A stretch of 64,000 bases of DNA, from NCBI GenBank assembly GCA_905178155.1, contig CAJINV010000002.1, positions 6,676,476-6,740,475 of the forward strand. Reading direction: 5' to 3'. Within the stretch, counting starts at the first letter, position 1. Each line of letters begins with the position of its first letter. Positions 1 through 64,000 of the stretch are shown one piece after another. This stretch comes from Amoebophrya sp. A120. Taxonomy: Eukaryota > Protista > Dinoflagellata. A program made the translations under genes and the position numbers. The notes below the pieces were generated by a model. That model made no database searches, was not told the origin of the DNA, and worked only from the letters and a program-made list of their open reading frames with translations.

Positions 1-2076
1 TGCGATCCAGCCCTACAGGAAGTTGCATCGTCCCGCTCGTCTCTGGTTCAAGATAAAACCATTGTCACGGAAGTGCTCGCTCTCACAACCTCCACGTCTC
101 ATCGGCACCTGTATCGAGATGCAAGCGAAGATATTGATCAACACGAGCTTGCTCCCGCCATTGCCAGCACTGACCCGCATTCCTACGAGGGAATCTTTTA
201 CACGAAACTCTGCAACTGGCTGCATCACTTACTCGTGACCGGGTGGATATTCGTTCCCGATCCCGAGGATGAAAATAACCGGGCGGTCAAACAGTGGCAT
301 CCGTTCCACCTCGCCGTTCAAGCGCTTTTCCAAACGGACGAGGAGACCCGGCGATTTCAGGGCGGCGACCGACAGATGCTGCGCGAACCGTGGTTGGATG
401 ATGATGGGAACCTCGACGTGGGTATCTACTTCCCGACTGCCTGCAAAAGGCTTTTGCAACAGATGTGGGAAAATTTGGATCAAATGGTGTACACGTTCAA
501 CTTTCCCAAGCTGGCGAAGAGCTTTTTAGTGGACGAGGACACATATCACGCTGTGCTTTTGAAGACGTCGGAAGCCGCTTCAACATCTACTGAAGATCAT
601 GTCGTTGTTGCCAAGAAAAATGTTGACTCTCTGTTGCGAAGGAGTAGAAATAGAAAATTAGGATATCAGCTGCACGGTGGTCAACAAGGCGTAGAAAAAA
701 GCGAAAAACCCCCAGAAGCTGCAGATGAAGCACGTACAAGAACTCTAGCACTAGCTGAGCAAGAAGTAACCGACGACGACGTCTGCCCTTTTGTCTTGTA
801 CGGCACCAGCATGGGCGAAATGGACCGCTTTAACGAAGAATTGCAGGAGAGGAGCAGCAGCTGTGGCGCAGTAGCCGGCGCTTCCACTCCTCATGTGGGA
901 CAAGCCAAGTATGCTGCTGCAACAACGACTACCTCTACCGGCGGAGCGACAGGAAGCAGTGGAGCAGCTCCCACCGTGGACTTAATAGAGCCGTTGCGGG
1001 AAGCTTACTTCCGCAACTCCGTTTCGACATCGGGTGCAGCTCGGACTGCCGCAGAAAGCCCTGCTAGACGCCGGGGGTCCACTGCTCTATTTGGGAGACA
1101 TTCCGTGAAGAAGAGCACCAAATTTCCGAGACCAGTGCAGCGGCAGAGTACTAGCGAAGGGCACGGGGAGGAGGGTGCTGCAGGGGCGACTACTGCCTCT
1201 CCTGCTGCTGATGAATCGCATAGTACCCGGGGGGTGGACGAAGTACAATTAGGTGCTGCGGTGCAGCAGGATAAAGAGCTGCGAGATGATGTTCTTGCTC
1301 AGGAACAAAATCAGGAGGACCTAGCACCACGGAAGAGGTTGGAGATTTCGTTCGACGATGCTCAACACCGCGAGGCCTTTCGCGACAGATTTCCTCGCTC
1401 GGAGATTGCTGACCTGGGGTACGATTGGGAACGAGACATCGTCAAGAGCACACGAGATAAATCCCTCTTTTGGGAGAAGGAGCTCCTGGGTGCCAGTTTT
1501 TCTCCGGACCTTGCCCGAGCTTCGAGGCCGAAGTCCATGCGGCTGACTAGGTTGAGGAGAACCGATGCAGATCCAGACTTTCGCGGAAACCTGGCCTCAA
1601 ATAATGTCGTGCACCAGTACGCAAAGACGGTTTTCAACAAGTGGCTGCCCGCTGCGGCGTGCCCAAGTATGACCGCGTTTCAGAAAAAGCTACGCGACGC
1701 GCGCAAAGAGCTGGACGAGGTTGTGGTTTTAGACTTCATGGCGCACTATCGATCCATCCTGTTCTCCCGCCGCAAAGACGACTGCGAACGAATTCTGTTC
1801 GGCAAGGAAAGGAGGCACAAGGGAGGAGCATCTGCAGAGAAAAAAGAGCACAGCGGCAACGTAGAAAACCGGTTTTGCGACTTCGAGAGTGAACACCTCT
1901 GGCAGTGGAGTGTCGTACTCTACTGGGATTGGAACCCGTATGGGACGGTCACGTGGGAAATCGTCCAAATAGAGAGAAATTCTGTGCATGATAAAGAAAA
2001 TATAGATGAAAATCGATACCAGGATGGAGGTCCTCGTACCCACTATTTCGAAGCGGCGTGTCACACACCTCTCTGA
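1..2076 (+). CDS. Hypothetical protein, 5'-partial (frame open from base 1)
   Basis: Frame 1 has no stop from position 1 to TGA at 2074-2076. Globular-looking segments alternate with low-complexity Ser/Thr/Ala tracts. No family recognised. Confidence 0.75.
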   Translation, partial: CDPALQEVASSRSSLVQDKTIVTEVLALTTSTSHRHLYRDASEDIDQHELAPAIASTDPHSYEGIFYTKLCNWLHHLLVTGWIFVPDPEDENNRAVKQWHPFHLAVQALFQTDEETRRFQGGDRQMLREPWLDDDGNLDVGIYFPTACKRLLQQMWENLDQMVYTFNFPKLAKSFLVDEDTYHAVLLKTSEAASTSTEDHVVVAKKNVDSLLRRSRNRKLGYQLHGGQQGVEKSEKPPEAADEARTRTLALAEQEVTDDDVCPFVLYGTSMGEMDRFNEELQERSSSCGAVAGASTPHVGQAKYAAATTTTSTGGATGSSGAAPTVDLIEPLREAYFRNSVSTSGAARTAAESPARRRGSTALFGRHSVKKSTKFPRPVQRQSTSEGHGEEGAAGATTASPAADESHSTRGVDEVQLGAAVQQDKELRDDVLAQEQNQEDLAPRKRLEISFDDAQHREAFRDRFPRSEIADLGYDWERDIVKSTRDKSLFWEKELLGASFSPDLARASRPKSMRLTRLRRTDADPDFRGNLASNNVVHQYAKTVFNKWLPAAACPSMTAFQKKLRDARKELDEVVVLDFMAHYRSILFSRRKDDCERILFGKERRHKGGASAEKKEHSGNVENRFCDFESEHLWQWSVVLYWDWNPYGTVTWEIVQIERNSVHDKENIDENRYQDGGPRTHYFEAACHTPL

Positions 2077-4288
2077 TGTCTCGCGTGATTGAAGCTTTTT
2101 ATATAAATATACTACGTCGCGCTGTTTCATCGCGCAATAACACAACTGCACCCTAGCAAGCGGCTCACCGTCACCGATTCTGTTGGCATTTGAAAAAGTA
2201 AAAGCCTGAACTCGGTCATTTTGCATCATGGTCAGCACAGCATTTTTTTGTCAGCCAAAGATAGAAAATGCCTGACCTAGAAATGTACCTTTCCCATCGA
2301 CGATTTCCCACCTGGCACCGTCATATTATGGAAGAACCAGGAACCCCGGGTCCGTTGACTCAAGTGTTACTTATCCGGGTCGAAAACACGCGCGGCAGTA
2401 GCAGAAGCGGGCCGAATGAAAGCCTTATGTTCTACTGAAATGAGAATGAGAATGACTCGATGTAAAAGTGAGTATAAGTCAGCATTCGACGAAAGGGGGT
2501 CTCGATCTGCGTGACTGGGCTTACCGATTTCCTGACGAGCAAGAGAAGCTCTCTGATGGAAAGTAGATGGCCGTAAGCAGTTTCTGTTGCTGTCGTGACA
2601 CTACTGCTGTTGGCAAACGTGTATGATTTGCTTTTGTTTTTTTTCATCCTACTTTATCACCGTAATACGTCCTGGTCCAGTTCATTAAATTCTTCCACAT
2701 TCACATTCGCCAGGACGAAAATCAATATTGTAGAATTTTTATTGCCCCCTACGCCTAACAACCGCAAGCGCCAGGAGTAGGAGAGGGAGATGACAGCAGC
2801 AGCGTGTAGAAGACACCACGTCGCTGTGTGTTTTTTTACCCTGAAGATGGCGCTAACGCTATAAATATGTCCGACGGAAACAGTGATGATGATTATGATA
2901 CATTGACCGCGATCGGTGATAGAATTTTTCTGGGCCTGAACACCAGAGTTGAAAGACGCTGCTCAGGCCTCAGTAGGACCTGGACCTGCCGCGGAAGTGT
3001 CATTCCGTGGCTATTTGATATTTTGTTGAGGTGGCTATTTGATATTTTGTGAGGTTCCAGTGTTTCCAGGTAGAGTTTGCATGCCATCGCCAACCACGCG
3101 GTTGCGGCGATGTTGACTTTTAGGACCTGTCAGCTTTCAGGAACCTGTTGGACATGAGGAGGGGCAAGCACAAGAGGCTTGCTTAGGACCTCTGCGATTG
3201 ATTTAAGTACCAAACAAGGACCATGCAACCAGACTGTACGAAAACAAATGTAAGACGTCATGTTATTTGGCGGGCACGAAACTGCGGTCGAGATCGAGTA
3301 AGAAGAAACATCAGTACAGTAGGTGCGCAGATGTTAACAAGATCTACTGTTCACCCAGCACGACTCGGGCAATGAAGATATGTGTGGTTGTCCAGCAGAA
3401 GGTTTTTGTTCTATGAGGATGATTTATTTGATAACTTGTTCACTGTTGAACAACTGAAAAGAGCGACCCAGCGGAAAACTTTTCCGGTCAAAAGTCATGC
3501 GTCGTCTCTTGTCTGTCGCTTACGAAGTCGTCACGGAAAAAATGTATGTCGATAGCCTGAAGAACCTTGTATGTCGACGTTCTAAAGATGAGGATCCACC
3601 TAGATCATTATGATTCATTGGCCGCTTTTATTTTTGTGATGTGTAGTTTACTCTTTTGCCGTTCGGTTAGTTTTGTTGTGACTGAAGATGCATCCTACTG
3701 ACCGCGATAGTCGTTCCCGTCTTTGAGAGGAGGTTATGTAAAAATTATTCTGCGTGCCCTCTCACTCTCTTGGAAGTAGGCGGCGCCTTTGAAAGATGTT
3801 TTTGTCTGCTCATCGATTCTCTTGCTCGCACACAATGCGTTCGATGAGCTGCCCCGTCTTGCTCGTTATTGCCTAAGCGGTGTTACAGGTTTTGTCGGTG
3901 TGGCAAGATCTTCGTCCTCGTCTGTGTTTGTTGCTGGCGCGTGTTCGGCTTTTTTCGTCGCATGACTCGTCGCTACTCGTCGCCAATGAAGAAAGATGAA
4001 GAAAGACCGGGTGATGTCAGCAAGAAACTCGAGGTCCCTATCTCGGGTTCCTCGCTGGAGCAGTGTGACTGCAGTGCCTGTTCTTGACGACGAAGCAGTG
4101 ACTGACTATCAATAGCGAAGAGGAAGAAACACCAAGCTTCACTTCTAACCTGCGAAGTCGGGCATGAAACGAAGATAAACGTGATCAAAAGGACTTCGTC
4201 GTCGTCCACTTCCGGTGCTGCACTGGACATCCTGCCACTGTGTTGCTGCAGCCGAGCTCCGTCCAGTTCATCCATTGTGCCCAGAACT

Positions 4289-7200
4289 ATGACTTCTCTG
4301 CCATCAAGTTCAAATAAACACCCGGCTGGCCAGGCCCGCCCAGTCGATATTCTTCCGCAGGTCGCTGCACGAGAAGCTGCCGCTGCCCAAGCCACAGATA
4401 GAAGAGCGAAGACGTTGGAACGAGATAAGAGCCGTGCCGAACAAAGAAGAACTCCAAGGCAAACAGACGAGGAAATAGCTGTGGTGCGGGAGGAAACAAG
4501 TAGAATGCAGAAGTCCACTTCTTACGACCGGCAACCTCAAGGTGTTGACAATAGAGATGACCTGGGGTTGCCTGCTACTGCTTCATCCACTTGGAATTCA
4601 TCAAGCGTGTTGGCGGGCGCAGGGGTGTCTCATGCGGCGATGATTTGTCAGAGCGGGAGCAAGAATGCGCAGGAGCCTGGCAAAGAACAAAAAGCGAAAG
4701 CGTCGGAAAACAAGACTGACCCCAGCAGGACGAAAAGTTTGGGCAGTTTTTGCATGCAGCGTGATGCGGCTACACCAGCAAACTCTTGCAGCACCCGCTC
4801 CACACAAGGACGACCCGCGCTCGCACTAGTAGAGAAAGCCGAAGAGGAGCATAGAAAAAACAGCGAAGCGAGACGCACTACACACAGCAGTGAACAAGCG
4901 GCAAAAATTGAAACAGAAATGGGGGTGGAAACAAGAAACATAACCGATGTTGAAGCAGAAAGAATACCCAACGCCGAGCAGCGCTCCGCTACGTTCAAGT
5001 TTCTGACCACGGATAAAGCGAACAAACACGGGAACAATGCGGACAAACAGGAGCTGAAACCCTCTACTCTCGTCCGGGGTCCAGCAGCTACACCAGGTAC
5101 AAAAACAAAAACAACAATGATACTCTGTATCAAGATGCTCAGGATTTTTTTCCTCTCCCTCTTCTTCCTATACCTCTTCGTAAAGTCCTATGTGCTATTC
5201 CTGCCCACAACAGTCCTGAACGGAGCGGGACAAAATAAAACTGGGAATGGCCCAGGAGTTACGTCGTCCGGTAACCTAGCATTTCCATCGATCGCAACAA
5301 TCATACCATCAATGCTGCAGTTTTTGGTTCAGAAGCCGAAAGTGTACTATCGCAAAAGGGAATTAGGAGAAGAAGGAGTTAATCCTAGATACAACGAAGA
5401 GCAGGTGAACGGGGACCACGACCACTTGATCGACGAGAGCAAAACACGGATACTGAAAGCAGGAGACAGCAATTCCGCCGCCCAGCAGCACGCGCAAAAC
5501 GGAGCTGTTAGTAGTGGCGCAACTTCCACCGCGAATGAGCAAAGCGCCGACATGTGTCCGTGCCCGGCGGCGACCTACCACTGGCACATGCTCCGGAAAC
5601 GGACGGCGCAGAGCTACGAGTGGCACGGCACGGGCAGGGTCCCGCTGTTCTACGCGAATTTGGATCGAAGTAAGGGGAGGAAAATCCGGATGGACTACGT
5701 GCTGGGTGGGGGGACCACCACGGCGTCGCTCAACGGTCAGCAGCAGAATGGCGGTCTTACTGCGTCCACATCTGGAACATCAAGTAGTGTCGCAGGAGGA
5801 ACATCACCAGAAGCTGCAACATCTTCACCAGTAGCGGAACAAAGCACTGCCGCAAACCAGATTGAGCAGATTCCCTCCTACGGCGCTGCGCCGGTGATGC
5901 GCGTGCCGGGACTGGATCAGAGAAATTTGGAGAACTGGGTGCAACACAATCTGTTCACCCCCGACGATATCCTGTGCAAAAGTATCGTGCTCGCAGTAAT
6001 TGGAATTGCTATCATGCATTACTTCTAGGTAAATCAGCATTACAAATTCCATTCTTCTTCTTGAAAAAATTTGTGATGCAATTTATACTAGTACGATACT
6101 TTTGCAATGCATAGACGAGTACCTCAACAAGTACTTCCGGTGCAACATCCCCCGTCGCCCCGGCGAGTTTGGCGCCACCATGTCGCACCTGAAGCAAGTC
6201 TGGGCGGCGTACGCCTGGTTCGTCGAGCGCTCCTTTCCGGCGATGAAGGAAAAACTCCGGAAAGAGGTGGCGGACACGCTGGCGGAAAGCAGGCGCGCGG
6301 AGCAAGAGTCGGGACTCGCGAACTCCGACCAGCCGACCACACCCCCATTTGAAGACAATTCCAATGTGGATGACGAGAACCTGATGAAAACAACCAAAGA
6401 GCGCGCGGCAACTCCAGAGCCGCTCGCGACGAAACTCCCAACAGTCGATTTGGCGCACGAGCGCGGACCGCCAAAAGCGGAGGTCGGCAGTGGCGGGGCC
6501 GGCGCAGCAGCAGCAGGAGGTCTTCAACCATCTTCGCCCACTTTATCCGGGGAAGGTGTGGCAGGAGACGCTGGTGGTCAAGGTGCAGAAGGGGCCGGCG
6601 CGGGTGCTGCAGCTGCTATGATGTCCTCCGGTCGTACGACCACGGAGCCAGGCTCCTCAGATGTGGGCGGCCCCCGACGTCGCTTAGATGAAAATAACGA
6701 GAAGCGAAAACTTGGGAGAGATGAGCAACGGAATTACCACTATTACAACAAAAAACTCCCAACAACCTGGTGGTTCGACGATCCCAAGTACCGCAACGCG
6801 CTCGGGGAGCTCGTCGACTGGACACTGCGTATGGACGATAAGGTGTTCTACGGGCATCTGTCCCCCGAAGACCGCAAGTTCGCGGCGATGTTTTTCGAGG
6901 ACGACACCTCGACCGCGAGCCGGGACATCGGGTGGGGAGAGATCACGGTGACGGACTTTGCGGACGCGCTGGATGTGTACGACGCCAATTGGGAAACCCT
7001 GCGTCTAGGTTCCAACAACTGCGACGTGCCGTGGCACGTGAATCTCGGCGCAAAATTGCCCTTCTCCGAGTCGGTTTTCGCCAAGGATAACATCGAGTGC
7101 TTCGGCGCGACCTCCTACATGGTCAGCGTCCGCGGGATGCGCCGGCTGTTGAAGCAGTACCTGGTCTCGCAGCACGGCGTGGCCATCGTGGGGCGGGATT

Positions 7201-10200
7201 TGGAGCGCAAAATGCGGCTGCTGGCCGAAAGCGAGAACAAGCCGAAGGCGCCCCAGATCGGAGACAGCAGCGTAACTATCACGGACGACACCGACGCGCC
7301 ATGGGAGGCTTGGTATAAAGTTTTTTTCTGAGGTGCACATTGATTGCAAAATTTTTCCATTGTCAAACTCTTACTGCTTGCGCATTTTTTGCTGCAAAAT
7401 TGTCGTCATTATCATGAGTATAATATTCTTCACGACACAGCCCTAGACCTAGCAACGGCTGACTGAAATATTAAACAGGGGTGAAGACATGCTTGTGATG
7501 CAGTACACAGAAGCGGATTGCACCCGAGACGAATTTTGGTGCCACGGGAACATGTATTGTCTGCAAGAAAAGCACCGGCACTATTCGACGCCCGTGAAAG
7601 AAGTTTGCGCGGAGAAACTGCGGTCGCTCGAGCGGGAAGTCGCCGATTACAAGGCCAGCTTGAAGAATTTGACGCGTCTGGGCGTCCTGGACAGTGGCAC
7701 AAAAAAGTCGCTCGAGATGAAGATCACGGTTGCCGACCGCGCGTACCACTGGAACGTGGACCAGTGCGAGCCAACGCGGCGCAAGAAGCAACAGCACTGG
7801 TTTTCGTGCGTGGACAAGGTGATCCGGAAAGACCCGCGGGTCTTGCAGTTGAAGCACGACTACAAGTACAGCGTGCCGAAATTCAACATCACCAGCTTCG
7901 AGGGGATTTACCCCGTCGCCGACATCTTGATGTTTCAAGAGGCGATCAACAAGGAGCACGGGTACCGCTTGTTGCACAACTACATCTTCGAGTCCATCTT
8001 CGAGATCGAGCCGGTTTTGTCCCACGGACACATCCCGACCGCGTTGGATGACCAATTCGCCAAAGCCGGAACGATTTCGACGCTGAAGGCGCGGGAGATG
8101 GTCGTGAATTGGATGGTGGATGTCGTAATGGCGCAGGGATTCAACGCCGGCACGGCAGCGGGTCTTCCGCAGGACCGAGCAGGTGGAGCGACAGGAAGTG
8201 CAACGGGGGCGACGACCGGCACGGCAGCTGGTGGCGCGCAAAAAAGCAGCACAAACCCGTTCGCTTTCATTTCCAAAACAAAATCCTCCACATCAGACGC
8301 GAATCAGCACAGCAAGAACCCGGTAGTTAACATGACGGAGGTCCACACCACTATCCAGGAGTGGAAGTGGCTCTTGAAGCGCGGCGCGCAAAATCTGCAC
8401 TGGGTCGGGCAAGAGCAATGCGTGTACTACGTAAACCTTGACCGGTCAAAGCGGCGCCGGCGCCGCATGCGGTTGCTGTTGGGAGACAAGGGGAAGCGGG
8501 TCCGCGCGCTCGACCATTACGACAGTACACGGTGGGAACTTCTGTCCACTATTCCTACTCCCGACGAGCTGGCCAACAAGAAACCCACCAGGCACAACCG
8601 GATTGGCGAACACGCGCTGACGTTAAGTCACCTCTTCGCGGTGTGGATCGGTTTTCTCGACTACGTCGCGCTCTGGCAGCAAACCCCGGGGGGCGGGGGA
8701 CTCATGGGCGGGGGAATGATGAGTGCGACCAGTGTGAACGAAATCAAGCCGCGGCACTACGGGAAAATGGTCAACGTGGTCGCTTCTGCGGACCAGCGAG
8801 CAGCGCCGTCGGCCGCCGAGGTGTACCGGAACGACGTGAATGGATTTGAGAAAAAGGCCAGTAAACCGGCGAAACAGGGGGTCGTTGGGAAACCGGGCGG
8901 GAAGGCACTTCTACGGGGGAAAGAAGGAGGGAAAAAGCGACGCGGTCTGCGGCAGTTGGAAGAAGAGCAAAATCTTTCAAAACCCCAGCAGGGCGATGAT
9001 ATTTTTGAGTTCGAGAAGAAGTTTGTGCCCAGCAAGCAAGAGCAGCAACAGAGGAAAGCCTGGATGTCCACACTTGGTGAAAGAATATTCAACAAAACAA
9101 ATCACAACTCAACCGCAGCTGGTTCATCTCTTGGTTCCAGAACAGCCGTTGTAGCACGGACACCTCGGAATGAAGATCCATCTTTGAAAGCAGTTACCAG
9201 CAGTCAAAAAGCCTCCGGGCAACATCTCAGGAAAAAGTACAGTCAAGCGGTAACCAGCGGCACGAAGAACGATAAGGCGGCACACAACAGTACGGTTAAC
9301 GCAACGACTTCCTCCCTGGTTCCGCAGGCTGTCTACCAGTACGTGATGAAAAACAAAAAGGAATTTCCTGAATTTTTCTCCCTGCTGCAGGACTTGGAAC
9401 CAGATTTTCTCCATTTGCAAGAAGGTCATGAAGAAATAGTGTCCTCCTCCTCGTCCCAAAATGGTGCTAGTACAACTACAGCTTCAAGTGGTATTAAGTC
9501 TGGCTCTACTTCTAACCAAGACTGCGGCCCGTCGGGTTCCGTGGCCGCCAAGAATCTTCGAAAACTGCAAGGTGCGTTCCTTCCAGGCGGCTCCAGCGGC
9601 ACGGACACCTCCAACGGTGTGGGGGGCGCAAGTCGGTCCGTCTCTTCCTCCGTTTTTCCGCGGGAAACGTACGAGCAGGCGATGCGGATGTTGAAGCTAT
9701 CGCAGGAAAAAGGTGTTACAGTTACGCATTTGTTGGAGTTTCTGCATCACAAAGTTGCTCGACATGGGAACGAAAACCTGTGATGCGCACACTATAAGGG
9801 AAAACACGAATGAAATCATGAGGTTGGCAAGCATTTCCTGCATGACAGAGGTTGTTTGTCTTGCTTGTCTCCCATCAGAGTTTGTAGCTGTGACATGTTT
9901 TTCTCACGATAGAAGCAGTCCGACGACGAGTTCGTCAATGATGCGATCCGCAAAAAGCTGCACCAGCACGCCATGACCATCGTCGAGGACGACATTTCCA
10001 CCGGGGCGCACGACATTGGATACGGAAAGCTCACGTTGTCCGACCTGCGGGACGCCATCTATCGCTACGACGACCAGTGGCAGACCCTCCGCCTCGGGAC
10101 GAGCAACTGCGACCCGGCCGGCGGCAGCTGGAACGCGAGCTTCGTGCTGTTCGTAGAAGACCGGAACCCGCGGCAGTGCTACGGCGCCGTGGCCTACATG

Positions 10201-10795
10201 GTGTCGATTTTGGGCATGAAAAAACTCCTGAACACCTTCCTGGTGTCCGTCCACGAACCGCACTCGGCCGAGTATGGCGTTCTCAAACGTTACATTCTCA
10301 ACTGTTACAGGGATTTGTAATGCAAGAACAGCAATAATGGATATGGAAGTGGCATTATTGCAGCTTTCGCATCACAGATTTTCCACAGATTTAGATGCTG
10401 TTTAGCCCTTCGAAAATTTGTCATGCTACCCACCTTGATCAAGTGGAGGCTGATGGCAATTTTGCATGACAAATCCGTGTAACAGTTGAGAATGTAACAG
10501 TTGAGAATGCCACACCGAGGGACACACACTGCAGTACGGGCACTTCGAGCCGAAATTTGACCTGACCAGGTTCACCGGAAAGTACCCCGTGGCGGACCTA
10601 CTCATGTTTTCCAACGAGAACGCGTGGCGCACGCAAACCGCCTTTCTGTTCGAGTCGGTCGTCGAGCCGGATCCGGTGCTCAAGCACGGGCACGTCAAAA
10701 AAGACCGCGAGGAGGCCTTGATTCTCGACGGAATCATGAACAGCTACCGGGCGAGAGAGCAGGGGATCGACATGAGGCTGAACGTTTGGAAATAG
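4289..10795 (+). CDS. Membrane-anchored protein with two tandem glycosyltransferase family 25-like domains (~1907 aa). Exons 4289-5967, 6119-7312, 7479-9697, 9917-10272, 10520-10795
   Basis: GT25-type motifs occur twice: YANLDRSKGRK / YVNLDRSKRRR, GEFGATMSHL / GEHALTLSHL, FFEDD / IVEDD, GATSYMVS / GAVAYMVS, YPVADILMF / YPVADLLMF. Hydrophobic segment near 5120-5200. Exon sum is 5724 nt, in frame. Start codon uncertain. Confidence 0.8.
5968..6113. mobile_element. Introner family A copy (146 bp), non-canonical intron
   Basis: TATCCTGTGCAAAAGTATCGT...ACGATACTTTTGCAATGCATA; TSD GACGA at 5963-5967 and 6114-6118. Removing 151 nt joins two different frames: ...FTPD-EYLNKY. Confidence 0.92.
7313..7478 (+). 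other. Canonical GT-AG intron (166 nt)
   Basis: TG|GTATAA...AAACAG|G gives W-GEDMLVM and joins ORF 6102 to ORF 7489; AT-rich. Confidence 0.75.
9698..9911. mobile_element. Introner, singleton (214 bp)
   Basis: Imperfect ~28-bp TIR TATCGCAGGAAAAAGGTGTTACAGTTAC / GTAGCTGTGACATGTTTTTCTCACGATA; TSD GAAGC on both sides. Removing 219 nt gives MLKQSDDEF...MTIVEDD. Confidence 0.9.
10273..10514. mobile_element. Introner family C copy (242 bp)
   Basis: ~50-bp imperfect TIR (TATGGCGTTCTCAAACGTTACATTCTCAACTGTTACA...TGTAACAGTTGAGAATGTAACAGTTGAGAATGCCACA); TSD CCGAG. Removing 247 nt gives HSAE-GHTLQY...YPVADLLMF. Confidence 0.92.
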
Positions 10796-11972
10796 GTGGC
10801 TACACTTTGGTTGTCTACAACGGGAAGAAGTCATTTTTCAGGGTACAAGTAGTTGAAGTTACAGTTAAGCCACTTGGGTATTTCAAAGCACGTTCTTTTT
10901 TTCAAACGATCACTTTTATCAAAAATCTACACTCACTACAGTGCTGTCCTGTCCTCGTAGTTTGCGATGTGTAATTTTCTCCATCACTTTTTAAAACTGA
11001 ATCTACGCATCAGCTGCATCTGCATCAAAGGCACATCGTGGTTGGTTGCATCAGCGCAAAATGCAGTTTAATACTCACTCAAGCAAAAGACTTGTCATGA
11101 ACGTGCTGTATCTATTTTCCGCCGCCGCATCGGCAGCAACTTGGATTTACCTCGCGAAACTGCATTTCTCTCAATTTTGCATTTTATGATGAGGTAGCAA
11201 AAAAAAAGGCAGCGCTCTTCGACACCAGCTGCGGCTTTTGCATCCGGTTTACGAAATCCAGGCCATTGTTCTAGGGCACGTATTTGTATTTTTTCCATGT
11301 ACCCACTAGCTGTAGGGCTGGGGTACTTCTGGTGGTCCGTCATTTACTCTGTCTGCACTTCCTTTTTTTGTGTGAGAAATTTTCTTTCTTGTGCTGAGAT
11401 GATGAGTCGAGCGAAGTGGCAAGTGCGAAACAAGTGATTTTGAATGATTGTTTTTCCCGAGACGACGAATAGTGCCTGTGTGTCACTCAGTTTGTGTTGT
11501 AGTATTTGTGGTTGTTTCTTTCTCTCTTCTAGAGCTCCAGGAGAAGTCTTGGTCTTCAGTCGTATTGTCCTGGTGGCTCTGTTTCGCACTTTCCACAACC
11601 ATTTGCTACCACGCAGTCAGTTGAACCCCAACAATGCCCATGCGATTTTGCTCCATAGTTCACGCCCTGTCTAACCCTGAAATTCCCAGAAAAATATAGT
11701 TTTGAACACACAAATACGATTTTTGCCCACTTGGTATCAACACAGTTCTGAACTACGACCAGCAAAACGCATATCTTCCTCGCACTTCCGACTTTCTTCC
11801 TGTGTCCTCGTTCTGTATGATAGTACAGTGCACGAGACAGGAATAGACTACATCAAGTCGCGGCGATCAACATCAATCGCGGTTCTTGCATCTTCCGCAA
11901 GCCGACGTCTTCGGCTGACGCGGAGAAGTCTCTCGAAGTCTGCGAGGTGTCGCCGACGAGGCAGAAGTCTCT

Positions 11973-14900
11973 ATGATGGCCGCAGCTACAAAGGGCAACA
12001 AGACCAGGAACACCATGGAGGGTCGCGAGCTGCAAGAAGAGCCCGTGTCCTTCTGGCGACCGAGTCGGAACGGCCTGTTTTCCGTCTACACACATTTTCC
12101 TGAGGTACTGATACTGTACGTTGATTTCGTTTTTTCTTTTTTTCGTTTCACCCTATTATTTCTGGTCGTATTACCTACCGCGCGGACTATAAAACGAGAC
12201 TTCATGTTCATGCATGATTGTCTCACTGTTAGTCTTTGTCGTGTATAACCTCACCTCCTGTAGCTCCCCCACCCCAACAGGTCGCCCGAATTGGGACCGA
12301 TTACCACTGGATGCCCGCGTACTGCAAGATGAACCACAAAGTTGGTAAGAAAGAGTCCGACGAAATCCGACCACACGATTTCAAATGCATGGCGACCAAT
12401 CAGATTGGCGAGTTCGCAGCGGAGGTTTCAGGTACAGCAGTGAAAGTGTCCATGTCATTTTTGCATGCATGAGCATGGCCACTTGACTACACCCACGGGA
12501 AACAAACTTTCTTTGATGATCAGACAAAAAAGCTTTTACAATTAGCATGGCATGATAAACAATTTGTAGTCCTCGTGTCAAGGTCTGGAACTTAGTAGCA
12601 TCGAAAATATCTCGTCGTTCAAAAGAATCGGTATGCATGGTTCATTCAAAATCAAACACGACAGAATTCATCCCCTACGTCGTCTGCGAGATCCTCTTGT
12701 ACATTTTTGCCATGTTGTTTTGGAAATCGCCCGCTTTCCGAGACTCCCACCACGTGTTTGTCGACATGTTTTTGCTGAAGAAAAAGTTCCCAAAACTCTT
12801 CGACATGATGGCGGACAAGGAGCAGCAGCAGGCCTTCTACGAAGACCGCTACAGAGAGTCTCTGAGTGAGGCGGAAGCTGCAAGTGAGGGTGAGCTGCAA
12901 ACGAGTAGTCGCTTCCTGCCGTCGCTGAAATTGCGGTTTCCAAGAAGGTGAGGAAAAATGCAACAGAACTTGTGATTGTGTCGTGAGTTCGTTATGCACC
13001 GTGTGGACCTGAGTCCGTTTTAGTTCCATTGGAGCTTCCTTCGTTGCTTTTCATTCGTTGTATTTTAAAACCACTTCTGATTTTTCGTATCAATCACATC
13101 AGGTACAACCCCCTGAACGTGGAGACGCTCCCGGCGCAAGTCATAGAGGACACCAGCATTTTCTTCTCTTCCACCGCGCACGGTGGACCACTCGAGCAGA
13201 CTCCGGAAGTAGACACAGCAGCAGCAGCTGCCACGACCTCGCTGCAGAACAAATCGCGTGCCACCCTCTGCTCGACCGTCGCCACCGCGTCGCCGGATAC
13301 AACCACTTCCGGCGGTCCCAGCGAAGACGACGCTCTGACAGATCCGGACTCAATCGAGAACAAATCCATCACCAGCACGGACGAGGAAAATTTGAAGCGC
13401 AGCAGTCCGCCACTCAGCCCGACCTGTAGTAGTTCAACGAGGGCCGGTGCGACTAACTCCACGGATACGGTCGTGAATTCGGCGGGCTCAACAACGTCGA
13501 CTGCTTCTTCGAGAAGTTGCCCTGGTGCTAGTGGGTCGTCCTCGTTCCCGGCAGGAGCCAGCGCTTGCTCGTCGACTTCCAGCTCGAAGACCAGCGTTTG
13601 TAACTACAACACGACCAGCTCACTCGTCGCGCTGGAGGAGGACAAAGAGCTCGGGAAACTACCCGAACTTCCCAGACTACCTTATGAGATTCTCAATTGT
13701 TACATGAATTTGTCATGCAAATTTACCACCAAGATCGCCGCGGTTGAGCTGCTTCGCATGACAAATATCCGAAGGGCTAAACAGCATCTAAATCTGTGCC
13801 AAATCTGTAATGCAAAAGGCGCAATCTTCCCCCTTTCACTTTCGCCGTTCTTGCGTTACAAACTCATGCAACAGCTGAGAGTGTAACATTTGAGAACGCC
13901 ATATGCCTTCCGCGATGCAGGCGGTGGAGAAGGTTCCGGTGTTCAAAAACTGCAACAAGGACTATGAGAGTACACAACTCCCCCTCACCCTCATTTGTAA
14001 TGCAAAATCTCAAATCCAAGTTGTGCCTCTTGGCACTGTTTGCATGACAAGTTCTGGTAGCCCAAATAGCACTACACTGCAGTGTAAATTTCTTTGTCAT
14101 GCAAAACCGGCATTCTTGCTGATACTTGTATTGCCGTTCATGCTAATATAACTCCTATTGCTGAGCTGCGCGAGTTAAAACTTTGCGACGGGGAGGAAAA
14201 CCGCCCACGTCGAAACTTTTTTCGCAGTTTTCAAACTTTCCAAAGCTTTTGCGAGTTCGCCCATCGCCCAATGTCCATCGCCCAGTCGCCCACTGTCCAT
14301 CGTCCAATGTCAGTCGCACAATGTCCATCGCCCAACGTCCATCGCGCAACGTCCATCGCCCAATGTCCAAACTTTGCGCCGGGAAGGAAAATCGCCCATG
14401 TCGAAAATTTTTTTGCAATTGTCGAACTTTCGAAAGCTTTGGCGAGTTCGCCCACCGCCCAATGTCCATCGCCCAGTCGCCCAATGTCCATCACCCAGTC
14501 GCCCAATGTCCCTCGCCGAGTCGCCCACGGTCCAAACCATCGCCCAACACCCATCGCACAATGTCCAAAGCACAACGTCCATCGCCCAATGTCCGTTGCC
14601 CAATGTCCATCGCCCAATCCCAACAAAAATACTCTTTCCGTTTGCAATATTTCTAAGAAGAAACATCTTGCAACCCCCGACAAAATTTTTTTCCGTTTTC
14701 GCGACTTCTTTCCCGTTTTCAAAACTCCCAACCAAAAATAGCAAATATTTTCCAACTCGAAATATTTTGCAACGCGAAATATTTTGCGCGTGGAAATATT
14801 TCGCCATCCGAAATATTTTCCAACCCGAAATATTTTGCGCCGCGAAATATTTTGCGCGTGGAAGTATTTCGCCATCCAAAATATTTTGCAGCTCGAAATA

Positions 14901-17900
14901 TTTTGCAACGCAAAATAACTCCTATTTTTGCTGGGCTGCGGAACTTAAAATTTTGCAACAGGGAGGAAAATCGCCCACGTCGGAATTTTTTTTGCAGTTT
15001 TCAAACTTTCCAAAGCTGTCGAGATTTGCATGCGAAATCGGCCAACGGCCAACGGCGAACCGCCCAAGCCCCATCGCAGACGTCGAATCGCCCAAGTCCC
15101 ATCGCAACTCGAACTATTTTGCAACCCGAAATATTTTGCAACTCCAAATATTTTGCGGCTCAAAATATTTCGCGAGTCCAAATATTTCGCAACTCAAAAT
15201 ATTTCGCAAGTCCAAATATTTTGCAACTCAAAATATTTTGCGACCCAAAATATTTCGCGACCCAAAATTAATGCGAATCGCCCAACGCTGAATCGCCCAA
15301 GTCCCATGGCAAACGGCGAATCGCCCAACGGCGAATCGCCCAAGTCCCATCGCAAACGGCGAATCGCCCAAGTTCTATCGCAAACGGCGAATCGCCCCAG
15401 TCCCATCGCAACTCGAAATATTTTGCAGCTCCAAATATTTTGCCGCTCGAACTATTTTGCAACTCCGAACATTTTGCAACTTCAAACATTTTGCGGCTCA
15501 AAATATTTCGCAAGTCCGAATATTTTGCAACTCAAAATATTCTGCAGCTCAAAATATTTCGCAAGTCCAAAAATTTTGCAACGCAAAATATTTTGCGATC
15601 CAAAATATTTCGCGACCCAAAATATTTTGCGGCCCTCCCAAAATATTTCGCGGCCAAAAATATTTCGCGACCCCAAATATTTTGCAACAATCTCCCAACG
15701 CCCTGCCTCCCCGGTTTTGCAACACGGGGAAAGCGGGAAGCACGGGGAAAGCGGGAAGCACGGGGAAAGCGGGAAGCACGGGGAAAGCGGGAAGCACGGG
15801 GAAAGCGGGAAGCACGGGGAAAGCGGGAAGCACGGGGAAAGCGGGAAGCACGGGGAAGGCGGGAAGCACGGGGAAAGCGGGAAGCACGGGGAAAGCGGGA
15901 AGCACGGGGAAGGCGGGAAGCACGGGGAAGGCGGGAAGCACGGGGAAGGCGGGTGGGAAGCACGGGGAAAGCGGGAAGCACGGGGAAGGCGAGAAGCACG
16001 GGGAAAACGGGAAGCACGGGAAAAGCGGGAAGCCCGAGGAAGAAAAGCGGGAAGCACGGGGAAAACAAGCGGAAAACACGGGGGAAACACGCGGGAAGCA
16101 CGGGGGAAACAAGCGGGAGGCACGGGGAAAGCGGGAAGCACGGAGAAAGCGGGAAGCACGGGGGAAGCGCGCGGGAAGCAAGGGGAGGGCGGGGAGCACG
16201 GGGAAAGCGGGGGGCACGGGGAAAGCGTGCGGGAAGCACGGGGAATGCGGGAAGCACGGAGAAACAAAGCGGGGAGCGCGGGGAGAGCACGAGGAGAGCG
16301 AGAGGCCCTGGGAAAGCGGGAAACACGGGGAAAACGGGAAGCACGAGCGGAGGGCACACAGACGGTGGGGGGCCCGCACCGCGAACGCCGCCGGCGGCCA
16401 AGCACCAGGCGAGCAGCTGCCCACCAACCTCCCCCGGCGCCCTCCCTCTGTTCGCGCAGGGAAAGCCGCACCCCAGCACCACGCTTCCAGGCGAGCAGCT
16501 GCCCACCACCCTCCCCCGGCGCCCCCCCTCTGTTCACGAGGGGACCGGCAGAGGGCGCCACCGTCCGCCGTCTCTGTCTTGGAGGGTGCGCGCGAGGGAA
16601 GCAGGCGGGGGCGGGACAGATTGCATGCGGGCTAACGCGGGGGGCGCCGTTGTCCGGGGGTGCTGGGGGAGGGTGATGGGCCCCTGCGCCTGGGGGGGGC
16701 AATGAATGCCCCAAACCGGCGCCCGTCCGGTCCCCCATGCACGCGCGGCGCGCGACAGGGGCCCCAGCAAGCCCCTGCTCTGCAAGGCTGCGCGCGGGAG
16801 AAGGGCGGGGGGCGGCACCAAGGCGCGCAGGGGCGGGGCACACACGCAGGCGGCACGAACGGGCCACACCACAGACGCGCGGGCGGGGCGGCACGCGCCA
16901 GCGCCTCGCATGGCGCGGGCTGTTCCCCTGCTTCCTTCCTCCGTCCACTGGCGCCTGCCCGCTGCCGCGCTTTGCGTTGTTGCTGGGGCATAAGGCCTGC
17001 CGCCACGCAAGCGCGCGCCCTGTGCGGGCGGAGTCCTCGCGCTCGCACAACGACGGGAGCCACGGGCGCCATGGCGCTCCGCCTTCGTTTTTTCAGCAAG
17101 AAGCGGCGCAGATGCCTGGCCCCGCCCTGCGTCAAAGATTTTTCCCTTGCCCACCCTCTGGCGTTTTTCTTTCCACCCTGTCCACTCGTTCACCCTCCCA
17201 CTGCGCGACATAAGCTGCAGCCTTGTACAAATGAGGGGGAGGGGGAGTTGTGCACTGTCATAAGGACCATACGCTCGACATTAAGGAACACGCCGAATTC
17301 GACGGGGACGCGGTGCCAATCTTCGTGAAGCCGAAGCGGGGGGCGTACGGCGAAGACTGCCACATCCGCGACTTGCGAAGTGTGGTGCACAAGGTGTATG
17401 AAGCAAAAGCGAAGAGCGGTTGCAGAAGTTCTACTGGTGGAGCAGGACGAGACTCCAGTTGTACTTCGTCATCTTCGAGCAGCTCATCTTCCAGGTCCTC
17501 GTCTCTAGCACCTTCGCAAGGAGCTGAACCAGATTCCTCCTCCTGGACCTGCGACCACGAGTGGACGAAGAAGCGCGTGGAATTTCTCCTCTTTGAAGAG
17601 CTTCTGACCAACGCGAAGCCCTTCCAACAGGCCATGAAGGCCGGCGGCATCATCAATTCACTCGCGCACCCGCTAGTCACCTTGCGCATCTGGACGAAAC
17701 GGTTCCACGAGGACAAAAATGACTACGTCGCCGCGTTGCTCGTCGGCCCCGAGGATGAGGAAATCTCGAATTCGAAAAAGAACAGCTGTTACAAGGTCGT
17801 GAAGATGCCCAGCGAGCAGGTCGTGGCTCAGGATGCTGAAGAGAATAGTACGAAAGTTAGATACGGTGTGAGGAAATCAAAAAAACACCCGTGGGTCGAG

Positions 17901-18298
17901 ATCCCGGATTTCGCGGAAATTCTCAGGACCTGCGAGTGGGCCGCGGATCAAACACCGGAACTGCCGATGCTCGGTAATATTATAGTGACGGTCTTCATTC
18001 ATATTCCTACTTGGATTTGACAAACTGAATCTACGTACATCGATAGGATTCTGAGTTTTCCAGTTCCACCTCTAATTTGTATTTGCGTCAAAAACGCCAC
18101 GAATATGATAATATAGCTACGAACAACTTATTTTTTTTTCTTGTTTCAGGTTCCGACTTCGCCGTTTGTGCCGATGGTTTCTACCTGTTAGAAGTAAACC
18201 CGATGTGTTCCTACACGCGGTACGCGCACGTGCTTGGCCATTTCTACACCGAGGAGGAGGTGGACTTGTACGTCCGGAGGCAGAATTTGAGTTCCTGA
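11973..18298 (+). CDS. ATP-grasp fold protein (~684 aa). Exons 11973-12104, 12281-12431, 12665-12947, 13103-13682, 13909-13962, 17268-17973, 18150-18298
   Basis: The spliced product contains PIFVKPKRGAYGED and MLGSDFAVCADGFYLLEVNP, the KP..G..G and G.D....LEVN motifs of ATP-grasp enzymes. Exon sum is 2055 nt, in frame. Substrate unknown. Confidence 0.72.
12105..12280 (+). other. Canonical GT-AG intron
   Basis: GAG|GTACTG...CAACAG|GTC, phase 0, joins ORFs 11973 and 12236. Confidence 0.7.
12432..12664 (+). other. Canonical GT-AG intron
   Basis: G|GTACAG...CGACAG|AA, phase 1, joins ORFs 12236 and 12637. Confidence 0.6.
12948..13102 (+). other. Canonical GT-AG intron
   Basis: AG|GTGAGG...CATCAG|G, phase 2, joins ORFs 12637 and 13029. 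Confidence 0.7.
13683..13903. mobile_element. Introner family C copy, opposite orientation to 10273 (221 bp)
   Basis: Ends TTGAGAACGCCATA, the reverse complement of the 10273 start. Internal CGAAGGGCTAAACAGCATCTAAATCTGTG is the reverse complement of sequence at ~10384-10412. TSD TACCT/TGCCT. Removing 226 nt gives RLP-SAMQAV. Confidence 0.9.
14145..15700. repeat. Composite satellite: CGCCCAATGTCCAT-type units, CGAATCGCCCAA-type units and AAATATTT(T/C)GC units, plus a ~100-bp higher-order unit (14148, 14916, partial 14369)
   Basis: Directly visible. More than 25 copies of the palindromic AAATATTT core at ~18-19 bp spacing in three clusters. Confidence 0.9.
15722..16345. repeat. 18-bp minisatellite GCACGGGGAAAGCGGGAA
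   Basis: About 12 near-perfect copies up to ~15950, then degenerate copies; strong purine strand bias. Confidence 0.95.
17974..18149 (+). other. Canonical GT-AG intron
   Basis: G|GTAATA...TTTTTTCTTGTTTCAG|GT with a polypyrimidine tract; restores MLGSDF. Confidence 0.8.
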
Positions 18299-20168
18299 CT
18301 CGAAGACGCCGGCGCGGAGAAGCGCATACACGGAGCTGCGCGAAAGTCTCCACATAGTTGCTGTCAACAAGAACGACCAACACGATTGAAACCAGTTTTT
18401 ATGCCCATATGAATATTTCTTTCTAAAGTTCGAGGCGATAGTTAGTTTCTCAGTTCCAAGACACCTAAAGATTCCAATTTTCATGCCGATAATTCAAGAA
18501 ATAGAAACACACCGATTTTAAGATTCAATTCTCAACACGCTGTAGTAAATTACAAATTTTTGGCTGATGCAGCTGAACTTTGTTGAAGGTAGGCCACTGA
18601 TTGTCAAGTATTTTTGTGTACACATGGCTCCTGGAGAGAAGTTGAAGTCAAGGGCACGGCCCGGGCGGCACGACTATCAGTGAAGCAAAAACTGCTAGAT
18701 CATGAACCAGCCAGGTCAAACCCTAAAAGTAAACCAAAATCCGGAAGCAAGTATTTTGACTCCGCACTGTCTTGTGTTACCAGTTTTCGTGCCTGTAAAC
18801 AAGGAAACTCGATGCTACATAAAGAGAACAATTTATGTGAGAACGCAATTTTGGACGTAGACCGCATAGTTTGCACAGAACACGAAATTGACACTAAAGG
18901 TTTTAACTTTAAGTCTAACAAGCTGAGGCGTTGTACTCGACGGGTTCTTTTTCCGGCACCGGCTTTTGTACTCTTGCCCCGTTTGTTATTGTTTAGCGAG
19001 TGATAGATAAGATTCTGGTAGCTCATTTTGCATTCAACGGATGCTATCCCTGTGCCTAATTGAGTCATTTAAAAAATGGAAGAAGTCAAGGGGTGAAAAA
19101 GACGATGGCTTCTTTCGCACAATTTTTGAATTTTCAAGCAAGTGGTTGGCGTCATTGCTGCAAGTGCCACAGCGAGGAAGAAGCCGCATCTTCTGGGTTA
19201 GCGAAGTAGGTACACCGACGCAGATGAATCCTTTACAATAGCTTTATTACGTCGACCTCGACGCTAGTTTGTACAAAACGGAACAAGAAATCAAATATCA
19301 GCACTTGCTATTGCTTCCTAGTGATCGACCCTGAGCCTAATTTTATCAACCTCTCGTGGTATAGATTTTTCTCTCTATTAACGCAAGGACTCTCGTTAAC
19401 TTGTTCGAACTAGTACCTGCCACTCATGAAGAATTTCAATTTGGGCGTATCTTGCGACAGAAGCAAATTAGTAACAGCCACAAGAAGAGGTAGAAGGGCA
19501 AGCTGCGCACGCGTTCGGGTACAGGAGATAATTTTAATTGCTGCAAAAATGAACATCGTTCATTGATTCTTTTTACTCCATGGACGCTGACGATGATGGA
19601 AGTCCAACCGCTGCCGAAGTTCCAGCGTAATTGCCAGCGAGTGGTGATAGTCCTAGTGCTCGTCATCTGCGGGCATGATATGCAGTACCTTTCTCGCTCC
19701 GCCTTTGTTCTAAGAGAGAGCGTTCTTTTCTGGCGTTGTATCAAAGACACTGAGGGACTTATTTTTCTTGTGTTTGCGCTGTACTCAAACTCATCTTTTT
19801 TGTTTGGAGCGACATGCTGTATAAACATCAATGTGAACCAACGTGAACGAAGTGTGGTTGCTCGACCATTTTTGCTGATTTGTTTTTTGATCTCGTGAGT
19901 TTTTGCTGTCGAATAAACGCAAATGACGCAGAGTCCCTTTGGTAAGAACATCGCTTAATGAAGCTTTTCGCAAAAAGATCTTCCATGATGCACTGTTCCC
20001 CACGGTGGTTGCGCGGCCCTTCGTAGCCCCCACGACCAACTCTTCCAACTACTTGTACAAAACTATAAACGCGTCAATTTCTACTTGTTGCCAAAGTGCA
20101 AAGTTAGTAACGAAACTGCAACTACACTTTCACTAACCTGTAAGAACCATTGAAAGAATTTGAAGAAC

Positions 20169-22185
20169 ATGATGTCGAGCCTACCTCTTGTACCACCCTG
20201 GCTCAGTGGCTTCTTTTTCCCACCTGCTGGAGGAGATGACGGATCTTCGGCATTGTTTCCCTTCACTTCATCCGCCGAGCCTCTCCTGCGTCCCGCCCTC
20301 CTGCTCGATCCAATCGATCCCAACACGCTTTTTGCCTTCCTACTTCTCATCTTTCTGGACATTCTGGGCTTCCCGTCCTTGTGGGACGAAAGGCTCTTCC
20401 GTCGGGTAATCCACCATGCGGCCACCGGCAGCTTCTTCCCCTGGCGAGTGCTAAACGCGCCTATTCTGGTGCAGCTGAACAAAGGTCGTGTAGCGGATGT
20501 TGACCCAGCTGCAGCTGCACTCAGTTCTTCTCACTCACAAACGGCGTCACCGCTATCCGAAGCGGATATCGAGCGTGTTTTGAAAATGTGTGACGAGAAC
20601 GGCGCCGAGGAGCAGTATTTTCGAGAAGTGCAGGGACTTAACACGAAGTCGGCGCTGCTATCGAAGTATAGCGAATGTTGCACAGAAGTCCTCGTAGGGA
20701 TCCACTTTGGTTTTTCAATTGAGTACTTAATATCAACTTGAACCACGCACACGCTCGTGCTTTCTCTGCTGAACGTCGGTGAAATTGGGACGCTGGCTAA
20801 GAAATCCTAATCAATTCTCATTTATCAAGTGGAAAATAAAACGAAATCATCTGATCACATCAGGATGGCCGGCGGGCAGTTTTCTTCCCGATCTACGCTT
20901 TATTACAACGACTTCACGGAGAAGGGCCGCAAAATCATGCTCGACGTGGGCGAGAACCTCCGCGAAAAGCTCGGCGAAATTCTCGACCTCGAAAACGTAC
21001 ATGATAACTTCAAGCTTGGCACCTCCGACTTCCGGTGTTGCCTACTCCGCTACGAGGGGAAAAACGCAAACTTCGGCTTCCACTACGACACCGAGCCCTG
21101 GAACTGTTTCCGGTGCTTGTTTCTGATCAAGCGGGGAGTGCCGAAAGTCTCCCCGTTCCTCTACAAAGATGGAGCCGGTGAGTTGCAAAAAGTTCCGTTA
21201 AGCCAACCGGGCGACGGCTTGGTGTTCCAGGGAACGCGGTTGTTTCACGGGGTCGCGAAAACCAACGAGGACGACAATCTGCGGTACATGCTCGGGTTTC
21301 AGTACCGGTTTGGAGAGGACTTGGAGGTGAAGAGAAAGAATTTCTGCAACCAATTCCGAGGGAAGAACAGCGTTTTCGGGTCCTTGATGGAGATCCTGTC
21401 GAAAACTTTACCGGTTCTGGTGCTGAAAGAAGCACTCTTTCCCTCGACGCTGATGCGTCACGTGCTGGAAAAATTTGACGTCGATATGGGAACAAACGCA
21501 GCCCTATCGACATCCCTTTCATCTTCGCGCGGGCGTGTTTTCGGATCATCCCTGTTGACTGTACTAGTTCTTCCCGAGGACGTTGCTCTTGAAGACCTAT
21601 TGACAGTGGTACAGATGCCAAATAAGCTAACAGCCATCTGCATCGCACTACTCATTCTGATCGCGTTTACGAAATCTGCGCTGGTGCGGAGAATACCTTT
21701 TGTGCTTTTCTGCGGAGCGGGGAGAAGAAGAATCACAACAACATCGTCCACAACGGCATCAGCGTCAGGAGAAGAGCAAAACGAAGAGCCCATTCTGGAC
21801 GCTGCCCTTCCCGCCTTCCAAACGCAGGCCACGCCGCGGTTGCTTTCCTGCTGGATCATTCCGCTCGCGAGTTTGTTTTTCGTCTGTGGACCGGATCCCG
21901 TGCTGGTGCTGTTGTTTGCGGCGTATCTGTGTTTAACGGAACACTTGCTACCCGCACGGTTTTATCCTGTGCAAAAGTATCGTACTCGTAGTAATTGCAG
22001 TCATGCAAGACAAGTGTCTTTTTCAAGCTAAATCAGCATGGGGAATTCCATTTCTCATGATGAGCTAATTTGTATTGCAATACTACGAGTGCGATACTTT
22101 TGCAGTTCATAGGTTTGTGGACATATTGCTCGAAGACAAACGCAAGTCGCTGGAAGTCGTGAGAAAAGGGCGAAGAGTCATGTAG
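20169..22185 (+). CDS. 2OG-Fe(II) oxygenase-domain protein with hydrophobic C-terminal segments (~554 aa). Exons 20169-20665, 20864-21962, 22117-22185
   Basis: FGFHYD (HxD), GDGLVFQGTRLFHGV (distal His) and RYMLGFQY (2OG-binding Arg strand). Exon sum is 1665 nt, in frame. Confidence 0.8.
20666..20863 (+). other. Canonical GT-AG intron (198 nt)
   Basis: AA|GTATAG...CATCAG|G gives LLSK-MAGGQF and removes the in-frame stop at 20739-20741. Confidence 0.7.
21963..22111. mobile_element. Introner family A copy (149 bp); readable as GT-AG intron 21959-22112
   Basis: ~29-bp sub-terminal IR TGCAAAAGTATCGTACTCGTAGTAATTGCA / TGCAATACTACGAGTGCGATACTTTTGCA; TSD GGTTT. Removal gives PARF-VDILLED...RVM*. 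Confidence 0.9.
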
Positions 22186-23007
22186 ATGCGGTTGATGTTG
22201 GAATCAGTTTCAGTAATCAGATGGTGCAGGTGCACGTACATCTCACGACACAGCTGTGGAATCAAAGACTTGGTCTCGCAGCCCCGGTATCTGCAGCGCG
22301 CCAGGCGCTGGACTACAAGGTGGCATTTGGTCGTAGTGTTAGCCAGCTACCTCTGTTGACATGACATCATGAATAGTAGACGCAAACAAGAAGATTATTG
22401 CACAGATGAAAAGAACCTGTATGACGAGAATCAGAGACAGGAAGCTTCGCTCATGCGAGGATGTGAGTATCAACACTAGAAGCACTGTTCGAACAAAATT
22501 TCTCTCTTTGAGAAATTTAGAAGGCGATCCCCTCGTTCACTCTGAGACGACATCAACAAATTTCGTGCCTTGATGTCAATTTTGGTACTCCCTTCGGTGC
22601 TGCACCTGCAGCTATAGGATTTTCTATTTCCCAGCAACCCTCGCACCCGAAAGTGCTTGAGCACCTTCCATTTGCTTCCGATCTTCCGCTGGAACTAGAG
22701 ACAGCGACCCTTCATAACATCTATGAAGATGTCGATCTTTTGTGATGGTAGTTTCCTCGGTCCTCGTCTGACGGCTGCTCTAGCCTGCATCGAGCAACGC
22801 GAAGATCTCCAAGTATTTAGATGCCTCGAATGATGGATCACGATCATTATTCATCTTGGCATTGCATCGAACCGCGTTCGAGTTCGTGTCTATGCTGTAA
22901 GTTAATTCCAGAACATGAAGTGAACATGAAGAACTAAAGACACCACTGCAGGCGGTGCCTGTAGTCTCTCTCTACTTACTTTCGTTGCAACTTGATCATA
23001 AAGGAAA

Positions 23008-26000
23008 ATGAGGAGGAACAAGCACCGCCGTGCTCGGGATAAGGAGATTTCTCGACGGAGAGAATCACCGGCTGAGGATGTGGTGGACCTTCCGGCAGCA
23101 AAAACCACTGGCACGAGTGCTGATTCTGCAGCTGCAGCGAATACAGAGATCAATCAGGCGACGGAGAAAAAAACCACACCACCAGAACACACGACAACGC
23201 GGCCGAAACAACGGGCGGACCAGCAGGTGCAGCCCCCACCCCCGTTGCTGCCTTCTTCGCACCGGACTGGACAAAATCCTCAGGCTCCTTTACCCTGGCA
23301 CCATCCGCAATCGGGCTTTTTCGCACGAACGGAGCCGTTGCTAGCGAGGGTCTTTGTGGACAAAATATGTACTAGTCAAGGTGGCCGTCAACTACAGCAA
23401 GTGAGCACAGGAACGCGAACTACAAAGAGGTCCGCATTAACAGCAACTTGCTACAATCGCAGTTGGTGTCTGTGCGAGTCAGAGGGGTACATTCCGCCGC
23501 CGACAGAGGAACAAAAACAGAATTTCGCTGCGTTGTTGGACATCAACAGAGCAAACGCATCGAATCCTGCCCAGCAACAAGATGTTGACATTGTCGATCC
23601 CGACCGGTACTACATGTTTCCGGAGCGAATCTGCGACGTTTCCTCGGGCCGGTTGTTCTTCTCCAAAGCCTACGAGCGCGAGACACTCATGTCGCAACTG
23701 AAATTGGTGGTCAGGAAGCACAGTTGGAACCCGGAAAACTTGGTTGCGTGTATCCAGAAAAGGCTCGAGTTGGTGTTCTGTGGTGGCAGAGAAATAAATT
23801 ACAACCCGATGTCTATGTCAGGGGCGGGTACTACGCAGCTGGAGGGAAAGATGTCGGCGAATGGTCAACAGGAAAATCAGATTCAAAAGATGAAGAAAAA
23901 GAAGCAGAAAACCACCACGAGAAGTGCATCGGGACGAGGTGACGGTGGTAGCGCTGGGACAATCAGAAATTTTCAACCCTCGACGTCCCATGCCTCATCA
24001 GAAATAGGTTCGGGATCGGCCTCGCCGCTCGATACTTGTAGAAAGAGCGACCACCTAGTTGTGCCGGAGGGGGAAACAAGCGACGAGGACATGTGCGAAC
24101 TACAGCGAGAATTGCGACGCGATCGGCCCATAGAGTTCTGGAGCCGAATTTTCAGCACATTCTCCTCCATCCGTACCTCTGAGGCTCGTCTGGGATCAGG
24201 GAGGTTTTCGATTTTGAGGCAGAGTTTGCTGGATCAGCCCCAGATTGTAGGGGTTTTATGTGCGTGGGTGACGGTGCAGAGGAAGGCGGAAGGGGCGAGC
24301 AGGGGAGCTATTTTTCCAGGTGAAGTTGCAAGAACTCATGCTAGCAGCGCGAGTTCTTGTGAAGCAAACTTCTCTGTACTAGCCGCGGAAGAAGCAGGAG
24401 CAGCCGGCGAGAGCAGCACAACTACTTCTCTTCAAGGCAATGAATTTTCACTTCAGTGGAGATTTCGTGACGCTGAGAGCACGAAAAACTCAAACAGCAC
24501 AAGAACCGAGGTCGAACCCAGCAGGCTCGCCAGCTTCATCGCGGACAAGCTGATCCGTTGCTGTGTCATGGCCGCGAAAGACGTGCGTGAGTGGCGGGAC
24601 GAACGGAAGGTAGATTACTGGGGTAGATATACGAATACGAATCCAGGTGCCTCACCAGACGCAACAGAGACTGGCTTTGCAGTGCCAACAGTTGCCAGAG
24701 CCTGGCTGCAGGAGCTTTGCCGGCAGAGCGTCCTGGAGGAAGATGCACTGATGAGGTTGTGTAGTACAGCAGGGACGTATTCTTCTTCTTCAACAACATT
24801 TCCAAAGGAGAGGAGCAACGACCAGCACATTTCACAATCACCAGGACGAGATTTTTCAAGTTGTGCGAGTTCCTTCCTACTCGTTCGGAGGCTTTCAGTG
24901 CACCTGAACGCCGATTTAGTCCCGACGAGAGCTGCTGCCACCTGCGAAGAAAGCGAATCAAGTCCAAGTACGCACAGCAACATGGAGGACAGCGACTCTG
25001 GTCGTGAAGGTCTCGATAATGAAATGACGCGGCACACCAGAGCTGGACGAGCTGCGAAAATGTATTACTATGCTCAAGACGAGCAGGAACAAGGTACAGA
25101 CGCATACGAGCAGATTCAAACCTCCTGCCAAATTTCCCAGTTTCAGTCTATTTTCGCTACGCCTGATGAACATCAGGATGTGGAGAGCCAGAGCGACGAT
25201 GAGAAAACGCCAAATGCTGCCCCAGAGTCCGACGATCAGCAAAACCTCTTTGCGCAAGCGGCCACGCTGATCGCCAAAGTAACTACGGGAACAACGTCGA
25301 CGAACAAGTCGTACTTAAAGTACGTTTTCGAGCACGCGAGGGAATTTTACAAGCGAAAGAAACCTCTTTTGCTTTTTCAAGCAACGTTCGAGGACAAGGA
25401 ACGTTCGAGGACAAGCAAAAGAAGTGGGAAGACCACCGAGATCGATGGGCATGGGGTGAAAAAGTCGGATAATAAAGGTCTTGGTCAGCAGCGGGAGCAA
25501 TCAGGAAATGCACTAGAGGAAGCCACCTCGACTTCTAAGAGTGGCAGCAGAAGGCGGGGCGGAAAAAAGAAAACCCAAACTCTCGAATTCAGCTCGGGAA
25601 ATAAAAACTGGCTTCGGTTCTCTGTCGAAGTGCTTATAAGTGAAAAAGTAGAAGGTTTTGGTGGAGCTACAAGTCCTGGCGCATCATCAGAGGACCTTCT
25701 GCACCGGTCACTGCAGCTCCTATTTGATCAGGTTTCACAGAGGTTCGAAGCAAAGCTGTTGGAGCACATTTCGCACGTCGTCCTTCGAAAAACGGCTTCG
25801 AGGCACTTTCACTACTGCAGCGCCGCTAGTAGTCGAGCAACAGGAACAGGAGCGGCTGTGTCTTCCACTTCCGCATACGCCACCAGGTCGGCTGTGAGAA
25901 ATGCCGGAAGTAATTTCAAAAACGCATGGAGCCTACTTACTAAGGATGGTGATCCCACTTGGAATTCGAATCACCACCGCGCAGAGGCGACAGCAATATT

Positions 26001-27159
26001 TGGGGTCGCAGATCCTTTCACGGGGAAGAAGCAAAAGACTGCTTCCAGCACGAAAGTGAGAATGAAGCGTGCAGAACCTTCAGGATCTTCGTGCGACGTC
26101 ACGGCAAGTAGACCTGGCACGACAGCTCTCGAGACGAGTTGTGAAGACGACCGCACGATCGGCGGAAAAGTTCTCAACTTTGCCGAGGACGTCCTGGCGG
26201 ATCCAACCTGCTTTCCCTACCCCAAGTTGCACAGTGTCGCAAACACCGAGTTGCTGATGGGGGATCGCAGTATACACGCAGCCCGCGGAATACGAATTTC
26301 CGACCTGAAAATTTGGGACCACGAAATGAGACCTGCCGGAGCCGCGCAGCCGGAGTCATCTGACGATTGTGGTGGAGGGTTTTCCAAATCTTCGTCCAGA
26401 ATGGAGCACAGTGATTTTGATGGTGGACGCTCTGACATAGTAAACTTGCGCGGCGGGGCCGCCGGGGGCGCAATTTCATGGCCACCAAGCACCACAAATA
26501 TGCCCACGCTACTGACCACAAAGACGTCCCTCGAGGAACATCAAAACCAAAAGGTGCAGCTGGAGCAGAAAACTAGCTCCGTGTGGTCATCTGGTGTCGC
26601 AACACAGTACAAAATGCGCAACACGCGGAACACCCGTAAACGGGCCGCCGAGGAGCAAGAGCAGGCACAGCAGGCCGCGACGGTGGAGGCGGAACGGATG
26701 AGAATCGAAGAACAACAAAAGTTGCTACAGCACGGCGTTGAAGAGGAGCTTGTGCTACATGCGGCTTGTCTGGTGCCACCGTTGATTGAGCAGATGCAAC
26801 ACATTGGCGACGTACTGAGACAGAAGAAGGAAAGTGCTTTCAGCGTGAAGATCTCGTCGTGCTCCACGGGCACAGGTGCTGCTGGGCAAAAGGAAGATCT
26901 TCAAGAAGATTCCTTTGTCGATCCCATCGGTGAGATATCGCTGCTCGCAGCTTCAGACTTCGACCAGGGAATGAGAACACCAACTAACGTTGCTGAGCAA
27001 ATTTCGAAGATTCTTCGGGACATTACCCTGGCGGATTTTGACAAGGCGGTCGAGAAATATGTGGAGTACTCGGACGAGAGGGAGATTTTGCGGCGGATTT
27101 TGGCCTGGGAGCTAGCAATGTACAAGGACGAGTACTACGGCGGAAAAGTCCGGATTTGA
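23008..27159 (+). CDS. Hypothetical protein, 1383 aa, apparently single exon
   Basis: 4.15-kb ATG-initiated ORF rich in low-complexity sequence; no family recognised. Confidence 0.8.
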   Translation: MRRNKHRRARDKEISRRRESPAEDVVDLPAAKTTGTSADSAAAANTEINQATEKKTTPPEHTTTRPKQRADQQVQPPPPLLPSSHRTGQNPQAPLPWHHPQSGFFARTEPLLARVFVDKICTSQGGRQLQQVSTGTRTTKRSALTATCYNRSWCLCESEGYIPPPTEEQKQNFAALLDINRANASNPAQQQDVDIVDPDRYYMFPERICDVSSGRLFFSKAYERETLMSQLKLVVRKHSWNPENLVACIQKRLELVFCGGREINYNPMSMSGAGTTQLEGKMSANGQQENQIQKMKKKKQKTTTRSASGRGDGGSAGTIRNFQPSTSHASSEIGSGSASPLDTCRKSDHLVVPEGETSDEDMCELQRELRRDRPIEFWSRIFSTFSSIRTSEARLGSGRFSILRQSLLDQPQIVGVLCAWVTVQRKAEGASRGAIFPGEVARTHASSASSCEANFSVLAAEEAGAAGESSTTTSLQGNEFSLQWRFRDAESTKNSNSTRTEVEPSRLASFIADKLIRCCVMAAKDVREWRDERKVDYWGRYTNTNPGASPDATETGFAVPTVARAWLQELCRQSVLEEDALMRLCSTAGTYSSSSTTFPKERSNDQHISQSPGRDFSSCASSFLLVRRLSVHLNADLVPTRAAATCEESESSPSTHSNMEDSDSGREGLDNEMTRHTRAGRAAKMYYYAQDEQEQGTDAYEQIQTSCQISQFQSIFATPDEHQDVESQSDDEKTPNAAPESDDQQNLFAQAATLIAKVTTGTTSTNKSYLKYVFEHAREFYKRKKPLLLFQATFEDKERSRTSKRSGKTTEIDGHGVKKSDNKGLGQQREQSGNALEEATSTSKSGSRRRGGKKKTQTLEFSSGNKNWLRFSVEVLISEKVEGFGGATSPGASSEDLLHRSLQLLFDQVSQRFEAKLLEHISHVVLRKTASRHFHYCSAASSRATGTGAAVSSTSAYATRSAVRNAGSNFKNAWSLLTKDGDPTWNSNHHRAEATAIFGVADPFTGKKQKTASSTKVRMKRAEPSGSSCDVTASRPGTTALETSCEDDRTIGGKVLNFAEDVLADPTCFPYPKLHSVANTELLMGDRSIHAARGIRISDLKIWDHEMRPAGAAQPESSDDCGGGFSKSSSRMEHSDFDGGRSDIVNLRGGAAGGAISWPPSTTNMPTLLTTKTSLEEHQNQKVQLEQKTSSVWSSGVATQYKMRNTRNTRKRAAEEQEQAQQAATVEAERMRIEEQQKLLQHGVEEELVLHAACLVPPLIEQMQHIGDVLRQKKESAFSVKISSCSTGTGAAGQKEDLQEDSFVDPIGEISLLAASDFDQGMRTPTNVAEQISKILRDITLADFDKAVEKYVEYSDEREILRRILAWELAMYKDEYYGGKVRI

Positions 27160-27880
27160 GAAATTCGCTGCTTCTTGATGCGCAAGAGAAAAGCAAAACA
27201 TTAACCTGGTATAAAGCGGCCTCTTCGAGCGGCCGCGGTGGCACTTGTGCTCAGTCGTGTTCTTGATAGTTATGGATCCCAAAATCCAGCGTACATCGGT
27301 ACTCGCGCATTCGGTTTCAGTCTGGCTGCATGGACGTCGCACGATGTTGTGCAGCCAGTGGAGGCAGCACGCAAAGAAGCCGATTTATCAAGATCCAAAC
27401 TGCATGTCTATCTGATTTTGGCAAGGAGTCCCTCCTCGCACGAATGTGACTCGAGTACAGATCTTCATCGCCTGGAACGCTGTCGGTAATGATGATACTT
27501 CTCGGTTTATTGTGCAATCGTGACCATATTAATGTGGCCAACATCAAGCTCTTTCTCGGTCCGCGATCCTGGCTTTTTTTTCGCATACCAACTGGGAGTG
27601 TGGAGAATCTAGAATATTTATATTGGCTTGCCAGCTACCCCTGTCGCAGCCCGCCATAGTTACTACCCATTCATGCACAGTAATATGTTTTGGTTCCTAC
27701 AGCTACAACTGGAGAACGGACGAGGAAGTGCTTCGCTTAGATACCGTAATTATTTGATTTCTGCCCGTTATTCGTTGAAAAATTGAGTTTGTATTCGTTT
27801 GCGTTCTCGCACCTCCACAAAGTGAAATACACCTACATACCCGAGATAGAAGATTTTTCCGAAGAACAAAAAACTATCCT

Positions 27881-28729
27881 ATGACAAGATCTAGTCGCGG
27901 CCCGTCGTGGGACACCATGTCTGCTGTAAACCGTGCTCTTGCCCTCGCGAAGAGGTCAGCAGCCGGGGAAATGAAAAGGACAACTACAAGCGCCGGAACT
28001 ACTATGAAAAGCAGCTCGCTCAACAATATTCTAATGGCGAACGCGCCAAAACAGCATGATAGCACGAGAGGAACAAGGAGAAGCATGAACGTCGGCGACG
28101 ATGATCCACCGCCCGAGTATGTTTGGTACTTCGGGTTCGGGTCTAATGTGAACCCGGGCAAGATGACGACCAGCCGGGGGCTAACGCCTGCGGAGCCCTC
28201 GCCTTTGCGGGGGTCGCTGAAGAATTTCTGCTTGGTGTTTCTCCACGCGGGCTACGCGACCGTGGTATCGAAAGACGTGTTTTTCGGCCGCGACTTTGCG
28301 AGTTTTAGGGAGCACGCGTCCAAGGACACGCCGGCGGAGGTGCACGGGGTCTTGTGGAAGTTGAAGCTGGAGGACTTTTTGGAGCTGGTGCAGCAAGAAT
28401 ACTACTACGATACCCATGAAGTCGTGGTGGATTTGTACGACGAGGATACTTTTTCCGCAAACGGGAAAAATGGTGTTGGCACACCAGGCACGACTACACA
28501 GGAAGCGCCAGAAAATATTACGACGTCTGGCGCGTCATCTGAACAGAGTCACAACTCATCGAAAAAGATCACTGCCTTGACCTTTGTGACGACCCAAAGC
28601 TTCAACCTAGATCCGCCTGGCTCCGGACCAAGCTCGCGCTACATCGAGCTTATCCGTAGCGGCGCAAAGCAAATTGGGCTAAGGGAAGATTACTGTGCCT
28701 GGTTGGATAGTGTGAAGGTGGGAAGATGA
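27881..28729 (+). CDS. Gamma-glutamylcyclotransferase (GGCT/AIG2-like) family protein
   Basis: WYFGFGSNVN (YFxYGSN-type motif), EVHGVLWKL, LVQQE (candidate catalytic Glu) and C-terminal PSSRYIELIRSGAKQIGL..Y..WL. Start codon uncertain. Confidence 0.82.
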   Translation: MTRSSRGPSWDTMSAVNRALALAKRSAAGEMKRTTTSAGTTMKSSSLNNILMANAPKQHDSTRGTRRSMNVGDDDPPPEYVWYFGFGSNVNPGKMTTSRGLTPAEPSPLRGSLKNFCLVFLHAGYATVVSKDVFFGRDFASFREHASKDTPAEVHGVLWKLKLEDFLELVQQEYYYDTHEVVVDLYDEDTFSANGKNGVGTPGTTTQEAPENITTSGASSEQSHNSSKKITALTFVTTQSFNLDPPGSGPSSRYIELIRSGAKQIGLREDYCAWLDSVKVGR

Positions 28730-29074
28730 TGAATCTTCAGGGTAGGTTACAATGAAAGTGGAGGATGGTCTGTACTCATTGTATTGCTACTCGAGTCAAA
28801 GTCAAAATCTATAAATGCTCGCTGTGAATGAAGCTTATACGAAACTGAAGACAGGAACTGGGAGAAACCGGAGGAACGTCTGTTGACAAATTGGAAGAAG
28901 CTAAGTTGTAAACTACGAGAATGATAAGCCAGAAAGTGAAGGCTTGCAGTTCGGCTCCAAGGGGACAAACGCGTGTTTGTCTTCCGCATGTCGTGCAAAA
29001 GTGTTCCACTTGTCGCAAAGGCTCTCGAAGCAGGACCGACGCAACCCCTGTGATTATTCACCGGGCCTCCAGGG

Positions 29075-30460
29075 TCTAGATCCACGCGGGTTTTTCTTTT
29101 TCATCAATCCGCAGCCTGCTGCGCCGCATTGGGCCCGCAGTTTTGGAGAGTAGAGGCTCTCCGGACAAAAACGAGGCCGGCGCTACATCCTGCCGCGTCG
29201 GTCCAGCAAGGTAAAGACTCGCCACGGCCAGCCGTTCGGCACATCGGGCCGGCGCGGGTTGCGCGCGTTCGAGGATTGTGAGGCGGCGGGCGCGCGCTGC
29301 TGATGATCGGCAGGGAGGGGGCCGCGCAGTAGCGGCGGCGTTGCGCGCGGCGATCTCTCTCGCGCACCCCGGGGAAGGATTGGGCGCGCCGTGGATACCT
29401 CCGATACCCGACAGAAGAAGAAACGAAAAGAGGAAACGCCTGCGCTCAGGAAACGGCGACGCTCTGCCCCCGCTGCGCTGCATAGCAGGGCTCCGAAAAG
29501 GCCCAGGCCAAGGAGCGGGCCCAGGATGGGTTTAGCCATGAAAAGGCTGTGCACCGGCCAAAACCCCTTGGGCAAAATGTTAGAAGTATTGCGCCACCCC
29601 CGGAGCCGCGGCGCCGGCTTTTTCTTTCATCGATTGCGGGCGCGCGCCCGCCGCTTGGGCCCCGGAATATTTCGCCCGCGCCTTGGTTTCGCCGTTTGGC
29701 CGCCTCTTTCTACATCGCGCCGACCAAGGGCGCGACCAAGAACGCGCAGCGCCCGGCGCCAAAGGCCGCCGAGCCGGCGGGGCATCTGCAGGAAGGACTG
29801 GCATGGGCACAGGAGGGCGGCGCCCTGACATTGGGTGTTGCCTGGCGAGAGGATGCGCCGGATCCCGAACAAGCAGGGAAATGGTGCCGCAGATTCAGGC
29901 GCGAAGCAGCAAGGCGGGGCGGCCGGCAGGCGGCGACGATCCATCGATGCAGAGGCGGACCATCCGCGCCAGTTCGCGAAAATCGTTCGCGGGGCGCCCT
30001 CTGGGGCTTCATCACAGCGGCGGGACGAGGGCGGGGGGTGGGCCCTGGTTTCCCTGTTTCTCGCGTTTGCCGGGGGGCGGGGCAGTCAGTGAGTGGGGCG
30101 TGCCGGCGGGGGCTCCTCCGCCCGACCGGCCGGGGGGCCCCGGCCGTTCGCTGCGGGCCTTTTCGCGCAGGGTTTCTCTGCGGGGGCTGCCCGTGTTTGA
30201 TATTTTTGTGGGTTGTCTGGCCCTGGTGCGTGCGCGCCGGCCCCTGGTGACAGGCCTCGTCCCGTGGTGGCCGGCGTGCATCGGCCTCGCTCCTGCGCGC
30301 TTGGGCGCTGCCAGTGATTTCCCCGCTCTCTAGAGGCCCCCTTTCGTGCGCAGATAGTTTGAGAGGTTGATAGCTCAGTCAAATGCTCCAGCCATCGCAG
30401 GCGCCGGCACTGGCGGGAGAACAAAATTGGTTTCCCCCCCGGGGGTCTGTGCCTGCTGTG
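29075..30460. other. GC-rich intergenic block, probably repetitive or non-coding
   Basis: Abrupt rise in GC with homopolymer runs. Degenerate internal duplication (GGTTTTTCTTTTTCATCAAT...TTGGGCCCG...CTACATC at ~29085 versus GGCTTTTTCTTTCATCGAT...TTGGGCCCG...CTACATC at ~29615). Only Arg/Gly/Pro-rich spurious ORFs. Confidence 0.5.
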
Positions 30461-30894
30461 TGTGCATGGATTCATTAGCAAGGGGATTCGCGCTCTATGT
30501 GTTCATGCCGGTCAGCGATGATGTGATAGATGTGATCTCCTGTGCTATGTGAGTGTCGGTATATTCGATTCTCATTTTCTTGTGCGGTCGGAATGATGTG
30601 TCATTAGCTGAAGCAAGTAGCTTGCTAGTTTAAACTTTGTGCGTGGTGTGTGGTGCGGTTTTTTTCAAGAAAGTAGAAAAGCACCGTGCATACTACTAAG
30701 TTCGCAGTCTCAACATCAAGAAATCTACCGCGGTCTAGGACTGCACTCGCCGGTTCCGTGCTCCGCGCAATAATCGATCCCGTAAAATAGATTCGCGGGC
30801 AAACCACTTATGTGGGCGCACGCGTCGCTTTTGGTATTGCAGCTTTGATCTGCAACGGGGTAGAGCAAACAAATTTCATGCAAATCTACCAAAA

Positions 30895-33800
30895 ATGGGT
30901 TTCCATTTTCTGCCTGCCTACCTCGCCGAAGCCGCTCAGCTGTTTCTGGCAGCGGAGCTACTCTTTGCCCCTTGCTTGTTCACCTTCGTAACAGCAACAG
31001 CAAGCCCACCTACCACCCGCTACGTCTGTTTCCCGGGCGAGGAGTGGATGGAGAAGCAGTGCTGTAATCAGAACCTCTACGGCCCGAAGGGTTTGTCCCA
31101 CCTCTGCTTTCAACACGGCGGATTTTCTTTTGACATGTGCTGCACCGGAAGAACACCAGACGGAAAAGCACCCGCTATCGGCGACGACGAGGAGGTTATG
31201 TACGTTGAGACGGACGAGCTGGAAAAGCGGTTTCCGGACGGCTGCAGCAGTCACCTGAGCTGGATCCCCATGATTTACGCTGTCTTGCTCTTGACCTCCG
31301 TGACCTACAACCAGGTCGGGGAGGTGGTGCGAAACGAAGATCGGGAGCATTTCTTGTCCTCCGCATCTACGTCAAAGCCAGGTGTAGATGCGGCGCAAAG
31401 CAAGAGTTTGAATGGCGAGGCTGGGACTACTTCCGCAGAAGGTGCCGAAGAGCAAGGCCGCATAGAGGACCCCAACAGCCATCAAACGGTCGAGATGACC
31501 ATCCCGCTTTCTTTATCCCGACCTGGCGGTGCGGTTGCAGAGGGAAATATTAAAGATGAGCCAAAAGCCTCCACCGAAAATCTGTCTGAGATTCAGTCGA
31601 CGACTACCATCTCCCGTGCGTCGAATATTGAGTACTTAGTCCTGCAGCGCGTGGGGTTTTCCATGTCCCATTTCTACCGGGGCGCGATTCAGTTCTTCAA
31701 GCACGGAAAGCTTGACCTCGGAATGATCAGCATGCTAAACGACATCTTGCGGAACTTCGCCTACGCCTTCTCCAAATGTCCCATGGTCACGTCGCTCGCG
31801 GTCTTGTTGAAGGCGCATCAGTATCCTGTGCAAAAGTATCGTAGTAGGTACTAATTGCATTTATGCATTACAAATCTCTTTCTCAAGGCAAATCAGCATT
31901 ACAAATTCAATTTGTAATTCTGGGACAATTTGTAATGCAATTTATACTAGTACGATGGTTTTGCATTGCATAATCAGCTCTCGAGCCAGGACGTGTCCGC
32001 GGCGCTCGACATGTACAGTTCCATCGTGACGTTGGTCACCGAGGCAGAGAAAGCACAGAAAATCCCAAACACGAGCAGCTGGGGGTGGGGCATCCTGGTC
32101 TCTCGCTTCAACCCGGTAAACACACGGGTTTTTCAGAACAGAACCAGAATGGAAACCGCAGGTTCATCTGCGATCGAATGGAACGCAGTAAATGCACTCC
32201 GCGGCCGCCCCGACGTAGTAGTTGCAGAAGCGCCCCCTCCAAGTGGAACTTCCTGGATCGACGCGCTGCTGAAGATGCAACTGGAGTTGGGCGGGAATGA
32301 ACGAGCTGACACGACCCGTCGCGGGGAGGAGCGGGAAAGAAGTTACCAAGGACAAGGAGATCGCGAAAGTGGTCACACTTTCAACTTCCTGGCCTATTCC
32401 CCGGGCTTTGGCTTCGCGGAATCGACAGACCTGAAACGATTGGAAAAGCTGAAAATCGAGAAAAATCAGGGGAAAAATACGAAGAAGCAGCTTCAAGAAC
32501 CGAACAAAGTTCGGTCAGCTTCAAGAACCGAACAAAGTTCGGTCACTCTTTCTAATCCAATTTCTTCCTTCACTGGCTACCGTACTTCGACAGCGGACTT
32601 TTCCAAGGCAATCGTTTCCCTCCCAGACGGTCGGTTTTCGCAGCTTACGCATGTCCCCACCGTGGACATCGTGATGCCGTACTGCTGCGAGGGATTTTTG
32701 GATTTGAACTTCGCGGTCGGCGATAAAAACTTCAGGGTGATTCTCTACGACATCTGCGGCTGCGACGCGTCCAAGTTGCAGGAATTGGACGGAATAAAGG
32801 GGAACTTTCTCGTCGTGGTGCAGAACGATCATGCTGGAAGTGAAGGCGTGTTTGCGGCAGACAGCGCGGGCGGGTCGTTTGAAAAAGAAGCTGTACATGA
32901 ACCGGAAGCTGTAGCTAGGTCGAGGACCACTGCTGCGCTGGGTGAAAATGAAAATGAGCAAACTGAGAGCAGCAGCGGCGAGTCGCCACCAGCTACCTCT
33001 ACGTCTCGACGTGCTGGACTTAGCAAGCTGTACTTCGACAACTCGCTGACCGAAGCAGTTCCCTCGGGCGAGATTGTTGCCTACTTCTACCACCTGTGGA
33101 AGTACTACGACAGGATGTCGGACGTCACGCTCTTTCTCCACCCGGACTACCAGGAACACATACGGGAGCAGCTGCTCGAGCGGGTACTCTACAGCCTCAA
33201 GGGCAACAACACCTGGGATTTCTCCCTGGGCTTCATGTACCTCGGGTGGCGGCACGAAAGTCCCGTGATAGACGGAAAGGTCGGGCCGCACTGGAGCAGG
33301 CACTGTCCGCATTACGTAGCGGGTGGATCTGGATCATCAGGAACAGGAAGAGCAAGAGCACCAACTACTACAAAAAACAAGCCGGTTGCCGAAGTTCTTG
33401 TCGACGATCCCAGACCTCCTGGCACGCCTTTGTATCCGTGTCGCTTCGACGAGTGGGCGTTTTCGAACGTGGTCAGAAGGCACCGGCACGACGTGGTGGG
33501 CGATTACAACCCCGAGCTGCTTCGGCGGATCTGGCGGATTCTCTTCCAGGAAGAGTTCCACACCGTGTACGACGATTTCGGGGGGTACGATTTCAACCAG
33601 TTTCTGGTCTCCCGCGACCGCGTCCGCTCCACGAACCAGAGAAGCTACTACCGGCACGTGGCCTACCAACTCCAGGACCTGGCGCAGTACCGGGAGTTAT
33701 TCGGAGGAGGTCCTCGAAGAACTTCTACTAGTAGCAGAAGTAGCCCGACGCGAAATGAAATCCTGAAAAACGTAATGTCGAGGAGCCGCGGCCACAACAG

Positions 33801-34749
33801 AGCGAATGGCAAGAACGAGAACATGAAAGCGCCATCTTCCTCACGACAACGTTTGAAATTCAAAACGGGACGAGGGCCAGGACCTGCCCGACACCCCAAC
33901 GCGCAGTCCTTTGTCTCGGACCGTGTAGACCTAACTCCCCGCTACGGCTTTAACAAGGGCGTGTGTATTTGGTTTGAGCACCTGTGGCACTTGCTTTTTG
34001 GGGTTGACGACGCAAGGTGGAAACCCAAGGAGGAACGGAGCTTGGGAGTTGGAGTGGGGTCATCTGCAGCTGCATCCGGTCTTCTTGCCAAGGTGGACGT
34101 CGACCTCGAACACAGCGGCAGCAGCTCATCTTGTCCGGCGGAGATCCACCGCGACGTTGAAACCTCCAGGAGGGTGCTGGTTCGACCTCCTGCTCACTAC
34201 CTTCACGAGCGGGACGAAATCCAGCGGCGGCTCCCACATCGCGACATACGAAATAAGTGAACAACCTCCCCTCTCGCTCATTTGCATTGCACAAACAGCA
34301 ATACAAGCGTCGGCAAGAATGCAGGTTTTGCATGACAAATTTTCCCAGGCTTGTAGTGCTGTTTGAGCTTCCACAACTTGTCGCGCCAAAAGTGGCAAGA
34401 GGCAAAAGGGTGGATTTGGTATTTTGCATGACAAGCGAGAGGGAGGGGCAGGGGGAGGAGTGCACTCTCATACGACATCGTGCGGTACGACGATGCGGAG
34501 TTGGACTACGAGAATTACACGCCGAACTACTTTCACAAGAACTTCGACTATGATTTCACGAAGACCGCGGACGTCTTGAAGTTTGAGAAAAGAAGATACC
34601 TGTCCTATTCCCGTTGGGACGATGCGACTTTGCCTCTAGCCTTTCGCGACTACGTCGATAGCATTCAGCTCCACAAGTATCTCCTCACGCCAAATGAAAC
34701 CTGCGCTCTGATGAACAAATGTATGCCGCCAATTCGGCTGAGAATATAG
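30895..34749 (+). CDS. Secreted or membrane protein with DUF3431-like domain (~1155 aa). Exons 30895-31821, 31978-34246, 34478-34749
   Basis: N-terminal hydrophobic leader and a Cys-rich module (CC...CF..GGFSFDMCC). GEIVAYFYHLWKYYDRMSDVTLFLH, QFLVSRDRVR and FEHLWHLLFG resemble the DUF3431 motifs. Exon sum is 3468 nt, in frame. Confidence 0.75.
31822..31972. mobile_element. Introner family A copy (151 bp)
   Basis: TATCCTGTGCAAAAGTATCGTAG...CTAGTACGATGGTTTTGCATTGCATA; TSD ATCAG. Removing 156 nt gives KAHQ-LSSQD. Confidence 0.92.
34247..34472. mobile_element. Introner family D copy (226 bp)
   Basis: TACGAAATAAGTGAACAACCTCCCC...GGGGAGGAGTGCACTCTCATA; TSD CGACA. Removing 231 nt gives HRDI-VRYDD. 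Confidence 0.9.
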
Positions 34750-35703
34750 AAATGAAAAAGAAGGGCAAGAGATCGTGTACGACGAGGAAAAGAAAATATC
34801 AATATGAAGACTCGCTCCCACTGTAATGTATCGGTCGTGATTACTTATCGAGATCTGTCAGGAGGTGCGAGAGTTGGGATTCTGTCTTTGCGCTGTCGAA
34901 AAGACGAGAAAAAATATATGAACAGATCATATCTATTTTCGGTTCTGTGCTACGAAGGGGGTCATAAGTGGCCTCGATTCGGTGAAGTGAAGTGACGCAA
35001 TTTACTTATTTGTGATCCCGACTGATGTTCAGATTCAGTTCTTGATCTTGATTCCCCGAAAGGCAAATATTTGAGGCCGTCATCGATCGTTCCACAGAGT
35101 CAATCAAGTTATTCAAGAGTGCTGAATGTGGATCTCAAAACTACCGCATGTTGATATTCGCGATCAAAGCCGTCGGTTCTGGAGCAAGTTGTTTCGAGTT
35201 TGATGAAGGATTTGCTTCCCCAGGATCTCCATATAGGTATTGCACCATCTTGGAGACCCAATGATCACAACAACTACGAACATACATTCGTTAGTATGAG
35301 CTCGATAAGTATATCGGACTCGAAGTAGATGTAGAAAAAGATAAAAAGCACATACGAAAGTAGCACGACAGCATCAATGCCTTTTGTTTGAAAAGCCATG
35401 TGTACCTAGTGTTCACCCAAGATAATTGTCCGGAAAATACTTCTTCAGCATTGATTTTTTTGCGCAAGGAAAATTTTTTGATAAAATCATAGACGACCAC
35501 TTCTACTAGTATTCTCGTAAGATTTTCTTTTTCCGGAAAAAAAAAGAGACTTTTTGTAAAATCATTGACAACTATTAGCACAAGAGGGAGAGGCAACAGC
35601 ATTCATTTATCAATAGGCATCAGTCATCAGTTTGTGTTTTTCTTTTTTCCGATTTTTTCTCTACCAACCTACTTCACGACGGAGCTGCAACAGAAAGTAC
35701 AAA

Positions 35704-38700
35704 ATGTTGGCAAGAAAGCTCCGGCTGATCTTGTCTGCAGAGTTCTTCCCGCTGTGTGGCCTTTTGCTCGGCGCTTCCTGCTGCTTCCCGACTGTTTTCG
35801 GGGTAAAAGTGCAGCTCTCGGCTGCTGCTGCAGCAGCAGCAGCAGATGGGCCCACTCCAACGATACCCGCCGCTCCACCGGCGTCTTTCGACATGGTGGT
35901 GAAGGCCACGCCGTCCAAGTTTCTGTACCAAGAAGGCGGGACGCACCGCATCCACCTGCTTTTCCCTCTCTCGAACGCTGCGAAGATTCAGGGGGAGCAC
36001 GCTATTTTTAACACGGACAACACCTGCCAGTCCGCCAAAGAAGCGCAGGTCTTTGTGTTTGGGGAAGAGCACTCGGATGAAGTGCACGGCAGCCGGCCGA
36101 ACGTGCTGAACGGCAAGAATGTGGTGGTCCGGGCAAGGAAGGAGATGAGTGCGTTCGAAACTTTCCTCCAGCGGGTGGTAGACCGCGTGCCCGTTGCCTC
36201 GGTGGTTCCGAACCCGGGCTTCGATCAGCTCTGGGGCGCGGACGCACACGACGTGCTGCGCAACATCCGCAAGCGCAGTGCGATGCTGCGGACTTACGAA
36301 CCATTGGTGACCACTTTTGTGGACGATCCGGTGATTCAGAGCGGCATGATAGGCGCTCACCCCAATTTTCCACGACAATTGATGGAAGTAGTCAATGGAG
36401 ACGCAGCGCGGGCCACGGGAGTGTCCTCCGACGGCGCCGACGGGGTGATCAATCTGCGCACCTTCATCATCGACCCGGTAGACCTATGAGAATGCACAGC
36501 TCCCCCTTCCCTCATTTGAGTGTCATGAGCAGCAACACTACACAAGCAATGCCAGAAATCTGGCTTCCGCATTGCAAATCTGGGAGCGGATTGTGGTGCT
36601 GTTTGAGGCTCCAAAATTTGTCTTGCAGACTGTCCTGAGAGACAAGATGTCGATTTGGTATTTTGTACGAAAAACAATGAGGGAGAGGGGGAGTTGTGCA
36701 CTTTCATAAAACCCGGACAACTACCACCGGTGGGGCGGCGTGCCATCCCAACACATCGCCGGAAAGAGGCACGGATCCCGCCACACAGTGAACCTGGACC
36801 GGTTGCCGATGACGGTTGAAAATGTGCAGGTGGCGGCCGGCCCGCAGCGCTTCAGAATGTCGGTTGGGAATGATCACTCCTGGAGAAACGCGCTGCTGAA
36901 CGAGCTTCGCCAGCAGGTGCAACAGGCGGATCCGGTGTCCGGAGCAGAGGTGCGTAGGAACCGCTACGAGTGGAAGCAGGCCGAGCTCGCGCAGGAGCAG
37001 CGCGAGTCAGCCGCGGCTGCTACGCCCGGGGGCAGTAGTAATTCTACTGGTGCACCACTCGCAACCTGGATTGCCGCAAACGCGGCAGAGATAGCCGCGG
37101 CGGCCTCATCTACTCCCGGTGGTGGAGATAGTGATGCTCAGCTGCCTGTGCACGCAGGAGATTGGACGAGTCCCGCCTTTCTGGGATCGAAAAGTATTGC
37201 CGATGTGAATGCTATTTACCGCGCGGCTGCGCAGAAAGTCTACGCAGCCTTGCAGGAAAAGCACGGCTTAGATTGGCCGGGGCTACATCCGCTACCAATT
37301 TTGGGGCTGAAGGTGGCGCATTGGGACGACCCGGAGATTTGCTACAACTTGAGCGGCTACAATACAGCGATGTTTGGTGATGATGACGATGCGCCCTTTG
37401 CCGGGATCATGGCGAATTTTCCTGGATCTCAGACTACGCTGCGCGACGCAATTGCACACGTGTTCTTCAGCTGCTTGGCAGCGGCGGCCGGCCCCGACAA
37501 AACGGCCAGCGATGTGCAGGCATTGTTGAAAGGCCCCACGGCCGAGCTGCCGAACCCGTTCCTTCTGGAGGGTCCGGATGCCAGTGTGGAGAAGTTTGCC
37601 GACATGTTTTCCGTGTTTGTCGCACTGATCAGCACCTACCTAGACGCACAGGGCATTTTTTCGCGCGGCAACGGGGGCGCGCAGGTGGGGCTTTTCTTGG
37701 TGAAGAGCATGAAAACTTGGGCGAAATACCCGCGCTCGCTCTTCAGTGCGGTGCAGCCTTCTGGCTTGACGCGAGGGCACCGTTTTCACAGGTCTGGCGG
37801 AGCGCAGCCGGCGTTGCACGATGATGCCTCCAATTGCGTTACTTGGGGCCCGACCAGCCCAAGTCGGGCCGACTTGGGGAACCAGTACCATCGTTGGGAC
37901 TGCACGAAAGTTCCCCACAAGAACCCACTCCGCATGTTCACAGACGCCAAGAAGCCCGATGATTCGGGGAGGACGTTGCTTTGGCATCAAATTTTGAACG
38001 TGCTCCAGGCGATCGTGTTGAACCTGGCCGACTGGGGGCATGTGTACTTCACCCAGGACGAGCTCCACACTCCGGAAAAGCAGGCTGAGCTCGGAATCTC
38101 CGCGGACTGGGGCGCGGTCAGTACATGGAATGAATCGCGGAAGAAACTGACCGCGTACCGAAAATTGTTCGACATCACCACGACCGTGTCCGACCACGTC
38201 GACGAGGCTGAGCGCGTGCGCAAGATTGTCTGGTATGCACTGCAAAGCTGTCCAATTCTGGGTCTGCAAAGTTGTCGCGTTGCCAATGTGAAACTCAGTA
38301 AAGTTAGTAGCATAAGAAAATAGTATGCAACCGAGGTGGAACTCGAGCGCACGATACTGAAGTTCTATTTATGATCGGAGCAGAAGTGCGTGCCCCTTGC
38401 CTAAGCGTACGCGTACTGGGCGAGGGTCTTCCGTCCAACTTTGGCGCTTTTGCATAACATCTGCAAGAAAACATGACTCGGGCCTGCTTTACTTCGTTGT
38501 TAGTGTGATCATCATGTAACATGACCAACATGACGCAGAGAGGTCTTTATTAGGAATTATGCAGCGAGCATTTGTATTTGACTTTGACTAGTCCGTGCGC
38601 AAGTTTATGAGAAGTCTATGCAACGCCCTTCAAAAGGTAGGCTCAGATAATAGAATGTTTGCACAGCTGCTGCATATCTGGGAACCGAAGCCGATTCTGG

Positions 38701-41659
38701 AAAAGCTCGCGACGGACCTGGAGAATATCTGGCAAAACTTTTGGGTTGTCGAGAAGGACCAGGCCCACTTGGACGAGTTTGCCGTTTTGTTTCGGAACGC
38801 CGCGATGCCGCGCATGGGTATCAGCCCGACCATAGACCGGCGGGCGTACTCGGACGTGGCGGTGGACTACAGCAGCGCCTTGCAGATCCCGTTTCTGGAG
38901 TACTGGAACAAGTACTACAATAGCGACCGCGTGCGACTGAGTGCGAGGCTTGCGCCTTATTTGAGCGCTGTCAACCACGCGCGCAACAGTTGGAGCTTGC
39001 TCGCGACTGCGCATGACGAGGCGGTCGAACGGGAGAGCGGTGTCAGTCATGCGTGGAAGGAGAGAAACAAGATCCAACAGGATCCGGACGCACATCCCGG
39101 AGCCGACCCGACGACCGGGTTTCGCGGAAAAGAAACGTTTCGGCTGAAGCACAGCTTCGTGAAGGACATCCGGCGGAGCAAGTATAGCGTGGCAACGGAG
39201 AACGTGGCCCTGCAGAACACGCTCGCGACGGTGGAAAATCTTTCGATTTTCGACTTTTGGAGCACTATCGTGCGTACTCGAAAAACCGTAATTAGCGGCT
39301 AAGTTGGTACGGCCCACAGAACAAGAGCAAGCGAATGAAACTTTTTCCGCACGACTGCTAGCTCCTGCATTCTCCGACTTCCCAAGCTAAGTGCTGCAGG
39401 ATTGCTCTCCTTCTGCTTTTTCCCTGGGGGAAAAACCGCGCGCGTCCGTACTTGAGATTTTGCGTTTTATTCACTCGATGACGATGATGCGCAAATGCAA
39501 AAACTCTGAGGCATAAGTTCCCTAATGGCACGTGCCATTAGGGAACTTATGTTTTTGCATTTTCGAAAAACATAAGTTCCCTATTGGCACGTGCAACTAG
39601 GGAACTTATGGCTCGAGATTTTGGGTTTTTTTTTTTTTTCACTCCATCATGCGAAAATGCAAAAAGTCTGAGGCATAAGTGGAGCTTATGTTTTTGCATT
39701 TTCGAAAAACATAAGTTCCCTATTGGCACGTGCAACTAGGGAACTTATGGCTCGAGATTTTGGGTTTTTTTTTTTTTTCACTCCATCATGCGAAAATGCA
39801 AAAAGTCTGAGGCATAAGTGGAGCTTATGTTTTTGCATTTTCGAAAAACATAAGTTCCCTATTGGCACGTGCAACTAGGGAACTTATGGCTCGAGATTTT
39901 GGGTTTTTTTTTTTTTTCACTCCATCATGCGAAAATGCAAAAAGTCTGAGGCATAAGTTCCTTAATGGCACGTGCCATTAGGGAACTTATGTTTTTGCAT
40001 TTTCGAAAAACATAAGTTCCCTATTGGCACGTGCAACTAGGGAACTTATGGCTCGAGATTTTGGGTTTTTTTCACTCGATGATGCGCAAGTGGAAATGCA
40101 AAGACTCTGAAGCATAAGTTCCCTAATGGCTCGGGCCATTAGGGAGCTTATGTTTTTGCATTTTCGAAAAGCATAGAAATAGATATCCTATTTGAGCGCG
40201 TAAATAGGAAGCTACTCCTTTGATGAAGCTTTGGTTTTTTTCCGCAAAGGGAGCGCTTTGAAGCTTTGGCTTTTTTCCGCAAGAATAGAAGGGGAGCGCC
40301 TCGCCCTGGTGCAAGGGTTTTCATTTCTGCTCGTGTCATGGGGACCACGCACGGCGCGACGCAATACTAGCTTTCTTGTGTTGTGGCTCGGAAAGAGTTA
40401 CCACTTTAGCCGCTTATTACGGTATGCCGAGTACCGCGGCAAGTGCGCCGCACTCCGAGGCATCGGAGGAAACCGCGAGACTGCTGCTGACGAGCGCATT
40501 TTCGCTGCCCAGTAGTCGCGCAGCTCCAGGAGCTGCTAATCAAGAGCATGGAGCTGTGCCAGCGAAAGTGCATTACCTGCAGCTTTTCCACAAATACATC
40601 GCCAGGAATAACGTCCTCGGCCGGTTCGCGGAGTGGCACTACACGGTCGTGCAGCAGCACGTCGCGCGGCTGGAGTACCGCACGGAAACAATGACTCTGG
40701 ACAACGAGAGACTGTTTCACCTGCTCCGTCACAACTATTTGCTGCAGAAAGCCCTTTCTCCCCCCGCAAAGCTCAGGGCACTGCTGCATGCGGAACAAAA
40801 CGGCACTGGGAACCAGCGTTGGAGTGGGATGAGAGAGGCACTGACGCCGAACGCCAGCACTGCGAGGGCCGCGATCTCCGAACTCTTGCACCGTAACCCA
40901 CCGGAGTGGTGGACGCCGGCGGGCGCGGAGTCGCCGCGGTTGCGTGTCGAGAGCGACGCGGCCCACGGGCGGTTGCTCATCAACGTTACCCCGGAGGAAA
41001 AGAGATACCTCGAGCGAATTGTGCAGCACCGCACGAAGCATTTCTTCTTGTCCAAGACGGACGCGGCGAAGTTGTATGTTAACGCGAACTTCTTCGCGCA
41101 CGACGCACACAACCTCATCCAGCACACATTGCAGTTGTCGCACAATGTCGACGCGCTCGACTTCTCGACCGAAGCGGCGCGAACAGAGTTTCAGGGAAAG
41201 TTCGACCGCTTAATAGACCACCCGGCGTTTGATTTGTTGCCACAAGACAAAGCCAGCCGTCGGGAATCTTTCGGTGCATGGCTGAATGCTCGGGCTTCCC
41301 AGAGCGACGCGCTATGTTCTCCGAAGGTTCTGGCCGCGCTGCTCATTGGGATAAGCGCTCCGGATGGGTCGATCGGCAGGGATTTCTTCCTTCCACCAAA
41401 AATCTCCACGCCGGGCCACGCTGCGCGCGCCGACACGATACCGGGGAATGTAGCTGCTTCTACCGAGAGAAGCGGTTTACACCTGCTCGCGGAGCATCCG
41501 TTTCTCATGTTCCCCAGCTTGGAAGAACATGATGTGATTGGGATGAATGATACCGTGGGGCAGCGTGTTTTGTCGCAAATCGGGTACTTTTTGGAAGATA
41601 TCTCAGAAGAGCAGTATAGGGTTCTAAAAGGACTGCTAGTCCAGAACATAGAATTTTGA
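35704..41659 (+). CDS. Hypothetical secreted protein (~1365 aa). Exons 35704-36484, 36714-38233, 38682-39265, 40447-41659
   Basis: Signal-peptide-like N terminus. Four ORFs are joined in frame by removing three TIR/TSD elements (4098 nt total). The last junction is less certain. Confidence 0.7.
36485..36708. mobile_element. Introner family D copy (224 bp), same orientation as 34247
   Basis: TIR TATGAGAATGCACAGCTCCCCCTTCCCTCATT / AATGAGGGAGAGGGGGAGTTGTGCACTTTCATA; TSD AGACC/AAACC. Removing 229 nt gives PVDP-DNYHRW. Confidence 0.9.
38234..38676. mobile_element. Introner, singleton with short or decayed TIR (443 bp)
   Basis: TATGCA...TGCATA termini and perfect TSD TCTGG. Removing 448 nt gives KIVW-EPKPIL. 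Confidence 0.82.
39266..40441. mobile_element. Introner-like element (1176 bp) carrying a palindrome tandem array
   Basis: ~40-bp imperfect TIR GTACTCGAAAAACCGTAATTAGCGGCTAAGTTGGTA / TACCACTTTAGCCGCTTATTACGGTATGCCGAGTAC; degenerate TSD AGCAC/AGTGC. Removing 1181 nt joins ORFs 38595 and 40376 in frame. Confidence 0.72.
39495..40175. repeat. Tandem array (139-bp core period, ~4.5 units) built from 40-bp palindromes
   Basis: Perfect palindrome CATAAGTTCCCTAATGGCACGTGCCATTAGGGAACTTATG at 39512-39551; variants at 39571, 39710, 39849, 39952, 40011 and 40113; poly-T tracts. Confidence 0.95.
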
Positions 41660-43670
41660 GCGACCACGTGACTACCTTGAAGATGATCTTGACGGAGATG
41701 AAGCGGAGGTAGAAGTATTGTTTTAAGCATATTATGGATAGTGTACAGGAGCACCGCCACGCTTCAGATTGTCTCTATAGCTGGAGCGCAGACGGCTCCG
41801 TTGCACCGATGTACGATTTTTTGGAAAAATTGCGCGCCGCGGTGACCAGGTACGGTCAAGCTGGTGGGTAAATATTCTTCGTATCGTGCGCAGCAGGAGC
41901 TGTTTCTGAAGATCAAGAATATGAAGAAGACGCCCCTTATATTTTTTACATCAAGTTTATCAATCTAATATCGATGGCCCGCTTGCTACACGTACGAGAT
42001 GTCATTGTACGTGCATGCTTTTTTGAGTACATACATGTCGATCGACTAGACTCTTGTGGTACTACGGAATAAAACATTTTTAGCATAGTAAATGTCGTCA
42101 CTACAGCAACACGAACCTTGAACATTGTTCCGTCTAGCAGCGGTTCGGACAGATTGCAAGCAAAGACGGCGCAGACGCGGTTATGTTACGTCGACTATAA
42201 TCTATCGCTTTCTCTACGATTTCCCTTTACCAGAGTACTGCGCGTGCGTTACGTAGGATGTTCATCGTCGAAGCAGGGAAGCTAGAGATCAATCTGCACC
42301 GCACAGAAGTGCAGCATAGGTCGTTCCAGGTTTTCCATTCTGGATTGAGTTGTGGCAAAACAAAAAATTTTAAACATACAAACATGCTCTACCATTTTAC
42401 GGCCGTTGCTGGAGTTGCGAGTGCGTGACTTCAGCTGCGAGTCTGCGTCGCGGGGCAGATAGACGCCCTCGCACGCAATGCCACAAAGTCAAAAAAGCCT
42501 TATTTTGTGCTCAGTATTGTTGTTTATCTTTATGATTTGTGAGTGTATGATAAGATAAGAAGTATACTGTAGGACTGTAGAAGCTGGCGTGCCATTTATT
42601 TTTATGTCCGATGAAGAAGGTCGTGTTGTATAGACTGTAGAATGCGATTGCGATATCGCCAGGCGGCTGGGGCATGGGACCGCCTCCAATTTGAAATGGC
42701 TGAACTCGCACATGAAACACGTCAATTCACTGTGAGCACAAGGATTTTTGAGATGGTGGAGCCGAAAGTGGCACATTATCGCTCGATTTCATCGTCGGCG
42801 TTGTCGTTGAATCGCGATCTGTCGTAGCGGATAACGCAATTTTCATCGTGCGACGAAGAGAAGGCCGTGCATAGTTTCCTTTGATTCTCAAGAAACAATG
42901 AGCGGATTAATCAGATGAACTTCGAGCGAAGAAGTTTTACATTTCGTTTGAATTCGTCGTGCTTAGAAAATGAGTTGGTCTTCCTGCCATCTGCAACATC
43001 TACTGAGCGTTGCCTTGTCGTGGTCGCTTCTTTCTTCGTCTCGGTTTTCGGGCAAATTCGCTTTTATTCGTCGTGGTCGCAAAAGTACGGAACATCGATT
43101 GACTTTGTCGGAGTTGGAATCTTTTGTACATTTGTTTCATCAATGAATGTTGCAGGTCCATCCATCTACTGCATCGTGTTTCGTGCTTATGGCGTATTTT
43201 CTTCATCGATCGTTTTTCTCTCCTGAACAAGAGACAACACTAAAGCTAATGATCTTTTTCTTGGAGATGACTCTTTGATAGGGAGATTGCGAAGGAGAAT
43301 ATTTGGAGTTGCTAATCACGGTCTCCATTTATCGTTCGCTTCTCAACAAGTGGGGGGACGGGGACCTGCTTCTTGTTTCTTCCTTTTTCAACACCGAGGA
43401 GAATTGTGAAGTTTACTACTTATCTCCAATAGCAATATGATGGCGCTGGCGCACATTCGTGGACGCGAAAGTAGGACCGTGCGTTTGCCTTCCTGAAGAA
43501 CCGCGATAAAGTTGTAGCAAAACGACAAGAATATGAATAAATCCGCTGGCAGTTCGCAGGTCCAGTCTTTGTGAAAAGATTGAGGAAAATACAGTAGTCT
43601 TGCTTGTCAACGACCGCACCAACCTAATACTCGGTGTACTAAATCTAAGTCGACCACGCCGCCCTGCACC

Positions 43671-46600
43671 ATGCCTCCAAATAAGAGAAAAGCCGCGGCA
43701 TCTTCCCGCCGAGATGAATTCCAGGTGGTGGGCGCGGTTACTCTCCTCGATAGGCACATGAGTTTTGCCGATGTCGCTGCTCCACCATCTACCGGAGGCC
43801 TATTTCCGGTTGCGCAAGTGCAGGACGGAATCTCGTTCGCTGAAGGAACATCTTCTAGAGACAATGACTACAGCAACGCAAATGACAATGACAACAGCGA
43901 TGAAGATCAGCAGCAGCTGTACAACGGCGTCGAAAATATGAAAGACAGTGCGACCTCCGCCACCGCGGGTAGTTCCTCCGATCAAGTGCAACATCTCTCC
44001 ATCGGAGGTTCACGACAACGGGTGTACCTGCCCGCCCAGATGAGCCAGAGCGGTCCGGGCCCGGCTCTGCAGTCCGTGCTGCAGCGGGAAGCCCAGCGGA
44101 GCATGGCTATCGAGGATGCCTTGCGGAGTAAAAAACTGCAACGGCAGATGTCGCCTCGCGCAGAGGCAGCCAGAAGTAGGGTTGCGGCTCAAGGAGAGCC
44201 GGCTGTCGCGCTGGGGCGGAAAAGCAGTAGAAGTCCTGCTAACCGCGGAGCTACCACCAGCAACAGAAAACTGCAATCTACAAGAGCGTCGCAGAAACCC
44301 GCAGCTGAAGACTTGCAGTTCCAGCAGCAATCCCTTGTCGGCATACAAGACATCGCGAGAGCAACGAAGGTGGCGCAAATAAAGCTGTCACCGCGATCGG
44401 CGGGCAAGTCGAAGATAGGTGGAAAAGTAACAATTAATACCGGCGCCCACGACGTTCTTGCTCCTGTTTTCATGAGCAGGCTGGATATCAAAAATACTAA
44501 TACAGGAGCTACTACTTCTGGTGACGACGTGATGGAAGGACACACCATTGAGGACGTGATGCAGCGAGAGAAGTTGGTCCACCAAAATGATCAGCAACCC
44601 GGAAGAACTTTTGCTACTCAACAAGCAGACCAACTGCAGTCGTCGTCCCGGAAAAGTCGCTCACCATCTTCCCGCAAAAGTACCAGGGGAGCTAAATCGG
44701 AAGTAGTGAAAAGCACCTACGGCACACAGTCGCAGCAACAGCCACCTTCAACTACACAAGAAATCGACGCACCTCGTCGCGACGGTCCGGCCCCTGGCGC
44801 CGGGCAAAGACCTGCAAAATCAAAAATTTACGAAGTGCAGGAACGGTTTCGAAGCGAACAACAAATTCTGAGCTTTCAAGAAGGCCAAGTGGGGCAGCAA
44901 AGTTTTGACGTGCCGCAGAATCAGCTACAAGCAGCAGGCGAATTATCGAAAACAAATCCTTCAGCTTCTCCTCCTCGCAGACCGACCGTACCTCAACAAA
45001 AGGTGACAATTGGGAAGGACAGAGACAGAGCTACGGGTATGAAATCAAATAAAGTAAAGCGCGCAGGTAAAGATAGTTCTCTTGCCGAACAGCAACAAGT
45101 TAGAAGTGCGCCACCTTCATCTGTTGGCGCATCTTCTGCACCATTATTGGTACAACCGGGGCCAGGCGATCGGGACCTTTTGGAACAGCAGCATTTTTAC
45201 CCCACGGGGACGGACAAAAATTCCAGGAAGCAGAAGACCAAAGTGGGAAAATTGCAGATGAATGCGGACAACTGGATGGAGAACAGAAGGGGTTACCAGC
45301 AGAATGAAGAAGTTTATCAGCAGAATGTGAGCGAATTCGATTCAGGAACCATCATGCCAGATGAGTACGATTTGGAGCAGTTGAAGTCGAAGAGAAAAGA
45401 CCGCATCAGGGAACAGCCGATGATTCCTTCTTTTCACAATACCTACCTCTCCTCCGACACCTCCGCAAGAATGACGAACAGCATTGAGGAAAGTCGCGAG
45501 AGGGGAACAATTTCGACGAGCCAGTTGGGAAGCGGTGATACTGTTGCTGCAGTGCCTCCGGCGATGTCCTCGATGAGGGGATCTGACCAGCAGCGCGCAC
45601 TCTTGTCCAGCAAAAGACCAAAACAGGAAGACGAGGAGCAACGGTCGTCGGTGGATTTTCTGACATTGCGATCATCAGCTGCGCCCACGCCTGCACCTAC
45701 CAGTGAATTCCTCCAGCGTCAGCAAGCCGCGCCGTCATCTCTACAGCCACCTCAAAGCGGAGCTCCTGCAGCAGGACCCAGTTCCTCTGGTAGGAAGAGC
45801 GCGTCGTCCTCACGCGGCTTCCGCTCGGGACGTGCTTCGCACACTGTGGTGGATGATATTATCTCTTCGGGGAATGCAAGTGCAACGCCAACGCCAACCT
45901 TTGTTGGTGAGGCTAATTATATACCGGCTCCTGATCATCCAGGACCAAGATCATCGCAAGGGCAGCGACGGAAGACGCCAACTTTCCCTACTGCAGATGG
46001 CAACGGACCAGCAGCTCCACGCGGAAATAGTCCGGGACAAGGAGCAGCAGGACCACCACCATTTCGCGGCCAACGGCGTCAGCCGCGAAGTTCGAATGCA
46101 AATGGAACAATAAATACAGGTCCTTCGAGCAAAACCGTGACGTTTTCCGTTGATGAGGGACCACGGGGTGCTAGTGGTAGAGACGATGTCGATTTCAACT
46201 TTAGCTCGGGCGCGTTTGGACACCAGACAGAAGAAGTAGTAGTTCAAGGGGAAGGTTCTGCCCGTGTAGTTTCCGCGCAATCTGGTGCCGCGTCGAGAGG
46301 GTCCTCCGTAGTTGTGGAGAGCGGCTTTGCGTCCGCGGAGTCGAAGAGTGTGAATTACAGTTCTGCGGGGACCGCGTCAGGCTCCTCTTCTTTCGCCGCT
46401 TCGTCTTCCTTTGCGCCCGCGAACGCGGCGGTTTCTTTTGCGAGCAGCGAGGAAGACGAAGATTTTGGCGATGATGCGGGACAAACCGAGACGATTGTTG
46501 ACAAGGACGAGCCTGTATCGTTCGGCAGTCAAGCCGCGACATACAGTCGCGTGCAAAGCTTCCACGGAGCTGCACAACGGGCCGGTGGGACGAGGACGAG

Positions 46601-49600
46601 CACAGGTCCCGGACCTGCCTTCCCTGCCGGAGAGGGCTCAACGAACAAGCACAGTCTCGATCACGGTATCTCCGCTGCGTCGAGCGAGCACCGAAGCGGC
46701 AGCGGCCGTGTCGGATCTTCTGGAACGAGCGGAATGGGGTCTTCAGTCAGTGGTAGTGGCGTTGGATCTTCTGTGAGCGGTAGTGGCATGCTTTCCTCGG
46801 CAACCACCAGTGGCGTGCAATCTGGAATGAGCGGGAGCTCCATGCAGCGATCTTCTATAACTACTAGCGGCGTCCAATCTGGAATGAGCGGAAGCACCAA
46901 CATGCGATCTTCTGCAACTACTAGCGGTGTGCAATCTGGAATGAGCGGAAGCACCATGCGATCTTCTGCAACTACTAGCGGCGTGCAGTCTGGAATGAGC
47001 GGAAGCAACATGCGATCTTCTGCAACTACTAGCGGCGTGCAATCTGGAATGAGCGGGAGTACCATGTCCATGCGATCTTCCGCAACTATCAGCGGGGTGC
47101 AATCTGGAATGAGTGGGAGCGGTATACAATCCACAATGAGTGGCAAAAGTGGAGGTATCCAGTCCTCCATGACCGGGAGTAGCATGCCATCTTCCGCGAG
47201 CGGTTCCAGTGGCATCCGATCTTCTAGGCGTACAGCAAGTGGCATGGAGTCTGGACCGATGAGTGACATGCGTTCTGGAGATAGGGCATCCAGTGGAACG
47301 TTCGGGGCGCAGTCTGCAGCCAGTAACCTGCCGCAGTCTGGGACCAGCAATCGAACCAGCGGAGGGGAGCAACCTGTGCAGAGCGGGATGTTGGGCTCAA
47401 CCACGTCTACCGCGCGGCTAAGCGGCGAATCGGGTCAGACTCAGAGCGGTCTGCAAAGTATTGCCCCAGGGTCTGATCGTCCAGGGTCTTTTGCAGTAGA
47501 TTCCTCCGCGACCATCGCTGAGGAGGCCCACAAGATCTTGAGTTCATCTTCAGGACGAAAAAAACAGATGCTCCGGAGGTCGAGCGACCGGCCTTCGCAG
47601 TCGACTGTGCAAAGCGAGGGCGCACCACCAGAAAACCGCACGGAGCAGATTTTCGGGAAACAGGAGCTGTCTCCGCGGGGCCAGATGCTGAGAGTGAAGC
47701 CCTCCGCGAGTGCCTCGGGATTGAGCATCACAAGTGGACAGAGTGGGGCCTATAACAGCCTTAAGTCATCCAGGGCCACAGGGGATGACAGCACAACGAA
47801 TAAGGGCAACCACAGTCCTCCAGGGCCGGCCCAGATGGACCTCCTCCAAGGCAGCTTACCGAATAAGCACCAAAAGGATCAGCTAGGTGCCTCGGCCGGC
47901 GGCGCGGGCGGTGCTCCTTTCATTTTCTCGTCCTCCTCCAGTGGCGCGAGCGACGCCCCGGCATTGACATCGAGCAGCGGCACGGGGCTCGGCGGCACAC
48001 AGCTGACCGGCAGCATGCCGTTCGGGACCGGGAGCACGGGGAGTCTCTCCGCCTCCTCCCGCAGGGCGCCCAGAGAAGGCGGATTTCAGAAGAACCAAGT
48101 GCCCGCCCGGCAGCACCTCGACCAGGCGGGGGTTGGCCCCGGGGGCGTGCGGTTCAGCCCGGTTTACAACTACCGGAACAACGTCCCCGCGGGGCCGGGC
48201 TACAACCAGTCGGGCATGCAGTTTCGCGGGGCGGACGTGGTGCAGGAGCAAAAGGACCCGAATTGGCTGCACAAGGACAAGCCGCAGCCGAAATTGGTGA
48301 ATTTCCAGCCCATGAACCCGGTGTACGGCGGGATAGGGAATCAAGAAACAACCCAGCAATTCCAGACCTTGGAGCACCTGCAGCCGCAGCACGGGGCGGC
48401 CAACTCGATTTACGGGGGCTTCAAGGAAAAAAACCGGCTCGATTTCTTCGACCGCCGCATCGGAGGGGTGGACGAATTCGGCATCGACCTGTACGCGCAA
48501 CAGCGCAAGATGGGGGACGGGGAGTACTTGGAGGTGGACCCCCTGCACGGCTCGCACCAGCAGAACTTCGTGGAGCGGGACCAGTTTGTGATGTACGAGC
48601 AGCAGGGCGCGACGGAGAAGTTCGCGCGGAACAAGGCGGGCACCGGGGCGGACTACCTGGCCGGGGACCATCAGCATCAGCAGATGGTGGCTCCGGGGCG
48701 GCAGGTGGAGCGCAAGTTGAAGCACATCGTGCCCGGGTCGGTGCCGCAGGAGAAGGACGTGCAGTACAAGCGTGGGCCGAACTACCGGATCCTGTCCAAG
48801 GGCGGAGACCAGGACTGGAACGCGTCGATGCGGCAGGGCGTACAGTTATCCTGTTGTTGAAAAACGTCTCTGTGAGGACCCCGACCCCGTAGTCAAGTTG
48901 TAGATGAGAATTCGAATTGTTGTTGCGCATGACAAATCCGGGCTCGTAGTGTAGTCGTGGTAGCGAGTGCAGCCGCATGGCAGGTAGATCATCTATATCA
49001 TGTTCCTAGCGTGACAAACACCGAGACGGGACTAGTGAACGCTCCTCAGGAGGCTACGCATGACGAGAAACTTTCAAGTCATGTCGATTTGCATGACCAT
49101 CACCATGACATAGATGGAGCGGGGGGGACGTTTTCCCTGTTGATAGCAGTTCAACCCGGCAGCGATGGACGCGAACCGCGTGGATTCCCCCCAGACTGTC
49201 GCCCAGGCAGGCGACTGGATGCGGGGGGACACGCCGTTGTACATGCCCGGGGAGAAAATGACGGAGTTTCTCACCGCGGATCAGGCGCGGCACCGAACCC
49301 GGTACCTCGACGCCGTGCAAAAGCAACACGCGAAGTGGGAGCTGCCCGAGCCGGATCTGAGCCTGGTTCCCCCAAACCAGCGCACCGCGGAGATGCAACG
49401 CCGCGAGCAAATGAAGAACTACGCGCCGAAGGTGAATGACGCCTTCGGGCTGCAGCAGCGGGTGCAGATGGCAAGAGAGCTTGGGCTGGACGAGGCGCCG
49501 GCCATGGCGACCGGGGTGAGCGGCGCGGCGGGCAGCGTGGCCATTCCTCCCTACTACACCACCCCGCGGCTCGGGACAGCAGCACGCCCGGTACCTGTTG

Positions 49601-52600
49601 GGAGCGGAAGTGCAGCTGCGCCGATGTCGGTCCAGAGCGGAATGTCAAGTGGCCCTCGCGTCGCTGGAGTTGGGAGCACCGTGGTGCAACCGGCAGAGAG
49701 CATCATCGACCAGCACCAAGAGCAGGCGAGGGCGATGGGAAGATCCGGCAGCGGTCCGCCACCCCCCATGGTCACCGGCTCGATGAACATGGGCGGCGCG
49801 ACCGCCAGTGGGACCAAAATGAGCACCCGGCTCGGCGTGGCTTCTCTGAGCCCAAGTCTGTCGCAGCAGACGGGCAGCGGGAAGGGCAAGCAGAAGCAGA
49901 GATACCCCGACTTTCCCGCGAACACGTACCAAACAACCAACCTCTCCCCTGGCGCGATGGCGCAGGTGCCGACGTACGTGCCCGCGCGCCCGAAAATGAC
50001 GTATGAGCAAAAAGACTTCAAGTGGGGCATGAACGCGACCTACGCCCAGCAAATGACCGCGCAGGGGTACAGCGGAACATTAAACGCGCCCGACCGGCCG
50101 GATTTGGGGATTAAGGATCCGAGACTGAACGCAAAGGTCCTGGAATACCTCGCCCGGGACGACAACGAAGTGAATTTATCGGAAAGGCTCCAGACCGTGG
50201 TTGCGCAGAACCAGATCATCCGGCAACTCGGGGTGATCCCGCTGGAGTTCGACTCCCTGGACGCGCTGCACCCGCGCAACTTAGAGGTGATGAAGCAGAC
50301 CATCTACCCCACCATGGCGAACGACCACATGGCGGTCGCCTGGATGGAGCGCGGGCACGTGCAGCGGCGGGGGATCTTCGACAACCGCATGGACCACGAG
50401 GCGGATGAGTACACTACGCATGTCGATGACGAGGAGATCCAGAAGATGCTGCGGGAGATCATCCAGCCCGGGCACCGGGGGAGCTTCCACGACCGGTTGG
50501 ATGAGCGGCAGCTGCACTTGAACACAACGAAGGAGAATTTGAATCCCTACTTGTTAGCTCGTCCGATCACGACGGACGGGCGGTTGAAGTCCGCTCCGAT
50601 CCGGAACAAGCAGTTGGAGAAGATCATCGCGGAATGCGAGGCGGAGCTGATCAACATCGAGCACGACATCCCGGAGATTCCGTCTTTCGTCGAAACCTAC
50701 AAGTACGGGGAAGTCGAGGGCTTCCGGCTCGGCGACATGGAGAGCCTGTTCCACGGGGTGCAGGACGACCCCGCGATCGAGAAGGAGAACCGGCTCCGGT
50801 GGCTCAGTCCGTCCTCCGGCCGCGTGCGGGCCGGGTCCTTCGAGGCGATCATGCACGAGCTGAAAATGTCGGATAAAATGGACATGGCCGCGGTGAAGCG
50901 GGGCGAGCGGGAAACGAGCAGGAGTTACACGTCGCGAAAGCTGGAGGCGATCGCGAAAGTCCCGGGATTTAACGACGAGTACGATGCGCTGCAAATGTTT
51001 CCGGAGTTCACCGAGGCGATGGAAACGGGGAAGACCATTTTGGAGGAGCAAGCGGAAGTGTACAGGCAACGGGAGCAGGAGGCCATGGACGCCTATCGCC
51101 GGAAAAAAATGGAGGGTGGAAAGGTGACTAACGTGAGCAGCGCAGTCGTGAGTGGACAACTACAGGCGGCGGAAGGGGAGGACAACATGGCTTCGATGGC
51201 ATCAGGGATGTCCTCGACGGGTTCAGCAGCAGCGCGAGCTTCCACAGCGTCCACTGGGAGTAGTGCCGCGGGTCAAGAAGCTCCTGCTGCACCTCCGCGG
51301 AAACCAACGCAGAACAATTTAAGCGGTGCTATGGGCGAGGGAATGAGCCTTGGCCCGCAGGTTGCGTTGTTTTACGACGAGGACGACGAACGGCCGTCTC
51401 GCGGCCGGTCGGACATCTTGGGCTCCGCGGGGATTGTTGATGACGACGTGGCGGGCGCAGCCAACATGGTCAGCATGTTCACCGGGGACGACGACGACCC
51501 GGCCGGACACAAGATGGCCGCCAATTATGTTGACGCCACGCAGGAGCGACCGGTGATACAGCGCCCGACGGCGATACCGCCGAACGCCGTGGGGGGTGTG
51601 GGGGAAGTCATGATGAACCCGAATGCGCCCGCCCCGAGATCATTATACAGCGAGGGCAACCAGCAGCCCCCGAGTTCCACACATGCGCACTACCCGGGCA
51701 GCAAAGTTTCTGGAAATAGTAGAATAGGAAGCGGTCAAAATACTAAAGGCCCTTCATCGAAAAAGGCAACGGAACCCTACGCGGGCAGCAAAGTGTACTC
51801 GCAGCACCGCGACTCGTTCGCGAAACGGCAGCAGCGGGACCGCGACACGTCGTTGCGGCATTTGAGCCGGGACGAAAATGTGTTGGACGCGACGAACAAC
51901 AACAGTTCGCTCGACCGGGTGGGGAGAAACGACGCGACGTACCTGAAAGGGTTGGACCCGTACACGAAGGGCAAGCTGTTCGGGAACGAACAATCGATCG
52001 GCTCGCGCGCGGGTCTGGGCTGGAAGGATTTGCAACCGAACGCGCGCAAGAGGGACCGGGACCTCGACCGATTGGAGAACGAGATCCAGAAATCGATCTG
52101 GAACGCGTCTTTGAAAGTGGAAGACTTGGAAGCGAAGGACGACGCGGTCCCGGACAGCTTTCAGGAGCAGGTGCCGCAGTCGAAGCGCGCGTTCGCGGCT
52201 TTTCTGGAGCGGTTCTGGCAGTTGGCATGCACCACAAATTACCACCTGGAATTGCGAGTAAATCTGTTGAAGCAGATTGTCGCCAAGGAAGCGAGGTACG
52301 AAACGTTAACCAGGGAAGAACTGGAACTACTGGACTGCAACAAGCCTGAGGAGGTTTTCGGCTTCTTCGAGAGCTCGATGCACACAGGGCAAAGAACCCG
52401 CGCACGGCATTTTGAGGGCCTGACGCGGCGCGCGAGACGGAATTTGGAGGAGGAACACGTCTCCGTCGCGGCGATGGACTACAACGACATCATGGATGAG
52501 AAGTTGAACCTCGAGCAGGAAATGAAGCAGCTGGTCGAGCAAAACGAGCAATTGGTCGCGTTGGAGAAGCACGAGCGCCGGCTGATGGAGCAGGACATGC

Positions 52601-55346
52601 GGGAAATGCTGCACCAGACGCTGGTCTGGTGGGACACGTATAAACTGCAAAAGCATCGCACTCGTATAAATGCATATACAAATACTCTCAGCGTCAGAAA
52701 TAAAATTTGTAATGCGGATTTACCATACGAAAATGCATGACTGCAATACGAGTGCGATACTTTTGCACAGGATAACACGTTGCGCAACCGGATTCTGGCC
52801 AAAGAGGAGGAGAACAGCACCATCTTGGAGCAGGAAGTGCACCGGTTGCGGTTCCTATCCACAGTAAATTTCCCGTACACGTACAAATTCGGAATCTGCA
52901 TGACAAAACTTGGGCTCTGCAAGGTAGCGAAACTTGTCATGCATTTTGTATGCCCATGTACAGGAAATTTACATTGCATAGCTCCAGTTCGAGGACTACG
53001 CGAGCCACGAGGGCCGGTTCCGGGAGGAGTACGCCGCGTACCTGCGGGACCGGTCCGGCGTCGCGAAGGACCTGCAGCACATGCTGGGCTTGTGCACGGT
53101 TTCCGAGGCCGCCACGATCCGGAAGGAAACGAAGATGGTGCGGCAGAAAACGCATCTGCTGGAGATCTTGCTCGACGCGCTGGAGGAGATCCGGTCGGTG
53201 AGATCGATGTACTACAACTTGGAACATTTCAGCAAACTGCCGGAATACTGGCGCGGCCAGGAAAACGCGGTGGGCGTCGACGCGCACAAACACGACAAAG
53301 ACGTGGGCTTCTACGAAAACACGGTGGACAAGCTGATCAACCGGTACAAGCCGTGGGAATTGGAGCGGGACAAACACCGGCGGCCCGGGGATGTTGCGCA
53401 CAAGACCTCCGATTTCGTCTCCGCGGGGCAGGAGGTGGCGAGCCGGGTGTTGGAGAAGATCAACGACAAGGCGGGGATCACGAATAACACCAAGGGCGCG
53501 AGGTACAAGTCGGCCCGACAGTCGATTGAGAAGCAAATCAGCGACTTGGCAACCGTGTTCTACAACATGCGGCACCGGATTTTTTCGGAGGACTTTGACA
53601 TTGCGCGGTGCGCCTACAAGGCGGGTTTAGCCGCCGCCAAGGCCCTGCCAATCATTGAGTCTCCGGTGCCGTTGTCGGTGCACCAAATACGACGAGAGCA
53701 GAAAAGCTTAATGGAGTTGCTGGACAACTACACGGCAGTGGAGCACTTGTATGAAATTCTAGTTCTTTCTGATGAATTTAGCTTTGCGACATCGGTTTGA
53801 TGATGTTTGTGATTCAGTTCTTGAACGAATCTTGGGATTAGGTTTTCCACGTCGCTACGGCGTTTTTCATGAAGCAGTCACGTGTTGTACTTAACAGGAC
53901 TAGCTGCCTTTCTCAGATGCATCCGTACAGTGGTACAGTTCTTTTTCGTCCTCTCTTCTCCACAGGTACAGCTCGGACCCGGCGATATCGCAGAACTTTC
54001 CGAAAGTGCTCAAGTGCCGCCTCGAGCTGCTCCGCCGCTGTTTGGACACGATCGGCGGCGGCGACGTCGACCGTCTCGCCTCCGGAATCCCGTTGCACAT
54101 CCGCGCGATCACCATGGGCGCGCAGGACAAGGACATGGGTGAGCTCGGGAAGAGGGGCGAGAAAGTGCCCTTGGACAACTCGAAAACCGGGCAACCCGGC
54201 TCCGACATGTGGAAATCGCCCGGTCTCGACGAGGCGGATGATTGGAGCCAGTCGAAGAATCCGTACCTGCAGAACTTGAAAGAAGTTCCCCGCGACGTGC
54301 TCTGGGGCGGCCCGGTGAAACGGCCGAAGCCCAAGGACTACCAGGCGAAGGCCAAACCGAAGGCGAAGCGCCGGAGGAAGCCCAAGCACCACTTCGGCGG
54401 CGGCGACGACCCGTCGAGCGAAGGCGATGGCAGCAGCAGCAGTAGTTCTAGTGCCAGTAGCAGCACTGCCTCCGAATCCTCCTCGTCCTCGGAGGATTCC
54501 TCGGAGGAGGAACAATCCGAAGTGCAGAGTTCCGTGCGGCAGAGCTCCCAGCGCGACGGCAAAAAACCGAAGAAGCGGGCTCAGTCGAAGAACGGGCCGA
54601 GTACGAAGAACATCGTCAGCAACAGCGCTATCGAGGGCTCAGTGCGCCAGAGCTCGCGGAAATCCGACAAGGGCGGGAAGCGTGGTAAGGACAAGGTCAA
54701 AATCAAGGCCGGCGCACACAAGGACGAGAAATCAAACATCAAGTCCGGCGGCAGCTCGGAAAGTTCATCGTCCAGCGACAGTGAGTCCTCCTCCGGGCAG
54801 CGCCCCTCCGGGGCGACGGCGAAGGCGAAAGCCAAGCCGAGAGCGAAGTCGCGGACGTCAGCCAACATCATGTCGAACGACAAGCCGGGTGGACAACGCG
54901 GGGGAGGCGCGAAAGGCGCGACGGACCGGATCTCGTTCGTGCCGCGCCCCTCCGCGGCATCAGAAGTCGATGCGGTGGACAGCGACCTGCCACAGATTCC
55001 GAGCATGACCGGGTCCATGATGGGGTCCGCGACGGAGGACATTCCCGTCGCCGGACCGGGCCGAGGGAAAGAATTCAAGTCGGGCGTGGCCATGCCGGAC
55101 AAAAACTCCCCGCTCGGGCGGCTGAGCGGCCGCACCACCGGGCAGAGCGTCGTCACCGCGGGATCGCCGAGCCAGCGGTCCATTCCGGAGTCGGCGATTC
55201 GGGCGTCCAGCAGCTCGAGTTCGTCCTCCTCCACCAGCGGCGCGAGCCAAAGCAAGAGCGCCGGACCCTCGGTAGGTGGGGGCGTCGGGGGAAGTGGAAG
55301 CGGGAGTGGCAGCGGAAGCGGAAGTGGGAGCAGTAGTGACTCGTGA
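43671..55346 (+). CDS. Giant, largely disordered hypothetical protein (~3627 aa) with a coiled-coil/helical region. Exons 43671-48846, 49151-52638, 52780-52855, 52986-53748, 53966-55346
   Basis: Five ORF segments join in frame (10884 nt). Ser/Gly/Gln-rich, with a heptad-like Glu/Leu/Gln region at ~52400-52850. Confidence 0.78.
46790..47120 (+). repeat. Coding tandem repeat (54-60 bp units) encoding SSATTSGVQSGMSGS(T/N)MR, six copies
   Basis: Repeated ACTAGCGGCGTGCAATCTGGAATGAGCGG; all unit lengths preserve the frame. Confidence 0.9.
48847..49145. mobile_element. Introner, singleton (299 bp)
   Basis: TATC...AAAACGTC / GACGTTTT...GATA; TSD ACAGT/GCAGT (mismatch at a wobble position). Removing 304 nt gives GVQF-NPAAMD. 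Confidence 0.82.
52639..52774. mobile_element. Introner family A copy in reverse orientation (136 bp)
   Basis: Ends CGATACTTTTGCACAGGATA, the reverse complement of the family A start; TSD ACACG. Removing 141 nt gives WWDT-LRNR. Confidence 0.92.
52856..52980. mobile_element. Introner, singleton (125 bp)
   Basis: TIR TATCCACAGTAAATTTCCCGTACA / TGTACAGGAAATTTACATTGCATA; TSD GTTCC/GCTCC. Removing 130 nt gives R(F/L)QFEDYAS...QHMLG. Confidence 0.88.
53749..53965 (+). other. Canonical GT-AG intron (217 nt)
   Basis: TT|GTATGA...CTCTCTTCTCCACAG|G with a strong pyrimidine tract; gives EHL-YSSDP. Confidence 0.82.
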
Positions 55347-56556
55347 GGGCGATGAAAAAAATTTTAAGAAATTATATATGTGTTTCCAGAAATTTTGTAG
55401 CAGCGCCAGAAAGTTGAAACACGTATTACTCCAGAGAACTTTAGTTTGTTAGATAGCATACGTATTGCAGGTATTCACTTCTACGGTTTCCAAAAAGATT
55501 CTCATGACTTTTCTTCTATCTTCCTTGTACGAGCGTGTAAAATTAAATTCCAACCAACCATGCAGTTATCATCGTGTACATCGTCTGTGCTCACTTTTAT
55601 CGAAAAATTCTTCACTGAGAAACAAACCCAGAAATGACATGATCCTGCTCATTGTACAGTGATTGAATGAAAGCTTACTGCTCTATCTAATCATCATCCT
55701 ATATCGAAGATCCTTGTCGTCGTGTAACTACTCGTCCTAATGTTTCCGACGTAACGAACAAAACGTGGGGTAGACAGACCCCGCATTTCTGTGCTTCCTA
55801 GAAATGATAAAACGTATTTGTTTCTGTTTGCACATGATCTTATTTGTACACAACCTAACGAACAAGTACAAGACGACTGAACACCGATTGTTCGTGCCGC
55901 ACCCTGCATTCCTCTGAAATTTCTTCGTGTTCACCAGTACCACGTCTAGGACGCTGTCGGGATGCTTGTATTTTATTCCTTCATTCAGGGAAGTCACGTT
56001 CGTTGGCTCCGTCGTGAACTGAAGGATGACTTGAAAAATCGGTCGCGTCCTCGGCGTGGTCGCGGGCATGACAAGATGGGAAACCAAAACGGAGATCTTG
56101 ACAACACAACCCAGAGTAAGTTTTGTCGATCAGGACGATTTTGTTTGGCTTCTCGTGCTAGTGATGACAAATTGTCATCTGAATTTATTTTGCTGCTGTA
56201 CTGCTACTTGCTGTTGCTACCACGTCCACGTAGATTTTCTCTCGTGTCTTGGCAGCAGCTTGTTGTTGTTCGTGCCAATGAAAGAAATGCTACTACTAAC
56301 TTGCGAGGTCGAAGATGAAGATCTAGGCGCTCAGATGAAGCGAGTTTCATTTTCTCTCGCGATCTAGTACTTCATTATCGTTTGCCATTTCTGAGGCGAT
56401 CTGGATCTTGATCTGCATACTGTAAGTATTCTCAAGTTGTACAGATCTAACTTTGCCAAGTAGCTCGGTCGGGAACTACTTTCACAGTCGAGGATATCGG
56501 TATACTTTTGTGTCTTATTCCTTTTTGAATCTCGAGCCTCGAAGAACAGCAAGCCC

Positions 56557-58866
56557 ATGTCGTCATCGCCGGCAATTGTTGCAGAGTTGATGTCACATTT
56601 CTTATTCTTGCCACTACATTTCTTGAAGTGGCCGCGGCTGCGCTCCCTGCCCGCACATCTCATGGTCTGGACAATGGGAACGACGCTTGCGGCGTTACTC
56701 TTCGTTTGCGGGGGCGAAAATGTGCAGGAGGTGAAGGCCAACGAGGAGCATGCGCTTGCGTTCCACCAAGGTGGTACGTCGAGAGGGCATACGCTGGCAG
56801 ATGAAGATCACAGCCCACTGGCGGCGCTGCAACGGCCCGGAGGCGAACAGTCCTCGCAGCTGCTTTCCGACCGCGTTCCTGCGCTCTCCAAAGGTAGTAG
56901 CGAGGAGCAGAACGAGGTGCGGACGCCGGAAGACGATGTCGTGGCGCCAGCATATTTCGAGCACGAAACACTGCGACCACCGCTGTTCGAGGGCGCGCAG
57001 TTTGATACAGCGGAAGAGTTTCTGCAGAGCAATGCAGAAGTACAGTATGCGTCTGAAGGGTGGTCGGCTACGCGGGTCGGGAACGAGGAGCAACAGGAAC
57101 GCCGACAGACGAGAACTCCCTCTACCTCCCCCACCAACGAAAACGACATCGAGGATCTGGGTAGAGACTTTGTGGACCACAAGCAGCAGGAGTGGCTTCA
57201 GATTGGAGGATATGCCGCAGCAAAAAAGAGAAGCAGAGCCGCGGATGCCACTGCCATGGGAGGGCCGAGTGAGGACCTACGACTTCCGATGGAGCAGCAA
57301 ATTTTCCAGATGCAGCAGGAGATGGCAATGCTCCGGGCGGAGATGCAGCAGAAGATTGCAATGCTCGAGGCGAACGCCACTGCCTGCATGAACAACGTGA
57401 CCGACCTTGTGAGCGCGAGCACAGATATTCGCCACGCCGGGGCGGTCGTGGAGGAGGCTAGTGGACTGCTTTTGGCGCAGATGTTTACTGTGTGGTGGGT
57501 GGATTACACTGGCGCTGTGGTGTACCTCCTTTCCGGGTTCGCGGCTTTGCTCATTGTCGTCGCACTGCCGGTTCGCTTGGTCTTTTTTCCCAGGGAATAC
57601 AGCCAACAAGAGGAAGTAGAATCGGAGGGCGGCGGGGATGTCACTCCGGAACCAGAGCAGGGGGCAACCGCCGTGGCAGATGGTGACCAAGCAGACCTTG
57701 TTTCGGCCGACCGCCCGAAACCACCGCCGGCGAAGCCGGAGAAGTACTGGCTGCTTCCCTGGGATTTCGCCAGGAAAGGAACTTTGTCAAGTGTATGTCA
57801 GCGAGGGGACAGCACGGAGGGCAAGATTTTCACCACAGGTCTAGTGATAGCCGAAATTTGTGCACTGCTCTCGCGCTACACACTGATCGTGTACGATCGC
57901 AGCTGTGCGGGCTTTGCTACCGTGGTGGATCAAGAACTGGACAGTATAGGCACCGAGCGATCTATCGATCTGGCGCTTCGTGTGGTTTGGCTGATCCTTC
58001 CGCCTCTCCTCATGATCATCACGGCTGCGGTGCCGGGCAACAGTTTCAAGGTGAAGGGTCTGGACGCAGCTCCGACGACGACGGCAGGCAATGCAGCAGG
58101 TCCGGGAGGTAGCGCCACCCGAAATCGTGTGACGGCGATCCACGAGGACGATACTCGGATATGGTCGCAGGCACTGCATCGAAGTGTTTTGGCCGCAGTT
58201 GGGCTGCGGTTAATTTTTGAAACGCGGCAGTTGTTCCGCGAGCCTCTCGACGTCTCCGGCGTACTGTTTGGGGTGTCGGATTCGTTGGACCTGGACGAGC
58301 AACACGACCTACATTTTTGGGTGGATCTTTCCGATCAGCGAGTCGCGGCCCGATGCGGCAGCGACGCTCATCGGGCAGCCTGGGCGCAGGCCTATCGCGG
58401 CTATTACTTGGGCCGAGTGGTGTGGCTCTTTCTCGGGTGGGCCTTTTCACTACTATTCCTTGCCCTAAGCCTTGCGTGCGCATTGCAATATCGACACGCC
58501 GAGGACCGTTCAGCCAAAGACCGGGACCGTCTGCACGCTGCGGCCTATCTCGAAGACGTTCGCTTGGTTCCGCAATCGGCGAGCCTGATTCTTCCGCGGC
58601 TCTCGTTTGCAGCCGAAATTCTTGCCATGCTCACTGTGCAAGCGCTACCCTTCTGGCCCGTTCTTCTGAAGGTAATGCGGCATGGGCAAGGTGCTACTTG
58701 GAACCCGCCACTGACACCCCTCGATGTTTTGCTTAGAGTATCGTTTGAGCACTTGTCGTGGAGGCAGAATCTATCACAATGCGGGCATTACTTTGATACG
58801 GACAAGGACTGTGGCAACGATATGTTGACGGCACAGTTGTGGTTTTCACAACCTCCGGTTAGATAG
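56557..58866 (+). CDS. Hypothetical multi-pass membrane protein, 769 aa
   Basis: Long ORF with a hydrophobic N terminus, a short coiled coil (QQIFQMQQEMAML...) and about six hydrophobic segments. Confidence 0.78.
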   Translation: MSSSPAIVAELMSHFLFLPLHFLKWPRLRSLPAHLMVWTMGTTLAALLFVCGGENVQEVKANEEHALAFHQGGTSRGHTLADEDHSPLAALQRPGGEQSSQLLSDRVPALSKGSSEEQNEVRTPEDDVVAPAYFEHETLRPPLFEGAQFDTAEEFLQSNAEVQYASEGWSATRVGNEEQQERRQTRTPSTSPTNENDIEDLGRDFVDHKQQEWLQIGGYAAAKKRSRAADATAMGGPSEDLRLPMEQQIFQMQQEMAMLRAEMQQKIAMLEANATACMNNVTDLVSASTDIRHAGAVVEEASGLLLAQMFTVWWVDYTGAVVYLLSGFAALLIVVALPVRLVFFPREYSQQEEVESEGGGDVTPEPEQGATAVADGDQADLVSADRPKPPPAKPEKYWLLPWDFARKGTLSSVCQRGDSTEGKIFTTGLVIAEICALLSRYTLIVYDRSCAGFATVVDQELDSIGTERSIDLALRVVWLILPPLLMIITAAVPGNSFKVKGLDAAPTTTAGNAAGPGGSATRNRVTAIHEDDTRIWSQALHRSVLAAVGLRLIFETRQLFREPLDVSGVLFGVSDSLDLDEQHDLHFWVDLSDQRVAARCGSDAHRAAWAQAYRGYYLGRVVWLFLGWAFSLLFLALSLACALQYRHAEDRSAKDRDRLHAAAYLEDVRLVPQSASLILPRLSFAAEILAMLTVQALPFWPVLLKVMRHGQGATWNPPLTPLDVLLRVSFEHLSWRQNLSQCGHYFDTDKDCGNDMLTAQLWFSQPPVR

Positions 58867-59302
58867 TGGCTAACTTCAAACTTCTGTGCAGGCCATATGA
58901 AATTGCAACAACAGCTGCGCAGTGGAAACTGAGGAAGCTTTCGACTTTTTGTAATTCACCTGAGATCTACTACTACTTCATGTTGTAGCACTGCGCAGAG
59001 TCACTTAACTTGAGGCGTGGAAAGAGATGCGACAAAGACAAAGCTACCTGCTCCAGGAGCTTCTGCGACGCCGTGTTCAACATGTGCTTTATCGTCCAAG
59101 CAGGAGTTCCGGGGTCCACCGTCGATCAGTGCGCCTTCCCTGCGTCGATCAGTGCCGCCTTGCAAGAGCCAGCGAAGACGAAGACGAAGATCATTGGCAA
59201 ACCATTCAAGTTTCCACCTCTTCGGAGAATAGCTCGCTAAAGATCGGCTTATCCGCTTTGGATTGTCAATCCAAAGTGGAAAATAAAACCAATCGAAACT
59301 TG

Positions 59303-62300
59303 ATGAAAAAAACAGACAAGATGATGGGGCGGGCTCAGGCGCAGCGGGGCTTTCGCTTTCCTTTTGTGGTTACTCTTGTCTTCGCGACGTGTTGTCGCTT
59401 TGCCTATGGTGGGGAGACTACGTCAGCAACATCACACGTGCATCTTGAAGATGTCTCCTCCCCGTCCGCGATCGAGGAGGATCATGTTCATGTGAGGATT
59501 CCTTCGGGCACGACGATGACTTCACCCCCAGAGCAACTTCGAGAGCCCGCTGTCAAAAACATTCAAGGCGGACCTAGTCCTCCGAACCCGTGCGAAGTGG
59601 CTCTGCGAGAGCAAGTGCGAGGCACGACTTTGACGCAATTCGGAAAATTACTGCTCTTCGGTACGGGAAAACAAATTCCATACGACGCAGGAAAGTACAA
59701 GTTTTGCCGAGCACTGGAAAACGCAAAGTATTTCCTGGCGGAGTTCCAGTACCAGTATGTCAACGGGGGTGAGGTGGAGGAGGAGCAACAGCAGAAGCAA
59801 GGATATCATGGCGCTTTTACGAAAGAGGACGGCACCAACGTTGTCGAAAATCTGCTTGCGCCAGCAGTTTCTGAAGTGCTTTCGCGAACGACCATATCAC
59901 AGGATGATCGGGAGGACAAAATTCTTGAGAAAAACGATGGGCAGCACCCATTGTTCTCGTTCCCGAGAAACATCATTCTCGATGCCCTCAATCCCATGCT
60001 TCAAACCGAAGACTTGTTGACGGGAAATAAACTGTTTGCAAACCCGGCGATAATTGATGCCCGCCGAGGACATCCGAATCTTCACGCAGCTCCGAATAAA
60101 GCCTTGGCCATCCCGATGAAACTGGGTCTGTGCCTTCCCGCGACGCACGTGGTCAATAACAAGCGCCTCCCAGCTTGCACGAAACAAACCGTACACGACA
60201 TGCTGCAAGACTGGATGCGACCCAAAGCGGCTGCGCGAAGAGGCTCGAAACTTTCGTCCGCATCAGCAAGCCATGAAGCCGAACTGCAGACACAAACCAC
60301 GACCAAACTGGAAGATGAAGATCAAGATGATTCAAACACCCGTCTGCTCAGCGCCGTCATTCCCACCGATTCCAAGCAAAAGGACGCGACCAAAGTGCAA
60401 ATCACCTGCCCCGAGGAGGACACGGTGACTTCCCTCGATGACTACGCGATCGCGTCTATCGGCTTTCTCGGGCTATTGCTTTTGACAGTCATTACCGCGA
60501 CCTTCCGGGTGCAGGTTTTCGAAGCTGCGATGGAAAAGTACGAGAAAAATGTCAGGCTGCAATCGGAACTGGATCGGAGACTAGTGGAGAGTTACTGCAG
60601 CAACAGCGTGTCGACGAGCAGTTTGCTGAACAGCAGTTATCCAAGTTCGGAAGTCGGTGGTGGGGAAAATAATGATGTTTTGGTCGTCAACGCCGAGACC
60701 ATTCAGACACCGAGAGGAATGGAAGATGGTACTCTTTCTAGTACTGAAGTAGATGTATGCAACTTTTATTGCCTAAGCGTAGTTAGGTAAATGGTACAGA
60801 CTTGTTTTTTGTGATTGATATTCAAGATTCGTGATGAGCAAGACATGTTGACAATTACAAATCAGAAACAGGCTCTACCGACGGCACGCCCAGTACGGCA
60901 TCGTCACCAAACGAAGCGGAGCCAACATCACAAGCTACTACACCTAGAGGAGCCACAGCAGCAGCACCTGCAGTTGTTTCGTCATCCTCTGCAAAACAAG
61001 CAAAGCAGCTCAACACGGGCACCGCGTCCCGGCCGCTTCTCATCGTCGACACGCTGATGGAGCGACGGTTAGAGGAGCAGACCACCATCCCACAACTCCC
61101 CCGTCCGATCGCCCCACCACTATGGGCGAAAGCGTTTGCGCTGTTTGGGAAGACAGGGACGTTGACGAAGTTGTTTCAGACAAATACGAACACAGGAAGA
61201 AAAAACAATTCGCCCAGAAAACCCCACACCAACGACCGGCCGACGGATTGTCTGAACGGAATGCGGGTTTTGTCTATGCTCTGGATCTATCAAATGCAAA
61301 AATGTCTGGGTCTGGAAGAGTCCAAGACTTGTGATGCAGGTTTTCCATGACCCGTGAGGTCTGGAATGCGAGACCCAGCATGACAAATTCTTTGAGGTCT
61401 CTATCATGCCTTTCCTGCGTGAGAAACTCCCTCTCAGCTTGGTCAAAAGCGGACAGCTTTTGGCACTCACGCAACACAGATTTTTGCATCATTCAGATTT
61501 AGCATGACAGGTTCTAATCTTCCCGACCCAGACATTTCTACATTTGATAGGATCATCCTTGGCCATACCTTTCTCATGCCCGAAGGCCTCACCGGCTACA
61601 GCAACAACGAGGACATCGCGAGCATCATGCGACCGTTCGTGACCGCTGACTTCAGTAGCGAGACCGCGCCCTGGCTGATGTTTGTGCTCGCTGCGGAATT
61701 TGGGGTGGACAGCTTTTTCTTCATGAGCGGGTTTTTGCTCTCCTTGCTGCAACTACAAGAGCTGGAGAAGAAGCACGGGAAGAGGAGTATCAGGGATAGA
61801 AGAAGTGGATCATCTGCTGAAAATTCTACAAATCGCAGGCCGTCCCTCTTCCAACACTTCAAAAAGTGGCTTTTTGGCTTGTTCCAGCGGTACGTCCGGT
61901 TGACCCCAAGCCTGGCACTGGCTTTGATGCTGTACTACAAAGTTCTCTACTTTTTCGTCGCGATTGGCGACCAAGGGAGCAGCGCTGTTCCTGTCGATGG
62001 TGATAGCATCGTGCAATCTGTCCCCTCCTCCGGGCCTTTCGTCCCCTTACTGCAAGACTCGATCAAGAACAAGTGCGATTCCTCCTGGTGGAGCGAACTC
62101 AGCTACACGGTGAATTTCATCCCCTTTGACTCCGACAAGGTCTGCATGGGCTGGAGCTGGTACCTGGGGAATGACATGCTGTTTTTCGCAGTGGGCACGG
62201 TAATTGTGCCGCTTTACTTTCACAAGTCGAAACTGCATGGGGTTATTCTCCTGCTCACGTTTCTCCTCGCCGCTGTCGGGATCACGACCTACCTGATTTA

Positions 62301-62913
62301 CCACTACCATTTATCCCCTTATCTCTTCGACCGGCACTACCTGGACTACAGCTATTACGCTTATTCGAAGCCCTACTGCCGGATCGGCGCTTATCTGATC
62401 GGGTTAGCGACCGCGTGGCACGTGCTGGAGCGGGAAGAAAAGCAAGACCATGCGAGGTTTTTCGGCAGTAAAAGGGCGAGCGTGTTTTTGCTACTGGCTT
62501 TTTCCGTTTTGGCGGTGTTGATCTTCATTCCGGCAACGGACGGGGGGGAGAACAAAAACAGCTGGTCCGATTTGGAGTCGAATTTGATGCTGAATTTCGG
62601 CCGGCTTTTCTGGGCCGGGTGTCTGGCCGTGATCGTCACGCATTGCTATTTTGGGCACTATCCGTTCATTGACAGCGTCTTAGCGCACGAGATCTTCACG
62701 CCTTTAACGAGATTGTGCTACGGGGCGTATCTGTGCCATCCGTTGGTGATCAAGTATTTTGCCGGGACCAGCCTGCAATTTTACAACTTCGACCTGCATA
62801 CGATCTTCTCCCAGTTTCTCCTACACACGGTTTTGTCGTTTTTACTCGCGGTGGTCTTGTGGTGTCTGGCTGAAAGGCCAGTGATGACCATTGCAGGCGC
62901 TTATTTGAAGTAG
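59303..62913 (+). CDS. NRF-6-like / acyltransferase-3 family membrane O-acyltransferase. Exons ~59303-60755, ~60872-61287, 61555-62913
   Basis: CLNGMRVLSMLWI-ILGHT, GVDSFFFMSGFL, RYVRLTP, CMGWSWYLGNDM, KPYCRIGAYLIG and PLTRLCYGAYLCHP are characteristic motifs. Cys-containing N-terminal luminal region (GKYKFC, LGLCLP..C). Start codon and first intron boundaries uncertain. Confidence 0.85.
60756..60871 (+). other. Intron with unresolved boundaries
   Basis: AT-rich gap with a frame change. Acceptor AG at 60865 or 60871 needs a phase-1 donor (GT at 60729 or 60741, or a TA start at 60756). No clear TSD. Confidence 0.5.
61288..61549. mobile_element. Introner, singleton (262 bp)
   Basis: 32-bp TIR with 3 mismatches (TATCAAATGCAAAAATGTCTGGGTCTGGAAGA) and perfect TSD GGATC. 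Removing 267 nt rebuilds the conserved LWIILGHT motif. Confidence 0.95.
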
Positions 62914-64000
62914 CCATAGAAATGTACTGTTTACGTTTTCATCTGATTTTTCTGCACCGGCAAGGAACATGTGGACATGAACACGAAGACGATCGACAAG
63001 AGCGACGAAGTCAAAGAAATTTCAGAGTCGACGAACAGCAGACGCTCGCTTACTTATAGCAGCACACTAACACGAGCTGCCACGTATACTACTTTGGAAT
63101 CAAAAGATTTATTTGATGCGCTTTCTGGTGGAGCTGGATGGTCTGGTGTGGCTAGTGCGTTTTGCTTTCCCATTTAAAGAAATGCACAACGTACAAAATC
63201 TTGTCCGCGGACAAGCAATGAAGATGTTGCGGCGCAGCTCGGCCCCCGGACTTCTCGATTGATCGTCCTCGCTCTGAATCATCTAAATCTTCTTCGATCG
63301 TTTTTTTTTGCATCGTTAGTTTGGTGTTTAACATTTCAAGTCGCTCGGCACCAGGATCAGGAACATGAACATTCGTTCGAGGTTGTCGCTTTGCTCGGAA
63401 GCGACTGTCAATGTGACAATGTCGGTGCAGGAGGAAGGAAGTTTGTACCTCTGACAAGTAACTTCGCATCGTCTGACAAGGGGATTGTAAGTGGGGAAAC
63501 TGACTGATGATCGTGATTCGCCTTCCAGCGTTGTTGCATTTGTCTTGTCGTGTGATGTTTTCGTTTGGGATTGTTTCTAGTTTGGATTTGATGTTCCTGT
63601 TGGTGTTTCAATATTAGTTTATCTGTATTGCTCCTGGTCCTGCTACTCTGCAGTTGTCGTTTGTCATTCTCTAGGTTCGTACTTCCTAGGCACCACATTC
63701 AGGACAAGCACCAAGCGAGATTGCATACACACAGTAATTATTTGAAACTTCTTCTGTGTCATGAAGGTCGAAGTAGAAGTATTCCGAGTCGCGGAAGGGA
63801 GCACGGAAGTCACGCGACGGGAAAAAAAATTCGTAGTGGAAGTCAACGGCACACCCGGCGTGCGCACTTGGTGCTCAGAAATCCAGCACGCTGCAAGGGA
63901 GAGGTTTGGAATCCCCCTCGAAGCGCAGCACGTTACGACGCCAAGGCTGGTCCTCTTTAGCTTGATCTACCCGTGCCACTATGGCATAGGAAGCATCCGG

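Follow-up and report, generated by a model that had tools for sequence, protein, structure and literature searches.

How introns lacking both a donor and an acceptor sequence are excised by the tens of thousands in a eukaryote is the question raised by a 64,000-nucleotide stretch of DNA (the window) from the marine parasite Amoebophrya sp. A120, in which 15 inserted elements interrupt the coding sequence of seven genes. The annotated Amoebophrya sp. A120 proteins P0001 and P0007 are 100% identical to products of the window. The phenomenon is already known from the published A120 introner elements, of which 29,850 copies, along with RNA-seq junctions, were reported in a study that analysed sizes of 40–1000 bp (Farhat et al., 2021, PMC7789003). 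The original prediction, made from the bare sequence, had named Amoebophrya introners as a known precedent. The class does match the published one, but the window is A120 itself and not merely a parallel, so it represents a published case, and the locus is not a discovery because its class is already in print. We are highly confident that the inserts are A120 introner elements removed at the RNA level. A literature search found no resolved mechanism for their excision. The explanation developed below, in which exons harbour non-autonomous copies of transposons with terminal inverted repeats (TIRs), and a relaxed spliceosome guided by the terminal hairpin takes these out of the pre-mRNA, has as a whole about an even chance of being right.

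Anatomy of the inserted elements

The starts predicted for the 15 elements were all correct, and the re-derived ends (Table 1) bear out the predicted terminal triplets: TAT on the left in 14 elements and TAC once; ATA on the right in 13, ACA once and GCA once. Counting both ends of every element, TAT is present at 27 of 30. Adenine occupies positions 11, 12, 13 and 14 of these ends in 16, 20, 20 and 23 of 30 cases, which makes the A run common and not universal. A 5-bp target-site duplication (TSD) flanks all 15, as had been claimed, but it is exact in only 10; the mismatches, which had gone unstated, number one in four elements (13683, 36485, 48847 and 52856) and two in 39266. When the junction is slid through the TSD, GT-AG can be obtained only at 21963 and is impossible at the other 14 sites, and no register offers an AG at 13683, 34247, 36485, 38234 or 52639, exactly as predicted. 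The 15 target sites follow no sequence rule and have no splice signal on offer.

A combined scan for TSD and TIR gave scores of at least 12 for 12 of the 15 elements, compared with one such match in eight shuffled windows. The scores of 38234, 34247 and 48847 are no higher than chance could give; RNA contigs confirm two of these elements. An additional candidate at 3379–4400 scored 12 and was rejected, as it is without the internal motif, ends inside an open reading frame (ORF) and has a score also seen in one shuffled window.

The elements show the features of MITEs, namely TIRs, a TSD of fixed length, short size, no coding capacity and multiple copies. The label 'MITE-like' fits 13 of them in size (125–443 bp), but the other two, of 3300 and 1176 bp, are outside the MITE range. 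The 3300-bp element 13963 consists of a MITE body (about 13963–14151 plus 17226–17262) on either side of 3.1 kb of GC-rich DNA and satellites of 14, 17 and 18 bp, and element 39266 has internal 139-bp tandem hairpin units. Nine elements fall into three families (A, B and C) within the window, and relatives of another two occur in other contigs; those of 61288, found in other loci, are 84–91% identical. An internal motif, GCATKACAAA, is common to unrelated families.

A Pfam search of 25 ORFs revealed no transposase, and the two longest ORFs of element 13963 match no transposase family. A collagen match inside that element was rejected as a product of the 18-bp satellite. An Rfam search of the window gave no matches, and a GC-rich block near 29000–30400 matched nothing elsewhere in the window or in related loci.

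Table 1. Introner elements and GT-AG introns in the window. A slash within a peptide marks the junction; X1 is a probable DNA run, X3 and X6 are probable RNA runs.
Feature	Position	Length (bp)	Strand	TSD copies and unusual ends	Evidence
Introner element, family A	5968..6113	146		GACGA, GACGA	Removal restores TPD/EYLNKYF as in homologue P0006
Introner element	9698..9911	214		GAAGC, GAAGC	Relatives at 81% in loci L036/L037
Introner element, family B	10273..10514	242		CCGAG, CCGAG; right end ACA	Frame continuous with homologue P0006
Introner element, family B reversed	13683..13903	221		TACCT, TGCCT	Missing from annotated A120 protein P0007
Introner element, family C reversed	13963..17262	3300		AGGAC, AGGAC	Missing from annotated protein P0007
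Introner element, family A	21963..22111	149		GGTTT, GGTTT	Sole possible GT-AG register; skip of 154 in X3, none in X1
Introner element, family A	31822..31972	151		ATCAG, ATCAG	X6 record 17: 31816 joined to 31973, skip of 156
Introner element, family C	34247..34472	226		CGACA, CGACA; left end TAC	X6 record 19: 34241 joined to 34473, skip of 231
Introner element, family C	36485..36708	224		AGACC, AAACC	X3: 36481 joined to 36711, skip of 229
Introner element	38234..38676	443		TCTGG, TCTGG	Skip of 448 in X3; unbroken in DNA contig X1 record 8
Introner element	39266..40441	1176		AGCAC, AGTGC; right end GCA	Frame continuity only
Introner element, weak TIR	48847..49145	299		ACAGT, GCAGT	Frame continuity only
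Introner element, family A reversed	52639..52774	136		ACACG, ACACG	Indirect RNA support (word share)
Introner element	52856..52980	125		GTTCC, GCTCC	Indirect RNA support (word share)
Introner element	61288..61549	262		GGATC, GGATC	Splits conserved MLWI/ILGHT motif of an acyltransferase-3 gene (P0001, P0002, P0003)
GT-AG intron	7313..7478		+		In-frame join like homologue P0006
GT-AG intron	12105..12280		+		Reproduces annotated P0007
GT-AG intron	12432..12664		+		Reproduces annotated P0007
GT-AG intron	12948..13102		+		Reproduces annotated P0007
GT-AG intron	17974..18149		+		Reproduces annotated P0007
GT-AG intron	20666..20863		+		Loose end of X3 contig at 20864 matches upstream exon end
GT-AG intron (likely)	53749..53965		+		Best in-frame GT-AG join; consistent with word share
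GT-AG intron	60729..60871		+		Reproduces annotated P0001

Removal from the transcript

Restoration of the frame, as stated in the original prediction, holds throughout: once each element is removed with one TSD copy, all 15 lie within eight continuous plus-strand ORFs of 406–3213 codons in the seven genes. If the element is kept, an in-frame stop results in 14 cases and a frameshift in 10, and every element causes one or the other. Orthologue motifs run continuously across the junctions at 61288 and 5968 after removal. The same genes contain ordinary GT-AG introns, eight by our count instead of seven, whose donors begin with GTA in seven of eight cases and with GTAY in six.

Transcripts had been proposed as the place to look for non-canonical junctions, and probable transcript contigs contain them. 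At all five tested sites (21963, 31822, 34247, 36485 and 38234, from among the 15 elements), contigs from runs X3 and X6, which are guessed to be RNA and not on record as such, skip exactly the length of the element plus one TSD; four of these sites are non-GT-AG. These runs belong to one study and may underlie the annotation. For 52639 and 52856, the word share of the 52000–54000 interval in X3–X6 was 0.70, close to the 0.714 predicted for loss of both elements together with the GT-AG intron and not matching the 0.79–0.80 predicted if either element is kept.

A hairpin between direct repeats is a known recipe for false non-canonical junctions (PMC4176328). The joined reads might accordingly be slips of reverse transcriptase across the hairpin, with the mRNA keeping the element and the genes dead or bypassed. 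The product would be exactly the element plus one repeat, as observed, and the term 'template switch' does not occur in the text of Farhat and colleagues (PMC7789003). Against this, the skipped form dominates at 38234 (depth 57 versus 7), all 15 elements would break their gene and yet orthologue motifs are conserved on either side, removal leaves ORFs of up to 3213 codons without a stop, and the genome as a whole is reported to contain about 30,000 inserts of this kind. The TSD copies at 36485 also differ in in-frame codons, which is ill-suited to ribosome hopping over a retained element. We regard such slips as very improbable.

Programmed or frequent excision of the DNA before transcription was the other route originally offered. 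The TIR and TSD anatomy is that of a transposase substrate. In programmed DNA elimination of the IES type, empty-site alleles occur in DNA; a check for them in genomic DNA met none, as each of three listed element-free joints gave zero in X1, a single probable DNA run of unrecorded life stage that may be the assembly's own sample. Elements are retained in X1 at the depth of their flanks (42–48 in bins free of high-copy elements), contigs enter them from the flanks, and one crosses 38234 without a break at depth 42.7. One RNA contig, partly unspliced, covers 38331–38695. No germline/soma split is known in this parasite, so removal at the DNA level would be heritable and would do away with the elements. 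Since probable RNA contigs skip the elements exactly while the DNA run keeps them at flat depth, the data favour removal from RNA, and excision of the DNA is scarcely credible. Of the predicted excision, removal from RNA with the junction in the TSD is supported by the five exact skips in probable RNA contigs and the two restored motifs.

Cut position and machinery

A larger sample was drawn from contigs that carry relatives of the window elements and whose host may not be A120. An exact 5-bp duplication flanks 182 of 263 related elements, and duplications of 6–9 bp do not occur. Removal keeps the frame in 40 of 40 related elements whose flanks are both coding-like on one strand, and in 33 of 38 by the ORF method. 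Insertion takes place in either orientation: family A runs with transcription in 33 cases and against it in 38, and an early bias of 10:3 was dropped on this count. GT-AG ends of the U2 type, possible in one window element, are possible in 5 of 136 related elements versus 8 on the antisense strand, and 61 of the 136 have no AG available. Of 188 related elements identified independently of the triplet, 177 have TAT...ATA termini.

Conservation is higher for the terminal TAT/ATA than for the duplication. Mismatches between left and right amount to 1.5–1.6% in the triplet versus 4.0–5.2% between TSD copies (Fisher p 0.0004–0.012). Conservation is the same for the 5' triplet as for the 3' one (98 versus 96 of 100), and therefore no donor-side asymmetry is seen. 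Mismatches between TSD copies at positions 1–5 number 8, 11, 13, 6 and 7; the crowding at positions 1 and 2 in an early set vanished in the larger one. Of 45 such mismatches, 24 are synonymous, above the prediction for a fixed register (p 0.06 at omega 0.2), which hints weakly that the register of the cut may vary. Codon frequencies did not discriminate which TSD copy is exonic. At 36485, the only tested junction with mismatched TSD copies, letter 2 in the joint of X3 comes from the upstream copy, so that the two leftmost registers are excluded.

The TIR stem may guide the cut, as originally proposed. Folding predicts that stems form, with weak outermost pairs in several elements, including the spliced 21963 and 34247, but the strand asymmetry that would indicate selection on RNA pairing was absent: sense-strand G-U and A-C mismatches stood at 21:21 in the window and 119:122 in the 136 related elements. 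A G-U excess in a 33-element subset (47:21) disappeared in that larger set.

The favoured explanation would begin with a DNA transposase acting in trans, to which the fixed 5-bp duplication, the TIRs and the use of either orientation point; the shared internal motif is its likely, predicted binding site. In the transcript the TIRs would pair and replace donor recognition of the U1 type. The U2/U5/U6 core would then most likely cut one base before TAT. That triplet agrees with the ordinary donors of the genome at +2 to +4, and a cut at N/TAT would give +2 U, +3 A and +4 U as in the local GTAY donors. Distance, in place of an AG, would set the joining point at four bases past ATA, and the TSD would make the product seamless in whichever register. 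In A120, Farhat and colleagues did not find U1 snRNA, while nearly all spliceosomal proteins are kept, along with U2, U4, U5 and U6 (PMC7789003). Among the predominant non-canonical A120 sites in Table S4 of that paper, T stands at +2 in nine of nine as the junctions are placed there, the authors calling the border unknown. A relaxed, hairpin-guided step based on the spliceosome is offered tentatively, at a little under even confidence.

A separate, non-spliceosomal machinery could instead cleave the base of the TIR stem and join the exons, through a structure-specific endonuclease and an RNA ligase or by a circle route like that of euglenids, whose paired-end introns leave as circles, no lariat being formed, and are believed to involve other factors. 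The full symmetry of the elements (either orientation, both triplets equally conserved) would suit it, as would the frequent absence of AG in the window and among related elements and the dispensable polypyrimidine tract. TIR symmetry is, however, predicted by transposition alone, TAT fits the local donors, and the spliceosome is nearly complete in A120; we consider such machinery unlikely. In a more specific and rather improbable form, a machine apart from the spliceosome and free of splice signals would excise TAT...ATA hairpins of all sizes from 0.1 to 3.3 kb, whichever their orientation, plus one 5-base repeat, exon insertions of DNA transposons would be neutral, and GCATKACAAA would mark a single mobilizing or excising factor for many unrelated families. 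A relaxed spliceosome, if true, would show how far the catalytic core can stretch; a separate machine would be new splicing chemistry. The window supplies test substrates in the form of one family in both orientations, elements without AG and an element of 3.3 kb, and its five sites with mismatched TSD copies could fix the cut position from existing reads.

Comparison with known systems

The published A120 grammar is TAT, seven variable bases and then As, with direct repeats of 3–5 nt (Farhat et al., 2021, PMC7789003). The window elements share with these introners the organism, the TAT inverted repeats with As after them, short direct repeats at the borders, repeated copies, non-GT-AG ends with RNA-supported junctions, genes mixed with canonical introns, and the lack of an internal transposase (PMC7789003; Gozashti et al., 2025, PMC12130899). 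There is no difference in kind; the fixed 5-bp duplication, both orientations, the shared internal motif and sizes up to 3.3 kb are added detail. We did not find in print the two orientations of one family, the signal-free target sites, the conservation of TAT/ATA above that of the duplication, the motif common to unrelated families or the match of N/TAT to ordinary donors.

Like MITEs, the elements have TIRs, a duplication of fixed length, no coding capacity, many copies in either orientation and a higher AT content than their flanks. Unlike MITEs, they sit in exons and leave transcripts, and no cognate transposase has been identified; Farhat and colleagues found no transposase in A120 (PMC7789003), and published results disagree on an autonomous one for its introners.

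Euglenid non-conventional introns likewise have paired ends, direct repeats at the borders, a likely MITE origin and GT-AG introns alongside (Nomura et al., 2025, PMC12501133; PMC11282704). Their signature is N3CDG...CH'GN5-6/R. Euglena requires a CAG/CTG-type pair at set spacing and frees circles, whereas A120 has TAT...ATA termini, strict 5-bp duplications and multi-copy families.

In Fritillaria borealis, elements with TIRs and TSDs have also become non-GT-AG introns beside canonical ones. According to two reports (PMC11282704; bioRxiv 10.1101/2025.08.15.670264), the preferred ends there are AG-AC and AG-AT, U1 is kept and the U2 spliceosome has been shown to act, in contrast to the free ends of A120 and its U1, which was not found. 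Removal of TIR-derived non-GT-AG introns by the U2 spliceosome in that species provides a precedent for a relaxed spliceosome.

Anatomy and setting of the elements

All 15 predicted elements are present, and their right ends were placed in this analysis. Each is flanked by a 5-bp direct target duplication (here, the repeat), which is exact in ten elements, has one mismatch in four and two mismatches in one. The terminal grammar was also borne out, with TAT at the start (TAC once) and ATA at the end (ACA and GCA once each). In a scan for a repeat with inverted ends, 12 of the 15 scored at least 12, compared with one such match in eight shuffled windows; elements 38234, 34247 and 48847 scored within the chance range. 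Three families of like elements (A, B and C) are inserted in both orientations within the window. The motif GCAT[G/T]ACA has 22 matches in 11 elements, in both orientations, and one in the remaining 57 kb. In its fuller form this internal motif reads approximately TTTGCAT[G/T]ACAAA, with self-complementary arms, and is common to unrelated families.

As predicted, removal of each element with one repeat copy restores the frame; all 15 then fall inside eight open plus-strand frames (406-3213 codons) spread over seven genes. If retained, 14 would introduce an in-frame stop and 10 would shift the frame, and every element would do at least one of these. The predicted GT-AG register is possible at 21963 only, and five elements, as predicted, have no AG in any register. 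Seven ordinary GT-AG introns had been claimed for these genes; eight were counted here. Every gene model in the window is on the plus strand. Coding DNA makes up ~72% of the element-free window but holds all 15 elements (chance ~0.007).

Elements and other features of the window (elements named by first position)
Position	Feature	Observation
5968	Element	Motif TPD/EYL continuous across the junction (slash) in homologue P0006
9698	Element	
10273	Element	
13683	Element	Left out of the A120 annotation
13963	Element, 3.3 kb, reversed family C	Left out of the A120 annotation
14152-17226	3.1-kb cargo within 13963	14-, 17- and 18-bp satellites and GC-rich block
21963	Element	
28980-30400	GC-rich intergenic block	Starts near TIR-like word GTGCAAAAG; probable RNA contigs stop at ~28920; unmatched in the rest of the window and in the related loci
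31822	Element	
34247	Element	
36485	Element	
38234	Element	
39266	Element	Frame is the one support for removal
39484-40233	Units nested in 39266	Three near-identical 139-bp units and related units of 162 bp; every unit carries a hairpin ending in TAT...ATA
48847	Element	Frame is the one support for removal
52639	Element	
52856	Element	
53749-53965	GT-AG intron	Likely; identified from frame and word share
56066	Internal motif	Sole match outside elements; poor
61288	Element	In an acyltransferase-3 gene; motif MLWI/ILGHT continuous across the junction (slash) in P0002 and P0003

Related elements in other contigs

Searching with the family A end yielded at least 152 related stretches. The 80 listed all belong to record JACKZZ01, a public assembly rich in the window's element families, whose contigs carry several elements each. 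These contigs have the element families in common with the window at 81-91% identity, and no long unique sequence. An exact 5-bp repeat flanks 182 of 263 distinct related elements, and an exact 6-9 bp repeat flanks none of them; 14 whose repeat copies differ at more than two positions were left out. Among 161 with usable flanks, both flanks are clearly coding-like in 41, on one strand in 40, and the frame is kept in all 40 (33 of 38 by an ORF-length method).

Orientation was assignable for 136 of 249 related elements. Family A lies with transcription in 33 and against it in 38, and no base is preferred at the target sites of the 136. Five of the 136 could be read as GT-AG, compared with eight when the antisense strand is read, and 61 lack an AG. 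A search that made no use of the terminal triplet recovered TAT...ATA in 177 of 188 elements. Left and right triplets differ at 1.5-1.6% of sites versus 4.0-5.2% between repeat copies, which, in a comparison uncontrolled for base-specific mutation rates, suggests selection on element termini after insertion. In family A-type ends of the 152 stretches, positions 1-3 and 8-20 of the terminal inverted repeat (TIR) pair and positions 4-7 are mostly unpaired (55-86% mismatch), so that a short stem at the terminus adjoins a 4x4 loop. The unpaired positions are probably a family trait, because 61288 is fully paired at them.

Probable removal at the RNA level

Between 20800 and 39250, contigs of X3 and X6, two sets from one study guessed to be RNA, skip exactly the element and one repeat at all five elements (154, 156, 231, 229 and 448 bases); three skips were taken from listed contig joints and two from aligned contig pieces. 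A low-depth X3 contig retains part of 38234 (depth 7 versus 57). X1, a contig set taken as probable DNA from its behaviour, covers all 30 bins of this interval, at a depth of 42-48 away from high-copy elements. The original prediction allowed RNA splicing or DNA excision; the exact skips favour removal at the RNA level. Excision from DNA is the least likely explanation, since X1 shows no empty-site alleles at the three listed joints, and its contigs enter elements or run whole across 38234. Reverse-transcriptase slippage could also yield joined reads, and the element anatomy fits it (PMC4176328), but the joined form is dominant and conserved frames are intact.

Support for removal of the other ten elements is indirect. 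Over 52000-54000, the X3-X6 word share is 0.70, where 0.714 is expected if 52639, 52856 and the GT-AG intron are gone; retention of either element predicts 0.79-0.80, a worse fit. X1, X3 and X6 may themselves have been used for the assembly and annotation, and are thus better seen as confirming the published result than as extending it. At 23170 and 36990, X3 and X6 contigs both diverge from the window into identical foreign sequence; contigs of other genes that match the window only briefly are the likely cause.

Possible mechanism of insertion and removal

The fixed duplication, TIRs and free orientation point to insertion by a transposase acting in trans. With orientation and target sequence both free, only symmetric features (stem, terminal triplets and repeat) would be left to guide removal. 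A relaxed spliceosome guided by the hairpin is our tentative first choice, at somewhat less than an even chance, given the precedent from Fritillaria (PMC11282704; bioRxiv 10.1101/2025.08.15.670264). If the cut falls one base before TAT, N-T-A-T fits positions +2 to +4 of the local ordinary donors (GTA in 7/8, GTAY in 6/8), and T stands at +2 in 9/9 predominant A120 sites as junctions are placed in Table S4 (PMC7789003). At 36485, the sole informative joint, letter 2 of the upstream copy is kept, which fits this register and three others. Against the spliceosomal reading, a sense-strand G-U excess is absent (21:21 in the window, 119:122 in related elements), both element ends are equally conserved, outer pairs are weak in some folds, and mismatches between repeat copies occur at every position (24 of 45 synonymous). 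A route outside the spliceosome, of the kind proposed for Euglena introns (PMC12501133), ranks second, at well below an even chance.

Relation to published introner elements

Farhat et al. (2021; PMC7789003) reported 65% of A120 introns with RNA support to be non-canonical and counted 29,850 repeated introner elements, whose inverted repeats read TAT, seven variable bases, then As, and which have direct repeats of 3-5 nt. They did not find U1 snRNA or transposases, and called the border and removal mechanism unknown; both the element class and its unsettled mechanism are already in print. The literature searched, mostly outside subscription papers, gave no resolved mechanism. A term check of the text of two papers found no mention of element orientation or subterminal motifs, which the figures of Farhat et al. 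may show. Gozashti et al. (2025; PMC12130899) assigned A120 introners to several transposon classes, and a different Amoebophrya has GT-AG introns and U1 (PMC12005148). Two window ORFs are 100% identical to annotated A120 proteins, and the elements match the description of Farhat et al.; the window therefore holds A120 introner elements of the published class rather than a new one, and its value lies in usable test sites and added anatomical detail on that known class.
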